A DNA stretch of 61,424 nucleotides from Bacteroidales bacterium (GCA_003141525.1 PLML01000190.1:8165-69588), one strand, 5' to 3'; numbered from the stretch's first letter, positions 1-61,424 are shown. Made by a program: numbers and translations. Notes: a model not told the origin generated them from the sequence alone.

Positions 1-1118
1 ATGGTCCATTCAAGTTCATTGTAGTCTTCAAAACCTACAGATAACCTTATCATTCCTGGTTCAGGATATTTAGTTCCCCAGACAGCTTCAACCGGCATCA
101 GAATAGTATGCGGGTCGCCAAGAGTTGGTATGAGTTTTATCTTTTCTGCGACCAGTGAAATAAATTTATCTCGCCTGCTCCTCTTTTCATTATTATCTTT
201 CCCCTGGAAATCAAATGTTATCATAGCACCAAATCCTTTTTTCCCGAATAATTTTTCAGCTGTCACATGTGTGGAATGATTTTTCAAACCAGGAAAACAG
301 ACCTCTTCTATAATTGGTTTCCTGTTAAGGTATCCGGCAAGTTTAGAAGCATTACTACATTGACATGAGAACCTTAGTTCGAATGATTGTATTTGAGTCT
401 GCAATCTATAGGCGTCATCGGGTGAAAGAAGATGCCCTACAAACTTTCTGTACTCAATGGCTGATTTCATGATTTCTTTATCATCTCCACAAATTACACC
501 TGCGGTGAGGTTGCCATGTCCGGAAAAATATTTTGTAGCGCTGTGAATTACAATATCAGCTCCGTCTGTCAGTGGTTTATAAAGCAATGGTGTTGCAAAT
601 GTATTATCAACAATAACCTTTGTCCCATGTTTCTTTGCAATAGTGGTAATATTAGCCACATCTGCGACAATAAGCATCGGGTTTGAGATTGTCTCAACAT
701 AAACAAACTCAGGTTTCAAAACTGATATTACCTTCTCGAATTTATCAAGGTTATAATTTCCATTATCAGGAGTAAAATACTGAATATCAAGACCTCTCCG
801 ATACTTCAGGACTGACTCTATAAATGAAATAGTTCCGCCATAGATTTCTGTGAAGAATAACCATGGTCTGGTATCTTTTCCGCGCTGAAATACTGAAAGA
901 GCAGTATCAATGGCAGACATCCCCGACTGCGTCAGCAATGCCCATTTACAGCCTTCGAGTTTCATTATTTCCTCTTCAGCAGATACAACAGTAGGGTTGC
1001 GATAACGTGAATAGATATAGATATCAGGTTCTCTTTCGTGTTCTGTTTCTTTCCTGAAAGCATCTGCTGTCGTTAAAGCATCATGAAGTTCAAAGCCTGC
1101 ATCCCTGTAAACAGGCAT
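1..1118 (-). CDS. PLP-dependent Cys/Met-metabolism enzyme (cystathionine gamma-synthase/lyase or O-acetylhomoserine sulfhydrylase family); 3' end cut by the window edge
   Basis: Absent from the ORF track because it runs off the edge. My minus-strand translation from ATG at 1118 reads MPVYRDAGFELHDAL...SRYRNPT...ETISNPML...HSATKYFSGHG (PLP-lysine motif S-x-T-K-[YF]-x-x-GH). It starts 10 nt after the stop of the upstream Fe-S gene. Confidence 0.8.
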   Translation of the reverse strand, partial: MPVYRDAGFELHDALTTADAFRKETEHEREPDIYIYSRYRNPTVVSAEEEIMKLEGCKWALLTQSGMSAIDTALSVFQRGKDTRPWLFFTEIYGGTISFIESVLKYRRGLDIQYFTPDNGNYNLDKFEKVISVLKPEFVYVETISNPMLIVADVANITTIAKKHGTKVIVDNTFATPLLYKPLTDGADIVIHSATKYFSGHGNLTAGVICGDDKEIMKSAIEYRKFVGHLLSPDDAYRLQTQIQSFELRFSCQCSNASKLAGYLNRKPIIEEVCFPGLKNHSTHVTAEKLFGKKGFGAMITFDFQGKDNNEKRSRRDKFISLVAEKIKLIPTLGDPHTILMPVEAVWGTKYPEPGMIRLSVGFEDYNELEWT

Positions 1119-1128
1119 CCTGGAACTA

Positions 1129-2448
1129 TTAACCTCTTTTCTTTTCATCTCTCTCAATAATTAATTTTTCATCAATCAATGTGTTTATATTCAGCGGATT
1201 AAAATCAATATAAAAAAATATCCGGTCTAAAAGTTCACCAATCAGAAATATAGAAGATATAAAAATGTAAATATTGGAAATGTTTAAAATCATGCTGATT
1301 CCGGAAATAACCAGAAAAGCTATTCTAAGGAATCTGATACCAAAATCTGCTAAGTTCGACTTGTTGACAGAAAGGCTATAAACTGATAATAATAACTTAA
1401 TAGATCCTATAAAAACGAATGGAATTACAATTCCGGAAAAAAATGAAACTATCAATAACGCACTGACAAAAGTCTGGCCGCTGTGCAGAATAACTGATCT
1501 GCTGTAGTCTGCATATATATAGACACTGTCTATCACAAGAAGGAAAATGAGTCCGATAATTGAAGAAGCCACAAGAAAACCCGGGAGATGGAAAAAAACC
1601 GTTGCTGAAGATGCAATCGCATAGACAATTAAAACTGCAATCTCACGGCTTAAAGGCGAGTTTTTAAGGTTTTGAACAGATCTCCATGATCTTAGTTTTC
1701 TACCGAGGTGAAAAAAAGAAACCATTCCAGCCAGCAGAATAACAGGAATAAAAATCATTTTATCAGGAAATATTCCTTTGATAAAGCAGGTAATTACAGT
1801 TGCTACTGAGAGTGTCGATAGAAAACTGAATATAATCAGACTCAATTCATTTGAAATATTTTTTCCCGCTATAACTGGTTTTGGAACTATCTGTTCATAG
1901 ATAATTTCGGGAATGATTTTTAATGGAGTATTCTTATCGCTGCCTGCAAATTCGATTGCCGGATTAAGCTTTTTATCGGGGAACCACGAATAATTCATGT
2001 AAGAATCCGTTTCAGTTAGCTGACCAAACTTTAGAGCACCTGTAGGGCAGGCCGATGAACAGGCCGGTTGCCGACCCTCAATCAATCCGTAATAACAAAG
2101 ATTGCATTTTGCTATTGTTCTGTTTTCAGAATTAAATTTTGGGGCATCGTACGGGCAGTTCCATTGACAATACCTGCATCCGATACATTTCATTTCATCA
2201 AGTAATATTGCTCCGGTCACAGTCTCCCTGCTATAAGCTGATGCAGGGCATCCTTCCATGCAAACAGCTGATTCACAATGATTACAGGCTAAGGACAAAT
2301 TAATGATGGGAAATAAATGCTCTGCTTCAGAATTAAACGTAAATATATTCCTTGGGTGTACAGTCCAACCGTTTTCAAGAATACAAGCTGCATTGCATGC
2401 ATTGCAATTAACACATTTGTTATGGTTAAAAATAAAACCTTTGCGCAT
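1129..2448 (-). CDS. Four-cluster 4Fe-4S ferredoxin subunit (DmsB/PsrB/NrfC-like) fused to a polytopic membrane anchor (DmsC-like)
   Basis: Four Cys groups: CVNCNACNAAC, CNHCESAVCMEGCP, CIGCRYCQWNCP, CNLCYY..CSSACP. The C-terminal ~240 aa holds about 7-8 hydrophobic helices. Its start lies 2 nt after the stop of the Mo subunit gene. Confidence 0.85.
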   Translation of the reverse strand: MRKGFIFNHNKCVNCNACNAACILENGWTVHPRNIFTFNSEAEHLFPIINLSLACNHCESAVCMEGCPASAYSRETVTGAILLDEMKCIGCRYCQWNCPYDAPKFNSENRTIAKCNLCYYGLIEGRQPACSSACPTGALKFGQLTETDSYMNYSWFPDKKLNPAIEFAGSDKNTPLKIIPEIIYEQIVPKPVIAGKNISNELSLIIFSFLSTLSVATVITCFIKGIFPDKMIFIPVILLAGMVSFFHLGRKLRSWRSVQNLKNSPLSREIAVLIVYAIASSATVFFHLPGFLVASSIIGLIFLLVIDSVYIYADYSRSVILHSGQTFVSALLIVSFFSGIVIPFVFIGSIKLLLSVYSLSVNKSNLADFGIRFLRIAFLVISGISMILNISNIYIFISSIFLIGELLDRIFFYIDFNPLNINTLIDEKLIIERDEKKRG

Positions 2449-2450
2449 AA

Positions 2451-4481
2451 TTAATCAACTTCTTCAATTTCGACCATGTAATCATGAAATACTGCACCAA
2501 ATCCAATGTCGGTTTCCTCTCCTGCAATGAGCCGGTTTGCTCCTCCCCCCTCATTAAACCAAATTCCGTTCGGAATTACTACCAAACCTGATGGAACCCT
2601 ATTTGAGATTTCCACCCTGCTTATGAATCCTCCATTTTGATTGAAAACTTTTATTCTTTGTCCTGTTTTAATGTTCCGCTTATTCGCATCAACAGGCGAG
2701 ATTCTGACAACAGGTTCCGTATTTGTATCTTTAATTATCTTCAAATTACCAAACTGTGAGTGAATACGACTACCGGTATTTGGAGTTATGAGTTCTAACG
2801 GGTACTTCTTTCCTTCCTCAGTATGAATAATTGCGGTATAATCAGGCAATGCTGAAATTCCCCACTTCACGAGAGCTTCCGAAGAATAAATTTCAATTTT
2901 GCCTGATGGAGTTTCAAATTTCAGATCTTCAAAGGCGATTTGCTGAAGTCCCGGAGCAAGAACAGGTGACTCTATTAGCCTGTTAAGACCAATTTCCGGA
3001 TGACCGCTTATCTTCTTTTCAAGCCATTGTTCTATATTATCGTTCCCCGGTTCCGGTATTATTTCATTACTGATTTTCAGATTTAACTTTTTTGAAAGAT
3101 GGAAATAAATTTCACTTTCAGGAAGCACTTCACCGGGAGATTGAATCACTTTAGGTTTGAATTGAATATATGGAGACCAGTATGATCCGATAATATCAGA
3201 TTGCTCAAACATATCCTTGGCGGGAAGAATTATATCTGCCATAACTGCAGTGTCTGTCATGAATTGTTCAACGACAACTTTGAACAACAGATTTGAAAAT
3301 GCTTTTATTACATTATTCGTATCAGGCGACTGGAGAACAGGATTACCTCTTTCTATCCATGCTGCTTTAAGTTCCGGATCACTGGCACTCAGCATATCTG
3401 ATCCCAGTTTTGCCATTGAGATTGTCCGCCTGAATGGGATATCTTTTTCAGGATCAGGGTAATATGATAACGGTTCCCTGAGATTATCAAAAATATAGCT
3501 TTGCAGGTTCGCGTAATTAAATCCGGAGCCAGATTTACCAATATTCCCGGTCAGTACAGAAAGTAAAAGAATTGATCGTATTGTCTGACCTCCGTTTTTG
3601 TGACGCTGCAATCCATATCCGGGAAGGATTGTCAAGGGTCCGGATTTTCCAATTATACGTGCAAGTTCAATAATATTTTCAGAAGGAATACCTGTAATTA
3701 ATTCAGCATCATCGGGTGAAATGCGTAAAGATTGTTTTAATTCATCAAAGCCCTTTACATGCCTGGCTATGAACTCATGATCAATCAGATCATTATCAAT
3801 GAGTTCTTTTACAACAGCAAGGGCCAGTGCACCATCTGTTCCGGGTTTGGGGCTGAAAAGCATATCTGCCTTATCTGCTGTTGCCGTCCGTAATGGATCA
3901 ATGACGATTATTCTGCAGCCCTTTTCTTTTGCTCCTGCAATGAAAGCAATCTCCTGGATATTGGTTTCAGCAGGATTTTTCCCCCATATAATTATTGTTT
4001 TAGCATTTACGAGATCCCATGGAACATTGTGTTTTACGGAACCTAATGTCAGCCTTACAGCCTCAAGTCCTGCCGGCCAGCAAAGATTACCATATGTTAT
4101 TGTTGTCCCCCCGAATGCCTTCCAGAATGAATAACCAATTTCATTTGTCAGTCCTGACATTCCGCTTCCTCTGTACCAGAGAATACTCCGCGAACCCCAT
4201 TTTTCTTTTATTAAATTGAGCTTACCACTTAGAATATCAAAAGCTTCATTGCTGCTGATTTCTTCAAATTTGCCTGTTGATGTTTTTATCAAAGGATGAA
4301 TAATCCTTTCAGGGGAATTAGTTCTTTCAATATAAGACAATCCTTTTATACATGGACCTTCCGGCGTTGCAAGGTTACCTGAATATGGAAGTATCCTGAT
4401 GATTCGGTTATTTTCAACCTGCACCCTGAATGAACATGTACTATAGCAGTTTCTGGGGCAAGCTGTTACAAATTCTGCCAT
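2451..4481 (-). CDS. Molybdopterin (bis-MGD) oxidoreductase catalytic subunit, DMSO reductase superfamily, without signal peptide
   Basis: The N-terminus MAEFVTACPRNCYSTCSF...GPCIKG gives a C-x3-C-x3-C...C FS0 motif. 676 aa with MopB-like core motifs (IIIWGKNPAETN, VIDPLRT) and a C-terminal beta-barrel-like tail. No RR Tat motif. Confidence 0.9.
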   Translation of the reverse strand: MAEFVTACPRNCYSTCSFRVQVENNRIIRILPYSGNLATPEGPCIKGLSYIERTNSPERIIHPLIKTSTGKFEEISSNEAFDILSGKLNLIKEKWGSRSILWYRGSGMSGLTNEIGYSFWKAFGGTTITYGNLCWPAGLEAVRLTLGSVKHNVPWDLVNAKTIIIWGKNPAETNIQEIAFIAGAKEKGCRIIVIDPLRTATADKADMLFSPKPGTDGALALAVVKELIDNDLIDHEFIARHVKGFDELKQSLRISPDDAELITGIPSENIIELARIIGKSGPLTILPGYGLQRHKNGGQTIRSILLLSVLTGNIGKSGSGFNYANLQSYIFDNLREPLSYYPDPEKDIPFRRTISMAKLGSDMLSASDPELKAAWIERGNPVLQSPDTNNVIKAFSNLLFKVVVEQFMTDTAVMADIILPAKDMFEQSDIIGSYWSPYIQFKPKVIQSPGEVLPESEIYFHLSKKLNLKISNEIIPEPGNDNIEQWLEKKISGHPEIGLNRLIESPVLAPGLQQIAFEDLKFETPSGKIEIYSSEALVKWGISALPDYTAIIHTEEGKKYPLELITPNTGSRIHSQFGNLKIIKDTNTEPVVRISPVDANKRNIKTGQRIKVFNQNGGFISRVEISNRVPSGLVVIPNGIWFNEGGGANRLIAGEETDIGFGAVFHDYMVEIEEVD

Positions 4482-4562
4482 TATTTATATGATAATGGCA
4501 AATGTATCAATATAACTATAAAAAAGAAAGAGGTAAAAAGATCCTCACCCTGAGATCAAAGA

Positions 4563-4982
4563 TTATTTCAAAACCAGCGCTTCTTCAAGAATGACATTAC
4601 TTATTTTAAGTTCCCTGTTGTTCAGATCAGAAATATATATTTCATAAGTAATCCTGTCCCTTCCGATATATGTCAGGTAAGTATAATTTACGACGCCGGT
4701 TGAAAACTTCATCGGGCTACCGTCTATATTTATTTTTGCAGAAATTTCTGCCTTGGGATAAGCTTTAGTAAATCGGAAATAATCAGATGTGGAACCATTT
4801 GCAATAGCTCCAATAGTATCAATGTCTTCCGGTTTTTCTGAAGTGCTGACAATTACCTCCTGAAAATTCTGATCTGATAAATTTCTTATTCTGACATCAG
4901 TCGGCCCTTCAGGTGAGAATTCCTTTTTTTTGCATGCAATAGCTGATAACAGAAGAAAAAAAATTATAACGAGCTTTTTCAT
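4563..4982 (-). CDS. Hypothetical lipoprotein
   Basis: Signal peptide MKKLVIIFFLLLSAIAC with a lipobox-like Cys. I recognise no family. Confidence 0.6.
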   Translation of the reverse strand: MKKLVIIFFLLLSAIACKKKEFSPEGPTDVRIRNLSDQNFQEVIVSTSEKPEDIDTIGAIANGSTSDYFRFTKAYPKAEISAKINIDGSPMKFSTGVVNYTYLTYIGRDRITYEIYISDLNNRELKISNVILEEALVLK

Positions 4983-5046
4983 GATCAGGAATAAATATTA
5001 ACCTTTATTTTTTGACCAGAAATATACCAAATTAGTTGTAAACAGA

Positions 5047-5817
5047 TTAAATAATAATAATACTATTTAAAGGAACCCATCCTTTGTTGCCGTCTGAAAG
5101 CCTGATTTCAGTCCATTCACCTACTTCATCCTCAATGGTTACCCTGGTACCTTCGTGCAAAACAAAAAGATCATTTCCGCTCTTGTCAGGTGAGCTTTTT
5201 CCACTCACCATCGGACTTGAAATAATTGCTTTATGACTATTGTAAACCAATGATTTATTCCTTCCCGTAAAAGCTAAAGAAGTAAGTGACAGAATTATAA
5301 AAAAGACTGCTAACCAGAATCCTATGACTTTATTTCGATGCCTGCGTGAATAGATATATAAGGACAGCAATAACAGGAAGAGAACAAATGAAGTAATGCT
5401 GATTTTTGCCCAGGTGTTTGCAGACAGAAAAAGTGAGACAAAATTATACCATTTGATGAAAAATAATTCCGGAATTTCCTGAAAACGATCCACAATCAGA
5501 GTTCTGGCAACCTGAATATTATAATTTATATCTTCATCTGCTGGTTTAAGCAGGTATGCACGTTCATAAAAGAGAATTGCTAAGGGAATATTATTAATTT
5601 TAAAATAAGCATTCCCTATATTATAATCCAGATTTGCAGACCTGTAACCGGTATTATAAATATCTGTCCAGACCTGTAAAGCCTCTTTGTAGCTGCCAGC
5701 TGTAAAATACGTAACTCCCTGGTAAAATTTATCCTTATTGGTACCCTGTGAAACAGCTGCACGAACAAAGAGAGAGATGAAAATAAAGATTAAAATATAT
5801 TGCTTTTTTGTGTTCAT
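5047..5817 (-). CDS. batE: BatE-like protein (TPR repeats, TM segments, C-terminal SH3b-like domain)
   Basis: Last gene of the Bat operon by order. TPR-like N-terminus, hydrophobic mid-region, and C-terminal GEWTEIRLSDGNKGWVPLNSI typical of bacterial SH3. Confidence 0.75.
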   Translation of the reverse strand: MNTKKQYILIFIFISLFVRAAVSQGTNKDKFYQGVTYFTAGSYKEALQVWTDIYNTGYRSANLDYNIGNAYFKINNIPLAILFYERAYLLKPADEDINYNIQVARTLIVDRFQEIPELFFIKWYNFVSLFLSANTWAKISITSFVLFLLLLSLYIYSRRHRNKVIGFWLAVFFIILSLTSLAFTGRNKSLVYNSHKAIISSPMVSGKSSPDKSGNDLFVLHEGTRVTIEDEVGEWTEIRLSDGNKGWVPLNSIIII

Positions 5818-5820
5818 TTT

Positions 5821-7641
5821 TTAGCCTATTAAGTTTTCAACTGACTTAATAAAATTTGATGCACCCTCATAAATCGATGCGGCCTCCGCACCGGATGAAG
5901 ATGGAGCAAATCTTTCAAATTCACAGGCATCAAGAATTTTTGACAGACTTTTTATATCATCATCCTCAATACCCTGCTCCAGAAGAGAGGCGATGGCATT
6001 ATTCCTTGTAAGATCCGAGACCGGAATACTAAGCTTGTCACTCAGATAACCCCAGATAGCTTTAAGTATCTCATCGTAAAACTGATCTAATTCTTCGTTT
6101 TTCAGACAAACAGATGCGAGATGAAGCCTTTTAATGGCAACTTTTCCGGCTTTCCTGTTCCTTACGATAGATAAATCAGAATTTCGTCTGATATGTTCTC
6201 TTCTCAGAAAAAGTATCAGAAGGAAAGCCAAAAGTGAAAATGCGTAAGCGCTATAAAATGATCGTTTCGATATTAATATATTATCAGTTTTTTTAAGATT
6301 GCCCGGATCTGATTTTACAAACCTTATATCCTTTCCGAGATACTTGACATCTTCCTTTGATACACTTCCATAAACAGTGGCTCCGGTATTCTGTTCATTT
6401 ACCTTCCGTGCACTAAAATGAAACTCTGCAGTAGTAAGTTTTTCATATCTTCCGGTTGCAATATTGAAATAAGAATAAGTTATGGGCGGGATTGTAAAAT
6501 CACCATAATGCCGTGGAATCATAAGATATTCAAAGCTTTTTTGTCCGGTTGTTCCATTAGGTCCGTTCTTAAGATCATCCGTTATTTTAGGATCATAAAC
6601 TTCAATATCAGGAGACAATTTAAGTACAGGAGCCGAGGCAATCTTCAGGTTTCCGTTTCCTGAAATGACTATTTTGAAATTTACGGCATCATTTACATTG
6701 ACAGACTCTTTGTTCAATGTAGCCTTCAGATCGAGTTTCCCCACAACACCTGAAAAATCGACTGGTTGAACACCGGGTAATGGTTTAACTTTTATCCTGA
6801 CAGACTGACTTGCAGCAGCTTTTGGCACTGTCTGATAGGTTGAAAAGAAATCACCAAAAAACGGATCAGACTTTCCTCTTGATTTTTGTTGCACAAGTAC
6901 TGATATCTGAACCGGATCAATATTGATTTCGCCGGTAACCTGCGGATAAAGGAGGAATTGCTGTATAACTCCTGATCCATATATTGTGCCGTTAACATTT
7001 TCCTGCCTGAGAGAAGTAAGAGGCGGTGTTTCAATATCAGATCGGAGGAAACTGTTAAAAGACGGGTACTTTATTTCATTAATTCCGGAGATATTTACAC
7101 GCGAATAAATTTTAACAGTCGCAACGATCGGCTCACCAAGAAAAACTTCTTTTCGGTTGACAAACAGATTGATGAAAAGATCTTTTCCCGCGGATTCTAC
7201 TTCTGTATTGCTTGTGGGATTGTTATTACCTGATGTGACATTTTGCTTTTGAGAACTACTGCTTATAACTTCAATGTGAATTGAATCAGAGGAAAAAGTT
7301 TTGTTTTTAAGAGTGAAGATAGCTGGTGAAATAACAAATTTACCTTCTTTGACAGCCTGCAGGTAATACACATAGGAATAAGAAGTCTGATTAGACATTT
7401 TCCCGTTTATTATTTGTGTACTCGAACTGTAGGATGTCTGAGGACCCATTAGTTTATAAAAACCATTGAATGATGGCGCTGTAAACTCTCCTCCACCTGC
7501 ATTTACTGTCCACATCACAGTGAATTGTTCTCCTGCATTTACTACAGCAGGATATTCAGCTTTCACATATACATCCTGCCCTGAAACAGAGCATGATATT
7601 AAAAAGATTAGCAGATATAATAATGTCCTTTTCATTTTCAT
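5821..7641 (-). CDS. batD: BatD-like oxygen-tolerance family protein
   Basis: 606 aa with a signal peptide, a long beta-rich ectodomain, a single TM near residue 470 and a cytoplasmic tail. Its position between batC and batE matches the Bacteroides aerotolerance operon. Confidence 0.75.
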   Translation of the reverse strand: MKMKRTLLYLLIFLISCSVSGQDVYVKAEYPAVVNAGEQFTVMWTVNAGGGEFTAPSFNGFYKLMGPQTSYSSSTQIINGKMSNQTSYSYVYYLQAVKEGKFVISPAIFTLKNKTFSSDSIHIEVISSSSQKQNVTSGNNNPTSNTEVESAGKDLFINLFVNRKEVFLGEPIVATVKIYSRVNISGINEIKYPSFNSFLRSDIETPPLTSLRQENVNGTIYGSGVIQQFLLYPQVTGEINIDPVQISVLVQQKSRGKSDPFFGDFFSTYQTVPKAAASQSVRIKVKPLPGVQPVDFSGVVGKLDLKATLNKESVNVNDAVNFKIVISGNGNLKIASAPVLKLSPDIEVYDPKITDDLKNGPNGTTGQKSFEYLMIPRHYGDFTIPPITYSYFNIATGRYEKLTTAEFHFSARKVNEQNTGATVYGSVSKEDVKYLGKDIRFVKSDPGNLKKTDNILISKRSFYSAYAFSLLAFLLILFLRREHIRRNSDLSIVRNRKAGKVAIKRLHLASVCLKNEELDQFYDEILKAIWGYLSDKLSIPVSDLTRNNAIASLLEQGIEDDDIKSLSKILDACEFERFAPSSSGAEAASIYEGASNFIKSVENLIG

Positions 7642-7651
7642 TCTATCCAGA

Positions 7652-8425
7652 TTACCAGTTTTTCACTGTTCTGACTTTTGTTTTTGATGCTTTTGCAAGT
7701 TTAACTTTTTCCTGGACATTTTTTTCATCATTGGCCAGGGAATTCAGCAGTCTTTGAGCATCATCTTTTGAAATTTCCTGATTCTGAGGCTGTTGTTGTT
7801 TCTGATCCTGATTTTTGTTCTGATCCTTTTGCTGATCCTTGTTTTTATCATTTTGATCTTTCTGATCTTTCTTCTGGTCCTGCTTGTTTTTGTCCTTGTT
7901 CTGATCCTTCTTATCCTTATCCTTTTGCTGTTTTTTCTGCTGCTCCTGCTGTTGTTTCAACAAGTCCTGTGCATATGACAGATTGTATTTAGCTTCCCGG
8001 TTGTCAGGACGGAGCTTAAGAGAGTTTTTATACGCATCGATACTTTCCTGCACTTTATTTGCTTTTAGCAAAGAATTTCCAAGATTGTACAATCCTGATG
8101 ATTTCTTTATTCTGTCATCATTCTGATTAATGTTCTCAACGAATTGTTTGCCTGCTTCTTCAAACTTATTCTGTTTATAAAGTGCATCTCCGACATTAAA
8201 TACGGCATCGGTGGATTCTTTATTATTATCAGCAGCTTTTCTATATGATATCTCGGAATCTGAAAACTTATTCTTCTCATATTCCCTGTTACCCTTTCGA
8301 ATGTATTTTTTGTCTGCTTGTCCGTGAAGGGTGACAGAAATAATCATAAATACACAAATTGTAAAATTTCTGAGTATTGACCTGTTAACTTTTATTTTAA
8401 TCACTTCATGCATACCTGTTGACAC
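7652..8425 (-). CDS. batC: BatC-like TPR protein with a K/D/Q/N-rich low-complexity tail
   Basis: TPR-like repeats (YNLGNSLLKANKVQESIDAYKNSLKL) followed by a ~60-aa QQKKQQKDKDKKDQ... tract. Operon position supports the call. Confidence 0.75.
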   Translation of the reverse strand: MSTGMHEVIKIKVNRSILRNFTICVFMIISVTLHGQADKKYIRKGNREYEKNKFSDSEISYRKAADNNKESTDAVFNVGDALYKQNKFEEAGKQFVENINQNDDRIKKSSGLYNLGNSLLKANKVQESIDAYKNSLKLRPDNREAKYNLSYAQDLLKQQQEQQKKQQKDKDKKDQNKDKNKQDQKKDQKDQNDKNKDQQKDQNKNQDQKQQQPQNQEISKDDAQRLLNSLANDEKNVQEKVKLAKASKTKVRTVKNW

Positions 8426-8431
8426 CTTGAA

Positions 8432-9472
8432 TTAAACTTTAAATTTAAATAACCTGATGTTCACCAATCTCCTGTTTTTTCTTTCCATAATCATAAAATC
8501 AAAAAGTAGCAGAAATAAAGCGATTGCAGCAAATACCTGGAACTGGTCGTTATACTCTGTGTACATCGTGCTCTCGAGATCCTGCTTTTTCATTTTCTTA
8601 ATATCACGGAAGATTTCATCGAGCCCTATATTTGAATTGCTTGCCCTTACGTAATTACCATTTGTGCTTAAAGCTATTTTTTTAAGTATTTCTTCATCAA
8701 GCCTGGTTATGACAGTATTACCATCGACATCTTTAAGATAGTCCTTTCTGCCATTATTTATTACTGGTATCGGAACTCCCTCTGTCGAACCAATGCCTAA
8801 TGTATGTATTACAATACCGGCTTTTGATGCCTCTTCAGCTGCTTTTACGGGGTCATCTTCGTGGTTTTCTCCATCTGTTATGATTATCATGGCTTTACTT
8901 TTCCCCTCACCCGGACTGAATGATCTTACTCCAAGATTTATTGCTGCTCCAATTGCTGTTCCCTGTTTAGGTACAATATTCGGGTTTATTGATGAAAGAA
9001 ACATTTTTGCAGAGATATAATCTGTAGTAACCGGAATTTGAATATAAGCATCTCCTGCAAAGACGATAAGTCCTATTTTATCATTGTCAAGGTTATCAAC
9101 AAGACGAGATATTGCCTGTTTTGCCCTGGTGAGCCTGTTAGGTTGAATATCTTCCGCAAGCATAGAGTTGCTGACATCCAAAGCAATTATTACCTCCACT
9201 CCCTGTTTTTTGATATCTTCAATTTTCGATCCGAATTGCGGCCTCGAAAGCATGATTATGCCTGCTGAGACAGCAATCAATTGCAAAATGAATTTTATTA
9301 TAGGACGAATCCTTGACATTTCAGGGACGAGTCCGCTGACAAGGTTTATGTCACCCAGCCGTTTTAATGATTTCTTTTTCCTTAATTCATTTATTATATA
9401 TAATAGAATTATAACCGGAAGCAGAAGCAACAGGTACAAAAAAACTGGATTTGCAAATCTGAACAATTGCAT
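8432..9472 (-). CDS. batB: VWA-domain membrane protein, BatB-like
   Basis: N-terminal TMs, then the VWA MIDAS motif ALDVSNSM and IIITDGENHED. Second VWA gene of the operon. Confidence 0.85.
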   Translation of the reverse strand: MQLFRFANPVFLYLLLLLPVIILLYIINELRKKKSLKRLGDINLVSGLVPEMSRIRPIIKFILQLIAVSAGIIMLSRPQFGSKIEDIKKQGVEVIIALDVSNSMLAEDIQPNRLTRAKQAISRLVDNLDNDKIGLIVFAGDAYIQIPVTTDYISAKMFLSSINPNIVPKQGTAIGAAINLGVRSFSPGEGKSKAMIIITDGENHEDDPVKAAEEASKAGIVIHTLGIGSTEGVPIPVINNGRKDYLKDVDGNTVITRLDEEILKKIALSTNGNYVRASNSNIGLDEIFRDIKKMKKQDLESTMYTEYNDQFQVFAAIALFLLLFDFMIMERKNRRLVNIRLFKFKV

Positions 9473-9485
9473 TTTCTGTTCTGCG

Positions 9486-10478
9486 TTAAATAAGATTTCT
9501 AAAAATTGTATTTCTCGCTGTTATCTCAATTACAAGCATGAAAAAAGCAATTAATGCCGGCAACAAATATTTTTCTTCTTTCCTGCTGAATTGTTTAACA
9601 TCTATTTTTGACTTCTCAAGCTTGTCAATTTCTTTATAAATCTTCTCAAGTGAGTCATTATCAGTTGCCCTGAAATATTTTCCGCCTGTTGTCTGTGATA
9701 TCTCCTGAAGAATCCCTTCATCAATTTCCACAGGCATATCCTGGTATTGTATACCATAAGGCGTCTGAACAGGATACGGAGCCATACCCTGTGTACCAAC
9801 TCCGATTGTATATACTCTTATTCCAAAAGTTTTAGCAATACCTGCTGCAGTTGCAGGTGCAATTTCGCCCCTGTTGTTCACACCATCTGTCAATAGGATA
9901 ATCACTTTACTTTTTGAGGGAGAGTCTTTTATCCTGTTGACAGCAGTTGCAAGCCCCATTCCTATCGCAGTACCATCCTCAATCATTCCGCTTTGAATCT
10001 CGCGAAGCAGATTAATCAATACAGCATGATCGGTTGTCAATGGGCATTGTGTAAATGATTCCCCGCTGAAAACTACAAGACCGATCCTGTCGTAAGGTCT
10101 CCCTGAAATAAACTCAGTAGCAATATTTTTCGCTGCCTCAAGCCTGTCGGGTTTGAAATCGCGTGAAAGCATGCTTCCGGAAATGTCCTGAGTAAGCACA
10201 ATATCAATACCTTCAGTTGAAACATCCTGAAATTTATCTGTTATCTGGGGGCGAGCAAGTACAATTAATAAAAGAGTTATTGCAATGGTCCGAAGAGCGA
10301 AAAGAATATGCCTCAGATAGTGCCTGAAAGTGGTTTCTGCTTCAGCAAAAGACTGCAATCCGGGCATTCTCACTGATGCCGTCACTTTTTGCTGCTTCAG
10401 TATATAAAATGCAATCATTGCGGGTACTAATACCAGAAGATATAAAAAGAGTGGTTCGGCAAACGCTATTCTATTCAT
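9486..10478 (-). CDS. batA: VWA-domain membrane protein, BatA-like
   Basis: MIDAS motif TQDISGSM and ILLTDGVNNRG, with N- and C-terminal TMs. ATGA start/stop overlap with the upstream gene. Confidence 0.85.
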   Translation of the reverse strand: MNRIAFAEPLFLYLLVLVPAMIAFYILKQQKVTASVRMPGLQSFAEAETTFRHYLRHILFALRTIAITLLLIVLARPQITDKFQDVSTEGIDIVLTQDISGSMLSRDFKPDRLEAAKNIATEFISGRPYDRIGLVVFSGESFTQCPLTTDHAVLINLLREIQSGMIEDGTAIGMGLATAVNRIKDSPSKSKVIILLTDGVNNRGEIAPATAAGIAKTFGIRVYTIGVGTQGMAPYPVQTPYGIQYQDMPVEIDEGILQEISQTTGGKYFRATDNDSLEKIYKEIDKLEKSKIDVKQFSRKEEKYLLPALIAFFMLVIEITARNTIFRNLI

Positions 10479-11455
10479 ACATTACCCTCCTGCATGCCTA
10501 TCTCCTCTTCAATCGGATTAATAATCACTTCATTTTCCTTTGTTGCAAGCACAAAATTCCATGAATTCTGAAAGTGCGATTCATTCTCTGCCGGTACGGG
10601 GTTATATTTTGCAAATTTCACCAGGTCAGCACCTGTTAGCACGGATTTAAGATCATTATATGATCCGTTTTTCTTAAAGCCCGTTTTTACCAGAGCTTCA
10701 AGTGTCTCAGAAGTGGTCAGTTCAAGGGAGAACACACTGAATCGGTTCTCGAGATACTGACGTAGTATTTCAGTCAGCATTGTATAGTATTTTTTAGTTT
10801 CACCTTTCCTCCAGAGTTCTTCATTTTTAAGTCGCTCCAGTTCCCGGAAGGCTATAACATGAGCAGGTTCAGGAGGAATGTAAGTCTCTTTACCTGTTTC
10901 AGATTTCTTAAGCTTGCGTAAAAACCTGATCGCGACCCATATTATAACTCCGGCCAGGGTAATTAAAAGCACCCATGGAAGCACCTCGCCAACAGTTACT
11001 GGTGCTTTGTATGGTTTAATGATATCAAATATTTTTGCAGTAGTATCAGCAGGAGCAATTTTAACCCTCATTACCCTGAGCATGGAATAATCAGAATAAA
11101 ACCTTTTAACTCCACCCTCATTTTTAGCCTCTGCAAAAACAGGTCTGACCTGATAACGTCCTGAATCAAATGATGTTATCAGATATTTTTGTATAATTTT
11201 AATCCTCCCGTTCTGAATTGATGAGCTATCAACCCTCGGCCCTGAAATAATTTCAATATTTTTGCACAGAGTATCTTTGAAAATTGGAACTGTAAGCTTA
11301 AGGTCAGATGGTTTATCAATAGTAATTGTATACTTTATCTGATCACCTACATAAATCCTGGATGAATCAAATGAAGAAGTAATATTTACATTTTGCCCAA
11401 GTGAAAAAGAAATAATTGATGTAAAAAGAAATATAGAAATAATCGACTTCTTCAT
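10475..11455 (-). CDS. BatD-N-terminal-like membrane protein of the MoxR/Bat operon
   Basis: Signal peptide, a beta-rich ectodomain resembling the BatD N-terminus, one TM (VLPWVLLITLAGVIIWVAI) and a cytoplasmic tail. Conserved operon position between DUF58 and batA. Confidence 0.6.
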   Translation of the reverse strand: MKKSIISIFLFTSIISFSLGQNVNITSSFDSSRIYVGDQIKYTITIDKPSDLKLTVPIFKDTLCKNIEIISGPRVDSSSIQNGRIKIIQKYLITSFDSGRYQVRPVFAEAKNEGGVKRFYSDYSMLRVMRVKIAPADTTAKIFDIIKPYKAPVTVGEVLPWVLLITLAGVIIWVAIRFLRKLKKSETGKETYIPPEPAHVIAFRELERLKNEELWRKGETKKYYTMLTEILRQYLENRFSVFSLELTTSETLEALVKTGFKKNGSYNDLKSVLTGADLVKFAKYNPVPAENESHFQNSWNFVLATKENEVIINPIEEEIGMQEGNV

Positions 11456-11460
11456 AATTA

Positions 11461-12324
11461 TTATCTGTTCTCAAACAACTTTATAAGCGGATTAACATAA
11501 TCCATATCCGTTCTTAATTCCGCAGAATCCACTCCACATTTTTTAAAGATATTCTTAGTAATCTCAATATGACTGGTCCACCATTTTTCATAAGCTCTTC
11601 TGGTGGAACCAGAGGAGGTATCTATCCATTTATCTTCTCCTGTTTCCGAATCTGAAACTTTTACTAATCCGACGTCCGGTATGGCCTTTTCCAGAGGATC
11701 ATAAATTTTCAAGGCAACAATATCATGTTTGTTCGACGCAATTCTCAAGGCCTCTTCAAATTCAGGCACAATGAAATCGGATATTATGAATGCTGTACAT
11801 CTTTTTTTAATGGCGTTTGTAAGGAACCGCAATGGTTCATCCAGATTGGTTCTTTTGCTTTGCGAGGTAAAGTCAAGAAGCTCTCTGATTATCCTGAGAA
11901 TATGTTTACTTCCCTTGAGCGGGGGAATGAATTTTTCCACCTTATCGGAAAAGAAAATAACACCGATCTTATCATTATTATATATTGCTGAGAAAGAAAG
12001 AACAGCTGCTACTTCAGTCATAATATCTCTTTTATATCTGACCCTGGTACCGAAATTACCCGAGCCGCTTACATCAATAAGCAACATCACAGTGAGTTCC
12101 CTTTCTTCTTCAAAAACTTTGACATACGGATGGTTAAAACGGGCAGTCACATTCCAGTCAATGCTTCTTATGTCATCGCCATACTGATATTCCCTTACTT
12201 CGCTAAAAGCTATGCCACGTCCTTTAAAAGCACTATGGTACTCACCTGCAAATATATGCCGGCTTAATCCCCTGGTCTTAATTTCAATTCTCCTTACTTT
12301 CTTTAATAATTCAAGTGCTTCCAC
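11461..12324 (-). CDS. DUF58 family protein (MoxR-associated, VWA-like)
   Basis: Motif VREYQYGDDIRSIDWNVTAR is typical of DUF58. It sits adjacent to moxR. Confidence 0.85.
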   Translation of the reverse strand: MEALELLKKVRRIEIKTRGLSRHIFAGEYHSAFKGRGIAFSEVREYQYGDDIRSIDWNVTARFNHPYVKVFEEERELTVMLLIDVSGSGNFGTRVRYKRDIMTEVAAVLSFSAIYNNDKIGVIFFSDKVEKFIPPLKGSKHILRIIRELLDFTSQSKRTNLDEPLRFLTNAIKKRCTAFIISDFIVPEFEEALRIASNKHDIVALKIYDPLEKAIPDVGLVKVSDSETGEDKWIDTSSGSTRRAYEKWWTSHIEITKNIFKKCGVDSAELRTDMDYVNPLIKLFENR

Positions 12325-12335
12325 GTCAGAACAAA

Positions 12336-12740
12336 TTATTTTTCAGGTTCAATAGATATAACGCACGACCATTTATCTTCCATGATCTCAACAAGGTATT
12401 CTTTACCATCCCTTTTGTCTATCCACTTGTCCTCTCCCATTTTCAGATATTGAGAATCGAGTTCTTTCATCTTTTGAGATTTTATGTTGATATCGCAAAT
12501 TATTCGCACACTTCTGCAAACAGAATCAGGATTAAGAAAAAACAATACTGTCTCGTTCTCTGAATTATCAGAGTATTTCAGATAACTGAATTTGCTATTT
12601 ACGACGTTATTATAATTCATATCGAGTTGGTTCTCCTTCATGTATTTAAGGATTTCTTTTCCCTTATATCCGATAAGATTCTGACCGTGGGTGCAAATAC
12701 AGGTCAATATCAATGCTGCAGATAGTGTAATGATTTTCAT
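12336..12740 (-). CDS. Small secreted hypothetical protein inserted between moxR and DUF58
   Basis: The ORF track starts at 12770 and overlaps moxR. The internal ATG at 12740 gives a clean signal peptide, MKIITLSAALILTCICTHG, and no overlap. Confidence 0.5.
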   Translation of the reverse strand: MKIITLSAALILTCICTHGQNLIGYKGKEILKYMKENQLDMNYNNVVNSKFSYLKYSDNSENETVLFFLNPDSVCRSVRIICDINIKSQKMKELDSQYLKMGEDKWIDKRDGKEYLVEIMEDKWSCVISIEPEK

Positions 12741-12750
12741 ACAATATCTG

Positions 12751-13746
12751 CTAGGGGACTTCAACAACATTAAGAATTTCTGAGATTATATGATCCTGAT
12801 TAATATTCTCGGCTTCAGCTTCATATGTAAGGCCAATTCTATGACGCATTACATCATGACATATCGTTCTTATGTCTTCAGGAATAACGTACCCCCTTCT
12901 TTTAATGAATGCAAAAGCTTTTGCAGCTAGTGCAAGATTTATAGAAGCTCTTGGAGATGCTCCATATGAGATCATGTTTTTAAAGGCAGGAAGTCCGTAC
13001 TTTTCAGGATTCCGACTTGCAAAGACTATATTCAGAATATAATTTTCAATTTTCTCATCCATATAAACTTCCCTTACAATATTTCTGGCTCTTTTAATAT
13101 CACCGGGTTTCAGGACAGTATTTGTTTTAGGAAAATCCTTGGCCAGGTTTTCTCTGATGATAAGTTTCTCTTCATCCATTGCAGGATAATCAATCAGGAC
13201 TTTCATCATGAATCTGTCAATTTGTGCCTCAGGCAATGGATATGTTCCTTCCTGCTCAATAGGGTTTTGAGTAGCAAGAACCAGAAATGGTTCATCAAGT
13301 TTAAATGTATTCTCGCCGATCGTGATCTGTCTCTCCTGCATTGCTTCGAGAAGTGCACTCTGAACTTTTGCAGGAGACCTGTTGATCTCATCGGCAAGAA
13401 TAAAATTTGCGAAGACAGGTCCCTTTTTAACAATAAACTCCTCCTTCTTCTGACTGTAAATCATCGTACCAATAAGGTCTGCAGGGAGAAGATCGGGGGT
13501 AAATTGGATCCTGCTGAATTTTGCGTCAATTATCGATGCGAGCGATTTGATCGCAAGCGTTTTTGCAAGACCCGGAACTCCTTCGAGCAGAATATGGCCA
13601 TTTGCAAGCAGACCTATCATAAGGCTGTCGATGAGGTGCTTTTGCCCTATAATAACTTTGTTCATCTCCATACGGATAATGTCGACAAAGGAACTCTCCT
13701 TTTCTATTTTTTCATTTAAAATCCTGATGTCAGCAGTTTGCTCCAT
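12751..13746 (-). CDS. moxR: MoxR-family AAA+ ATPase
   Basis: Walker A GVPGLAKT, Walker B ILADEINR, and 331 aa typical of MoxR. First gene of the Bat operon. Confidence 0.95.
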   Translation of the reverse strand: MEQTADIRILNEKIEKESSFVDIIRMEMNKVIIGQKHLIDSLMIGLLANGHILLEGVPGLAKTLAIKSLASIIDAKFSRIQFTPDLLPADLIGTMIYSQKKEEFIVKKGPVFANFILADEINRSPAKVQSALLEAMQERQITIGENTFKLDEPFLVLATQNPIEQEGTYPLPEAQIDRFMMKVLIDYPAMDEEKLIIRENLAKDFPKTNTVLKPGDIKRARNIVREVYMDEKIENYILNIVFASRNPEKYGLPAFKNMISYGASPRASINLALAAKAFAFIKRRGYVIPEDIRTICHDVMRHRIGLTYEAEAENINQDHIISEILNVVEVP

Positions 13747-13960
13747 AGCTTAAAAATTTAAGTAGCAAATATAGTAATTTGAATATCATTAACTATACCT
13801 GATTTCATTTGGAAAAAAGGTACACAAAAGAAGTCCAGAATTATTTAACTTCTTGTTAATGATTGTTAAAAATTAGTTAAAGGTTGGTAAGTTAACTCAA
13901 CTGTTGACCAAATATTGCCCTTCACCCACTATGTATGCATTTTCAAAAATGACTTCATCC

Positions 13961-13997
13961 AAAAAAAATGGAGCACAACGACCAGCCATTGTGCCCC
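13961..13997 (-). terminator. Rho-independent terminator downstream of the TPR/PD40 gene
   Basis: The minus strand reads GGGGCACAA-TGGCTGGTCG-TTGTGCTCC followed by ATTTTTTTT: a 9-bp stem with one mismatch, a 10-nt loop and a T8 run. It lies 27 nt after the stop at 14024. Confidence 0.6.
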
Positions 13998-14060
13998 ATG
14001 AGAATGATTTTAATGTAGGTCATTTACTTCGGTAGGAAGTTCTCCAATACCCAGACCTCC
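13961..14060. repeat. Left copy of a ~100-nt direct repeat (terminator plus last ~12 codons of the PD40 gene)
   Basis: Colinear with 18986-19085. Shared blocks CACAACGACCAG, CATTGTGCCC, AGGAAGTTCTC and TACCCAG keep the same spacing. About 70-75% identity by hand alignment. Confidence 0.7.
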
Positions 14061-16051
14061 AGGTTTACCCCGACATCATCTATAACTACATGACGGCCAT
14101 CGGGAGAAATTTTCAGCGACCCTAATAATTGACCGGTAAAGTTCAGCCCCAGTGGTTCTGGTTCTCCGCCTTCAGCTGCGACACGCCACAGTTGCCATTG
14201 CCCGTCCTTACCTTTGACACCTTTAAAGAACACGACGTAGCGGCCGTCCGGCGTCCAGGATGCCGAACCCCAAAAGGGGATCTCCTTTTCGCCGTTAACT
14301 TTGATTAATTCTCTGGCCTCTCCCCCAGAGGACGGCCTGATAAGCAGCATCTGAGACTTGCCTTCCTCTATGGATTTGGCAATCAAAAGTTGCTTGCCAT
14401 CGGGTGACACTTTGCTCAGGTATATCCCTGAATCCTCGTTGACTGCTGTCTCCTTGCCAGACCGAAGATCGTAGGCTACAAGTTGTGATCTGCTCGAGTT
14501 TGAAGGATCAGGTCTGCGGTAGTAGATAATATTGCCATCCTGGGAAAATCCAAAGCTAGGCCAACCTCCTAAAGCCGGAAGCGGCATCAGAGGGATCACC
14601 AGCCCTGTGTGTATATCAATTCGTATCAGGTTATCCCCCTTCCCAGTTTTAGATGCCGGAACCACGACGGCTTTTCCGTCTGGTGTCCAGCTGAGGCCAC
14701 CCATTCCTATTATCCATCCCCCTGCACTAAGCTCTCGCTCCTCACCTGTATCCATTGAGCGGATGATCACAGCCTGACTTGGTTCGTTGGCATCAATTCC
14801 AGCGAGAAAATGTCCATCGGGAGACCAATCGGGACTCCCCATATTCCCGTGTTTGAATGCAGACTCAAGTGGTGTAACAACTTTACCACTGAACTTGTCG
14901 AGTTCGGCAATCTTAATACCACAAACATTATTGTTGACAGCATAATAAAAAGCTCCAAAGCGTGTTAAACCCATCGGTAAGAAGCCCCAGTCTTTCTTTA
15001 TAAACACTGGTTCACCTTTTGCCTTTCCTCCATCCACAGCGATCAGCCATGCGTCGGACGATCCAGATCGCATGCTTGAGAACATGACATACTTACCGTC
15101 AGGAGTCCATCCAAGGACACTATGGTTCGATTGGTCCGGTATGATTAGCGACTCAGTACCTGTCTTGAGTTCGAACAGCGAGATACCCTCCCTTGTCGAC
15201 CATGCAATGTATCGCCCGTTGGGTGAGAATTCCCCACCTGGAGAAAGATCTTTTCCTGTCGACTTCAACAACTTAGCTGAACCGTCAGCAACGGCTACCA
15301 GCATCATATCGCGGCTTCCGTCGGTCTTTATGAATTCCGCAAGTATTTGCCTACTGTCAGGCGACCATGCCAATGGAATATGGTGAAGTACTCCGTTTCC
15401 AGATGTATTCAGAACGCGTGGCTTTGACCCATCGATTCCTACAACGTAGAGGTCGAACGAACCATTAATGTCACAGGCATAAGCTATGTTCTTGCTGTCG
15501 GGCGAAGGAACAGAGGGTTCAATGTCCCTATACGGGTCGTGATTATCGGTTATCAGCCTGTTTTGGCCGGTAATGATATCGCGGATAGCTACGTCGCCTG
15601 TCTCCCAGTTAGTGAAAGATAAGAAACGGCCATCGGCGGACACTTTACCTGTCACATCCCCTCCTGACCAGATCTTCCTCATGGCCATGGTTGAGCTTCC
15701 CGACCCGCCAGTTGTACCCGCCATTGCCGCCAACTTTGTTTTCGCCAGGGCAACTATCTCGGTTTGATCGGGATAGGAATCGACCAGGCGCGTGAAATAC
15801 TCACTTGCTTTTTGTTTGCCCATTTTTTCGTTGACTAATCCCAAATGATACAGGGTTTTAGCAGCTACCGGACGGTCATACGGATAATTTTTCAGAATAT
15901 TAAGATAGAGTTCAATAGCCTTATCAAGGTTGCCTGTTACTTCTTCCTCATAAATTGCTGCTGTAAGCTGTACCGATGCCTTGTTGTCCTGAGCAGAAAG
16001 TGGACATGTCAGGAACACAAATGCAATAATCAGAAACAGATGTGTTTTCAT
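14024..16051 (-). CDS. Secreted TPR plus TolB-like/PD40 beta-propeller repeat protein
   Basis: Signal peptide, an N-terminal TPR-like segment, then many repeats of the ..SPDG..(I/L)A(F/Y).. type (WSPDSRQIL, FSPNGRYIAW, WTPDGKYVMF, WSPDGHFLA, VSPDGKQLL, WTPDGRYVVF, ISPDGRHVV). Sampled 60-nt lines give 48-58% G+C, against about 30-35% in neighbouring genes. Confidence 0.85.
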   Translation of the reverse strand: MKTHLFLIIAFVFLTCPLSAQDNKASVQLTAAIYEEEVTGNLDKAIELYLNILKNYPYDRPVAAKTLYHLGLVNEKMGKQKASEYFTRLVDSYPDQTEIVALAKTKLAAMAGTTGGSGSSTMAMRKIWSGGDVTGKVSADGRFLSFTNWETGDVAIRDIITGQNRLITDNHDPYRDIEPSVPSPDSKNIAYACDINGSFDLYVVGIDGSKPRVLNTSGNGVLHHIPLAWSPDSRQILAEFIKTDGSRDMMLVAVADGSAKLLKSTGKDLSPGGEFSPNGRYIAWSTREGISLFELKTGTESLIIPDQSNHSVLGWTPDGKYVMFSSMRSGSSDAWLIAVDGGKAKGEPVFIKKDWGFLPMGLTRFGAFYYAVNNNVCGIKIAELDKFSGKVVTPLESAFKHGNMGSPDWSPDGHFLAGIDANEPSQAVIIRSMDTGEERELSAGGWIIGMGGLSWTPDGKAVVVPASKTGKGDNLIRIDIHTGLVIPLMPLPALGGWPSFGFSQDGNIIYYRRPDPSNSSRSQLVAYDLRSGKETAVNEDSGIYLSKVSPDGKQLLIAKSIEEGKSQMLLIRPSSGGEARELIKVNGEKEIPFWGSASWTPDGRYVVFFKGVKGKDGQWQLWRVAAEGGEPEPLGLNFTGQLLGSLKISPDGRHVVIDDVGVNLEVWVLENFLPK

Positions 16052-16111
16052 GGTATGAATTATTTTTTGATAAAAGTACCATGTGCTTGTGTTAACCCTT
16101 TGAAGATCTGG

Positions 16112-16828
16112 TTAAGTTTGGTTAAGATTAGGTGAAGATTCATCTGAACTGAATTTATATCCCGCACCACGTATGCCGGTAATCCAGTGCGATTGATCCG
16201 GATCATCCTCAATCTTCTTCCGGAGGTTGGCAATATGGGTATCCACAGTTCTGGGTGTCACATAAACCTCATCACCCCAGACGCTGTGAAGAATATCATC
16301 TCTTTTAATTACTTTCCCGGCATGTTGCATCAGAAGCTTCATCAGGGCAAATTCAATAGTGGTAAGCTGAACCGGTTGGTTGTTTTTCGTAAACAGGTAT
16401 TTTGAAGGATCCAGCTCAAAGGGGCCTAGCCGGATTGTTGCCAAGGCAGTTTGATGGTTCCTGATCTCTGACCTGCGCAGCAGGGCTTTGACACGGGCAT
16501 GAAGCTCGAATGGACTAAATGGTTTTGTTATATAATCGTCTGCTCCTAGCTCAAGTCCGAGTACTTTGTCGAATTCCTGACTTTTGGCGGTCAGCATGAT
16601 TATTGGGGTTCCTATATCACGTCGCCGTAATTCCTTACAGATCTCCAACCCGTCCAATCCCGGCAGCATCAGATCGAGAATGATGATGTCGAGGTCCAGA
16701 TCCATCGCCTTTTCGAGTCCTTCCTGACCTGTGGCAGCTGAGTCAACCTGATAACCTTCAAATTTAAAATCATCCTCCAGGGCCATCCGGATATTCCGGG
16801 CATCTTCAATTATCAAAATCCTTTTCAT
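16112..16828 (-). CDS. OmpR-family response regulator (REC plus winged-helix)
   Basis: MKRILIIEDA..., DLDIIILDLMLPGLDG, and a C-terminal Trans_reg_C-like LTTIEFALMKLL...VDTHIANLRKKIE. I chose the ATG at 16828, 4 nt after the kinase stop, rather than the track start at 16861. Confidence 0.9.
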   Translation of the reverse strand: MKRILIIEDARNIRMALEDDFKFEGYQVDSAATGQEGLEKAMDLDLDIIILDLMLPGLDGLEICKELRRRDIGTPIIMLTAKSQEFDKVLGLELGADDYITKPFSPFELHARVKALLRRSEIRNHQTALATIRLGPFELDPSKYLFTKNNQPVQLTTIEFALMKLLMQHAGKVIKRDDILHSVWGDEVYVTPRTVDTHIANLRKKIEDDPDQSHWITGIRGAGYKFSSDESSPNLNQT

Positions 16829-16832
16829 TATT

Positions 16833-18887
16833 CTACATTTTATTAACAGGCAGATGTACACAAAAAGTGCTTCCTTCCCCGGGTTTACTTTCCAGAGTCA
16901 GGTGCCCCTGATGGGCCTCTATGATTTTTTTAACGATAGTCAGACCGATCCCGCTTCCCCTGATTCCCATTTGCTGTGGTTCATCGCAGCGATAGAACCT
17001 GTCGAATATTTTTTCCTGATCTTTACTTGAAATACCTATTCCGTAATCCTTTACGCAAAACAGCAATTCATCATCTTTTGAAAACAGGTGGACGTCAATT
17101 TGCCTGGACGTTCCGGAGAATTTAATTGCATTGTCAACCAGATTAAAAAATACCTGGAGAATAGCATTTTTGTCGGCCTTTATGACAGGTATATGATCAG
17201 AGCGATTATACCTTATGTTAAAACCGGATTCCGGAAGCCATTCCCGGGTCGATTCGAGAAACTTAAGGAGGAGTTCATTCATATCCAGATCGGTAAAATC
17301 GTACTTCTTACGATCATCGTCAATCCTCGAGAAATCAAGAATATTATCAATCAAATGACTGAGGTGTTCGCTTTCTTCGAGCATTGCTGAGTAATATGCT
17401 GATTTGCGTTCTTCAGCCTGAACCCGGTTGTGCTGCAGCATTTCAGTCATCATGCGGATGGAAGTGAGCGGACTTTTAAGTTCATGCGATACATTGGAAA
17501 TGAATTCCGATTTCAGTTTATTCAGCCTGAGTTCTATGTTGAGAGTGTACATAATAAAAACGAAGCCAAGTACCATGAGGAGTGCGATCAGAATAAAAAT
17601 AAAAAGATATATGCCGCTTCCTTCTTTTAATAATGTTGCTATGAATCCGGGGTTAACTTCACTTAGCACCAATTTCCAATTGAGAAGATTTTCGGGAAAC
17701 GGGAAAGAAAGATAACCGGTTCCTTCTTTAATAACTCTGGAAAAAACAGTTCTTCCGTTGTTATCTTCAATCTTTATGTTTATCGAAGAATCTGGATCGA
17801 ATTCTTGGATCAGCTTTTTTGAAATAGATTTCAGATAAACCGGGAAATCAATTACTATGCCGATTTGTACACTATTGTTTTTCCTCCATGATAAAAACAA
17901 AGCTGCAACCTCAGCTGAATTAATCGGGATACTCGATAGTCCATTCTTGCCGCTATTAAAATGATTATTGACGTTGGTTGCCATCAGATCAGGCCCCCTT
18001 AGTATGCGGATGAGGTAATCAGTTCTGGCTTTTTGAGTACTAAGCTCAGCGAACAGGGAATCAATCACGGGATCTGTTTGCTTGATTATATCTTTTAAAG
18101 ATTGGTAAAACAGGTCAAATTGATCATCGTCATATTCACAGGGAGGATGAAATAAGAGCTCCAGACATTGCAGTAAATTATTCCTGAATTCATCCTTTTC
18201 TCCATTGACCTGGTTGATCTTAAGAATTTCCAGGCCGGCAATCAGTCCAACCGGTATCTGTCCGTTCAGAAGGTTTCCCTGGTAATCTTTCCGGAGATCA
18301 ACATACAGAGCTTTAGCCCGGTCAGGCTGGTTCAACTTGTTATACAACCGGGCCGAAGCCACCAGTGCCTGGATTTTTTCTGCCAGGTAGGTCGATTTGA
18401 GTGCCATATCCTGATAAAACCTGAGCGCGTCTGAAAACCTGTGCCCGATGAACTCCAGCCGGAGACCTTCATTCAGGTTGGCCGAAGGGCTTAACTGTTC
18501 GGGTTGGACGGTAAACAGTTCTGAAGGTAGATAAAGCAGTTTCTGGATTATGATTTTTTTTGAATCATTAGTGTCTTTGACAAACAATACAAGCAATGAA
18601 GGATCAACTTTTTTGCACCGAAACAGTATTGAGTCAGTGGTCTGTTCTTTCATGAACTGTACAACGCTTGAATCAATTGCAGTAAAAAAAACCTGACTGT
18701 TCATTTCAAGCTTCCTTCGGTTCTCCTTCTCACGCAGAGCCTGGTCGTTACGTATGCCCCTGTAGGCCATATAGCCAAGTATAATGCCAGGAAGCACAAC
18801 AGCCAGGATATAATATAGTATGATCTTTTGTTTGCGTGATCCGGTATTTGTGGGTTTCATGAGTGCCGCATAGCGAATTATTATCAA
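16833..18887 (-). CDS. Membrane sensor histidine kinase with a large extracytoplasmic sensor region
   Basis: H-box FISNVSHELKSPLTSI, N-box FNLVDNAIKFS, G-boxes DYGIGIS and GSGIGLTIVKKI. Two TMs flank a ~390-aa region. The exact start is uncertain (18887 or 18860). Confidence 0.9.
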   Translation of the reverse strand: MIIIRYAALMKPTNTGSRKQKIILYYILAVVLPGIILGYMAYRGIRNDQALREKENRRKLEMNSQVFFTAIDSSVVQFMKEQTTDSILFRCKKVDPSLLVLFVKDTNDSKKIIIQKLLYLPSELFTVQPEQLSPSANLNEGLRLEFIGHRFSDALRFYQDMALKSTYLAEKIQALVASARLYNKLNQPDRAKALYVDLRKDYQGNLLNGQIPVGLIAGLEILKINQVNGEKDEFRNNLLQCLELLFHPPCEYDDDQFDLFYQSLKDIIKQTDPVIDSLFAELSTQKARTDYLIRILRGPDLMATNVNNHFNSGKNGLSSIPINSAEVAALFLSWRKNNSVQIGIVIDFPVYLKSISKKLIQEFDPDSSINIKIEDNNGRTVFSRVIKEGTGYLSFPFPENLLNWKLVLSEVNPGFIATLLKEGSGIYLFIFILIALLMVLGFVFIMYTLNIELRLNKLKSEFISNVSHELKSPLTSIRMMTEMLQHNRVQAEERKSAYYSAMLEESEHLSHLIDNILDFSRIDDDRKKYDFTDLDMNELLLKFLESTREWLPESGFNIRYNRSDHIPVIKADKNAILQVFFNLVDNAIKFSGTSRQIDVHLFSKDDELLFCVKDYGIGISSKDQEKIFDRFYRCDEPQQMGIRGSGIGLTIVKKIIEAHQGHLTLESKPGEGSTFCVHLPVNKM

Positions 18888-18985
18888 ATATTTGAAAAAT
18901 CAAGCAGTTACACGTTAAGAATTGAAGAAATTCTGTTAAGAATTGAACAAGGTTGTTGGATCGGGCAAACATCCGTCTTAACAAT

Positions 18986-19085
18986 AAAAAAAAACACAAC
19001 GACCAGGCATTGTGCCCTCTGATTATACTTTTATTATGAGTCTTTTATTTCGAGAGGAAGTTCTCAGTTACCCAGAGCTCGTAAT
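18986..19085. repeat. Right copy of the ~100-nt direct repeat, holding a degenerate terminator and a gene-tail relic (..YELWVTENFLSK-stop)
   Basis: Aligns with 13961-14060. The relic stop codon at 19045-19047 corresponds to the true stop at 14024-14026. The stem is reduced to CACAA/TTGTG with an A9 run at 18986-18994. Confidence 0.7.
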
Positions 19086-19113
19086 TATTCAGGCTTTGTA
19101 TGAAAATCATGCG

Positions 19114-20298
19114 CTAGGGGGCAGGAGGCAATGAAAGTGGATTCCAGTCAAATCCCGATCTCACAGAGCTTCTTATCAATAATATAATTGCAAGCAGAAC
19201 AAAGCCAATATTGAAATCCTGTGGTAAAATGTAGTGAAGAACAATAAAGCCAGCAGAAATATAAAATACAATCCTGAACCAGAGTATTCTGGTTTTATTC
19301 AGGATCAGCATGACAAGACATACAATGATAAAGGGATTCAGCCATATGATATTCAGGTTGCATTTCATCTGCTCATGATCGGTGAAAAAGTTGAAGAAGA
19401 TCATTAAAATTGAAAGAATTGAAAAAACCGAATAGATAACAATATCAATTATCCTGATAATCTTTCTGCTTTTTGTCAGGGCTGTCTGGATCAGAATCAG
19501 AATGATCGCAAAAGTAAAGATGAAAGGCGGAGAAATCAGGAACTTTTGCCTTATTAGAGGTGCATCAAAATCCAGAAGCATCTCCGGATTCTGAAGCAGA
19601 GGGATCATTTTATCAAATCGGTGCACTACAGTTTTTGACAATTCATCCTTCATATCGATTGGAAGGAACATCCTGTCTCTGAAAGACGCTCTTTTATCAG
19701 CTGATGATCCCATTAACAGATCAACTCCGAATTTCAACCAGGGGTAAGGATTCTGATATTTGCCTACCAAATCCCTGAAAGTAGGAAGTTTCCCCGGTTC
19801 AGGAGGAGGATATTTTAGTTTATCACCGATGGATTTTTCAAGGAGATCTCTAATCCTCGTAGTACAGTCATCGTAGAAAAAATCGTACCTGTACCTGACA
19901 TTCTCAGGTTTTAGATTTTCATTTATGAGCTCAGTTAGTTTCTGTGTCTCCTTTGTATCAATATTAATTCTTTGAGAATAAACGTACCTCTTTTCAAAAA
20001 AATACCCTTTCAGGAAACCCTTAAAAATTTCTGTGTCAAGCATATAATCTAACCTGCCCTTAGCGAATTTCCAGGCAAAATGTGTAGTATTGAAATCGAA
20101 TACACCCCAATTATAAACAATATCTGTTTTTTTTTCAGGGATTACAATCCGTAATGCGCTGTGACCATATATTGAATAGGTTTCGGTCCCGGGTCCGCAT
20201 GTAATCAAATAAATCAGAGTATCATCAGATGGCTGAGAAAAAACTACGCGACAATATCCCAGTAATATAATCGAGCAGAAAACAAATATCCTCTTCAT
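19114..20298 (-). CDS. Membrane protein with an N-terminal periplasmic domain resembling DUF4105/Lnb, plus C-terminal TMs
   Basis: Signal peptide MKRIFVFCSIILLG, then LITCGPGTETYSIYGHSALRIV...YNWGVFDF. Four or five C-terminal hydrophobic helices. The track start at 20337 is an alternative. Family assignment is from memory of the motif only. Confidence 0.55.
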   Translation of the reverse strand: MKRIFVFCSIILLGYCRVVFSQPSDDTLIYLITCGPGTETYSIYGHSALRIVIPEKKTDIVYNWGVFDFNTTHFAWKFAKGRLDYMLDTEIFKGFLKGYFFEKRYVYSQRINIDTKETQKLTELINENLKPENVRYRYDFFYDDCTTRIRDLLEKSIGDKLKYPPPEPGKLPTFRDLVGKYQNPYPWLKFGVDLLMGSSADKRASFRDRMFLPIDMKDELSKTVVHRFDKMIPLLQNPEMLLDFDAPLIRQKFLISPPFIFTFAIILILIQTALTKSRKIIRIIDIVIYSVFSILSILMIFFNFFTDHEQMKCNLNIIWLNPFIIVCLVMLILNKTRILWFRIVFYISAGFIVLHYILPQDFNIGFVLLAIILLIRSSVRSGFDWNPLSLPPAP

Positions 20299-20429
20299 GA
20301 TTTTTCTCTTTTTGTAAACGTAATGGATTTTTATCATAAATAAAAGTTTGTTAGCTTTACGACCGCTTTAAACTGAGGAGATAAATTCTCTGAAAAAGGA
20401 ATCTATTTTAAGCATTTAAATATAGCAAC

Positions 20430-21230
20430 ATGAAAAGAATCGCGGTTTCAATTATTGGGTTAATATCATTTACATTTTGCAATTGTCAGAATAACAGCCC
20501 TTTTCCCTTAACTGACCTTCATGTCCATTGCAAAGGAGGTTTTACGATTGAGGATGCAGTTATAAAATCCAAAAATGAAAATATCAGTTATGGAATTGTC
20601 ACAAATGTCGGTATAGGATTCCCTGTTCACAACGATAGTCAAATTGATTCTGTTATAAATTCTCTTAAAAATTACCCTCAGTTCTTAATAGGTATGCAGG
20701 CTGAAGGCAGAGAATGGCTGAATAATTTTTCAAAAGAGTCTATAAGTAAGTTCGATTACGTATTCACAGATGCAATGACCTTCACAGATGCGAAAGGAAG
20801 AAGGAACAGAATATGGATTCAGGCCGAAACCTGGATCGATAATGAGGAAGAGTTTATGAATTACCTTGTGAATACAATAGTTAAAATATTAAGTACCGAA
20901 CCAATAAATATGTACGTAAATCCAACCTATTTGCCAGCCCAGATGGCTGACAGATATGACTATTTCTGGACTGAGGAGAGAATGGACAGGGTTATTAAAG
21001 CTGCAAAAGATCATAATATTGCAATAGAGATAAACAACAGGTTTAAAATTCCATCTGCTAAATTTATAACCAGGGCAAAAAATGCCGGTGTAAAATTTAC
21101 AGTTGGAACCAACAATATGGATTCTAATTTCGACGGGGCTGCTTATGCTATTGAAATGATAAATAAATGTCATCTGACTCCGGCAGACTTTTACCAGCCT
21201 GTCAATAAAAGGCAGAATGGGAAGCTTTGA
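20430..21230 (+). CDS. Secreted hypothetical protein, possibly a PHP-like metal-dependent hydrolase
   Basis: Signal peptide, then DLHVHCKGG, which resembles the PHP N-terminal His motif. The assignment is weak. Confidence 0.45.
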   Translation: MKRIAVSIIGLISFTFCNCQNNSPFPLTDLHVHCKGGFTIEDAVIKSKNENISYGIVTNVGIGFPVHNDSQIDSVINSLKNYPQFLIGMQAEGREWLNNFSKESISKFDYVFTDAMTFTDAKGRRNRIWIQAETWIDNEEEFMNYLVNTIVKILSTEPINMYVNPTYLPAQMADRYDYFWTEERMDRVIKAAKDHNIAIEINNRFKIPSAKFITRAKNAGVKFTVGTNNMDSNFDGAAYAIEMINKCHLTPADFYQPVNKRQNGKL

Positions 21231-21861
21231 TTTAGCTAGGGCATTAAAGTTTCTGCCCGGTATAATTCTTGGATTGACTGTCCATGAATACTGTCATGCA
21301 TTAGTTGCCCATATGTGCGGAGATTCAACTTCGAAAGATCAGGGCAGAGTCACACTTAATCCATTAAAACACATTGATCCTCTTGGGTTTATAATGTTAA
21401 TATTTGTCGGGTTCGGATGGGCCAAACCTGTGCAGTTCAACGAGCAGAATCTCAGAAATCCCAGGACAGATGTTATTAAGATTGCATTAGCAGGACCATT
21501 ATCGAATGCGGTGATAGCGATGGTACTTTCTGTTTTATTCTCCTTAATATCATCTTCTGTGCATAATCACTTAACACCGGTTATGCAGATATTATCAGAA
21601 GTTTTTATTTATGCTATTTATATAAACTGGGGACTTTTTATTTTCAACCTCATTCCCTTACCACCTCTTGACGGTTCTCATCTTTTATTATCTCAGTTTA
21701 AAAGATTTCCGATACTCTATAACGGATTATATAAATATGGTTCCCTCCTTCTGTTCGGATTAATTTTGATAACCTTCCTGACCAGGATAAATGTTTTTCC
21801 GATATGGCCGGTTATACAATTTTTTGGCAAAGGATTTCTTTCACTTGTCGGATACAGATAA
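21217..21861 (+). CDS. Site-2 protease family (M50) zinc metalloprotease
   Basis: HEYCHALVAH (HExxH) within a TM segment, plus NLIPLPPLDGSH (NxxPxxxLDG). Confidence 0.85.
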   Translation: MGSFDLARALKFLPGIILGLTVHEYCHALVAHMCGDSTSKDQGRVTLNPLKHIDPLGFIMLIFVGFGWAKPVQFNEQNLRNPRTDVIKIALAGPLSNAVIAMVLSVLFSLISSSVHNHLTPVMQILSEVFIYAIYINWGLFIFNLIPLPPLDGSHLLLSQFKRFPILYNGLYKYGSLLLFGLILITFLTRINVFPIWPVIQFFGKGFLSLVGYR

Positions 21862-22252
21862 CAATCTATTGCTGACTCATGTCATTTCGCCCGGCAGGGA
21901 TAATAATTGTAGCATTTTGAATCAAAATGTTGTAGCATAATACTACAATAATAATCTGCCCTATATTCTGTTTAGATTATAAATATCATTATATCATATA
22001 GTTAGAATATATGGTCTGATTATTGAGTATCTTCCACGTTAAGGTGTTAACCGGATTGGATCTTTACAACAGGAAATGCACTAATAAATATCGACACAAA
22101 CATTAATAAATAAAACCTGTAATACTAAAACAGCATATCATACAATAAGATTATTGATTAGTCATATTAGTCGTTTTATGCAAGAAGAGACAAACTTTTT
22201 ATTTATAATTTTCAGAACACCACATCAACGAAAAAAGATTAGGAGGCGCGAA

Positions 22253-22966
22253 ATGACGAAAGTAACATCAGCTCTGGAAACATTTGGACGAAACATCCTT
22301 CTTTCCAGTAATTCGAAACGGAAAGAATATGATTTTGTCTGGAAACATTTATCTTCTTGTCAGAAGATTCTGGATGTCGGCTGCGGAGTGGGATTATTCT
22401 TACATTATGCACCTGATAGGATTATCGGAATTGACATTAACCCGCACAATGTGAACTTCTGCAAATCCAAAGGTTTGCAGGCATTCGTCGGCGATGCGCT
22501 CATCCTGGATTTTCCCGATGACTCCTTTGATGGTGTCCATTCATCGCACGTCATGCATGTATTTACCCCGCATCAGGCTATGACCTTTGTCAAGGAAATG
22601 TGCAGGGTTTGCAAGCCGGGTGGTAAGATTGTAGTTACACTGAAACACGATCACCCCTACTTTTGGCAGAATCCGGAAAACAGCCGTCCTTATCCCCCCT
22701 CTGTCTTTTATGAAATGTCAAGACCACAGGCTTCAACTGAAAAGCCAAGAAATAATCCAATGTGGGATGATTTGCCGCAATTCGAGCCTGTTGACATAAA
22801 CTATCGTCATCCTCCGCTTTATTACGTCATGATGTACAGGTCCCGTAATCGTCTGCGTGTCTCAATGGCGCTCAATGTTCTGCAGTGTAAATTTGGGCTA
22901 AAAAAATACTGGACATTCGATGCCTATTCCATTGTTCTGGAAAATCGGAAACAGCTGTCTGCCTAA
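22253..22966 (+). CDS. Class I SAM-dependent methyltransferase
   Basis: Motif I ILDVGCGVGLF. The ATG at 22253 is preceded by AGGAGG with 6-nt spacing, so I prefer it to the track's non-ATG start at 22154. Visibly higher G+C than its surroundings. Confidence 0.85.
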   Translation: MTKVTSALETFGRNILLSSNSKRKEYDFVWKHLSSCQKILDVGCGVGLFLHYAPDRIIGIDINPHNVNFCKSKGLQAFVGDALILDFPDDSFDGVHSSHVMHVFTPHQAMTFVKEMCRVCKPGGKIVVTLKHDHPYFWQNPENSRPYPPSVFYEMSRPQASTEKPRNNPMWDDLPQFEPVDINYRHPPLYYVMMYRSRNRLRVSMALNVLQCKFGLKKYWTFDAYSIVLENRKQLSA

Positions 22967-22979
22967 ACATATGCTGACA

Positions 22980-23603
22980 TTATTTAACTGCAAAAAATGA
23001 ACTAATTGAGATCCCAATCACTTTGTTTTTAATTTCCGAATCAACTGCTGTTGAAGGTAATACATTCAACAGACCAATTCCATATTGAGCAGAAATCATG
23101 AATCCTCTTATATTTACTCCGGCTCCAAAATTTAACCCGATATCAAAAGGTTTCAAATCTTTGTTTTCACCCGATCCGAAACTTAAATATTTAAATCCAC
23201 CTTCTGATTGTATCTTATAACCCCCTATACCACATGCGAAATATGGGCCGGCAAACAGAGATATTTTTAACGCATCTGAACCAAAGCTATATACGGCTAT
23301 AACAGGAATCTCAAGGTAAACAGGAGCTAAAGAAAACTCAGTAGAATCGATTTTAAAATTTGAACCTTTAGCAGAAAGCAAAAGGCCTGGTTGCAACACA
23401 AAATTACCGCTTAACGGAATTTCTAAAAATCCACCAAAATGAATACCTGCCGGTGTCTTTGGTTTGGAACTTATACCTTTGGTTTTCAATGTCACAGTTG
23501 ACAGATTCAAACCAAATATATATCCAGGCTTAATCTGGGCATAGATGTCTGTAAAAGAAACCATTATGAGAATTGCAAGTGCAAATTTCAGATATATTTT
23601 CAT
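22980..23603 (-). CDS. Small outer-membrane beta-barrel protein (OmpW/porin-like)
   Basis: Signal peptide, alternating hydrophobic beta-strand pattern, and an aromatic near-terminal residue (..SSFFAVK). Confidence 0.65.
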   Translation of the reverse strand: MKIYLKFALAILIMVSFTDIYAQIKPGYIFGLNLSTVTLKTKGISSKPKTPAGIHFGGFLEIPLSGNFVLQPGLLLSAKGSNFKIDSTEFSLAPVYLEIPVIAVYSFGSDALKISLFAGPYFACGIGGYKIQSEGGFKYLSFGSGENKDLKPFDIGLNFGAGVNIRGFMISAQYGIGLLNVLPSTAVDSEIKNKVIGISISSFFAVK

Positions 23604-23647
23604 TTATATATCAATTTAATATTGAAGTTAGTATGCAAATCTTTTGT

Positions 23648-23687
23648 TATTGTTCTATCGTTCTATTGCCCTATTGCTCTATGTTTT
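23648..23687. repeat. Five imperfect tandem copies of an 8-bp unit (TATYGYYC)
   Basis: TATTGTTC TATCGTTC TATTGCCC TATTGCTC TATGTTTT, located 45 bp upstream of the OMP gene start at 23603. Confidence 0.6.
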
Positions 23688-23947
23688 CGTCCATTATCTT
23701 TTATCCAAAGTTACACCAAGTAAAACCCTAAGTCAATTTTATTTTAGCAGTGATTATACTCTGATTTTAACTGGATCAACTTTGAGGAAGCCGATAATGG
23801 AGTCAGTTCCGGGACTTATTGTTTAAAATTACAAGAGCAACAGTCTTGAAAGCAGGTTATTATTGTGCTTCAACAATTATTTCTTAATTTTGGGTTTAAC
23901 ACGACCTAAACTTTCTTCAGATCGTCTAATATTTAAAGGTTAACAGT

Positions 23948-24778
23948 ATGAAAAATAAGATCAGTTTTCTGGAAATTAGTCTGCTTTTAGTAATATTAAG
24001 TATCATTAATGGATGCACAAAAAATGTTTTTGTTCCTAACCAAAATAACTTTTTGAAACAAGTCAAAAGTGATGGCTATGTTGTTGAACAAATATCCTAT
24101 AACCAGAATAAACTCGTTGCAGAAGTGAATAGCACTACGTTCTATAGAAAATTTCTTTATGATAATAATAAAAGACTAATTAAGGAAGAAATTGCTGCAT
24201 CACCTGATATGTTGAGTTCATCTATGGCCATAGGGATGACTCATGAATTTGTTGATCCTGACAAGGCAGGCATTTCGATGTACCTGGTTTATGTGTATGG
24301 GGATAATGGGTATCTCACAAGACAACTATGTTATGTTTCTGAAAACGGACAATTTGAATTTAGGTCCATGAGAACGTTTGAGTACAATGACAATCATTTG
24401 GTTTCAAAAGTACTTCTGCATGATAGTGACAGTACAGTTACACAATTTTTCACTTATCAATATGACAATAGCGGAAATGTAATTGAAGAGAACTATTTCA
24501 CTTATTTATTTGTACCGGCCGGAACCGGTCCAAAACAATTAAGCAAAACAACTATTGAATATGATTCATATTTCAACCCGTTTAAGATTTTTTCACAAAC
24601 AGCAAGTCCTGGCATTTATACAAACACCAATAATATAATCAGAACGCAGAGCATTTCATACGAACATACGCCAGGATTAAGTGATTATTCTGAATCTGTA
24701 TTTTCTTATGAATATAATCTTGAATCTGGATATCCTGTTAAGTTAAAAGACGGAGAAGAGTATATCTACGATTTATAA
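23948..24778 (+). CDS. Lipoprotein with YD/RHS-repeat-like motifs
   Basis: Signal peptide with lipobox (ILSIINGC). Motifs YQYDNSGNVIEENYF, FLYDNNKRLIKEE and FEYNDNHLVSK resemble YD repeats. Confidence 0.55.
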   Translation: MKNKISFLEISLLLVILSIINGCTKNVFVPNQNNFLKQVKSDGYVVEQISYNQNKLVAEVNSTTFYRKFLYDNNKRLIKEEIAASPDMLSSSMAIGMTHEFVDPDKAGISMYLVYVYGDNGYLTRQLCYVSENGQFEFRSMRTFEYNDNHLVSKVLLHDSDSTVTQFFTYQYDNSGNVIEENYFTYLFVPAGTGPKQLSKTTIEYDSYFNPFKIFSQTASPGIYTNTNNIIRTQSISYEHTPGLSDYSESVFSYEYNLESGYPVKLKDGEEYIYDL

Positions 24779-24901
24779 TAAACTACCTATAGCTCGTTTG
24801 GTGCTGACAATTACCCAGGTACGTCTTATTCTTGTCGTGACTAGTATCAACAAATTGGTTATAGTCATTTTAATTTTATTTATAAACAAACACATAATCA
24901 A

Positions 24902-25324
24902 ATGAAAACATTTCGTTCTGCCAAATTGATTGTTTTATTCCTTTTATTTTGTTCAAATGGCGTAAAGGCACAAACCATGCAGACAAAACTCAATCAGGTC
25001 GAGTTGATGAAACAATGGATAGGTTCCTGGAGAACTGAAGGTACATACATATCTTCTGAAATCCACTCTTTTGGAATTGATGGTTTGGAAGGATTTCAAA
25101 AAACACAATTCAAAGATTCAATTGCATCTGAACATAAGTTCATTTATGGCTATGACAAAAAAAGTGATAAATATATATCAGCTTCTATTAGTAAAAATAA
25201 TCCTGGCGTATCACTTATGGTATTTTGGTTCACATCGGAAAATACATGCGAAAGAATTCCATTTGAATCCGCTGAGATAAAATGTTTCAATTATTTTCAA
25301 TTATCTACCTCACATCATATCTGA
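24902..25324 (+). CDS. Small secreted hypothetical protein
   Basis: Signal peptide MKTFRSAKLIVLFLLFCSNGVKA. The last 20 nt overlap the convergent permease gene. No family recognised. Confidence 0.45.
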   Translation: MKTFRSAKLIVLFLLFCSNGVKAQTMQTKLNQVELMKQWIGSWRTEGTYISSEIHSFGIDGLEGFQKTQFKDSIASEHKFIYGYDKKSDKYISASISKNNPGVSLMVFWFTSENTCERIPFESAEIKCFNYFQLSTSHHI

Positions 25325-26696
25325 CAAACAATAGAAACGAAATAAAAAATAATATAGCAGTATAGGCTAGTAAAAGTGCGATATAAATTCCACTCTGGGA
25401 TATTCTTGTAGCGAAGGGAATTAGTTTCTCTGTATAAACGGGTACTTCTCCAATGGGCACTGACTTCCACGAGGTAGAATAATTTTCATTCGGATTGTAC
25501 CAATGCGGACTTTTCGGATCTTTGATATCGATGGCTTTAAACCAGGCCAGAAACTGACTTTGATATGTCTGAAGGTCGTTCCAATTCTTCTTCAGCCTGA
25601 GATATCCACCTCCAAGGTCCACTTCATTCAGATTATCGAATTGAGCAATTGGCGAAAGCAGCGTAAACCTTCTGGTTTTCTCAAACTGGCTAAACATATC
25701 ATTTATATAGCTCAAGGTAAACTTCTTGTCATTCTCCATAAGTTTCATTTGTAAATCGGCACGAAGTTTATGCCTTTCATAAAAGGGATCTCCGCTTGAC
25801 GACCAGCTTCCCGGAGGAGCATTTTTACACAGGTCCTCATATCCCTGCTGTATTTTTGCTTCTATTTCGTTTCGATGTTCAATAGGGAATAGTTTATTTG
25901 CCCAGTAAACAGAAGTGTTTGGAATAATAATGGCAAAAAACAACCAGAAACTTAAGGAGACCAAAAGGCTCACACTGGAATTATGGGAAACAACGGACGA
26001 CAATAACCCAATTGCTGTAATCAGCACGATGAGTAAAAACGTAATTATAACGAAACCAGCTGCTTCCGATAAAAAAACAGTGTTTACCTGTATCTTTCCT
26101 GAAATACCAATTATTAGAATGCTAATGAGGATGCCAAGAATAGTTGTGACTGTAATTACGGATAGTATAGCTGCATATTTGGCCCATAAAATACTACCGC
26201 GTGAAACAGGATTTGAAAGAGCAAGACAAAGGGTATGATCTTCCTTCTCGCCAGAAATGGTATCGAAAGCAAATAACAAGGCCAGAAAGCTCATGCAAAC
26301 TGACACAATGAAGGACCAGTTGAGGCTTTGCACCGGTTTAAGCAAAGGATTTACATTATCGTGCCTTACTTCCATATTGAATACATTATATGCGCTGTAT
26401 ATAAATTGGTTTGGGAACATATTTTCCTTGCAATCGGAAATAATTGAATTGGAACGGGGCTCCAATACATAATTTTTGCGGCGTGTAGCCAGGTCAGATG
26501 CATTTTTGGCTTGTTCTTCCAGGTTTTTCAGATGTTCTTTATGATATACAAAATAGTCGGCTTTTTCTTCGGAATACAACCGGATAAAAGCAATTGACCC
26601 GATTATAAATACCAGCAATACAATTATGAGCGAAACCTGGAACCTGAAGCTGTAAAGCAATTGTTGTATTTCTTTGATAAATAAGGTACTAAACAT
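25305..26696 (-). CDS. Large ABC-2-type permease paralogue (P7; B-type, paralogue of 28292-29713)
   Basis: Predicted layout: TM1, a loop, four clustered TMs, a ~170-aa soluble insert and a final TM. Shares FKAID..DPKSPHWYNP with P5. Ends RYDVR-stop. Confidence 0.8.
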   Translation of the reverse strand: MFSTLFIKEIQQLLYSFRFQVSLIIVLLVFIIGSIAFIRLYSEEKADYFVYHKEHLKNLEEQAKNASDLATRRKNYVLEPRSNSIISDCKENMFPNQFIYSAYNVFNMEVRHDNVNPLLKPVQSLNWSFIVSVCMSFLALLFAFDTISGEKEDHTLCLALSNPVSRGSILWAKYAAILSVITVTTILGILISILIIGISGKIQVNTVFLSEAAGFVIITFLLIVLITAIGLLSSVVSHNSSVSLLVSLSFWLFFAIIIPNTSVYWANKLFPIEHRNEIEAKIQQGYEDLCKNAPPGSWSSSGDPFYERHKLRADLQMKLMENDKKFTLSYINDMFSQFEKTRRFTLLSPIAQFDNLNEVDLGGGYLRLKKNWNDLQTYQSQFLAWFKAIDIKDPKSPHWYNPNENYSTSWKSVPIGEVPVYTEKLIPFATRISQSGIYIALLLAYTAILFFISFLLFVRYDVR

Positions 26697-26714
26697 AGCT
26701 TAATAAATTAAAGG

Positions 26715-28268
26715 TTAGCGTAACTGGTAACGTTTAAATACTATAATGCCGCCTGAAAACAAAAGAATTGAGATTACGATAAATACAGCTATTCCTGATA
26801 ATGCGTCATTTAACGATTTATCAATTCCTGCCGGCTGATCATTAAACTGTGGTACATCCTTCAGGTCGAGCGTATTAAAATGGTCAGGAACTTTATTATT
26901 CCCTTTTATATATTCGGCAGTGCTTACAAATGTTGCAGGATCCTACGGTGTGAAATAGATATATTTTTCGAACAACTTTTTTTCCTTAAGGAATGTTACA
27001 ATGGTTTCGCGGTATCGCCGCATTTCATCCATATAGCGGAGAAAGTCTTTTTCGCTGCTTCGACATAAGCAGGATGCAGCCTGGACGAATATTTCGGAAG
27101 GAGAAAACCAGGAAAGGTTTTGCTCCACTTTTTGCTGCCGGATTAGCCCATCGAGATATTTTTTTTGAATCGGCCATTTACGATCGGCATACAAGAGTCG
27201 AACAGGTTCCTTCCAGGTATTTAACTGCCGGTGGAATTCCATCGTTTCAGATGGGCTTCCATACGTTTCGAAATAACCATCTTCCCCTCCTGTTGCATTC
27301 CACCAGCTTGTTCCTTTCATATTTAAACTCTTCTGGATTGCATCCCACTGTTCACCTTCTTTTTTCCCATATTCTTTATCCAGGTCATCCAGGGAATTCC
27401 TTACATTATCGTACAAATCTATTTTAACAATGCTTTTCGATAAATAGGAACCAGAAACAGGCCACAAGAAAACAAACCAAATCCAGAATAACATGCTCAA
27501 TACGATGGCTGTTGACGAATGCTTTACCATCGCTGAAATAAATGTTCCCGCAAGAATAAAAATAAGCACGTACAGTATGGAAAAAATAAAGAGTATTATT
27601 ACCCTCATCCAGTCGGAAACCTGCAATTTTATATCCGGGGACAGGACTATGAACAAAGACGAAAGCAGGAAGCAAAAAACAAGTATTGGTAAAAGACTGA
27701 TTAATACACCTGTTATTTTTCCAATCAAAAATGAAATCCTGCTGTTATAGTTAGTAAATATCAGCTTTAAGGTACCGTCTTCATGCTCGCGGGTAATCAG
27801 GTCGTAGGAAAATACCAGAGCCAGTAACGACAATACAATAGATAAAACAGTTATAAAATCGAGTGAGAAAAAAGCATTAAGTAAAGGATTATCGCGGGTT
27901 GATGCATGTCCGGTTGGGAAAAAAGGGTATTCCTGAAGGTATATCTTGACCTTGTTTCCTACATTCTGGTTTATGCCTTTGTAAAATATACCAAGAGGTT
28001 CGGGATACTTTACAATTTCAGGTTTCAGGTTTGAATACACCTTTATTTCCTTCCATTCTTTTTCGGATTTCTCTTTATCGACTGCGTAAATACGAAGCTG
28101 GCTTTTATATTCATCAATGCTTACCCTTATGGTAAAAGGTACCAGGATAAGACAAATCAGTACCCCAATAATAAACCTTGCTGAAAAAATATTCAGCAGA
28201 AAGTCTTTTTTTGCAATATGCCAGATCATGATATGATTTTTTTTAGTTAAAGGATTTATTTTAAACAT
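26715..28268 (-). pseudogene. ABC-2-type permease paralogue (P6; A-type, paralogue of 29744-31327) interrupted by an in-frame TAG at 26943-26945
   Basis: The track ORF stops at 26943. The same frame continues for 75 more codons (DPATFVSTAEYIKGNN...GIAVFIVISILLFSGGIIVFKRYQLR-stop at 26715). This restores the last TM and a terminal motif homologous to P4. Confidence 0.75.
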
Positions 28269-28291
28269 CCATGATTAAAGGTTAATGTTCC

Positions 28292-29713
28292 CTACCTCAC
28301 ATCGTACCTGTTAAACATTATCACTGTGGTCCCAAACAACAAAAAAGAATAAAACACCAGAAGCAGAATTTCCGGCAGGGCTTTGGTTAATCGTTGCGGT
28401 ATGGTCATCATCCTTTCTGTATATATAGGTATTTCTTCAAATTTTAGTGGCATGCGAGTGGTGGAACAATCCTCATATGGATTATACCAATGTGGGCTTT
28501 TCGGATCATTTGTATCGATTGCTTTGAACCAGGTTAAAAATCCAGATTGAAAAGTATGAAAGTCATTCCAGTTTTTCTGGAACCTCAGATATCCATTACC
28601 TGTAATTGCCTCACTTATTAGTCCGAACAAAGAGATAGGAGAAATGCAGGTAAATATGGTTACGTGGTTATATTGACCGAACTGCATGTTGTACCATTCA
28701 TCATTAATTTGTTTTTCAGCGTTCATCAGGTTTGTTTGATTTTTTGCCCTGAGTTCATGCTTCGGATAAAAAGGATCACCTCCGTTCATGCTCCAACTAC
28801 CTTCCGGGGCAGCTTTATTGATAGCATCCTGAACCGTTTTTATCTCTGCACTTATTGTTTCTGAATTTTTTATCTTGAATAAATTTTCAGCGGAGAAGAC
28901 TGCAAGATTTGGTGAAAAAATAAGGAATAACAACCACAGGCTAAGGCATAACAACAGACTGATATTAGCCGATCTGGATATTACCGAACAAAATAATCCA
29001 AGAGCTGCAATACAAGCTATGAATAAAATCTGAACGGTAACAAAGATACAAACCTCTAGTAAGAGTGCAGAATCGAACCTGATAGTCCCTGAAATAAGGA
29101 GAATGATTAGTGCAGCTATTATACCAGGCAAAAGCATTAAAAAGCTGCTGATAATGATACTCAGGTACTTTCCCAACAATAATAACGATCGAGGGACATT
29201 ATTGGAAAGGATTAAAGATAATGTCTGCGATTGTTTTTCCCCTGAAACAGAATCGAATGAAAGCAGCAAAATGGCAAAGCTTAATATAAGGGATACTATA
29301 AAGTACCAGTTCAATTCCTGCGAAAGGCTCAGATACGGATTCCCCGACCTGCGGCTGACGGAGTAACCAAATACATTAAAGGCATTGAATTGTATGGTGT
29401 TAGGAATGTACTTTGATTTTGAATCATCAATAAATCCGTTTTTCAGGGGTGGTAAAATGTAATTTTGGTTTTCAACGGCAATTGTCGTTACATTTCTGTT
29501 ACCTGTCCTTATTAAGCCCCGGTTGCGGCCATTTAACAGCTCTTCTCTTGCTTTTCCCGAAAATGTTTCATAGTCATTAATACTGGATTTGAATTGAAAA
29601 ATATAGGCAACGCTGCCAAGGATAAATAATATGAATATTATAACGAAAATAAGCTGTAAACGAAGGCTGAAGATATGTTGCCGGATTTCGTGCAGAATTA
29701 TTGTTTTTATCAT
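28292..29713 (-). CDS. Large ABC-2-type permease paralogue (P5; B-type)
   Basis: Same topology as P7, with roughly 50% identity to it in the C-terminal domain by eye. Ends RYDVR-stop. Confidence 0.8.
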   Translation of the reverse strand: MIKTIILHEIRQHIFSLRLQLIFVIIFILFILGSVAYIFQFKSSINDYETFSGKAREELLNGRNRGLIRTGNRNVTTIAVENQNYILPPLKNGFIDDSKSKYIPNTIQFNAFNVFGYSVSRRSGNPYLSLSQELNWYFIVSLILSFAILLLSFDSVSGEKQSQTLSLILSNNVPRSLLLLGKYLSIIISSFLMLLPGIIAALIILLISGTIRFDSALLLEVCIFVTVQILFIACIAALGLFCSVISRSANISLLLCLSLWLLFLIFSPNLAVFSAENLFKIKNSETISAEIKTVQDAINKAAPEGSWSMNGGDPFYPKHELRAKNQTNLMNAEKQINDEWYNMQFGQYNHVTIFTCISPISLFGLISEAITGNGYLRFQKNWNDFHTFQSGFLTWFKAIDTNDPKSPHWYNPYEDCSTTRMPLKFEEIPIYTERMMTIPQRLTKALPEILLLVFYSFLLFGTTVIMFNRYDVR

Positions 29714-29743
29714 GGTTTTAATCTTATATTTTTCCCATAGGTA

Positions 29744-31327
29744 CTAACGGACATCATATTGAATAAAAGAGAGAAATGAAAGCCAGAACAGAATAATGCC
29801 AATTCCCAACAGTACTCCAATATAAATTAATGAATTGCTGATATCTGTCAATACATTTAAATTCCGGTATTCGAACTGAGGTAAGCCAGACATATCAATA
29901 GGTTTCCATTCAAACACATTGCTGTTAGGGATAATTTTTGTGAGGTACTGCCAGTCTCCATGAAATTTAGTGTTGAATTCACTGAATGTTTTACAAAGTC
30001 CATTTGACTCGTAATTTATCAATTCGTCTGCAGTCATGAACGATCCGGGATCGAGCTGTGTAAAATAGGAAAATGACCCGAACAAGTGATTTTTCAAATA
30101 ATAATTGATCAGCAACTCCCTGTAATTCCGGGTTTGATTTAGAAAGTTGTTGTGACTTTCATAATTAGTGCTGCATAATGCCGATGCAGACTCTTTGAAA
30201 ATTTCTGATGGTGAAAGAAATGAAAGATATTTGGCCAGCTTTTGTTGTTTTTCCAGTTCATGGAGATATTGTTCTCTGAAAGGCCACTTTTTATCTGCAT
30301 ACTGAATTAGTAAAGGTCCGCAATATTCGTTTATTCTTCTTTCTCTTTCCATAAAGTTTTTAGTAGCCCCTCCAATCAGTTTGAATCCATCTTCTCCTCC
30401 CCAGTAATAAGAAGAGCCTGACCAATCGGGTTGCTGTTGCTTTACAGAGAACTCACCAGCTTTATCCTGAAACTCCTTTTCTATGGAATTAATATCATAT
30501 TCGAGATTCTCGGAAGAACCCACCCTGATGAAACTTTTAGCAGAATAGCTGGCGAGATTGGGGATAATGAAAAGAAAAATTACCCACACAATTAAACAAA
30601 TCACAATGCTTGTTGCTGAATGCCTGACTCTTGAGGATATAAAAAGACCTACGATCATGAAAAGAATCAGGAAGACTACACTGAAAAGTATCATTACGCC
30701 TATTCTTATCCATTCGGGACCACTAAATGCTATTGCTTTATGTAATATTATCACAAGCAGGCACAGCCCAAAACTAAAAATAAGCATAGGGATTAAGGTT
30801 AGGAAAGTTCCTAAAAGCTTCCCCATGAGAATAGCAGAACGACTTACCGGGTTTGCCAGCATCATTTTCAGGGTACCTGATTCACGCTCACCCGTACATA
30901 TATCATATGTAAAAAGGAAAGCCATAAGCGACATGATGATAACGAGTACCGATACAAAATCGAAAGTGAAAAAACGATTAAGGAAAGGATTATCTCTGCT
31001 TTCTGCTTTTCCCTCGCTTAGCATAGGTTTATCCCCAAAAAACACTTTAACCCTGTCTCCTACGTTGTAGCTAATACCTCTGGCAAAAATACTTAAGGGA
31101 GTAGGCTTTTTAACAATAACAGGTCGGTATGTAGAATAAGCCTTAGCCTTGTTCTCTTCATCGGCTTTCGCTTTTTCTATTTCATAAACATTCATCTTGC
31201 TTTTGTACTCATTGATGCTGATGACAATAGAAAAAGGTATAAGCAAAAGGCACAGCACAAAACCCGTGATAAACCGTGGCGTAACGATGTTATTTAACCA
31301 TTCTTTTGATGCTATCCGGAGAATCAT
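29744..31327 (-). CDS. Large ABC-2-type permease paralogue (P4; A-type)
   Basis: 527 aa. Motifs ..RDNPFLNRFF.., GERESGTLKMMLANPVSR and the TM cluster are paralogous to P6. Ends QYDVR-stop. It starts 10 nt after the ATPase stop. Confidence 0.8.
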   Translation of the reverse strand: MILRIASKEWLNNIVTPRFITGFVLCLLLIPFSIVISINEYKSKMNVYEIEKAKADEENKAKAYSTYRPVIVKKPTPLSIFARGISYNVGDRVKVFFGDKPMLSEGKAESRDNPFLNRFFTFDFVSVLVIIMSLMAFLFTYDICTGERESGTLKMMLANPVSRSAILMGKLLGTFLTLIPMLIFSFGLCLLVIILHKAIAFSGPEWIRIGVMILFSVVFLILFMIVGLFISSRVRHSATSIVICLIVWVIFLFIIPNLASYSAKSFIRVGSSENLEYDINSIEKEFQDKAGEFSVKQQQPDWSGSSYYWGGEDGFKLIGGATKNFMERERRINEYCGPLLIQYADKKWPFREQYLHELEKQQKLAKYLSFLSPSEIFKESASALCSTNYESHNNFLNQTRNYRELLINYYLKNHLFGSFSYFTQLDPGSFMTADELINYESNGLCKTFSEFNTKFHGDWQYLTKIIPNSNVFEWKPIDMSGLPQFEYRNLNVLTDISNSLIYIGVLLGIGIILFWLSFLSFIQYDVR

Positions 31328-31337
31328 AGCTTAATTT

Positions 31338-32063
31338 TTATGATTTCTCAATTACCATTTCCTGCATATAATTCATGTAAATCTTTTCCAGGTCGTCTTC
31401 CAGAAACTCTTCACGTGTGCGAACCATCACAAGACGGCCTTCCTTCATTATCCCTACACGATCAGCAATGTTTTTGGCGCGGAATATGTCATGGGTGCAC
31501 ATAAAAATAGATTTGCCCTGCCGTTTCAGGTTCACCAGTATCTGCAGCAGTTCAGCTGCCGCTTTGGGATCAAGACCCGCTGTCGGCTCATCTAGAAGTA
31601 TATTTGGCGCATCCTTTATTATGGCTATTGTCAGTCCGACTTTTTGCCGCATCCCTTTCGAAAAGGTTTTAAGCTTTTTCTCGAAAGCTTCCTCCTGTAA
31701 TCCAACTTCCCGCATTCGCATATAATAGTCTTCCGTGGTGAGATTGGGTTTTCCTCCCAGCTTGGCAAAAAAGTCGAGATTCTGCCGGGCGGTAAAATTC
31801 CCATAGAGCATTACATTCTCACTCACGTAGGAAACATATTTCTTCGATTCCAGAGGCTCCCTGGTCACATCGATACCGTTTATCAGAGCCTTGCCTCCTG
31901 TCGGCTCAATAAAGTTCAGAAAAAGGTTAATAGTGGTAGTTTTCCCGGCGCCGTTGGCTCCAAGGAGGAAAAATATTTCACCTTCCTTAATTTCGAGGTT
32001 TAAAGCGTCCAGCGCTAATTGCTGGTCCTCGTACCGTTTTGTTAAATCGATTGCTTGAAGCAT
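31338..32063 (-). CDS. ABC transporter ATP-binding protein (copy 2)
   Basis: Walker A GANGAGKTT, signature-like FSKGMRQK, Walker B ILLDEP and H-loop CTHD. 241 aa, differing at 8 residues from 34877-35602. Confidence 0.95.
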   Translation of the reverse strand: MLQAIDLTKRYEDQQLALDALNLEIKEGEIFFLLGANGAGKTTTINLFLNFIEPTGGKALINGIDVTREPLESKKYVSYVSENVMLYGNFTARQNLDFFAKLGGKPNLTTEDYYMRMREVGLQEEAFEKKLKTFSKGMRQKVGLTIAIIKDAPNILLDEPTAGLDPKAAAELLQILVNLKRQGKSIFMCTHDIFRAKNIADRVGIMKEGRLVMVRTREEFLEDDLEKIYMNYMQEMVIEKS

Positions 32064-32139
32064 ATTATTAAATGTATAATGTTATCATAAGACCTTCAGT
32101 GTTTTAAAAACATTGTAGACCATAAAATTAGGTTAAGAA

Positions 32140-33561
32140 TCACACTTTCATTCTATTAAATTGTCTTATTAAAGTCAAATACAATAGCGCATTAAATACC
32201 AACAATACAATACAATAGGATAGTGTAGCAGAAAATCTGCCGGAAACATTTTCTTCTCTAAAACTGAATTCAGGTCTGTCTTTTATATCAATGTATTTAT
32301 TGACATCATACATTACATCTGTTTTCTTTATTTTCGCAACTCTTGCTTCTACGAATTGCCACAAGGATACTTCGAAATTTTTCTTAATGTCTTTAAAATA
32401 TGCTTCAGCATGAATACCACTCCCTGCCATATCAGAAACTGCGTAAGAGAAATCTGCAACGGGTGAAATACATGAAATTTCTTTTGTTAAGGCAATTTGT
32501 CTGTCAACTTTACTAAAAAAATCTACACTTATATTTTCACTTTTAGCACTCTGAATGGCATTCGCCTTATCCCATGCATTGGCTATCTCCTTTTGAAAAG
32601 CAACATACTCGTTTTTTAAACCTATGTTGTTTTCAAGTTTTGCCAAAAGTAGTTTTTCATCTTTAGCAGACTTTATAATATTCAAAAGGTCAGGATATTT
32701 TTCATATACTTCCTTGCATAGATTCCTTCCTAAATCATCACGTTCAATGCCTTTAATAATCTTCACTTCTTTTTCAAATTTATTTATTGAAGGAACTCTA
32801 TATAACTGTGATGCCACCCATGGGCTAAGATTAGGAATGGTCAGCGTAAAAACTGCCCAGATAAACAAGCTTAGCAAAACCGATGAAGAGGATGACCCTG
32901 TAAATGCTGAGCAAATCATGCCCACTAAGTAAAATATTGAGATGTAAAATACTGATAGTAGAAAAATAAGACCCAATGCCATCAGATCATTACTATCTAA
33001 TGATATACTATTATCCATCAAAATATAAATAACTCCTATTGCCAATGATATAATGAGCGAGATAATAATACTGAGCATACCTCCAAGAAACTTTGTAATA
33101 GTAAGTTTGACTCTCGAAACCTGATTTGAAAGGATAAGTCGCAATGTGCCGTTTTCGCTTTCTCCCGAAAAAGAATTATGAGAAAACAAAATTGCAATAA
33201 GGCTGTAAATAACAGTAATTATAAGAACAAAATCTATAGGTGGAAACAATACATTAAAGGAATTATTGGTAAAAGTATTCACTTCCATATCGCTGGAGAT
33301 GCCTGCAGCAAATAGCCTTAGTTTGGCAGGGGGACGTTGAATATCAAGCATGTCACCTATTCTGTTTTCATGAGCATATTTATCAATAAATTCCTTTTGT
33401 GTCAGCAGCCGTAGATTGTAATCGTTTCTTTCGGTTTTGTAATCATTCAACAGAACCGATTCCGTTATAAGCAGAGTAAACATGCACAATATGGTGAACC
33501 AGAGAAACCGTTTATCGAAAATTTTATCGGCAAGTTCCTTTATCAATAATTCTTTAAACAT
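32140..33561 (-). CDS. Large ABC-2-type permease paralogue (P3)
   Basis: Same overall topology, with GESENGTLRLILSN after TM2. Its divergent C-terminus ends NRMKV-stop and lacks the YDVR motif. Confidence 0.75.
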   Translation of the reverse strand: MFKELLIKELADKIFDKRFLWFTILCMFTLLITESVLLNDYKTERNDYNLRLLTQKEFIDKYAHENRIGDMLDIQRPPAKLRLFAAGISSDMEVNTFTNNSFNVLFPPIDFVLIITVIYSLIAILFSHNSFSGESENGTLRLILSNQVSRVKLTITKFLGGMLSIIISLIISLAIGVIYILMDNSISLDSNDLMALGLIFLLSVFYISIFYLVGMICSAFTGSSSSSVLLSLFIWAVFTLTIPNLSPWVASQLYRVPSINKFEKEVKIIKGIERDDLGRNLCKEVYEKYPDLLNIIKSAKDEKLLLAKLENNIGLKNEYVAFQKEIANAWDKANAIQSAKSENISVDFFSKVDRQIALTKEISCISPVADFSYAVSDMAGSGIHAEAYFKDIKKNFEVSLWQFVEARVAKIKKTDVMYDVNKYIDIKDRPEFSFREENVSGRFSATLSYCIVLLVFNALLYLTLIRQFNRMKV

Positions 33562-33576
33562 AATAATTGTCTTAAG

Positions 33577-34827
33577 CTAACGTACGTCGAACTTTAGAAA
33601 TGCATAATATCCTAATATTACAGGGATAAGGATATACATGATAAGTATTGAAAAATGCAACATCATTGCCAGGTTAAAAAAGTCGGACAATGGACTACGG
33701 GCATAACTAAACGGGGTAAAATCACCGACTAGGTTTCCATCTGAGTCGCTGTCAAAGTTTTTCACCTGTTCTTTAAACATAATTACGAATGTCTTGAACC
33801 GCTGTTCTTCTCTGAACCCGGTATTGCATAAATCAGTGCACAAAAAAGTTAAGTCTGATGCAGGCGATATGCTGGTAATTTTTCTGGCAATTGATTCAAC
33901 GGCATTCAGTTTGTTCAGGTAATCTTCCCGGATTTTATCATTCTGTTGATTTATGATACCTTGAGGTATTTTGGATTTTTCATAATGGCTGTTAATGTAT
34001 TCAAAAATGGCTTTAATAAAAATTTGCGATCTTTTGATTTCAATGGTTTGTACAGATGGAATGTTGATAAATTGCTTTGCCACAAGGTTTCCCGACCGGG
34101 GAATTATAAACACTAACGAAACCCATACAATAAGTGAAAAGAACATAGAAAAAGCAGAGCTGCGTGAAACGATGGATATAAAAAGTCCTAAAGAAAAGAA
34201 ACCAGCCAGATAAACTAGAACAAAAAACAGAAATATTAAAAGTCTTATAAAATCTGAAAATTGGAAAGGAATTTTCGCCAGTATTATAAAAAATATCAAT
34301 CCGAACAAAACAGAAAGTACAATTGGAATGATTAAGGTAATATAACCCCCTATCCACTTACCAAGGGAAAATGCAGGTCGTTTGATGCCGTTTGAAAAAA
34401 TCAGCTTTAACGTACCTTGTTCCTTTTCACGGGTTATAAGGTCCGATGCAAACAAGATAGCACAAAAAGAAAGGATTATGTTAATGATGTACAGAAGATC
34501 AGGGGTATTAAAAAAATTATAGATTTTATTTATGGCTTGCTTTTGGCTGCCCGTTTCGATCTGACCCCCAAAAGTTATCTGGTAAAGGTTACAAATATTG
34601 TCATCGAGCCCATGGGCGAAAATTGAGAACGGTGTTGGATAAGTTATGGCAAAGGCCTCATTTTTAGAAGGCTTAAGAATATCATAATTCTGAAGTCTTG
34701 CTTTGTAGTCCTTCGTCATTATAAAAATGGCGGTATTAAGCGAAAAAAACATTAATAAAAACATAATGAGGAACTTGAAAGAAAATATGTTCTCAAGTAA
34801 TTCCTTTTTTATAAATAATTTAATCAT
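33577..34827 (-). CDS. Large ABC-2-type permease paralogue (P2)
   Basis: 416 aa, REKEQGTLKLIFSN, a TM cluster, and it ends KFDVR-stop. Confidence 0.75.
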   Translation of the reverse strand: MIKLFIKKELLENIFSFKFLIMFLLMFFSLNTAIFIMTKDYKARLQNYDILKPSKNEAFAITYPTPFSIFAHGLDDNICNLYQITFGGQIETGSQKQAINKIYNFFNTPDLLYIINIILSFCAILFASDLITREKEQGTLKLIFSNGIKRPAFSLGKWIGGYITLIIPIVLSVLFGLIFFIILAKIPFQFSDFIRLLIFLFFVLVYLAGFFSLGLFISIVSRSSAFSMFFSLIVWVSLVFIIPRSGNLVAKQFINIPSVQTIEIKRSQIFIKAIFEYINSHYEKSKIPQGIINQQNDKIREDYLNKLNAVESIARKITSISPASDLTFLCTDLCNTGFREEQRFKTFVIMFKEQVKNFDSDSDGNLVGDFTPFSYARSPLSDFFNLAMMLHFSILIMYILIPVILGYYAFLKFDVR

Positions 34828-34876
34828 GTTTAGTTACTTTAATAACATTTCAATAATATTCTTAATCATATTGTTT

Positions 34877-35602
34877 CTATACTTTTTCAATTACCATTTC
34901 CTGCATGTAATTCATATAAATTTTTTCAAGATCGTCTTCCATGAATTCTTCGCGGGTACGCACCATCACCAGGCGGCCCTCTTTCATGATGCCTACGCGG
35001 TCGGCAATGTTCTTGGCACGGAAAATATCGTGCGTACACATGAGTATTGATTTACCCTGTCTCTTCAGGTTTACGAGTATCTGAAGCAGTTCAGCAGCAG
35101 CCTTGGGATCAAGACCCGCTGTCGGCTCATCAAGAAGAATATTTGGAGCATCCTTTATTATGGCTATTGTCAGTCCGACTTTTTGCCGCATCCCTTTCGA
35201 AAAGGTTTTAAGCTTTTTCTCGAAAGCTTCTTCCTGCAAACCTACTTCGCGCATGCGCATGTAATAATCATCCCTGGTGAGATTTGTTTTTCCTCCCAGT
35301 TTTGCAAAAAAATCGAGGTTCTGCCGAGCAGTGAAATTTCCGTAAAGCATTACATTTTCACTCACGTAGGAAACATATTTCTTCGATTCCAGGGGCTCTT
35401 TGGTCACGTCGATTCCATTGATCAACGCTCTACCGCCGGTTGGCTCGATAAAATTGAGAAACAGGTTGATAGTGGTAGTTTTCCCGGCGCCATTGGCTCC
35501 AAGGAGGAAAAATATTTCACCTTCCTTAATTTCGAGGTTTAAAGCGTCCAGTGCCAATTGCTGGTCCTCGTACCGTTTTGTTAAATCGATTGCTTGTAGC
35601 AT
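34877..35602 (-). CDS. ABC transporter ATP-binding protein (copy 1)
   Basis: Same motifs as copy 2, with 233/241 identical residues by hand alignment. Confidence 0.95.
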   Translation of the reverse strand: MLQAIDLTKRYEDQQLALDALNLEIKEGEIFFLLGANGAGKTTTINLFLNFIEPTGGRALINGIDVTKEPLESKKYVSYVSENVMLYGNFTARQNLDFFAKLGGKTNLTRDDYYMRMREVGLQEEAFEKKLKTFSKGMRQKVGLTIAIIKDAPNILLDEPTAGLDPKAAAELLQILVNLKRQGKSILMCTHDIFRAKNIADRVGIMKEGRLVMVRTREEFMEDDLEKIYMNYMQEMVIEKV

Positions 35603-35664
35603 AATTATTTGGTTTAAAGTTCAATGTTCAAAGTTGTTTCTGTTTGCCGAAAATTACCCTTCAC

Positions 35665-37143
35665 TCACCTCACATCATATTTAATAAACTGAAATACACT
35701 AACTGCAAAAAAGAATATGGAATAAAAGCAAATAAAAAGAAGGTCGATCCAATTGGCACCTAATGATGATATCATAGTGGGATAATTGTACGTGTTCAAT
35801 GTAGGTACATGAATGCTATTCCAATCCACCTTGCCAAATATACCTTTAGAAACATTGAATCCTATGTGATATTCTTTATAATACTTACGGAGCTTACTAT
35901 AAAACTCTGATTCAGTAAAACTGGAAAACTGTCTGGCATTGTATTCGATATTCGATAACTCTATTAAGCCCGTATTGGTCAAATCACTTATTAAATAGGT
36001 ATAGCAACCAATTGGACTTATTCTTGAAATGTTTTTCGATATATTTTGCTGAACAAGCTGTTGATTATGATAGTCCTTTTCAATTATACCAATGGCATTA
36101 ATTTCCATTTCATCATATTTCCTTTTTACATCTACTATCATTCCGTCATACTCTACAAGTGCGGCTTTTACATTTGGATCATCCCCCATATTGAAAAAAT
36201 CTAATTTTTCTGCATTCATTCCCCTTTCACTCATAATGCTTTTCATAAGTTCTCCACTGGTTCTATCAGATTCTGCCCTTATTTCATCACGTTTCATTGC
36301 TTTTTGCTTGTTTACCACCTCTTCTGTTTTAATCGGATAAATTATCTGGGCGATCATGGGACTGACTTTGGGAATTATTATGGCTATCAGCACCCATACC
36401 AATAGTGACGCAGTAATAGAAGCACCGGAGTTTCTGGTTTTAATTGACAGTAAAATTCCTATATTGAAAAGGATAAAAAGAAAAAGCAGACTGATCATCA
36501 TAATTACAAGAAACGGGATCAAATAGCTTACCGATAAAATTGGTACTGAGGTTGTTAATGCAAGTAAAACCAATCCGGAAATGACACCAACCAAAAATGA
36601 AATCAGAAATACCGTATAGCTGCCGGCAATTTTTGCAAAAATAATTTTCCACCGTGGCACAGCATTTGCCACTATAAGCCTGAGCGTGCCGTTTTCCTTT
36701 TCGCCGGAAATGCTGTTAAAAGTAACCATAAAGGCCAACAACGAAAGAATGATTGTGATAATAAAGTAAAAGTCGATTTTACCAAAAAGCAAGGCTACCG
36801 GGTTGTTTATTCCATAGTCATTTTCTTCATGCCATACACCGCGGGAATCGGTGGTGATTTTATTCGGAAGGTAAACAGATAGTCCACTTGAAAAAATGCT
36901 GAGAGGAGAAGGCGGAATGTATCCTTCGGCAACAAATTCCATTCCCTTATTGTCTTTGTTGCGTTCCTCATACATCTGTTTTGCATCCTTATAGGCAGCT
37001 CTGTTTTGCTCATACTCCTTTGAAGATACATATAGGCCAAGAGGAATGAGCAATATACAAATTAACAGGACAAATAACGAACGTGTGTTTGTGATAATTT
37101 CCTGTATCTCTTTGATTATTAAGTGTCTGAGCATAGGTTTCAT
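35665..37143 (-). CDS. Large ABC-2-type permease paralogue (P1)
   Basis: 492 aa, GEKENGTLRLIVANAVPR, a TM cluster, a ~190-aa soluble insert and a final TM. Ends KYDVR-stop. Confidence 0.75.
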   Translation of the reverse strand: MKPMLRHLIIKEIQEIITNTRSLFVLLICILLIPLGLYVSSKEYEQNRAAYKDAKQMYEERNKDNKGMEFVAEGYIPPSPLSIFSSGLSVYLPNKITTDSRGVWHEENDYGINNPVALLFGKIDFYFIITIILSLLAFMVTFNSISGEKENGTLRLIVANAVPRWKIIFAKIAGSYTVFLISFLVGVISGLVLLALTTSVPILSVSYLIPFLVIMMISLLFLFILFNIGILLSIKTRNSGASITASLLVWVLIAIIIPKVSPMIAQIIYPIKTEEVVNKQKAMKRDEIRAESDRTSGELMKSIMSERGMNAEKLDFFNMGDDPNVKAALVEYDGMIVDVKRKYDEMEINAIGIIEKDYHNQQLVQQNISKNISRISPIGCYTYLISDLTNTGLIELSNIEYNARQFSSFTESEFYSKLRKYYKEYHIGFNVSKGIFGKVDWNSIHVPTLNTYNYPTMISSLGANWIDLLFICFYSIFFFAVSVFQFIKYDVR

Positions 37144-37188
37144 TTTTAATTTTTAATTTTTCACTCCTCACTCCTCACTCTTCTATAT

Positions 37189-38655
37189 CTACCGCTTACT
37201 CAACCTGATCCCAAACACCACGATTCCACCCAAAACCCCTATTAATAACAGGATAAGCATAATAGTGCCAAATACAGGTGTACGTGCTTCCACCTGGATC
37301 CGGACTGTTTTGTCCTCGGTTTCAACCGTACGGTTGTTGGCAGTGGCTTGCGTTTTGATTTTTACTTCCTGTGCACCGACATTAACATCATCGGGAGGAA
37401 GAATATTAAGTATTACTTCGTGTTCTTTTCCGGGAGCTAATGTAGCAATCACATCCGGTACAATAACAGTCTTCCAGTTAAGCGGGTTTTCGGTAGTTAT
37501 TTTAATGTTATCGAGTACTCTCGTTCCGTCATTCATCACAGTAATTTTCATCGAAAGACTGTCGCCGGTTTTAATCTCGTGGTAAAGCGAGGGGGCTTTT
37601 ACGGTGATCCGGCCAACACCCTTGGGTATAAGTTCCAGCTTGATTTTCCCCGCCTGAATCTGATCGATTTCTTTTTGGGTCATAATGCGGGTATCCCCCA
37701 TTTTGTTGTATTCTGCATCGTTCAGAATAATTACATAGAAATCCAGGGGTTTGTCAATCTTTATGTCATCGTCTTCGCGGTCGGGTAAATAAGCTTTCAG
37801 GGAAAGTTTACGGATATTCACTCCCTGGTTGAATTTCAGCTGTGACAGGCGGGCGTTATTGTCAGCGTCAAAAAGATCGTATGATACCTGCCGGGGCAGA
37901 TTAACCACCATGAACCTGTATACATCGTCGGAAGAAGAGAACCGTTCCAGGCTTAGATCATACGAAGCGGATGAACCCAAATCAGTTTCCTGGGCAAACT
38001 GCGATGAGTTGATGGCTACCATATTCGCAGAAGCATCCTTTTCTAGATAAATATTCTTTGTATCTTTCTTACCATTGTAGTTTAACACAACCTGCACGCT
38101 TTCGGCGTCGCGCAACAGATTAAAATCGGCCATTGCCGTAGCGCCGTTGTCGATTGACGGAATGCGTATTTCATAAGGCGACCCAATGATTGTGTTATCA
38201 GCAATATTGTTGATGGATACAAAAATATTATACACCTTGGCTGTTCTCATTTCAGGGGTAAATACATCAAAATGTTGTTCGAACTGCTTTATGTAATCCT
38301 GGTTTCCTTCTGTAGAACTGCGCAGGGTCAATTTAACTCGTTTTTCAGCTTTATTGTTTTGATATTTCACAGCTTTTTCGATAATGATGTACGATTGTTG
38401 TGAAATTAGCTTCAGTATAAGTTTCTGGTAATCGACCTCTTTTGATAAGGATTCATTTTTAGAGTTATTGAACTCGGCCAGGGATATGGCTTTCTGATCG
38501 TAAAGTTCTTTATCATTATCATATTTCTGTTTTGCAATTTCGTATGCGGCGCGAGCCTTTTTCAGATCGAGGGCTATACCTGCCTGGTCTTCCTGGGAGT
38601 GTCCGGGAATTTGAAAAAGAAGAAAGCAAATAATAAAAAAGATAAGCCGTTTCAT
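37189..38655 (-). CDS. Atypical periplasmic adaptor-like protein: signal peptide, MFP-like coiled-coil hairpin, beta-rich (Ig/NEW3/CARDB-like) region, C-terminal TM anchor
   Basis: MKRLIFFIICFLLFQIPGHS. LDLKKARAAYEIAKQKYDNDKELYDQKAISLAEFNNSKNE resembles the HlyD-family alpha-hairpin. APGKEHEVILNILPPDDVNVGAQEVKIKTQA is beta-sandwich-like. The tail is TPVFGTIMLILLLIGVLGGIVVFGIRLSKR. Confidence 0.65.
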   Translation of the reverse strand: MKRLIFFIICFLLFQIPGHSQEDQAGIALDLKKARAAYEIAKQKYDNDKELYDQKAISLAEFNNSKNESLSKEVDYQKLILKLISQQSYIIIEKAVKYQNNKAEKRVKLTLRSSTEGNQDYIKQFEQHFDVFTPEMRTAKVYNIFVSINNIADNTIIGSPYEIRIPSIDNGATAMADFNLLRDAESVQVVLNYNGKKDTKNIYLEKDASANMVAINSSQFAQETDLGSSASYDLSLERFSSSDDVYRFMVVNLPRQVSYDLFDADNNARLSQLKFNQGVNIRKLSLKAYLPDREDDDIKIDKPLDFYVIILNDAEYNKMGDTRIMTQKEIDQIQAGKIKLELIPKGVGRITVKAPSLYHEIKTGDSLSMKITVMNDGTRVLDNIKITTENPLNWKTVIVPDVIATLAPGKEHEVILNILPPDDVNVGAQEVKIKTQATANNRTVETEDKTVRIQVEARTPVFGTIMLILLLIGVLGGIVVFGIRLSKR

Positions 38656-38708
38656 TATTTTTAAGATTTAATTATTCTTATAAACTCTGACAAGGGTTTG
38701 AATTCCTG

Positions 38709-40250
38709 TCAGCGTTGAGATTGTTGCGAAACCACATAACTCTTATTATTCTCAAAATCCCACATCGTCTTCCGTTTTAAATTATTTACTGAAAGCTGAT
38801 AGCCGATAAATGCATCAAGATAATCTAACTGAATGGTTGCAAGTCTTTCCTGTTCTATTGTGAGGTCCTGATTAGAAATATCACCATTTTCGAACCGCAT
38901 TTGGCTTATCTTGTAAGTTTGCCGGGCCAGATCAAGGTTTTTTTGGTGAATAGTTAGTTGTTCTGACGATTCGTTTACTGACCGTATAATTTCACGTACT
39001 TCCCTGCGGATAGTCACTTCCTGGTTCTCTTTATACAGTTCTTTCGACTGGAGATTTAACTTTGCCTGCTTCACTTTCGAAGAGCCTCTTCCCCAATCAC
39101 AAATCGGCAATGTAAACGTGAGAGCAATGCCCCGGTTGGGTGGGCGATTTCGGATATTCTCAAAAGACGATTGGAATAATTGTGTAGTCGTTCCTGCCCC
39201 AAGCGTACTGATACCCGTTAAGTCGTAATATGCTGAAATATTCCCCTGAAATTCCCGTACACGCTTCGCCCTGTCAACTTCAATTTTCAGAAGGTTAATG
39301 TCCATCTCTGTTTCCTTTATTTCAAGCCTGTTCTTCAAGGCTTCATCAGTGGCTTTTTGTTCATCGATCAGAATAGCCTTATATTCAAGGTTAGTTACAA
39401 TCCCTATTATACGATCGAGATCAAGACCTATCAGTTGCTTAAACTGGTCTTCCTCGTTTTGCATCTGGTTAATGGCCTTGAGATAACCGGCTTTATTCTG
39501 TGCTACTGAAACTTCGGCACTCATCACATCGCCTTGAGCCATTCGTCCTCCTTCTAATTTTAACCTGGCTATACGGAATGATTCTTCTGAGTTTTTAAGT
39601 TTCTCCAGGGAGATCTCCACTTGTTTCTTACTTCGATATAATGCATAAAATTCCTGGGTAACGTCATACACAATGTCCATTTGTGCGCGGGTATAGGAAT
39701 GTTCCGATTTCTGGTAGTTATATTCGGCTTCGCGTAAGTTCTCCTTCAATTTGTTTTTAGTGAATATTGGCTGGGTAAAATATAACGAAAACTCACTATT
39801 AAAGATGTCTGTTTTTAATGTACTATTGTCGCTTGCCAGCACTGTAGTAAAGTTCCTGCGAAATGGGTTTGCGGATAAGGATAAATTTCCACCGGTTGGC
39901 AATACATAAGTAAAACTTAAGTTTCCACCAACCTGCATAGATCCGTTAGAATTGTAAACAGGTAAACCATTAGCCTGTTCTATTTCTGTCACCGATTCTT
40001 GCCATAAGGGTGCATCTAAGTTAAGATCAAGCCTCGGTTTAAACATTGCTTTATAATAGCTGAAATAGTATTGCATAGCTTTTCGATCAATCTCAAAGGA
40101 ACGAGTTGAATAACTTTTACCTAAAGCAATCTCAATGGCACTGGAACATGAAAGATAAAGCGTATCCTGAGCCTTTACAATCTTTGAAATAAAAACTATT
40201 CCAAAGATCAGAAATGTCGAACTTTTCACTATCAAATTCCTTAATGGCAT
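38709..40250 (-). CDS. TolC-like outer membrane efflux protein (OEP family)
   Basis: 513 aa with a signal peptide and two long coiled-coil-rich repeats typical of the OEP family (..AEYNYQKSEHSYTRAQMDIVYDV.., ..LDLARQTYKISQMRFENGDISNQDL..). Confidence 0.85.
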   Translation of the reverse strand: MPLRNLIVKSSTFLIFGIVFISKIVKAQDTLYLSCSSAIEIALGKSYSTRSFEIDRKAMQYYFSYYKAMFKPRLDLNLDAPLWQESVTEIEQANGLPVYNSNGSMQVGGNLSFTYVLPTGGNLSLSANPFRRNFTTVLASDNSTLKTDIFNSEFSLYFTQPIFTKNKLKENLREAEYNYQKSEHSYTRAQMDIVYDVTQEFYALYRSKKQVEISLEKLKNSEESFRIARLKLEGGRMAQGDVMSAEVSVAQNKAGYLKAINQMQNEEDQFKQLIGLDLDRIIGIVTNLEYKAILIDEQKATDEALKNRLEIKETEMDINLLKIEVDRAKRVREFQGNISAYYDLTGISTLGAGTTTQLFQSSFENIRNRPPNRGIALTFTLPICDWGRGSSKVKQAKLNLQSKELYKENQEVTIRREVREIIRSVNESSEQLTIHQKNLDLARQTYKISQMRFENGDISNQDLTIEQERLATIQLDYLDAFIGYQLSVNNLKRKTMWDFENNKSYVVSQQSQR

Positions 40251-40272
40251 AAAAGGTCTTTACAAACTTATT

Positions 40273-40288
40273 ATCAATACCTGTGCCA
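40273..40288 (-). promoter_or_regulatory. Candidate sigma-54 promoter (-24 TGGCAC, N5, -12 TTGAT) for the TolC/ABC operon
   Basis: The minus strand reads TGGCAC-AGGTA-TTGAT, a 9/10 match to TGGCAC-N5-TTGC with the -12 C replaced by A. It lies 22 nt upstream of the ATG at 40250. An NtrC-type activator is encoded divergently. Confidence 0.45.
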
Positions 40289-40351
40289 AAAGAATCAAAT
40301 TGCTTATCTACAATATATTACAATGCCAAGATTAGATTTTATGGACACTAT

Positions 40352-40415
40352 ATTTGGGTAACTAATATAAAATATGAGTAATAGTTTACCCAAATTAAAT
40401 TTGGTTTATTTGGGG
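40352..40415. promoter_or_regulatory. Cluster of ATTTGG(G) half-sites, including a perfect 10-bp inverted repeat; candidate activator binding sites
   Basis: ATTTGGGTAA (40352-40361) and its exact reverse complement TTACCCAAAT (40386-40395) are 24 nt apart. CCAAATT-A-AATTTGG is a perfect palindrome (40389-40403). A further ATTTGGG lies at 40408-40414. The centre is ~85 bp upstream of the -24 element. Confidence 0.4.
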
Positions 40416-40440
40416 AAGAAAAATTAAATTTTTACTTTTG
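40409..40440 (+). promoter_or_regulatory. Candidate Bacteroidetes-type primary promoter (-33 TTTG, -7 TACTTTTG) for the kinase/activator genes
   Basis: TTTG at 40409-40412 and TAnnTTTG at 40433-40440 are 20 nt apart. The ATG follows 22 nt downstream at 40462. Confidence 0.35.
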
Positions 40441-40461
40441 AATACCTTATCATAATCTGTT

Positions 40462-41700
40462 ATGCTTTTCAGACAAAGTAAAAATGACCTAAACCAGGAT
40501 TTCAACAGGTTTTTATCGGAAATGAACGAGTCGTTTTCTATTATAACTGACCTGGAACAGCTTAAAGATAATTTTTCGTCCAGGATAAAGGAATTGTTGA
40601 AAACCGATCATATCTATATTCTAATGCTAAATCCAGATTTAAACAGGTATATAACGGTTGAAAATATTACCAGCAATTCAAAATACGATGAACTTCTATA
40701 TTTTAACACTTCAGATAAATTAGTCTTTTGGCTTTCGGTAAATAAAACTTTTCTTAATATAAGTCAAGATCCACAGGTATTTGCATTTTTTACCAGACGA
40801 GAACAGGAATTGATCGAACTGAGAAGTATTTCGTTAATATATCCGTTTATAGTAATGAATCAGGTACGTGGAATGGTCTGTATTGGCAGAAAAGAAAACA
40901 ATGTTCCATTTGATAAGAATGAGTTACAATATTTAAAAATATTTCTCGATCAGGCGGGTTTTGCCTTCGAGAATGCATTGCTTTACCAGTCACAGAAAGA
41001 GCGTACCAGGAAAATGTACCGGGCCGACCGTCTGGCTACCCTCGGGGAACTATCGGCGGGTGCTGCCCATGAAATCCGCAATCCGCTTACTTCTATCCGC
41101 AGTTCTATCCAGTTTTTAAAAAGAAAGTTGAGTGATCCGGCGGATATAGAAATGTCAAACGATCTTATTTCCGAAGTCGATCGAATTAATGAGATTATCG
41201 AAGGGATGTTATCCTTTGCCAAGCCACAGCCTTTGAAGAAGGAAAATACACAATTAAAGACTATTCTTGCACAAACCGTTCAATTGGTCTCAAATACCGC
41301 GCGAAAAAAAGAAATTGATATTTGCCTTAATTATCAGGCAGGCAGGGACGATATATTTGCAGATCCCAGCCAGTTAAAACAGTTGTTTCTGAATATTATT
41401 ATGAATTCTATTCAGGCCATTGAAAATATACCTGGCAAAATTGAAATTAATGTTATTTTCTCTGAAGGGGAAAAAAAATATACTCCCGTATATTTAATTG
41501 AGTTTATTGATAATGGGGAAGGGATATCTAATGAGAACATAGATAAGATTTTCGATCCTTTTTATACAACTAAAAATGAAGGAACCGGCCTGGGCTTGTC
41601 TATTTCATATGGTATTATTAATCAACATGACGGTGACATCGAATTTTTCAGTGAACCTGGCAAAGGAACCAGGGTAAAAATCAGAATTCCTTTGAAATAA
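40462..41700 (+). CDS. Soluble (no TM) sensor histidine kinase with an N-terminal GAF-like region
   Basis: H-box LSAGAAHEIRNPLTSI, N-box IIMNSIQAIE, G-boxes DNGEGIS and GTGLGLSISYGII. No hydrophobic segment. Confidence 0.9.
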   Translation: MLFRQSKNDLNQDFNRFLSEMNESFSIITDLEQLKDNFSSRIKELLKTDHIYILMLNPDLNRYITVENITSNSKYDELLYFNTSDKLVFWLSVNKTFLNISQDPQVFAFFTRREQELIELRSISLIYPFIVMNQVRGMVCIGRKENNVPFDKNELQYLKIFLDQAGFAFENALLYQSQKERTRKMYRADRLATLGELSAGAAHEIRNPLTSIRSSIQFLKRKLSDPADIEMSNDLISEVDRINEIIEGMLSFAKPQPLKKENTQLKTILAQTVQLVSNTARKKEIDICLNYQAGRDDIFADPSQLKQLFLNIIMNSIQAIENIPGKIEINVIFSEGEKKYTPVYLIEFIDNGEGISNENIDKIFDPFYTTKNEGTGLGLSISYGIINQHDGDIEFFSEPGKGTRVKIRIPLK

Positions 41701-41737
41701 TTTGTCAGGCGAAGATAATAATGTGCCAAATCATCAG

Positions 41738-43114
41738 ATGCTTATGAAGAATCCACAGATATTAATTGTTGACGACGAAGAAAAAATCAGAAAGGTACTT
41801 ACCCGATTGCTTGAAGACGAAGATTATCGTGTGAAATCAGTTGAAAACGGGCAAAAAGCCATAGCAATTTTACACTCTTATAAACCCGACGTTGTATTAA
41901 TGGATCAAAATATGCCCGGCCTTAATGGGATTGAGGCACTGGTAACCATAAAAGAGAAAAATCCATTCTTAACTGTTATTATCATTACTGCCCACGGTGA
42001 GGTCTCTCTTGCTGTAGATGCCATAAAGAAAGGAGCATATGATTATCTCGAAAAACCTTTCGACAATGATAAACTCCTTTTATTAATAAAACGTGCAATA
42101 GACCATCAACGGCTTACAGTTGAGATATCAAACCTTAAACGAAAGCTTGGCGAACAGAAGTCATTCGAATCGATTATTGGTACTGATGAAAAAATGAAAA
42201 AAGTTATTGAACAGGCCAAATGTGTAGCCGATACAGATACTACGGTGCTTATTCAGGGCGAAAGCGGAGTGGGAAAAGAAATAATTGCGAATGCCATACA
42301 TCAGACAAGCCGGCGAAAAGAAGGACCATTTGTCGTCGTAAACTGTGGCGCAATTCCATTAAGTTTAATTGAGAGCGAATTGTTTGGCCACGAAAAAGGG
42401 TCGTTCACGGATGCTAAAGAAACAAAGCCCGGAAAATTTGAACAGGCCAATGGTGGTACTTTGTTTCTTGATGAACTGGGAGAATTGCCGCTCGATGCAC
42501 AGGTAAAACTGTTGCGGGTTTTGGAAGATAAAAAAATAACAAGAGTAGGAGGTATAAAACCTATTCCTGTGAATGTCAGGATTCTGTCGGCTACAAACAA
42601 TAACCTGGAGGAGAGAGTCCAAAAGGGCAGTTTTCGACTCGATCTCTATTACCGCTTAAATATCTTCCCGATTCAAATTCCCCCTTTGCGTGAAAGAAGA
42701 GCTGATATACCTTTGTTTATTGAGTATTTCATTAATATGTTCAATTGCGAATTAGATCTTCATGTTAAAAACATGTCCGGAGAGGCTGTTGACCAGTTAC
42801 TAAATTACAAATGGCCGGGAAATATCAGGGATTTGCAGAATGCCATACAAAGCGCCATGATTCTATGCAAGGAAGGAACAATAACCCGCGAACATCTGCC
42901 GATGAGAATTAAAGGATATCCTTTACTCGACGGAAATAAGCCTGAATTTGATTCCGGGTTGGATGAAAACCTGAAATCAATTAATTCGAAACTTGAAAAA
43001 GAACTAATAATTGAAGCCCTGAACAAGTGCAATTACAACCGCACTGAAGCTGCAAATCGTTTAAAAATCAGCAGGAAGACTTTATTTAATAAAATGAAAC
43101 AATACAATTTGTAA
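41738..43114 (+). CDS. NtrC-family sigma-54-dependent response regulator (REC, AAA+, Fis-type HTH)
   Basis: ILIVDDEE..VLMDQNMPGLNG, Walker A GESGVGKE, GHEKGSFTDA (a GAFTGA-loop variant), LFLDELGE, and C-terminal NRTEAANRLKISRKTLFNKMK. I prefer the ATG at 41738 to the track's TTG at 41702. Confidence 0.9.
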   Translation: MLMKNPQILIVDDEEKIRKVLTRLLEDEDYRVKSVENGQKAIAILHSYKPDVVLMDQNMPGLNGIEALVTIKEKNPFLTVIIITAHGEVSLAVDAIKKGAYDYLEKPFDNDKLLLLIKRAIDHQRLTVEISNLKRKLGEQKSFESIIGTDEKMKKVIEQAKCVADTDTTVLIQGESGVGKEIIANAIHQTSRRKEGPFVVVNCGAIPLSLIESELFGHEKGSFTDAKETKPGKFEQANGGTLFLDELGELPLDAQVKLLRVLEDKKITRVGGIKPIPVNVRILSATNNNLEERVQKGSFRLDLYYRLNIFPIQIPPLRERRADIPLFIEYFINMFNCELDLHVKNMSGEAVDQLLNYKWPGNIRDLQNAIQSAMILCKEGTITREHLPMRIKGYPLLDGNKPEFDSGLDENLKSINSKLEKELIIEALNKCNYNRTEAANRLKISRKTLFNKMKQYNL

Positions 43115-43401
43115 GAGATCAAAATATGTTCAAACCGAGCATAGAAAAATAGATCAGAATTATCTTCTATTCTCTTGATTATCAGATGTGATTTCGGGGT
43201 TTACCCTCGCTTCATTGAGGAATTGTACCCCCAACGTATATTTTTATCAAATTTTAAAAGTAGATCAACTCAAAGCAAATATTTTTTATATATAGTTGAC
43301 TGCTGCCAAACCTTATAGAGTGGTCTTTTATTTTTTACTTATCTTTGAGTAAGACAGTTTAGAAAAGTAGTATCTAATCAAATGATTAAACTTATCAGTT
43401 G

Positions 43402-44241
43402 ATGAAAGAAGTAATAGAAAAAAGAGAAATTTCGATTGATAATAAGATATTTACTAAAGATGATGTAATGTCCCTAATTAGGCTTTTTAATAAACTGTCC
43501 AATGAGATACTTGATAAGTCAAAAGAAATCAAAGGGAAAGAGTTAATTCAAGAAGGATGGAAAGAATCAAATATTACAGAAAGATATATTGATACGAGTC
43601 ATTCAAGCCTAGAGTTAAGTGCTTCTGATAATTCAAAATACATTGGAACATATGAAGAAATTTTACAAGCAAATGGCATTCTCGATAATAAAAAAATTGT
43701 CGGAATTTCTTTATATTTTACTGAACATGTATTCGATAGTAAATTTATAATAAGAATCGAGCAATCAAAATCAGACTTTCATTTAAGTTCAAATTATGCA
43801 GAAGTTGAAGGACAAGATAGAATTTGGGTAGATGGGACGATCAAAAATGTAGAGGACTTTTTTTCTAATTGCAGAAATCAGTCTATGTTCGTTAAAAAGC
43901 TTCAGTATTTAATAATGGCATTTACCGTTTTGATACTAATATTATTTCTTCGAAATCTAATTGAACTTTTTATCAAAACAAAGCTCATATTTCCCAGAAT
44001 TATGGAAAACTTGTTCACCAAAGACTGGATTTTCTTTATAATAGTTTCATCTCTGATTACGTTAGCTCCTGCAGTTTTTATTTATAATTGGTTAGTAAAA
44101 CTTTTCCCAAGAATAGAGATTCAAACTGATAAAGACATTCAGCAGATAGGAAAAGAAAAGTGTATTAAATTATGGTTAATAGCTTCAATAATAATAATTC
44201 CAACTATTATTTCTTTTGTGCTTCGTCTATATTATAAATAG
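43402..44241 (+). CDS. Orphan membrane protein (soluble ~165-aa N-domain plus 3-4 C-terminal TMs)
   Basis: The ORF has ATG at 43402 and hydrophobic helices LQYLIMAFTVLILILFL, WIFFIIVSSLITLAPAVFIY and LWLIASIIIIPTIISFVL. No family recognised. Confidence 0.5.
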   Translation: MKEVIEKREISIDNKIFTKDDVMSLIRLFNKLSNEILDKSKEIKGKELIQEGWKESNITERYIDTSHSSLELSASDNSKYIGTYEEILQANGILDNKKIVGISLYFTEHVFDSKFIIRIEQSKSDFHLSSNYAEVEGQDRIWVDGTIKNVEDFFSNCRNQSMFVKKLQYLIMAFTVLILILFLRNLIELFIKTKLIFPRIMENLFTKDWIFFIIVSSLITLAPAVFIYNWLVKLFPRIEIQTDKDIQQIGKEKCIKLWLIASIIIIPTIISFVLRLYYK

Positions 44242-44926
44242 TTTACATTCATAGATGGGCAACCCTTATGTCACACAACTTTTTTGAAAATATTATCAAT
44301 CTGTAGAGGGTGTCAAAAAGTACCAATTTGAAGCCATTTTTAGCAAGTTTTTAACTGTTTTGAGCCATATTTAGACATACTTCATCCCCAGCCTATTTAA
44401 GCCCATTTCAACTAGGACTATCAACTACTACATTTAATTATAAGAGCTTATTAAAATGTTTGTCGAAGGGAAAGGAATAGATTATAAGTAAGAGTAAGTC
44501 ATCCAGGGTGAGGAAAGTTATCTCCTCCAACCAATGCAACATCAGTTGTTGTATCTAATGAGGGGGTATTATTTAAAATGTTTATCCAGATATTAATTAA
44601 TAAAGATTGGAGTAATATTGAAGTTATAAATTAAAGCAATGGGCGACCTTATCTTTTCTTCAAAAATCATATACTTGTACTTTAGTGATTTCTTTTACTT
44701 AACAATATAACTGAGCAAAGTCAACCATTAAGAATTTCAATCCAGCCGTTAACATTTTAAGAAATAATCAATTCTTTAAACTCAATATATTGATATAAGA
44801 TTATATATGGACTTACAATTAATTAACAATTTCTCATGGTGTATAATAACTCCGTTATTGGTCAACTATAGCTATCTTTAGTAAACATATAAGAGAGTAA
44901 ATCATTTAAAAAGTAATTTTGACAAA

Positions 44927-46393
44927 ATGAAGAAAGTTTGTATATCAATTCTGGTGGTATTTTTCACTTCAAGCATATGGGCACAGCCATTACCAGTCAA
45001 ATTAAAACACACCGTCATTATTGATACTGATTGTGGAATTGACGATATGCGTGCCATAAGTTTGTTGCTGGCTCGACCTGAGATAACCATAAAAGCAATA
45101 TTAACTTCTGATGGGTCATTATCTCCCAAGGAAGGTGTTGAAAAAATCAGTTCTCTGTTATATGAATTCAACAGAAATAATATTCCCGTAGCTTGTGGTG
45201 ATATCATTAAAGGGATTAATCCCCCATGGCGAGAGTTTAATAGGAATATTATTTGGGGCAGCCAAACTGGTGGTCATAGAACAGATTTAAATGCAACGGC
45301 TTGCCTTTCAGAAACTTTACTTAGTGAAAATGAAAAAATCATTCTGGTTTGTCTTGGTTCACTAACGAATGTTGCAAAGGTGATAAAAAAAGATGCGACT
45401 TTGTTATCAAAGATTGAACGGATTATCTGGTATAACGAATCTGCAAAACCATTACAGGGATTTAACTATGAATGTGATAAGGAAAGCGCAAACGAACTTT
45501 TCAAATCTACCGTGAGGATTGATGTCATTTCAAACCTGAATATGGATAACGCATTGTTCGATTCTTCCATGTATGCAGTTTGCAAGCAATCGAAGACCCA
45601 ACTTGCCGCTGTCTTACGAAATGTTTTTAGTCAACCATTAGCTCTTGAAAAATTGCAACAAAATCATTTCAAGTTATGTGACGACCTCGTGGCTTTATAC
45701 TTAACAAATCCCGAATTATTTGGCATCAATACCGATATGGATAAATTAAATATAAGATACAATAAAGAATATGACCTTCAGGGTGTCACAGAAGCAACCA
45801 GCGATATGATAAAAGGAACATATATTTCGGAGCGTAGCGTAGTATTTAACAGGTTTCCTATTCAACGTGAAATGTTTAACTATGATATTCGACCAATTAT
45901 TGATTCTGCCATTGCACGTTATGGATATGACGAATGGAAAGCTAACGTGATGACTGATGAGTTTCATGGGCACTTAGGAGTGTTTTCAATAGTAGGTGCT
46001 AAAATGGGTATTAAAGCACGTGAATTGTTTGGTGTTGGTGCCGACATGCTTGAAGTGACTACATACGCGGGAACTAAACCCCCTTACAGTTGTCTGAATG
46101 ATGGGATACAGGTAAGTACAGGTGCAACTTTAGGAATGGGGACAATTCATCTGGCTGCACGTAGCAAAACCAAACCATCTGCTATTTTTACATATAAAAA
46201 TCGTTCCATCAGAATTAGTCTCAAAAAGGAATACCTTGAACAGGTAGATGCTGATATTAAAGAAGGGATTATGAAATTTGGATTAATGGACGATGGTTAT
46301 TGGAAACTTATTCGCCATAATGCATTAAAATACTGGCTTGAATGGGATAGAAATAAAATTTTTGATATTGAAGAAATTAGTCAAAAAAAATAG
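44927..46393 (+). CDS. Secreted fusion protein: inosine-uridine-preferring nucleoside hydrolase-like domain plus C-terminal FmdE-like domain
   Basis: Signal peptide, the IUNH aspartate cluster VIIDTDCGIDDMRAI, and C-terminal DEFHGHLGVFSIVGAKMGIKA...STGATLGMG resembling FmdE-family motifs. Confidence 0.7.
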   Translation: MKKVCISILVVFFTSSIWAQPLPVKLKHTVIIDTDCGIDDMRAISLLLARPEITIKAILTSDGSLSPKEGVEKISSLLYEFNRNNIPVACGDIIKGINPPWREFNRNIIWGSQTGGHRTDLNATACLSETLLSENEKIILVCLGSLTNVAKVIKKDATLLSKIERIIWYNESAKPLQGFNYECDKESANELFKSTVRIDVISNLNMDNALFDSSMYAVCKQSKTQLAAVLRNVFSQPLALEKLQQNHFKLCDDLVALYLTNPELFGINTDMDKLNIRYNKEYDLQGVTEATSDMIKGTYISERSVVFNRFPIQREMFNYDIRPIIDSAIARYGYDEWKANVMTDEFHGHLGVFSIVGAKMGIKARELFGVGADMLEVTTYAGTKPPYSCLNDGIQVSTGATLGMGTIHLAARSKTKPSAIFTYKNRSIRISLKKEYLEQVDADIKEGIMKFGLMDDGYWKLIRHNALKYWLEWDRNKIFDIEEISQKK

Positions 46394-46439
46394 TGCCAAT
46401 TACAAATAATCTTACAGTCCTGACTGAAATCTAAGAAGA

Positions 46440-46922
46440 ATGTTAAAAATCTTAATTCTCCCGATCTTATTAATTTTCCACCCTGTTCATGTTACACTGA
46501 CAAGCATTGACCAGATTCAGGGTAGCGATTCCATGAAAGTTTTTTATAGGATGTATTATGATGATTTTTTACGGGATTATAATTTATACGACCCTAACTG
46601 TAATCTTGAGAAACTATCTGTAAATGAGTCCTTCCCTGCTGATCTGATAATCAAATATTTTAATGATAAAGTTCATATCTACGTAAATAACAAACTACTG
46701 ACTGGCAAGGTATTGAGTGAGAACATTCAAGACAATGAAATCTTCCTGAAACTGCTTTATTGGTCAGATAAAGACCCAAAGAAGATCAAAATCACGAATA
46801 AGGTTTTGACTGGATTATACAGCGATCAGACAAATATGATCTTTATCAGTATAAACAAAAATGAACAGGCAATGAGACTTACTCCTGAACACGATAAGGA
46901 AACTTGGTCATTTTATAAGTGA
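46440..46922 (+). CDS. Small conserved hypothetical protein (paralogue A)
   Basis: 160 aa, roughly 40-45% identical by eye to the convergent 46990-47469 product (HPVHVTLTSID / HPNHVTMTSID, LTGLYSDQTN / LTGWYSDQSN, LTPEH). Confidence 0.6.
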   Translation: MLKILILPILLIFHPVHVTLTSIDQIQGSDSMKVFYRMYYDDFLRDYNLYDPNCNLEKLSVNESFPADLIIKYFNDKVHIYVNNKLLTGKVLSENIQDNEIFLKLLYWSDKDPKKIKITNKVLTGLYSDQTNMIFISINKNEQAMRLTPEHDKETWSFYK

Positions 46923-46989
46923 GTCTGTCTCCGTCAGGATAATTTTCAATAGGGTTGTGAATGAAAACATATCAAAAAATTACACATGT

Positions 46990-47469
46990 TTATTTTATAT
47001 TGAAAGTCTCCTCATTATGCTCTGGAGTTAGTTTTATTCCTTTCTCAAAATTGATTACCCTAATTATCATCAAATTTGACTGATCACTGTACCACCCTGT
47101 AAGAATCATATTCCTGACAGTTATACTCTTTGGCTTTTTATCTGACTTATATATCAAATTCAGTATGATTTCATTATCCGTGAGATTCGCACTTAATAAC
47201 TTCCCGATCAGCAGTTTCTTATTTACATATATAAACACTTTTGAATTAAAGTACATATTTATCAGGTCAGTAGGAAAGGGCTGCTTACTAAATATTTTAT
47301 TCAAATTTCTGTCATCGTCTATTGTCTGTAAATCTTTCAAAAAATCATCGAATTCCATACTGCAAGAGACTTTTAATGAATCTGTACCTTGAACATAGTC
47401 AATGGAAGTCATCGTCACATGATTCGGGTGCATGATCAGCCATAATGAGATAGCTAAGGCTTTTAACAT
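46990..47469 (-). CDS. Small conserved hypothetical protein (paralogue B)
   Basis: 159 aa, the inverted paralogue of 46440-46922. Confidence 0.6.
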   Translation of the reverse strand: MLKALAISLWLIMHPNHVTMTSIDYVQGTDSLKVSCSMEFDDFLKDLQTIDDDRNLNKIFSKQPFPTDLINMYFNSKVFIYVNKKLLIGKLLSANLTDNEIILNLIYKSDKKPKSITVRNMILTGWYSDQSNLMIIRVINFEKGIKLTPEHNEETFNIK

Positions 47470-48005
47470 TTTTCTACAGTTCTGGCAATTATTTTTAAAT
47501 ATGCGCAGTAATTTCTTTATGCAAGTTACATAAGTAACCAGTCAAAGTTAATTTTATTTTGGATGGTCGATACTCAGGATTTCAGCATGCAAAGTAAGTA
47601 CTAAGTAATTCACTAATACATTTGATGATGAATATGATTATTATCTCCCTTCCGATACTCAAAGTATATCCTACACCTATGCGTTCCTTATAAAACAGTA
47701 ACATCCTAAACACTTCTGGACTATTTGGTCTAGAAAATCGGGTACTGTAATTAACTATTATACTAATATACAGACATATAGACGTATTTCCTCATTATCA
47801 TTATTCTTCAGTATTTAAGAGATGAGGAGTAAAAAAGCGGCATCTCCTATTGTGGAATAAATATGTCTCGCTGCTTGCTACAGTAAGTAGCTATGAAGGA
47901 CATACCGTTGAGATCACATTGAGGAATGCACCAAATAATAATTTTTACTGCTTCTCCCTGATTATAATGTTGTTGCTGATTTAATAATACTCTGCTTTAT
48001 TACGA

Positions 48006-48446
48006 TCAAAGGTTAAGTTGTCTTTCAAGAACAAGATTTCTTTTTTTTGAATACTCAAGCAGGAATTCATAGATTTTCGTTTTCTCATTTTTCTCTAAAG
48101 ATTCAAGGCTTAATTTTACCGATTTCTTCCCCTTCCTGTTAATCGATACAAATAGTCTGGCAAGGATTATCTTTTCAATTTCAGAGTCCTGAATGACAAT
48201 TTCCCTGACCCAGTTTACCCATTTGATCTTCAGGCAGTTTTCACTTGATCCGATGTGGGATTTATCTGATCTGATAAAAAATAAGATTACCCACAACAAA
48301 ACAATAATAATTAACTTCAGTAAATCAGATAGATTAACTGAATCTTCGGACAGAACAAAGAAAAGAATGATCAATAATAAAAGTAAAACCAGCATCGCTA
48401 TTTTGACAAAAGTCTGGATCTTATATTTGAAGACTAAGTTCTCCAT
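48006..48446 (-). CDS. Orphan small membrane protein (two N-terminal TMs plus a ~80-aa soluble tail)
   Basis: The ORF has two clear hydrophobic helices. No family recognised. Confidence 0.45.
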   Translation of the reverse strand: MENLVFKYKIQTFVKIAMLVLLLLLIILFFVLSEDSVNLSDLLKLIIIVLLWVILFFIRSDKSHIGSSENCLKIKWVNWVREIVIQDSEIEKIILARLFVSINRKGKKSVKLSLESLEKNEKTKIYEFLLEYSKKRNLVLERQLNL

Positions 48447-48714
48447 ATCAGTATAAATTAGTTGAAATTTAGGTCCTATTATTCAATATACTATAAAGTT
48501 ATTCAAAATTTAAGAATCAGAGAGTTTGTGATTAACAAATTCAAAGACAAAACCGATTTGCTCATAAAACTCTTATATAATTGATTCTATTGAAATTAAA
48601 GCCATATCTATTATTATAATGTTATAGTCTCCTTACAAAATTTAGTACTGCTAAGCATATTTAAAAGGAATAGCTTATCAAAATGCCTCGGTTTAATCAT
48701 TCCCTGTAAATACC

Positions 48715-49095
48715 TTGATCCTACAAAGCGGGATTGAACTTGTAAAATCCAAAGAGACTGGGAGCTATTATGCCACTTCAAAGAGAGCTTCGATAAGCTC
48801 TACTTTTGATGATGCTACTTGTCAAAATCTTATTGGGCAACAGATACCTGGTTCTATCCAGAAGGTTGTATCTGAGCCCTATGAATTCACCAATAAAGTA
48901 ACTGGTGAAGTACTTACTCTTAATCAACGTTGGGTTTATCTCAAGGAGGGTGAGACTATTGAGGAAAAGGTTATTGCAGATTCAATGCCAAGTTTTGCCA
49001 GTATTACAATAAGCTGTGCCTCTAAAGAAGGTAATTTAATACCAAAATGTGGCGGTGAATATTATGCTGTATTAAATGAACTTGAAGAAATTTGA
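48715..49095 (+). CDS. Doubtful ORF, or a gene fragment without an ATG start
   Basis: Protein-like composition, but the frame opens just after a TAA at 48694-48696. The only candidate start is TTG at 48715. Confidence 0.3.
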   Translation: MILQSGIELVKSKETGSYYATSKRASISSTFDDATCQNLIGQQIPGSIQKVVSEPYEFTNKVTGEVLTLNQRWVYLKEGETIEEKVIADSMPSFASITISCASKEGNLIPKCGGEYYAVLNELEEI

Positions 49096-49616
49096 ACGAA
49101 CCAATTAAATAGATCAAATTGCTCAGTGGAATAGGTGTTCAGGTTGCTCTCATTCTGTTGCATGTTGAAAATCTCATGTTTAATGTATACAACATAAATC
49201 GCAACCCTCATTATAGATTATTACGAGCCTACTGCAGCCAATTTAATACGGCAAATGTGGGTTTGTATAAAGCAAAATTTTATGACACCAATAACCCTAC
49301 TTCATATGCCGAAAATTTCCTCTCCTGCAGTCGGGCTCCTTGCTAAAACAGACTACCAGGCTGTTTATTAACGCTCGGCCCTTTGCAACGGCACTCGCCC
49401 GATTGAATTTGATTATAGTATGCCATTTTATAAAACAAATATTATATGGTCTATAATCTCAAGGTATAGGACCTTTGTGAAATAGTTGATTGAAATTTAA
49501 TTGTCTTTCTCTAAATCAAGTTGTAAATTTGATTTCGTAGGGATGTATGATAACAAACTTCATTATTATTAATCCTATAAACTATTTAGACACAACATAA
49601 AATTAGCAGACCAACT

Positions 49617-50186
49617 ATGAATATAAAAATGATAATAATTATTGGATTTTCAATCTCATATGGACTCTTTGAGAATCTTATGAGTTTAAGACAACGAAGA
49701 AAAAGTAATGTTACAAATTCAGGTGATAAGGGAAGTTTATGGTTATTATATATTTCTATTTCGGTTGGATATTTTTTATCATTTTCCATCGGTGCAACAA
49801 AAATAGGTAGGATTTATCATTGGGACGTTTTTTTTGTTATCGGAATGGTATTGATTGCAGTAGGACTAATTATCAGAATACTGTCAATATTGACTCTTAA
49901 ACAGTACTTTACATATTCAGTTGTACAAGTTGAGAATCACAAACTAATTGAAACGGGATTATATAAAAGCATTAGACATCCTGGATATTTGGGACAATTA
50001 ATTATTTTTTTAGGGATTTCGATTTCATTATCGAATTGGTTATCAATAGTATTAATGATGATTCCTATAACAATCGGATATCTTTATCGAATAATAACTG
50101 AAGAAAAATTTATGCTTGAGCAAATGGGAGAGAATTACTTAAATTATAAGCATCGGACAAAAAGATTAATACCAAAGATATATTAA
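49617..50186 (+). CDS. Isoprenylcysteine carboxyl methyltransferase (ICMT/PEMT-like) family membrane methyltransferase
   Basis: Polytopic, with the motif TGLYKSIRHPGYLGQLIIFLG typical of the ICMT family. Confidence 0.8.
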   Translation: MNIKMIIIIGFSISYGLFENLMSLRQRRKSNVTNSGDKGSLWLLYISISVGYFLSFSIGATKIGRIYHWDVFFVIGMVLIAVGLIIRILSILTLKQYFTYSVVQVENHKLIETGLYKSIRHPGYLGQLIIFLGISISLSNWLSIVLMMIPITIGYLYRIITEEKFMLEQMGENYLNYKHRTKRLIPKIY

Positions 50187-50252
50187 AATAAACTGTGCCT
50201 AATAACAGCATCTATAATTAATGTCTTTGCCAAGGTATTTGTAATTCCTCAC

Positions 50253-50306
50253 CCCAATTCCCCAATTATTATTAATTATTGTATAATCCAGTATATCAAT
50301 AACATA
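50253..50306. repeat. Copy A of a ~54-nt dispersed intergenic repeat
   Basis: CCCAATTCCCCAA...TTGTATAAT....TATATCAAT is colinear with 57671-57724 at identical spacing (40/54 identical by hand count). Confidence 0.5.
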
Positions 50307-50645
50307 CCTTTTAGCTACAATCCTATTTAAGGCCCCTACTAGCCATTCTAAGACACTATCGAATCCTCCATTCAACCATTAACGAAACGCAACATGGCCT
50401 TAAAACGCTTAATAACAGCTAATTAGGGCATTAAGGGTAGTTGTGCTATATCATAGCTATTTAACTGTCAATATATTGACTATGAAATTATGTAGCTTGG
50501 GACTTTGGGACCAGGTTTTCTCATTCCTACTTAATCACTAATTAAATCAACATGAAAACACAACAGACTAATATATCTGAAGTAAGACTATTCTATAGGA
50601 CTGACTAATCCTCCCAAACTAAGCCGCTAATCCGGACTAAACTGT

Positions 50646-51089
50646 TTATGGGATAAGTGTTTTTAGGAATGATTTTATATCAGGGTAGTTTTCAACAATA
50701 CGATAAACATCACATTCCCTGCAATTAGTATTTTTACAAATTGTTCCCTTTTCAGATGCGTCCCAGCAGGGATAAGCATCACTACGATAAGCCAGGCATG
50801 TTTCACGCTCCACTGTAGAACATTGCCGGATTGCCCAGCAGGGAATAACAGCCAGTAAAGTCCTGATCCCGGCAATATTTAATCCATCTTCATCCAGTAA
50901 TTTATGAATAAATCTTAGTCTCAGAATATCCACCTGAGAAAACAAGTTCCGGTTGGATTCTTTCTTAAAGGGTATTATCAATCCCTTATCTATGTATTGC
51001 CTTATTGAATGAACCGGAATGCCTGAAAGAGTGGAAGTTGTACTCAGGGTATAGACCGGGCTGGTACTCTCAATTGAATTATTCTCCAT
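50646..51089 (-). CDS. MerR-family transcriptional regulator with a C-terminal 7-Cys domain containing two CW motifs
   Basis: The HTH segment YTLSTTSTLSGIPVHSIRQYIDKGLI is MerR-like. The C-terminus is PCWAIRQCSTVERETCLAYRSDAYPCWDASEKGTICKNTNCRECDVY. Confidence 0.8.
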   Translation of the reverse strand: MENNSIESTSPVYTLSTTSTLSGIPVHSIRQYIDKGLIIPFKKESNRNLFSQVDILRLRFIHKLLDEDGLNIAGIRTLLAVIPCWAIRQCSTVERETCLAYRSDAYPCWDASEKGTICKNTNCRECDVYRIVENYPDIKSFLKTLIP

Positions 51090-51548
51090 AATTTTTTAAA
51101 ATTATCAAATTTATTTCATTCTAAAGATAAAATATCCAATCGCCATGTGAATATCAAAATTTAAAAACCCGGCATTATTTGCCAGTTTAAAGTATTCGTC
51201 TACAATAAATTAAACAACTTCTTCAAACAATAAATCAATAATGACTACCCATACGATTTTGTTGTTAATTTATTAACAGTATGATTTTCAGAAATTTATC
51301 ATAAAATGTTGTATAATTAAATAAAAAAAAGGTTATACATTTACAAATATATGAATTAATATGTACACATATTATGTATTTGACAACTCATTTTATATGT
51401 TTCAATGTTTTCCCGAATAATAAGTGTTCGGGTTGATCTCCTATGTTAATTAAACATATTCCACCCATCTGAGTTAATCCTGGGTAGAGAGTTTTTTATT
51501 GGTATTGTATACATGTCCATTCTAACTTTATCACAATGAACAGCTAAA

Positions 51549-51752
51549 ATGGCAAGCATTATTCCGGGTTACGAATACGACATTTTTATCAGTTACTGCC
51601 AAAAAGACAATAAAGGCGACAGGTGGGTGAGTGAGTTTTTCAGGGCTCTGATGACCAGACTCAAGTTTAAATTTAAAGACGAGTTCAGTCTTTATTATGT
51701 CCAATATCAACAAGATGGATTTTTAGAAACATGTGGCGTGAAGGCCTCACCT
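51549..51752 (+). pseudogene. 5' fragment (~68 codons) of a TIR-domain gene paralogous to 55250-57640
   Basis: MASIIPGYEYDIFISYCQKDN...DGFLETCGV aligns with MSSLISGYEYDIFISYRHNDN...DGLLETHNV. An identical 19-mer, CTAACTTTATCACAATGAA, lies 8 nt upstream of both ATGs. Similarity stops near 51752, and the open frame then runs into the susC start. Confidence 0.6.
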
Positions 51753-51819
51753 AATGAGAATCTAAATTACCCGGGTTTATTTCCATTAGAAAAATCAGTT
51801 CAAAATAATCCTGCTAAAT

Positions 51820-54047
51820 ATGAAACTACTAACATCGCTTCTGTTCGTATTGATAGTCAATACTTCAGTTGCAAGAACTTTGCCTCAGCAACAAATGATG
51901 ACTGGAACTGTGACCGATGCTACTACAGGCAACCTTTTGCCTGGCGTTAATGTATTAATTGAAGGTACTAAAACTGGTACGTCAACGGATCTGAATGGTA
52001 AATTCAGTCATCCTAAACCTTACGATGGTTCAGTAATCGTATTCTCATTTATTGGCTATGTGACTCAAAAAGTAACTTATTCCGGCCAGCCTGTGATTGA
52101 TATTAAACTATCTCCGAATATTCAGACCCTGGAAGAGGTAGTGGTAACCGGTTACGGCACACAAAAAAAATCGGATCTGACCGGTGCGATCTCAACTGTA
52201 AAAGCAAAGGAGATTGAAAAATCGACTCCTGTGAATATTGAGGCGGCCCTCCAGGGACGAGTGCAGGCTTGGTGGTAACCTCCAACTCGGGTGACCCGGG
52301 AAGTTATGGCACAACTATAACTATCCGTGGAATAGGTACAGTTAACAATAATAATCCTATTTATGTTGTTGACGGGATGCTGGTCGATGTCAGTGACCAA
52401 ACCAATCGTGCAAATAATATCAACTTTCTTAACCCATCCGATATTGCGAGCATTGAAGTGCTTAAGGATGCCTCGGCACAAGCAATTTATGGTTCGAGAG
52501 GTGCAAATGGCGTTACACTTATCACCACGAAAAAAGGTAGTGAAGGGGCACAAAAAGTGACATTCAGCTCCTCTTTTGGCTATGAAAGCCTGATTAGAAT
52601 CAATAAGCTTATGAATGCAAGTGAATTCAAAGATTAGGTAGTTACATCAAATTATACTGATTACATGCGTTCAGTTTCAAATCCTGATCCTCATGTAGAT
52701 CCAGATACTCTCGCAAATAGTAAACCTGTAGTTGCCAGGTACAATACAGGAGTCAACACAGACTGGATGAAGGAGATCCTCAGAAATGACAGGTTTAGTC
52801 AGAATTATGATCTTTCATTTTCCGGGGGTACAAAGGATTTTCATTACGGCGCAAGCGCAGGCTTCCTTGATAAAAAAGGTCTTATACAACTATCAGAATA
52901 TAAGCGTTACTCGTTTCGTCTGAATACAGATTACCAGGTGAGTAAATATATCACCCTGGGTGAAAACCTGGGTATTACCAGTTCACATCAAACCGGCTCC
53001 TGGTACATAACTAACATAATGAGTAGTACCATAAATTCAGATCCAACATTTCCTGTATTGAAGCCATCCGGGTCAGTTGATCCTGCTGACCCCGACTATA
53101 ATTTTAACAAATATGCTCCGATGGGGAATGGTCCCAATCCCGTTGCGACTATTCAGTTAGAAAATTATCCTCTGTCATATTTTACAATGGTAGGAAATCT
53201 ATTTGCTGAAGCTACAATTCTTAAAGAAATAAAGCTCCGCTCCAGCTGGGGTTTTAACATGGCCATGAACGATTTGACGCATTTTACCCCTAAATATTAC
53301 ATATCAAGCACCATTAATAATACTGTAAGTCAACTATCAAAAACTACAACTTTATCAAATGGCTGGGTTTGGGAAAATACTCTAAACTGGAATAAGAAGA
53401 TGAAAAATCACTTATTGACCGCATTACTTGGTCTTACATCGGAATACACAAAAATCACTGCACAATCAGCTTCTAAACAAGGGATCCCATCAAACGACCT
53501 TGAAATGCAAACGTTCGATGCTGCTACAACAGAACCTATAATTACAGGAGGGATTAATACATTTGCCATGATGTCATACTTTGGCCGCTTCAACTATTCA
53601 TTTCGCGACAGGTACCTGTTAACTGCCACAGTGAGAAGGGATGGTTCATCTAAGTTCGGACCCGGTTATAAATGGGGTATATTCCCGTCATTTTCTCTTG
53701 GATGGAAAATAAGTGAGGAAGAATTCTTCAAAAATTTTGCAGGGGACTTTATAAGCAACCTGAAACTCCGGGCAGGATGGGGTCAGATCGGTAACTCAAG
53801 TCTTCCGGTTTATAATGCTTATGCTTCGCAGCTTGTTTCTACTTCCTCCAGTGATGATTTCCGTTATAATTTCGGAGACAACATATACCATGGATATTGG
53901 TATAGTAGAGTGGGAAGACCAGATATTACCTGGGAAACCACTGAACAGACAAATATAGGTGTTGATATCTCGATACTTAAAAATGAATTATCAATAAGCG
54001 CCGATTATTATATAAAGAATACCAGAAATATGCTCTTGCAGATTCCT
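51820..54047 (+). pseudogene. susC: SusC/RagA-family TonB-linked outer membrane protein, disrupted by a frameshift, an in-frame TAG and a 3' truncation
   Basis: The N-terminus TGTVTDATTGNLLPGVNVLIEGTKTGTSTDLNGKFS and the plug VVVTGYGTQKKSDLTGAIS are SusC-like. The frame shifts at ~52262-52266, where ALQGRV continues as AGLVVTSNSGDPGS one base out of frame. A TAG sits at 52635-52637 in the continuing frame. Homology ends near 54045. Confidence 0.8.
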
Positions 54048-55146
54048 TCGCGCTATGTGCTTCTATCAACTTGTTACTGAATTCGGAGATGTTCCATTGG
54101 TAAATAAATTTCTTTATACTGCTGAGCTTAACCTGAAAAGAGCGCCTGCTGACAGTGTTTGGAAACAGATTGAATCAGATCTGAAAGAAGCAACAAACCT
54201 GCCTGCAAAAAGCGGCTGGAGTGAACCGGGAAGGGCTACATCAGGAGCAGCCTGGTCGCTTCTGGGCAAGGTTTATCTTACTAAGAAAAAATATGAGCAG
54301 GCCAATCATGCTTTTTACCAGGTTGTTAATTCAAATCAGTATTCGCTGGTCGGTGATTTTGGATTTATTTTCAGGCATGACGGGGAAAACTGTGATAAGT
54401 CAATTTTTGAGATGCAGACCAAGAATCATATTGAGAACGGAAGCCTTAATACTTTGGCGGCTGCATTCCGTTTGCCAAGAGACGATGGACAAGGTTGGGG
54501 ATTCGATTGCCCTACAAAGGACCTGTTGAATGAATTTGAAAAAGGCGATCCAAGGATTATCTACACCTTCATGTTCCCGGGGGATGTTTTTCCTTATGAT
54601 GGAACTAACACTTATACAGTTGAAAATACTAGTTCGCCTACGGGTTATAACAGCCGGAAAGATTGGTTACCAATGTCGGAAAGAGCGGATTTAAACTTAG
54701 GGGACTGGGCCATGAACTATAGATATATGCGTTATGCAGAAGTTTTATTGCTATATGCTGAATCCCTTAATGAAGTAAATAAGCCTGATTCAGCACTGTT
54801 ACTGCTGAATAATGTTAGGGCCAGGGCAAGGAATACCCCAACCGCAGATCCACAGAGAATTTCATGCATTTATGATCTGTCACATTCAGGTCCCTTGTTA
54901 CCTGATGTTACAACTATTGATCAGAGTCAGCTGAGACAGGCAATATGGCATGAGCAACGTGTTGAACTTGCTATCGAAGGTCATCGAAGGAACATGCTGT
55001 TGAGAACAGGCCAGTTCAAGGTTCGGATGGAAACAGCCAAGGCCTATGCTGGCGTCACAGTTGCGCCTTACGAATGGTTGCTGCCGATTCCCCAGCAGGA
55101 GATTGAGTTGTCGAATAATGTGCTGATACAAAACCCTGGTTATTAG
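54043..55146 (+). pseudogene. susD: SusD/RagB-family protein lacking its N-terminal part (no signal peptide or lipobox)
   Basis: FLRAMCFYQLVTEFGDVPLV, SIFEMQ and YAEVLLLYAESLNEVNK are typical SusD motifs. Only ~367 aa are present and the N-terminal lipoprotein signal is absent. It is fused to the susC remnant at ~54045. Confidence 0.75.
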
Positions 55147-55249
55147 AACTTGCTTAATCCTTTCCATCGGCAAGCCGTCAATCCAGTCCTGTTGAATTAA
55201 TTTGATTTATTCTTATTCTTTACTAACTTTATCACAATGAATTACTATC

Positions 55250-57640
55250 ATGTCAAGTCTCATTTCAGGCTATGAATACGACATCTTTATCAGCTACCGT
55301 CACAACGATAATCTGGATGGCTGGGTATTTGACTTTGTACAGAATCTGGAGAAGGAATTGAAGGGCGCCATCAAGGAACCCGTCTCCATTTATTTCGACA
55401 CCAACCCACACGACGGCCTGCTCGAAACCCATAACGTAGACAAGAGCCTTGAAGGTAAACTTAAGTGCTTGATTTTCATCCCCATCATCTCTCAAACCTA
55501 TTGCAACCCAAAAAGTTTTGCCTGGCAACATGAGTTCGCTGCCTTTAATAAAATGGCAAAGGAAGATCAGTTCGGAAGAGATATAAAACTTACCAGTGGT
55601 AATGTAGCCAGCAGAATATTACCGGTTAAAATTCATGAACTTGATGCAGAAGATAAAATCCTTCTCGAAAATGAATTAGGAGGAGTTTTACGATCGATTG
55701 AATTTATTTATAAAGCATCAGGGGTTAACCGTCCTTTAAAACCGAATGACGAACGGTCAGAAAATATAAATCATACCTACTATCGAGATCAGATCAATAA
55801 GGTGGCAAACGCTGTCAAAGAAATCATTACTGCAATAAAGAAACATAATCAGCAGGATGGAGAAATTTCAAAGGAGGTTTTTAAATCAAAACCAGATAGG
55901 CCAAAAAATCTGAAACCAGGAATCATTATAGCATCTTTTTTATTACTGGCATTAATAATTCTGGGATATTTCTTAATCCCAAAAGTATTTAAATCCTCTG
56001 GACCGGTTGAAAAATCTATTGCCGTTTTACCCTTTAGAAATGACAGTCCTAATGACTCAACCACCTATTTCATTAACGGTATAATGGATGAGGTCCTTAA
56101 TAATCTGCAAAAAATTAAAGATTTCAGGGTCCTTTCGCGCACATCTACAGAGCAATACAGGGGTTCAGCTAAACTCACAATTCCAAAAATCGCAAAAGAG
56201 CTGGGTGTGAATTATATTGTCGAAGGAAGCGGACAAAAATATGGTAATAAGTTCGTTCTGCGAGTACAATTAATAGCTGCTGATTATGAAAGACATCTCT
56301 GGGCAAAATCCTATGACCGGGAAATACAGGAAACAAGTGATATTATTAGTATACAAAGCGAAATTGCCCAGTCAATCGCATCTGAACTGAAGGTAATAAT
56401 AACTCCTGAGGTAAAACAGCTCATTGAAAAAACACCTACAGCAAACCTGACAGCATACGATTTTTACCAGAGAGGAAGAGATGAATATATAAAATATCTG
56501 ACTAGTGGGGAGACATCTAATTATTATCAGACTACTGGGAACAAGGCAATACTGCAAAAAGCCGAAGATTTTTATCATAAAGCACTGAAATATGATTCCA
56601 CTTTCGCTCAGGCATATACAGGTCTGGCCAGGGCATATTGGGAAAAGCATTTTGAGGAAAAATATTTTTCGGAAAATTATATGGATTCTGTTCTTGTCCT
56701 GTGTGATATTGCTCTTTCTTTTGATAATCAATTGGCTGAAGCTTATACTATCAGGGGAAGATATTATGATAGGCTAGGTAAACCAGAACAAGCTTTAAAA
56801 GAATATGATAAAGCATTAAAAATCAATCCTAATTCCTGGGAAGCCTATGTTGGTAAAGGATATTTGTATTGGGATAAAGACTTTATAAAATCAATTGAAA
56901 ATCTGCAAAAAGCTGCAACCCTTAATCATGGATCAGAATTATCTGGTTTATTAGGAAACATTTCATTTGAATACGGTGAAGCTGGCTTTATAGAGAAATC
57001 CAAATACTATGATCTTGAAGTGTTTAAATTGGATGGCGATTCAGTTAGATATTTAACCAGTTTAGGTAAGACTGAAGCTGGCGAGGGAAATTACAAAAAA
57101 GCTATTGAATTTCTGGAAAAGGGATATACTTTGAATTCTAACTATACTGACATTCTGGGGGCGTTAGCAAGCTGTTACATGTCCCTGGGTCAATACGAAG
57201 AATCATTAAAATATAACATTAAATATATTGAAAGATTAAAAGCTCTTGGACCGATTACAGGATACGGTATGGCTGGAGTTGGATATGCTTACTGGAAAAA
57301 TGGATACAAGAAAGAAGCTGAATATTATTTCAATGAACAATTAAATTATTGTAACAGGTCGATTGAATTGAGACGACCGCTGGAATTTTATACCCATTAT
57401 GATCTTGCAGGTGTATATGCATTCAGAGGAGATAAAGACAAAGCATATAAAAACTTAAAGATTTTTAATCAAAAGCAATTAATTCCAAAGTGGATTGTAA
57501 CGTTAATAAAAGATGATCCTTTATTCGCTGGACTCAGGAATGAACCGGAGTTTCAGCAGATTGTAAGGGATGTGGAAGCAAAATACCAGGCAGAGCATGA
57601 GAGAGTAAGGAAATGGCTTGAGGAGCAAGGGATGCTGTAA
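55250..57640 (+). CDS. TIR-domain / single TM / periplasmic TolB-N-like module / TPR-repeat protein
   Basis: YDIFISYRHNDN and the FAWQHEF (W-x-x-E) motifs of TIR_2-type domains. TM IIIASFLLLALIILGYFLI. KSIAVLPFRNDSPNDSTTYFINGIMDEVLNNL module. Multiple TPR repeats run to the C-terminus. Confidence 0.8.
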   Translation: MSSLISGYEYDIFISYRHNDNLDGWVFDFVQNLEKELKGAIKEPVSIYFDTNPHDGLLETHNVDKSLEGKLKCLIFIPIISQTYCNPKSFAWQHEFAAFNKMAKEDQFGRDIKLTSGNVASRILPVKIHELDAEDKILLENELGGVLRSIEFIYKASGVNRPLKPNDERSENINHTYYRDQINKVANAVKEIITAIKKHNQQDGEISKEVFKSKPDRPKNLKPGIIIASFLLLALIILGYFLIPKVFKSSGPVEKSIAVLPFRNDSPNDSTTYFINGIMDEVLNNLQKIKDFRVLSRTSTEQYRGSAKLTIPKIAKELGVNYIVEGSGQKYGNKFVLRVQLIAADYERHLWAKSYDREIQETSDIISIQSEIAQSIASELKVIITPEVKQLIEKTPTANLTAYDFYQRGRDEYIKYLTSGETSNYYQTTGNKAILQKAEDFYHKALKYDSTFAQAYTGLARAYWEKHFEEKYFSENYMDSVLVLCDIALSFDNQLAEAYTIRGRYYDRLGKPEQALKEYDKALKINPNSWEAYVGKGYLYWDKDFIKSIENLQKAATLNHGSELSGLLGNISFEYGEAGFIEKSKYYDLEVFKLDGDSVRYLTSLGKTEAGEGNYKKAIEFLEKGYTLNSNYTDILGALASCYMSLGQYEESLKYNIKYIERLKALGPITGYGMAGVGYAYWKNGYKKEAEYYFNEQLNYCNRSIELRRPLEFYTHYDLAGVYAFRGDKDKAYKNLKIFNQKQLIPKWIVTLIKDDPLFAGLRNEPEFQQIVRDVEAKYQAEHERVRKWLEEQGML

Positions 57641-57670
57641 TTTTATATTCTCAAATTCAACAATTAGATT

Positions 57671-57724
57671 CCCAATTCCCCAACCATCAGATTAGATTGT
57701 ATAATACTCTATATCAATTATATA
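57671..57724. repeat. Copy B of the ~54-nt dispersed intergenic repeat
   Basis: See 50253-50306. It lies 31 nt downstream of the TIR-TPR gene stop. Confidence 0.5.
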
Positions 57725-58172
57725 CGATATGGTAATAACTCTATATAAGAGCATTTTTGTCCCATATCCGCAACTTTCAATCTCCCTATAGTATTCTGCA
57801 ATTACGAAAAACAATTTCTTAATATCTTAAATACAGCATATTAAATAGTATATTTCTAAATGCAATTTATTTTAACCTTATAAATCAAAGTATCAATTAT
57901 GCAACACCATTATCAGGGATTTTGGGAAGAATAAAATTGATTTTGAATTAAAGTAGGTGTAATTTTGATAGCAATTTGAATTAATTCAAAACTTTAATGG
58001 GCAGGTTGTTATAGGTTAAAAAGCCATGAATCATTGAACAGATTAAGCATAAAAACAAAGTTCAAGGATTAGCTTTTGTAGTCTTTAACAAAATTGATAA
58101 GTTATGGGAAGCCGAAATTAATGGGAGTCTCATATGTTTAGTGATATATATTTAATGTTTAATTTAATTATT

Positions 58173-59666
58173 ATGAAAAAGAACGAGAAAACAAAAAGTC
58201 AAAAGGCTAAGAGTCTGTCGAGGCGGAATTTTATCAGCACATTTGGTGCGGCTTCAGCTGCATTTACTATTATCCCGCGTTACACGTTGGGTGGGATCGG
58301 TTATACTGCCCCCAGCGACCTGCTTAATATCGCAGGGATCGGAGTTGGAGGTCGGGGAGTTGATGATATACAGGCGATATGCAGTCCTGAGGTGGATGAA
58401 CGGCAGCTTCAACATATAACCTATGCTGACGAATCTTCCAATTCATCACAAACCACTTCTGCACGCCGGGCAGCAAGAGAACCTGTTAAGCTTGCTAACA
58501 TCTATGCATTATGTGATGTGGATGAGGAAAGAGCATTCCGAACTTTTAAGGGTTATCCCAAAGCGAAGATCTATAAGGATTTCCGGCAGATGCTTGAAAA
58601 AGAAAGATCAATAGATGCGGTCGTTATTGCTACACCAGACCATACACACGCCGTCGCTTCAATGATGGCCATTAAGATGGGGAAGCATGTTTATTGTGAA
58701 AAGCCTTTAACTCATACCGTATTTGAAGCCCGTGCATTGGCCAAGGCGGCAAAAGAAGCTAAGGTAGTCACACAGATGGGAAACCAGGGTATGGCTCATG
58801 ATGCCAACCGGCAGCTCAAGGAATGGCTATGGGACGGAGCAATTGGCCAGGTGCGTGAAGTGCATGCCTGGTCCAACCGCCCTATCTGGCCGCAGGGTAT
58901 TGGCCGGCCCGGGGATACTCCCCCTGTGCCTCGTAAACTTGACTGGGACTTATGGCTTGGACCATCCCCTTATCGACCTTACAATCCGGCCTATGTGCCT
59001 TTTGCCTGGAGAGGCTGGTTTGATTTCGGAAGTGGAGCCATAGGGGACGAGGCTATTCATAACCTTGCTCCTGTATTTACCTCCTTAAAGCTGACTGCCC
59101 CCATACGTATCCAGGGAAGTTCTTCACCCATCTTTCCGGAAACATTTCCACTTGCTTCTTTGATTCACTTTGAGTTTGCTGCTCGTGGTAAAATGCCTCC
59201 GATAACAGTACATTGGTATGATGGAGGCCTCCTGCCCGAAAGGCCCAGGGAGCTTGATGCGGATGCTGTGAATGGCGTTTACAGTGAAGAAGTGCCGGAC
59301 TGGGATACGGAAAATGGCGTCATTTTTGTCGGTGATAAAGGGAAGCTCCTTTCGCGGGGGGAAGGAACAGAAACACTAAGGTTCATACCTAATTCAAGGA
59401 TGAAAGATTATAAGCCACCAAAACCATACTTGCCGCGTTCTATTGGGCATCACAAGGAATGGATCGAAGCTTGCAAGGGAAATGGAACAACTGAATCTAA
59501 TTTCGGCTTTGCCGGGCAATTGACCGAAGCATGTCAACTCGGAAATATCTGTTTAAGAATGGGTGGCAAAGAAATCGAATGGGATTCGGAAAAATTTAAA
59601 ATTACCAATAACGAGGAAGCCAATAAGCTTCTTCAAATTGAATACCGGAATGGGTGGAGTTTGTAA
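58173..59666 (+). CDS. Tat-exported Gfo/Idh/MocA-family oxidoreductase
   Basis: Twin-arginine signal SRRNFISTFGAASAAF. Rossmann motif NIAGIGVGGRG. EKPLTH motif typical of the family. I prefer the ATG at 58173 to the track start at 58134. Higher G+C than the flanks. Confidence 0.85.
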   Translation: MKKNEKTKSQKAKSLSRRNFISTFGAASAAFTIIPRYTLGGIGYTAPSDLLNIAGIGVGGRGVDDIQAICSPEVDERQLQHITYADESSNSSQTTSARRAAREPVKLANIYALCDVDEERAFRTFKGYPKAKIYKDFRQMLEKERSIDAVVIATPDHTHAVASMMAIKMGKHVYCEKPLTHTVFEARALAKAAKEAKVVTQMGNQGMAHDANRQLKEWLWDGAIGQVREVHAWSNRPIWPQGIGRPGDTPPVPRKLDWDLWLGPSPYRPYNPAYVPFAWRGWFDFGSGAIGDEAIHNLAPVFTSLKLTAPIRIQGSSSPIFPETFPLASLIHFEFAARGKMPPITVHWYDGGLLPERPRELDADAVNGVYSEEVPDWDTENGVIFVGDKGKLLSRGEGTETLRFIPNSRMKDYKPPKPYLPRSIGHHKEWIEACKGNGTTESNFGFAGQLTEACQLGNICLRMGGKEIEWDSEKFKITNNEEANKLLQIEYRNGWSL

Positions 59667-59728
59667 ATTATAATCATTTATTATACCATATTAAATCAAT
59701 AATGAATTAATAAATCGGTAAACCCCTC

Positions 59729-59836
59729 ATGTTGTTTAATGGGAAAGACCTGTCCGGATGGAAATTGGTTAACGAAAATGGGAAAAATCCTTTTCATGTT
59801 GTTGATGGAGTATTAGTTAAGGATCCTGTCAGATAA
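59729..59836 (+). pseudogene. 35-codon relic resembling the N-terminus of a DUF1080 (3-keto-disaccharide hydrolase-like) domain
   Basis: MLFNGKDLSGWKLVNENGKNPFHVVDGVLVKDPVR-stop. FNGKDLSGW....W.V.DGVL is the characteristic DUF1080 start. Such genes commonly neighbour Gfo/Idh/MocA genes. Confidence 0.45.
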
Positions 59837-59904
59837 AACTTAACATACATAAATTAACAATAAGTATTAACTCCGGTTAATGTTGGTCAATTTACTCCGG
59901 ACAG

Positions 59905-61424
59905 CTATTTGTCTTCTCTAAAATCAGGGTCCATATCAGGGGTTCTCAATCCTGCTACTTCATCTGCCATTAGTATAAAAACATTCCAGCACAATCCTTT
60001 GGTAGATGGCCACCAGCTATCTGTCGTGGTCCATTTTGTAGGCGTAAATTCTTTACTGAAGGGCCATTTGGGATTAAGGTAAATCTCTGCCCACACCCTG
60101 TTTTCCATCAACATTGTTGCTTTCTTCCATCCATGTTTTAATCCTACCACATAAGCGCAATACTCCGGCCTGAACCAACTGCCGCCATTATAATAAAACC
60201 CATCACTTTCCCCGTTGCTATAATTTTCTTCACCAAATTTTTCAAAAGGCTGATAATCTCCACTGAAATAGGCAAATCCTTTCGCATCATTTGTTAACCT
60301 TATACAGATGGGTGCAGTAGTCCCATATTCCGGGTGAGGTGAGTTGGGTACTTTATTTAGAACGGGTATTTGATCCAAATGATTTATTACCATTTCATCT
60401 GTTAACATTGGCCTGTTGAATAACCATAAAGAAAAGAATTCCGGTTCCAGGTCAGTAAGGGAAATGATGTCGGGATAATTCCGGTCGAACAGTAAATGCT
60501 TTCTTTTTGTATCGTAAAAATTTTGGTATTCTTTTTCAGCCTTTTGGATATAAGCTTCGGAAATATCAAAACCCAATTCTTTTATTGTTCTTAATGCGAT
60601 GGCCAGCATGCCCTGGTTAACACCAAGCCGGTCTGTTTTAGGATTAAAATCAACAATATCTACCTGGCTCAAAGAAAAATGTGCTTTGCATTTTCCGTCT
60701 CTGTCGGCATCAAATTCATTTAATACATAATCAACTGATTTTTTAATTTTTTCCTGCGGAAGTGTAATGCCGAACCGACGTTTGTTCATCATTGCCCAGA
60801 TCAGCCATTCGATGGTGGCTTCGTTGTCTTTTGCCTCGACCGATCCCATAAGTGGTGTGATAATAGTGCCAATACCGCCTTTGGGAGTTTGTGTTTTGCC
60901 CCATTCTTCCCAGATGGCAAGGTTCAACTCTTTATTGTAAGATGCTATAGTAGAAAAAAAAGAATCCCTGTTGTACATATCCGGTGCATAATTCATATTG
61001 GGCACATTAAACGGCGTAAAATCTTTTACATCTGTAATCCAGGTAAGCATATTAAAGTTGGCATACAACATTTTTTCTATCAGCGATCCTTTAAAACCTT
61101 TCCCTTCGGCTAACCGTGACTGAGAAGAGATCATAAATTGTTGATGCGATTTCCATGGTTCAACAAAAACATAGGTAGTTTTCTCCACTTTTTCACCAAG
61201 CGGAAGTATGTTGTAAGGCTCGTGTTGCGGTTGGTGTTCTACAAATTGCAGATCTTTTATCTGTAGCTTACATTCTTTTCCTGATTGAGTGCCAATGAAC
61301 ATGGATACACTATCATTTTCAATATAAGGCACTAATATACTTCCTTTAAAAAGCGTCCATTCGTTTTCGACCGAAGGAAAGTTATCAATGTACTTTACCC
61401 CATCTTCCAGTTCAATGGTTTTTT
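59905..61424 (-). CDS. Hypothetical protein, possibly an (alpha/alpha)6-barrel glycoside-hydrolase-like enzyme; 5' end beyond the window
   Basis: The frame stays open upstream of the track start (..KKTIELEDGVKYIDNFPSVENEWTLFKGSILVPYIEND..), so the gene is 5'-partial. FYYNGGSWFRPEY resembles the GDE_C/GH-type YHNG(G)xW motif. The product call is weak. Confidence 0.6.
   Translation of the reverse strand, partial: KTIELEDGVKYIDNFPSVENEWTLFKGSILVPYIENDSVSMFIGTQSGKECKLQIKDLQFVEHQPQHEPYNILPLGEKVEKTTYVFVEPWKSHQQFMISSQSRLAEGKGFKGSLIEKMLYANFNMLTWITDVKDFTPFNVPNMNYAPDMYNRDSFFSTIASYNKELNLAIWEEWGKTQTPKGGIGTIITPLMGSVEAKDNEATIEWLIWAMMNKRRFGITLPQEKIKKSVDYVLNEFDADRDGKCKAHFSLSQVDIVDFNPKTDRLGVNQGMLAIALRTIKELGFDISEAYIQKAEKEYQNFYDTKRKHLLFDRNYPDIISLTDLEPEFFSLWLFNRPMLTDEMVINHLDQIPVLNKVPNSPHPEYGTTAPICIRLTNDAKGFAYFSGDYQPFEKFGEENYSNGESDGFYYNGGSWFRPEYCAYVVGLKHGWKKATMLMENRVWAEIYLNPKWPFSKEFTPTKWTTTDSWWPSTKGLCWNVFILMADEVAGLRTPDMDPDFREDK

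Follow-up and report, generated by a model that had tools for sequence, protein, structure and literature searches.

The window, a 61,424-nt stretch of DNA from a Bacteroidales bacterium, contains an array of eleven co-directional genes on the minus strand (25305–40250), which encode a TolC-family outer membrane protein (OMP), a NEW3-domain protein (hereafter NEW3), seven permeases and two ATPases. Divergent from this array, the genes for a histidine kinase (HK) and a response regulator (RR) lie on the plus strand. In order of their coordinates, the features are:

25305–26696, minus strand: P7, B-type permease, last of the array, 463 aa (ABC2_membrane_2, 117 bits)
26715–28268, minus strand: P6, A-type permease, 517 aa if intact (TAG at codon 442)
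28292–29713, minus strand: P5, B-type permease, 473 aa (ABC2_membrane_2, 91 bits)
29744–31327, minus strand: P4, A-type permease with a DUF3526 periplasmic insert, 527 aa (Pfam matches)
31338–32063, minus strand: A2, ABC ATPase, 241 aa (ABC_tran, 95 bits)
32140–33561, minus strand: P3, ABC-2 permease, second of the P2/P3 pair, 473 aa (ABC2_membrane_2, 106 bits)
33577–34827, minus strand: P2, ABC-2 permease, first of the P2/P3 (‘X/Y’) pair, 416 aa (ABC2_membrane_2, 118 bits)
34877–35602, minus strand: A1, ABC ATPase with a single NBD, 241 aa (ABC_tran, 95 bits)
35665–37143, minus strand: P1, solo ‘S-type’ ABC-2 permease, 492 aa (ABC2_membrane_2, 109 bits)
37189–38655, minus strand: NEW3-domain protein, candidate periplasmic adaptor, 488 aa (NPCBM_assoc match at 362–436)
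38709–40250, minus strand: TolC-family outer membrane factor (OMP), 513 aa (OEP, 149 bits)
40274–40288, minus strand: sigma-54 type −24/−12 promoter element TGGCACaggtaTTGA (TGGYAY-N5-TTGM match)
40375–40392, no strand: palindrome TGAGTAATAGTTTACCCA, candidate activator site (UAS), best match in the 61-kb window
40462–41700, plus strand: soluble GAF-HisKA-HATPase histidine kinase (Pfam matches)
41702–43114, plus strand: NtrC-type sigma-54 enhancer-binding response regulator (Response_reg, Sigma54_activat, HTH_8)

The original prediction had described this gene order and strand with spacings of 10–76 nt, and open reading frames with gaps in exactly this range are indeed found at these positions; P6 and P7 are 18 nt apart if P6 is read through its TAG codon, and 246 nt otherwise. 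Profile searches with the array proteins returned the families expected of such a locus, namely OEP, ABC2_membrane_2 (for all seven permeases) and ABC_tran (for both ATPases). No terminators were found between the array genes, where the number of terminator-like sequences corresponds to chance, and the eleven genes may well form a single transcript.

This neighborhood is shared by dozens of genomes across several phyla, a recurrence beyond chance. In a synteny survey of 80 genomes or loci, we found a conserved core of seven genes, in which RR and HK point in one direction and OMP, NEW3, ATPase, permease A and permease B, in this order, in the other. Cultured Parabacteroides species possess this minimal form of the cassette, and the core is also present in metagenome-assembled genomes (MAGs) labelled Latescibacterota, KSB1, Gemmatimonadales and Chlorobiota. 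In at least 59 of 66 loci, the OMP gene immediately precedes that for NEW3, and 55 of 58 loci include an ABC-2 permease. Where the upstream sequence suffices, 45 of 47 related loci have an RR homolog; the HK gene is conserved beside the RR gene in related loci. The TolC-family gene and the sigma-54 pair, whose association with the ABC genes had been proposed earlier, are thus kept together with them across related loci, and their status as conserved partners is further supported by the conservation of a sigma-54 promoter and an upstream palindrome (see below). No biosynthetic genes linked to the cassette were found, and its neighbors differ between genomes; in Parabacteroides goldsteinii, for instance, it is flanked by unrelated housekeeping genes (GH92, PFOR and GlnRS).

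Identity to distant loci amounts to ~80% for the ATPase, ~60% for NEW3, ~50% for the OMP and 25–55% for the permeases, and the permease complement varies even among genomes whose NEW3 proteins are 85–94% identical. The window contains the largest version of the cassette in the survey. The 7:2 ratio of permeases to ATPases emphasized in the original prediction is therefore accurate for the window, but not a property of the system, whose conserved unit comprises one ATPase and one A/B pair; in the window, this unit has undergone a lineage-specific expansion. As for the assertion that the locus matches no nameable system, a search of the literature and databases yielded neither a paper on the cassette nor a characterized system with such an architecture. 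The cassette constitutes a widespread, unstudied and uncharacterized family.

The kinase of the divergent pair is composed of GAF, HisKA and HATPase_c domains, with the H-box AAHEIRNPL. Its GAF match is weak in the window and stronger in the Parabacteroides ortholog, no TM segment is predicted, and the protein is presumably a cytoplasmic sensor. The regulator matches Response_reg, Sigma54_activat (243 bits), AAA_lid_14 and HTH_8 above their cut-offs, and features the Walker A motif GESGVGK and the L1 loop GSFTDA, a variant of GAFTGA. It is called with 458 aa in other assemblies, and its true start is probably the ATG located 12 codons downstream, which results in this length. With all domains present, the two proteins represent an NtrC-family sigma-54 two-component system.

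A corresponding promoter element, TGGCAC-N5-TTGA, is located at 40274–40288, 38 nt upstream of the OMP start codon, and is one of only three TGGYAY-N5-TTGM matches in the window; its −12 element reads TTGA, compared to TTGC in the consensus. In 54 of 70 loci, the sigma-54 element upstream of the OMP gene exceeds the 99th percentile of shuffled sequence, a count that is somewhat inflated because the position weight matrix was built from the same loci that it scored; the generic sigma-54 consensus pattern alone occurs in 41 of 70 loci, versus an estimated ~1 expected. The palindrome, which deviates by one mismatch from TGGGTAA-N4-TTACCCA, is situated ~87–104 nt upstream of the −24 element, with further half-sites at 40352–40362 and 40408–40417. 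Of 42 non-redundant HK/OMP intergenic regions, 22 contain the half-site TTACCCAA; complete palindromes occur in Bacteroidales and in a Latescibacterota MAG. The array thus appears to be preceded by a −24/−12 promoter with a candidate upstream activator site, the palindrome, which is conserved across phyla.

ATPase A1 features the Walker A motif GANGAGKT, the sequence ILLDEP and the signature variant FSKGM. A1 and A2 share 97% identity on the protein and 86.8% on the DNA level, and their 96 DNA differences, mostly in third positions, result in only 8 amino-acid changes, which suggests that both ATPases are functional. A2 is 97% identical to the ATPase of one related locus (L012) and 80–87% identical to those found in other families and phyla. 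Against models for lantibiotic protection, bacteriocin export and PmtA, the ATPases score below the cut-offs.

That the large open reading frames represent ABC-2 permeases is borne out by ABC2_membrane_2 scores of 91–118 bits for all seven (cut-off 27.2) and by NosY as their nearest relative in both sequence and fold. In addition, P4 and P6 score above the cut-off of DUF3526, which P3 matches only weakly (19.8 bits, cut-off 25). In a crude hydropathy scan, the permeases display a first TM segment, a loop of 60–104 aa, about four clustered TM segments, an insert of 135–230 aa and a last TM segment; the shared order of TM segments and the insert agree with the earlier description, but the first loop falls somewhat short of the 90–130 aa given there. 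All seven retain an E-x-E-x-G-T-L motif after the second TM segment, which in P1 reads S-G-E-x-E-x-G-T-L. The proposed paralogy of P4 with P6 and of P5 with P7 is reflected in identities of 36% and 40%, compared to 20–32% for other permease pairs, and in the sequence FKAID..DPKSPHWYNP, which P5 and P7 do have in common. Adjacent permease genes of the A and then the B type are found in most complete loci, with the form nAB in 22 of 43, and of 50 B-type sequences, at least 90% keep a periplasmic D-x2-D-x2-SPH motif. Furthermore, a subset of related loci has an S-type gene between NEW3 and the ATPase, and X–Y pairs resembling P2/P3 occur in four (L016, L019, L065 and L082).

In an AlphaFold2 model of P4 (pLDDT 87, pTM 0.80), the insert (residues 272–490) consists mostly of long helices. 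The best fold matches of this model are NosY chains (TM-score 0.62–0.70 on the target, E = 1e-5), followed by weaker matches to ABCA, ABCG and PmtCD. Sequence searches likewise detect NosY (E = 8e-10 for P4 and 1e-5 for P7), which is the only significant relative in both sequence and fold among solved structures; in source databases, the permeases are labelled ‘multi-copper enzyme maturation permease’. We thus predict a NosY-type core of six TM segments for the permeases, and the A and B types may pair as heterodimers.

The in-frame TAG in P6 (26943–26945) results from a single C-to-T change (CAG to TAG) relative to an otherwise identical gene of 1554 nt in two related loci (L085 and L086). 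Other assemblies of this population lack it, and outside the window's assembly the gene is called with 504 or 517 aa. A reading of the TAG as a recoding feature was rejected, as it is a single-base change private to the window sequence.

The OMP has a predicted signal peptide without a lipobox cysteine and matches OEP in two stretches (149 bits, cut-off 22). With TIGR01844, it scores 86.8 bits, below the cut-off of 225, and hence is a divergent member of the TolC family.

For NEW3, a signal peptide (1–20), an α-hairpin (25–53/59–87) and a C-terminal TM helix (461–487) are predicted, enclosing a stack of Ig-like β-sandwich domains, about four judged by eye from the strand pattern. The AlphaFold2 model (pLDDT 77) builds the hairpin from two helices of 29 residues; its pTM of 0.44 makes the arrangement of the domains unreliable. 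The protein is 55–65% identical across phyla, and the hairpin-tip residues L51, A56 and S58 are invariant. N47, L51 and S58 align without gaps to R128, L132 and S139 of AcrA, a weak similarity (E = 0.08–0.85) in which N takes the place of the R in RLS, the motif reported to mediate docking to the outer membrane factor (OMF) (PMC4446572). The same L51 and S58 are also in gapless register with the corresponding residues of a Bacteroides MFP (4l8j), again at weak similarity.

Other domain searches with NEW3 yielded NPCBM_assoc, DUF7507 and CARDB-type matches only. None of 32 family members matches the Pfam HlyD/MFP models at E ≤ 1, and the NCBIfam CzcB/HlyD models reach just 19–22 bits over residues 13–82 (cut-offs 319–393). 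Given the absence of matches and the Ig-like sandwiches in the model, we rejected its membership in the HlyD/MFP family. The original notion of a non-HlyD adaptor consequently holds at the family level, and the predicted build is adaptor-like, but the hairpin tip is in register with the RLS motif of MFPs. In one database protein (P0303), a permease is fused to the NEW3 adaptor in a coherent topology.

On balance, we favor the view that the locus probably encodes an inducible, envelope-spanning ABC efflux machine with sigma-54 control and alternative permease modules. The soluble GAF kinase would sense a cytoplasmic signal and phosphorylate the NtrC-type regulator, which would bind the TGGGTAA-N4-TTACCCA palindrome and activate the sigma-54 promoter upstream of the TolC-family gene, yielding the eleven-gene transcript. 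A heterodimer of NosY-like permeases in the inner membrane would be powered by a dimeric 241-aa ATPase and consist of one permease of the A type, with its tall helical periplasmic DUF3526 insert, and one of the B type. Anchored by its C-terminal TM helix, NEW3 would rise as an Ig-like stack to meet the TolC-family channel with its N-terminal α-hairpin, thereby closing the path to the outside. A single chassis of channel, adaptor and two near-identical ATPases could thus serve P2/P3, P4/P5, P6/P7 and the solo P1, and these alternative modules would probably broaden or change the substrate range. As substrates, peptides or toxic compounds of an amphipathic or hydrophobic nature, captured in the membrane or the periplasm, seem most likely.

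Going by synteny, predicted topology and the one gene fusion (P0303), these proteins may assemble into a tripartite pump that would physically couple the ABC proteins to the TolC-family channel; the contacts, stoichiometry and outward direction of transport in this scheme are likewise those we infer. It is also conceivable, although we propose this only tentatively, that NEW3 represents a second, structurally unrelated class of periplasmic adaptors, a stalk of Ig domains with a C-terminal anchor and an MFP-like hairpin at its tip, which joins NosY-type ABC-2 transporters to TolC-family channels, with a shared channel–adaptor–ATPase chassis and rapidly exchanged permease heterodimers that set substrate specificity.

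Other functions have to be weighed against efflux. The locus could be a dedicated TolC exporter for an envelope component made by the cell itself (a lipid, glycolipid, lipoprotein or polymer), comparable to glycolipid export by DevBCA–HgdD, with the permease pairs handling different endogenous cargoes. The type V/ABC-2 folds found as weaker matches (ABCA, ABCG and PmtCD) are commonly movers of lipids or amphipaths, the tall periplasmic domains could shield hydrophobic cargo, and the cassette is very strongly conserved across phyla, as seen in its ATPase and NEW3. However, its variable flanks contain no conserved biosynthetic neighbors, the dedicated inducible sigma-54 pair does not look like constitutive control, and the fast turnover of permeases, including broken copies, fits accessory rather than core envelope functions; we consider such an exporter unlikely. 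Likewise, a system for immunity to, and export of, bacteriocins or antimicrobial peptides in the style of LanFEG or PmtABCD, in which each pair would protect against a different peptide from competitors or from the cell itself, would be in line with diversifying, quickly exchanged permease modules as expected for an arms-race target. The ATPases also score with the models for lantibiotic protection, bacteriocin export and PmtA, P3 matches PmtD weakly, and PmtCD is among the fold matches. Yet all of these profile scores lie far under the respective cut-offs and are generic for DrrA-like NBDs, and genes for peptide precursors or their modification were not found in linkage. Peptide immunity is really a substrate-specific sub-case of the efflux machine, and as an explanation in its own right we regard it as very improbable.

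NosFY is not an efflux pump but a mechanotransducer that serves a periplasmic partner, and as it is the closest solved relative, the locus could have a role other than efflux. ATP hydrolysis would then move the periplasmic domains and NEW3 to load, remodel or release a client, and the TolC-family protein would be the exit or anchor of a periplasmic or outer-membrane client. Besides the unique relationship to NosY, the database name of the permeases agrees with this, as does NEW3, whose place as a large partner in the periplasm would parallel that of NosD for NosFY. By contrast, the conserved unit includes no NosD, NosL, NosZ or other candidate client enzyme, its conserved partner is a TolC-family channel, and a hairpin with a conserved L-x6-S points to OMF docking, so that we find a mechanotransducer quite improbable.

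The efflux machine that we favor resembles several known systems in part. With GldAFG of Bacteroidota gliding, it shares an ABC-2 permease and a DrrA-like ATPase, but neither a TolC gene nor a sigma-54 pair is linked to GldAFG; membership in this system was rejected given weak GldF (25–37 versus 288.5 bits) and GldA (150 versus 402.6 bits) matches and no GldG-like gene in the locus. NosDFY, which acts in N2O reductase maturation (PDB 7O0Y among others), likewise has a single-NBD ATPase as a protein of its own, along with a periplasmic partner dedicated to the system. However, NosY (276 aa) has neither the long first loop nor the periplasmic insert of 135–230 aa, and it is a homodimer, whereas A/B heterodimers are proposed here; moreover, a TolC-family gene and a sigma-54 pair take the place of NosD, NosL and NosZ. 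An assignment to NosDFY(L) was rejected, as neither a NosD β-helix nor nos genes are found in the window or the Parabacteroides locus.

Escherichia coli YbhGFSR is likewise an ABC-2 system with two different permease subunits and a co-encoded periplasmic adaptor. Its adaptor YbhG is a canonical MFP of the HlyD family, two NBDs reside in YbhF, and YbhR and YbhS belong to ABC2_membrane_3; TolC is encoded at an unlinked site, and regulation is by CecR, a protein of the TetR type. By contrast, the present cassette combines a single-NBD ATPase, a NEW3-type adaptor, an OMF encoded in the operon and sigma-54 control. YbhGFSR is reported to export drugs (PMC7190983; PMC8277102).

MacAB–TolC offers a similar overall plan, with a cytoplasmic ATPase, a permease with large periplasmic domains, an α-hairpin adaptor, a TolC-family exit duct and substrates probably taken from the periplasm or membrane. 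Its permease, however, is of the FtsX/MacB type with four TM segments, whereas those described here are ABC-2/NosY-like with six, have an unfused NBD and occur as several alternative pairs in one operon; a type VII (MacAB) assignment was rejected, as none of the seven matches FtsX or MacB_PCD at E ≤ 0.01. The MacAB–TolC adaptor is anchored N-terminally, NEW3 by its C-terminal TM helix, and NEW3 is devoid of lipoyl, β-barrel and membrane-proximal domains. As in the HlyD/MFP adaptors AcrA, MacA and MexA, the NEW3 gene lies between those for the OMF and the transporter, and the L-x6-S of its hairpin tip is in register with RLS (weak, E = 0.08–0.85). While the chain of these adaptors folds back on itself to form the lipoyl, β-barrel and membrane-proximal domains, that of NEW3 is predicted to run linearly from the hairpin through the Ig-like stack to the C-terminal TM helix.

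The cassette analysed here, a minus-strand array of transporter genes next to a divergent pair of regulatory genes, belongs to a sizeable uncharacterised family and is not a one-off. The original prediction had described the locus gene by gene, including a soluble kinase and a sigma-54 activator divergent from the array, and this description is borne out by our ORF map and profile searches:

37189-38655, minus strand: NEW3/NPCBM_assoc protein of 488 aa, the candidate adaptor NEW3 (profile search)
38709-40250, minus strand: TolC-family outer membrane factor, OMP (OEP, 149 bits)
40462-41700, divergent from the array: TM-less GAF-HisKA-HATPase kinase, HK (profile search and hydropathy scan)
41702-43114, divergent from the array: regulator with Response_reg, Sigma54_activat and HTH_8, RR (profile search)

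The remaining genes encode seven ABC-2 permeases (P1–P7) and two ATPases (A1 and A2) in the order P1-A1-P2-P3-A2-P4-P5-P6-P7, with intergenic gaps of 10–76 nt, and the regulator pair is located 211 nt from the array. ABC2_membrane_2 scores 91–118 bits in all seven permeases against a cut-off of 27, and both ATPases are proteins of 241 aa with a single NBD. Rfam and tRNA scans over the window returned no matches. Downstream of the array, two ORFs on the plus strand have no significant Pfam match, but are called as genes in other assemblies: one of 140 aa (24902-25324), which overlaps the 3' end of P7 on the opposite strand by 20 nt, and one of 276 aa (23948-24778), which has a weak RHS-repeat match. 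On the other side, a 488-aa protein with an inosine-uridine nucleoside hydrolase domain and an FmdE domain (44927-46393, plus strand) keeps its position in other assemblies from the same population. Farther away, a BatD gene (5821-7641, minus strand) lies in a co-directional run (neighbours 5047-12324) that is probably a Bat-type operon; it adjoins genes for a molybdopterin oxidoreductase and a 4Fe-4S protein (1129-4481), an ordinary chromosomal context for Bacteroidales.

To find related loci, we searched with the most distinctive component, the NEW3 protein. Its hundreds of homologues, mostly at least 60% identical, are named just 'NEW3 domain-containing' or 'hypothetical'; in a profile search of the full library, 240 clusters at 50% identity contained homologues at E <= 1e-30. 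By scanning species-representative genomes, we obtained 80 loci, whose ORFs we annotated with the proteins of the window. These loci stem from Bacteroidales, including the cultured Parabacteroides goldsteinii, gordonii, segnis, faecis and leei, and from MAGs labelled Latescibacterota, KSB1, Gemmatimonadales, Chlorobiota and Glassbacteria. Conserved synteny, which the original prediction had proposed as a check, is evident across this range in a recurring order: RR and HK on one strand, followed divergently by OMP, NEW3, an optional solo (S-type) permease, an ATPase, an A-type permease (like P4 and P6) and a B-type permease (like P5 and P7). The OMP gene lies directly upstream of NEW3 in at least 59 of 66 loci, an ABC-2 permease is found within at least 55 of 58 and the RR in at least 45 of 47; these counts are lower bounds, as our gap-based operon parser took the first ATG as ORF start and under-counted some loci. 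No relationship is seen between the flanking genes of different lineages. In distant loci, the ATPase is the best conserved of the cassette proteins (about 80% identity), followed by NEW3 and RR (about 60%), OMP (about 50%) and the permeases (25–55%). In this comparison, the channel, adaptor and motor act as a conserved chassis that carries variable permease modules.

The ratio of seven permeases to two ATPases, which had been put forward as a distinguishing trait, is real in the window, but represents a local expansion and not a defining feature of the family. The commonest complete form is ATPase-A-B (at least 22 of 43 loci), and rarer forms are extended by a solo permease, by another A-B pair or by an X-Y pair resembling P2/P3. 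No version larger than that of the window (S, ATPase, X, Y, ATPase, A, B, A, B) was sampled, and no other has two ATPases in its array. Where NEW3 is 85–94% identical to that of the window, the genomes have three to six permease genes in differing orders, which implies a fast turnover of permease content. Likewise, permease number and order vary among the loci L005, L014 (both close relatives) and L007–L013, with NEW3 82–94% identical, and some of their P6/P7-type genes are broken into fragments. From these comparisons, permease modules seem to be gained, lost and degraded rapidly.

The Walker A and B motifs are intact in both ATPases, whose common signature, FSKGM, is unusual. They differ in just 8 residues (97% protein identity), yet in 96 nucleotides; a recent duplication or gene conversion is ruled out by the DNA identity of 86.8%, by the location of the differences mostly at third codon positions and by the end of the similarity at the gene borders. 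The two genes descend from an old duplication under strong purifying selection.

The permeases are more divergent. The predicted pairwise paralogy of P4/P6 (36% identity) and P5/P7 (40%) stands, against 20–32% for the remaining pairs; the motif cited in its support, FKAID..DPKSPHWYNP, is found in P5 and P7. In our hydropathy scan, the layout consists of TM1, a loop of 60–104 aa, about four clustered TMs, an insert of 135–230 aa and a last TM, which agrees with the original prediction in the order of the elements, with a first loop somewhat shorter than claimed (~90–130 aa). From the usual six-TM ABC-2 topology, we infer that both long segments would be periplasmic. In the P4 model (pLDDT 87, pTM 0.80), the insert (272–490) is formed mostly by long helices, one of 47 residues, and a small beta-hairpin. 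All seven permeases keep a motif after TM2, S/T-G/R-E-x-E-x-G-T-L, which is at least 90% conserved across 50 B-type and 56 A-type sequences and which we take to be the NBD-coupling segment. A periplasmic motif, kept in at least 90% of the 50 B-type sequences from many genomes, might be a ligand- or metal-binding site:

about 25503-25529, minus strand: D-x2-D-x2-S-P-H, P7 residues 390–398
P5 residues 400–408, minus strand: D-x2-D-x2-S-P-H

P6 is interrupted by a TAG at codon 442; read through, it encodes 517 aa and ends in the expected last TM helix. In two other assemblies from the same population, the 1554-nt gene has CAG at this codon and is otherwise identical (gene calls of 504/517 aa), so that the TAG is a private C->T change. 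This single difference from an intact gene rules out recoding or programmed readthrough; the TAG is either a nonsense mutation of this strain or an error in the sequence. P6-type genes are likewise fragmented in the relatives L005 and L014, and the window contains a SusC-like TonB-dependent receptor split across three overlapping frames (51820-55146, plus strand):

51820-52278, plus strand: SusC-like fragment with CarbopepD_reg_2 and the start of Plug
52269-52637, plus strand: SusC-like fragment with the remainder of Plug
52665-54080, plus strand: 471-aa ORF of the split SusC-like region, no Pfam match
54055-55146, plus strand: SusD-like ORF, beginning mid-profile

These split SusC-like and SusD-like genes are either pseudogenes or products of assembly indel errors, which is relevant to the P6 TAG: together with the fragmented P6-type genes, they make both real decay and assembly error possible explanations for it.

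The candidate adaptor NEW3 has an N-terminal signal peptide without lipobox (MKRLIFFIICFLLFQIPGHSQ); at the C-terminus, a strongly hydrophobic helix precedes the residues RLSKR. As the 32 family members searched gave no match to a Pfam MFP/HlyD model, even with a limit of E <= 1, NEW3 is by family not an MFP, in line with the non-HlyD adaptor claimed originally; a PF25893 label in the precomputed annotation of a few homologues was not reproduced by our Pfam search and was set aside. In an AlphaFold2 model (pLDDT 77, pTM 0.44; inter-domain geometry unreliable), two 29-residue helices (25–53 and 59–87) precede a stack of beta-sandwiches (about four, by eye) and a TM helix (461–487), and a fold search with this model was uninformative, returning generic Ig arrays alone (integrins, ciliary proteins, alpha-2-macroglobulins). 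Sequence-level echoes of known proteins are confined to the hairpin, where matches to NCBIfam CzcB/HlyD (19–22 bits) and PDB profile matches to a Bacteroides MFP (4l8j, E = 0.076) and AcrA (E = 0.5–0.85) are not significant alone. The gapless alignment places N47, L51 and S58 of NEW3 on R128, L132 and S139 of AcrA and on the R-x3-L-x6-S of 4l8j (E = 0.076–0.85), and L51, S58 and A56 are invariant in the family alignment. This RLS motif is a hairpin-tip element reported for adaptor-OMF docking (R119/L123/S130 in MexA; PMC4446572). In the resulting picture, NEW3 would form a C-terminally anchored stalk with an MFP-like hairpin some 450 residues from the membrane anchor. By contrast, canonical adaptors are anchored N-terminally and their chain is folded back on itself. 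A physical association with the permease is hinted at by an 892-aa protein of our representative library (P0303), in which an ABC2_membrane_2 permease is fused to a full NEW3 adaptor; its topology is coherent, with the signal-peptide-like segment as an extra TM and a short Arg-containing cytoplasmic loop, but the fusion could be a gene-calling artefact. Another library protein (P0232, 797 aa) is a longer NEW3 variant with extra beta-sandwich repeats.

Two candidate regulatory sites lie in the HK/OMP intergenic region:

40288→40274, minus strand: sigma-54 -24/-12 element TGGCACaggtaTTGA, 38 nt upstream of the OMP start codon
40375-40392: window copy of a palindrome, one mismatch, best match in the window, 87–104 nt upstream of the -24 element

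The -24/-12 element is one of just three TGGYAY-N5-TTGM matches in 61 kb (1.3 expected by chance); the others lie antisense inside P1 and at the distant position 14907. The match inside P1, at 36655-36669 (plus strand), is a perfect sigma-54 consensus, TGGCACagcatTTGC, but may be due to chance. With a loose consensus, 41 of 70 loci have a counterpart upstream of the OMP gene (about 1 expected by rough estimate), and with a weight matrix, which is partly circular as it was built from the same sites, 54 of 70 exceed the 99th percentile of shuffled sequence; the Parabacteroides loci have a canonical TGGCACGCCATTTGC element. The most widely shared 8-mer, the half-site TTACCCAA, occurs in 22 of 42 non-redundant HK/OMP intergenic regions and forms the palindrome TGGGTAA-N4-TTACCCA in Bacteroidales and one Latescibacterota MAG; the window has further half-sites at 40352-40362 and 40408-40417. 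RR has the Walker A motif GESGVGK and, in its L1 loop, GSFTDA, a GAFTGA variant. We conclude that the two-component pair is probably dedicated to the array operon and acts through sigma-54. We see no support for a split of the array by internal promoters or terminators: terminator-like sites occur at chance level and not in the intergenic gaps, and the other sigma-54 matches are antisense or at 14907. The array is presumably co-transcribed.

These observations are best accommodated, with moderate confidence, by an inducible efflux machine. The GAF kinase would sense a cytoplasmic signal, and the phosphorylated activator would bind the palindrome and open the sigma-54 promoter, so that the array is expressed. 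ATPase dimers would then drive A/B, X/Y and perhaps S permease dimers, NEW3 oligomers would bridge to the TolC-family trimer, and the substrate would be taken from the membrane or periplasm and expelled. We infer every protein contact, the stoichiometry and the substrate in this model. The same machinery might instead export an endogenous envelope component, which we regard as unlikely; no biosynthetic genes travel with the cassette in the neighbourhoods compared between lineages. Somewhat less likely still is a mechanotransducer that, like NosDFY, serves a periplasmic client. Among solved structures, NosY alone is significantly related to the permeases by sequence (E = 8e-10 for P4, 1e-5 for P7), and it is also the nearest by fold (TM-score 0.62–0.70 on target, with ABCG, ABCA and PmtCD far behind), but while the cassette has this permease fold in common with NosDFY, it contains none of the nos partners. 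A specialisation in peptide immunity, to which we give the least weight, is really a substrate sub-case of the efflux machine.

Tripartite efflux pumps are central to the intrinsic tolerance of Gram-negative bacteria to drugs, bile and toxins, and to our knowledge, all characterised ones have HlyD-family adaptors. If the efflux model is true, the cassette adds a new adaptor architecture and extends the TolC-coupled class to NosY-type ABC-2 transporters. The cassette is found widely among anaerobic Bacteroidales, gut Parabacteroides among them, and as its minimal form occurs in cultured strains, the hypothesis is directly testable. Furthermore, the defined circuit of GAF kinase, NtrC-type activator, palindrome and sigma-54 promoter makes the inducing signal, and hence the substrate, experimentally approachable, and the loci, with their differing numbers of permease pairs on a conserved chassis, offer a natural experiment on the diversification of ABC transporter specificity.

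The source annotations of the cassette proteins are generic, and our literature search found no paper on the cassette. The original prediction that it matches no nameable system holds for MacAB, YbhGFSR, NosDFY and GldAFG, to none of which it belongs. It scores far below the equivalog cut-offs for GldA and GldF, and unlike MacAB-TolC and YbhGFSR, it has no FtsX/MacB permease, HlyD-family adaptor or tandem-NBD ATPase. Judged from its genes and models, the cassette would nevertheless work like MacAB-TolC or YbhGFSR, and we rate it as a probable tripartite ABC efflux pump whose adaptor architecture is new and whose permease complement is modular.
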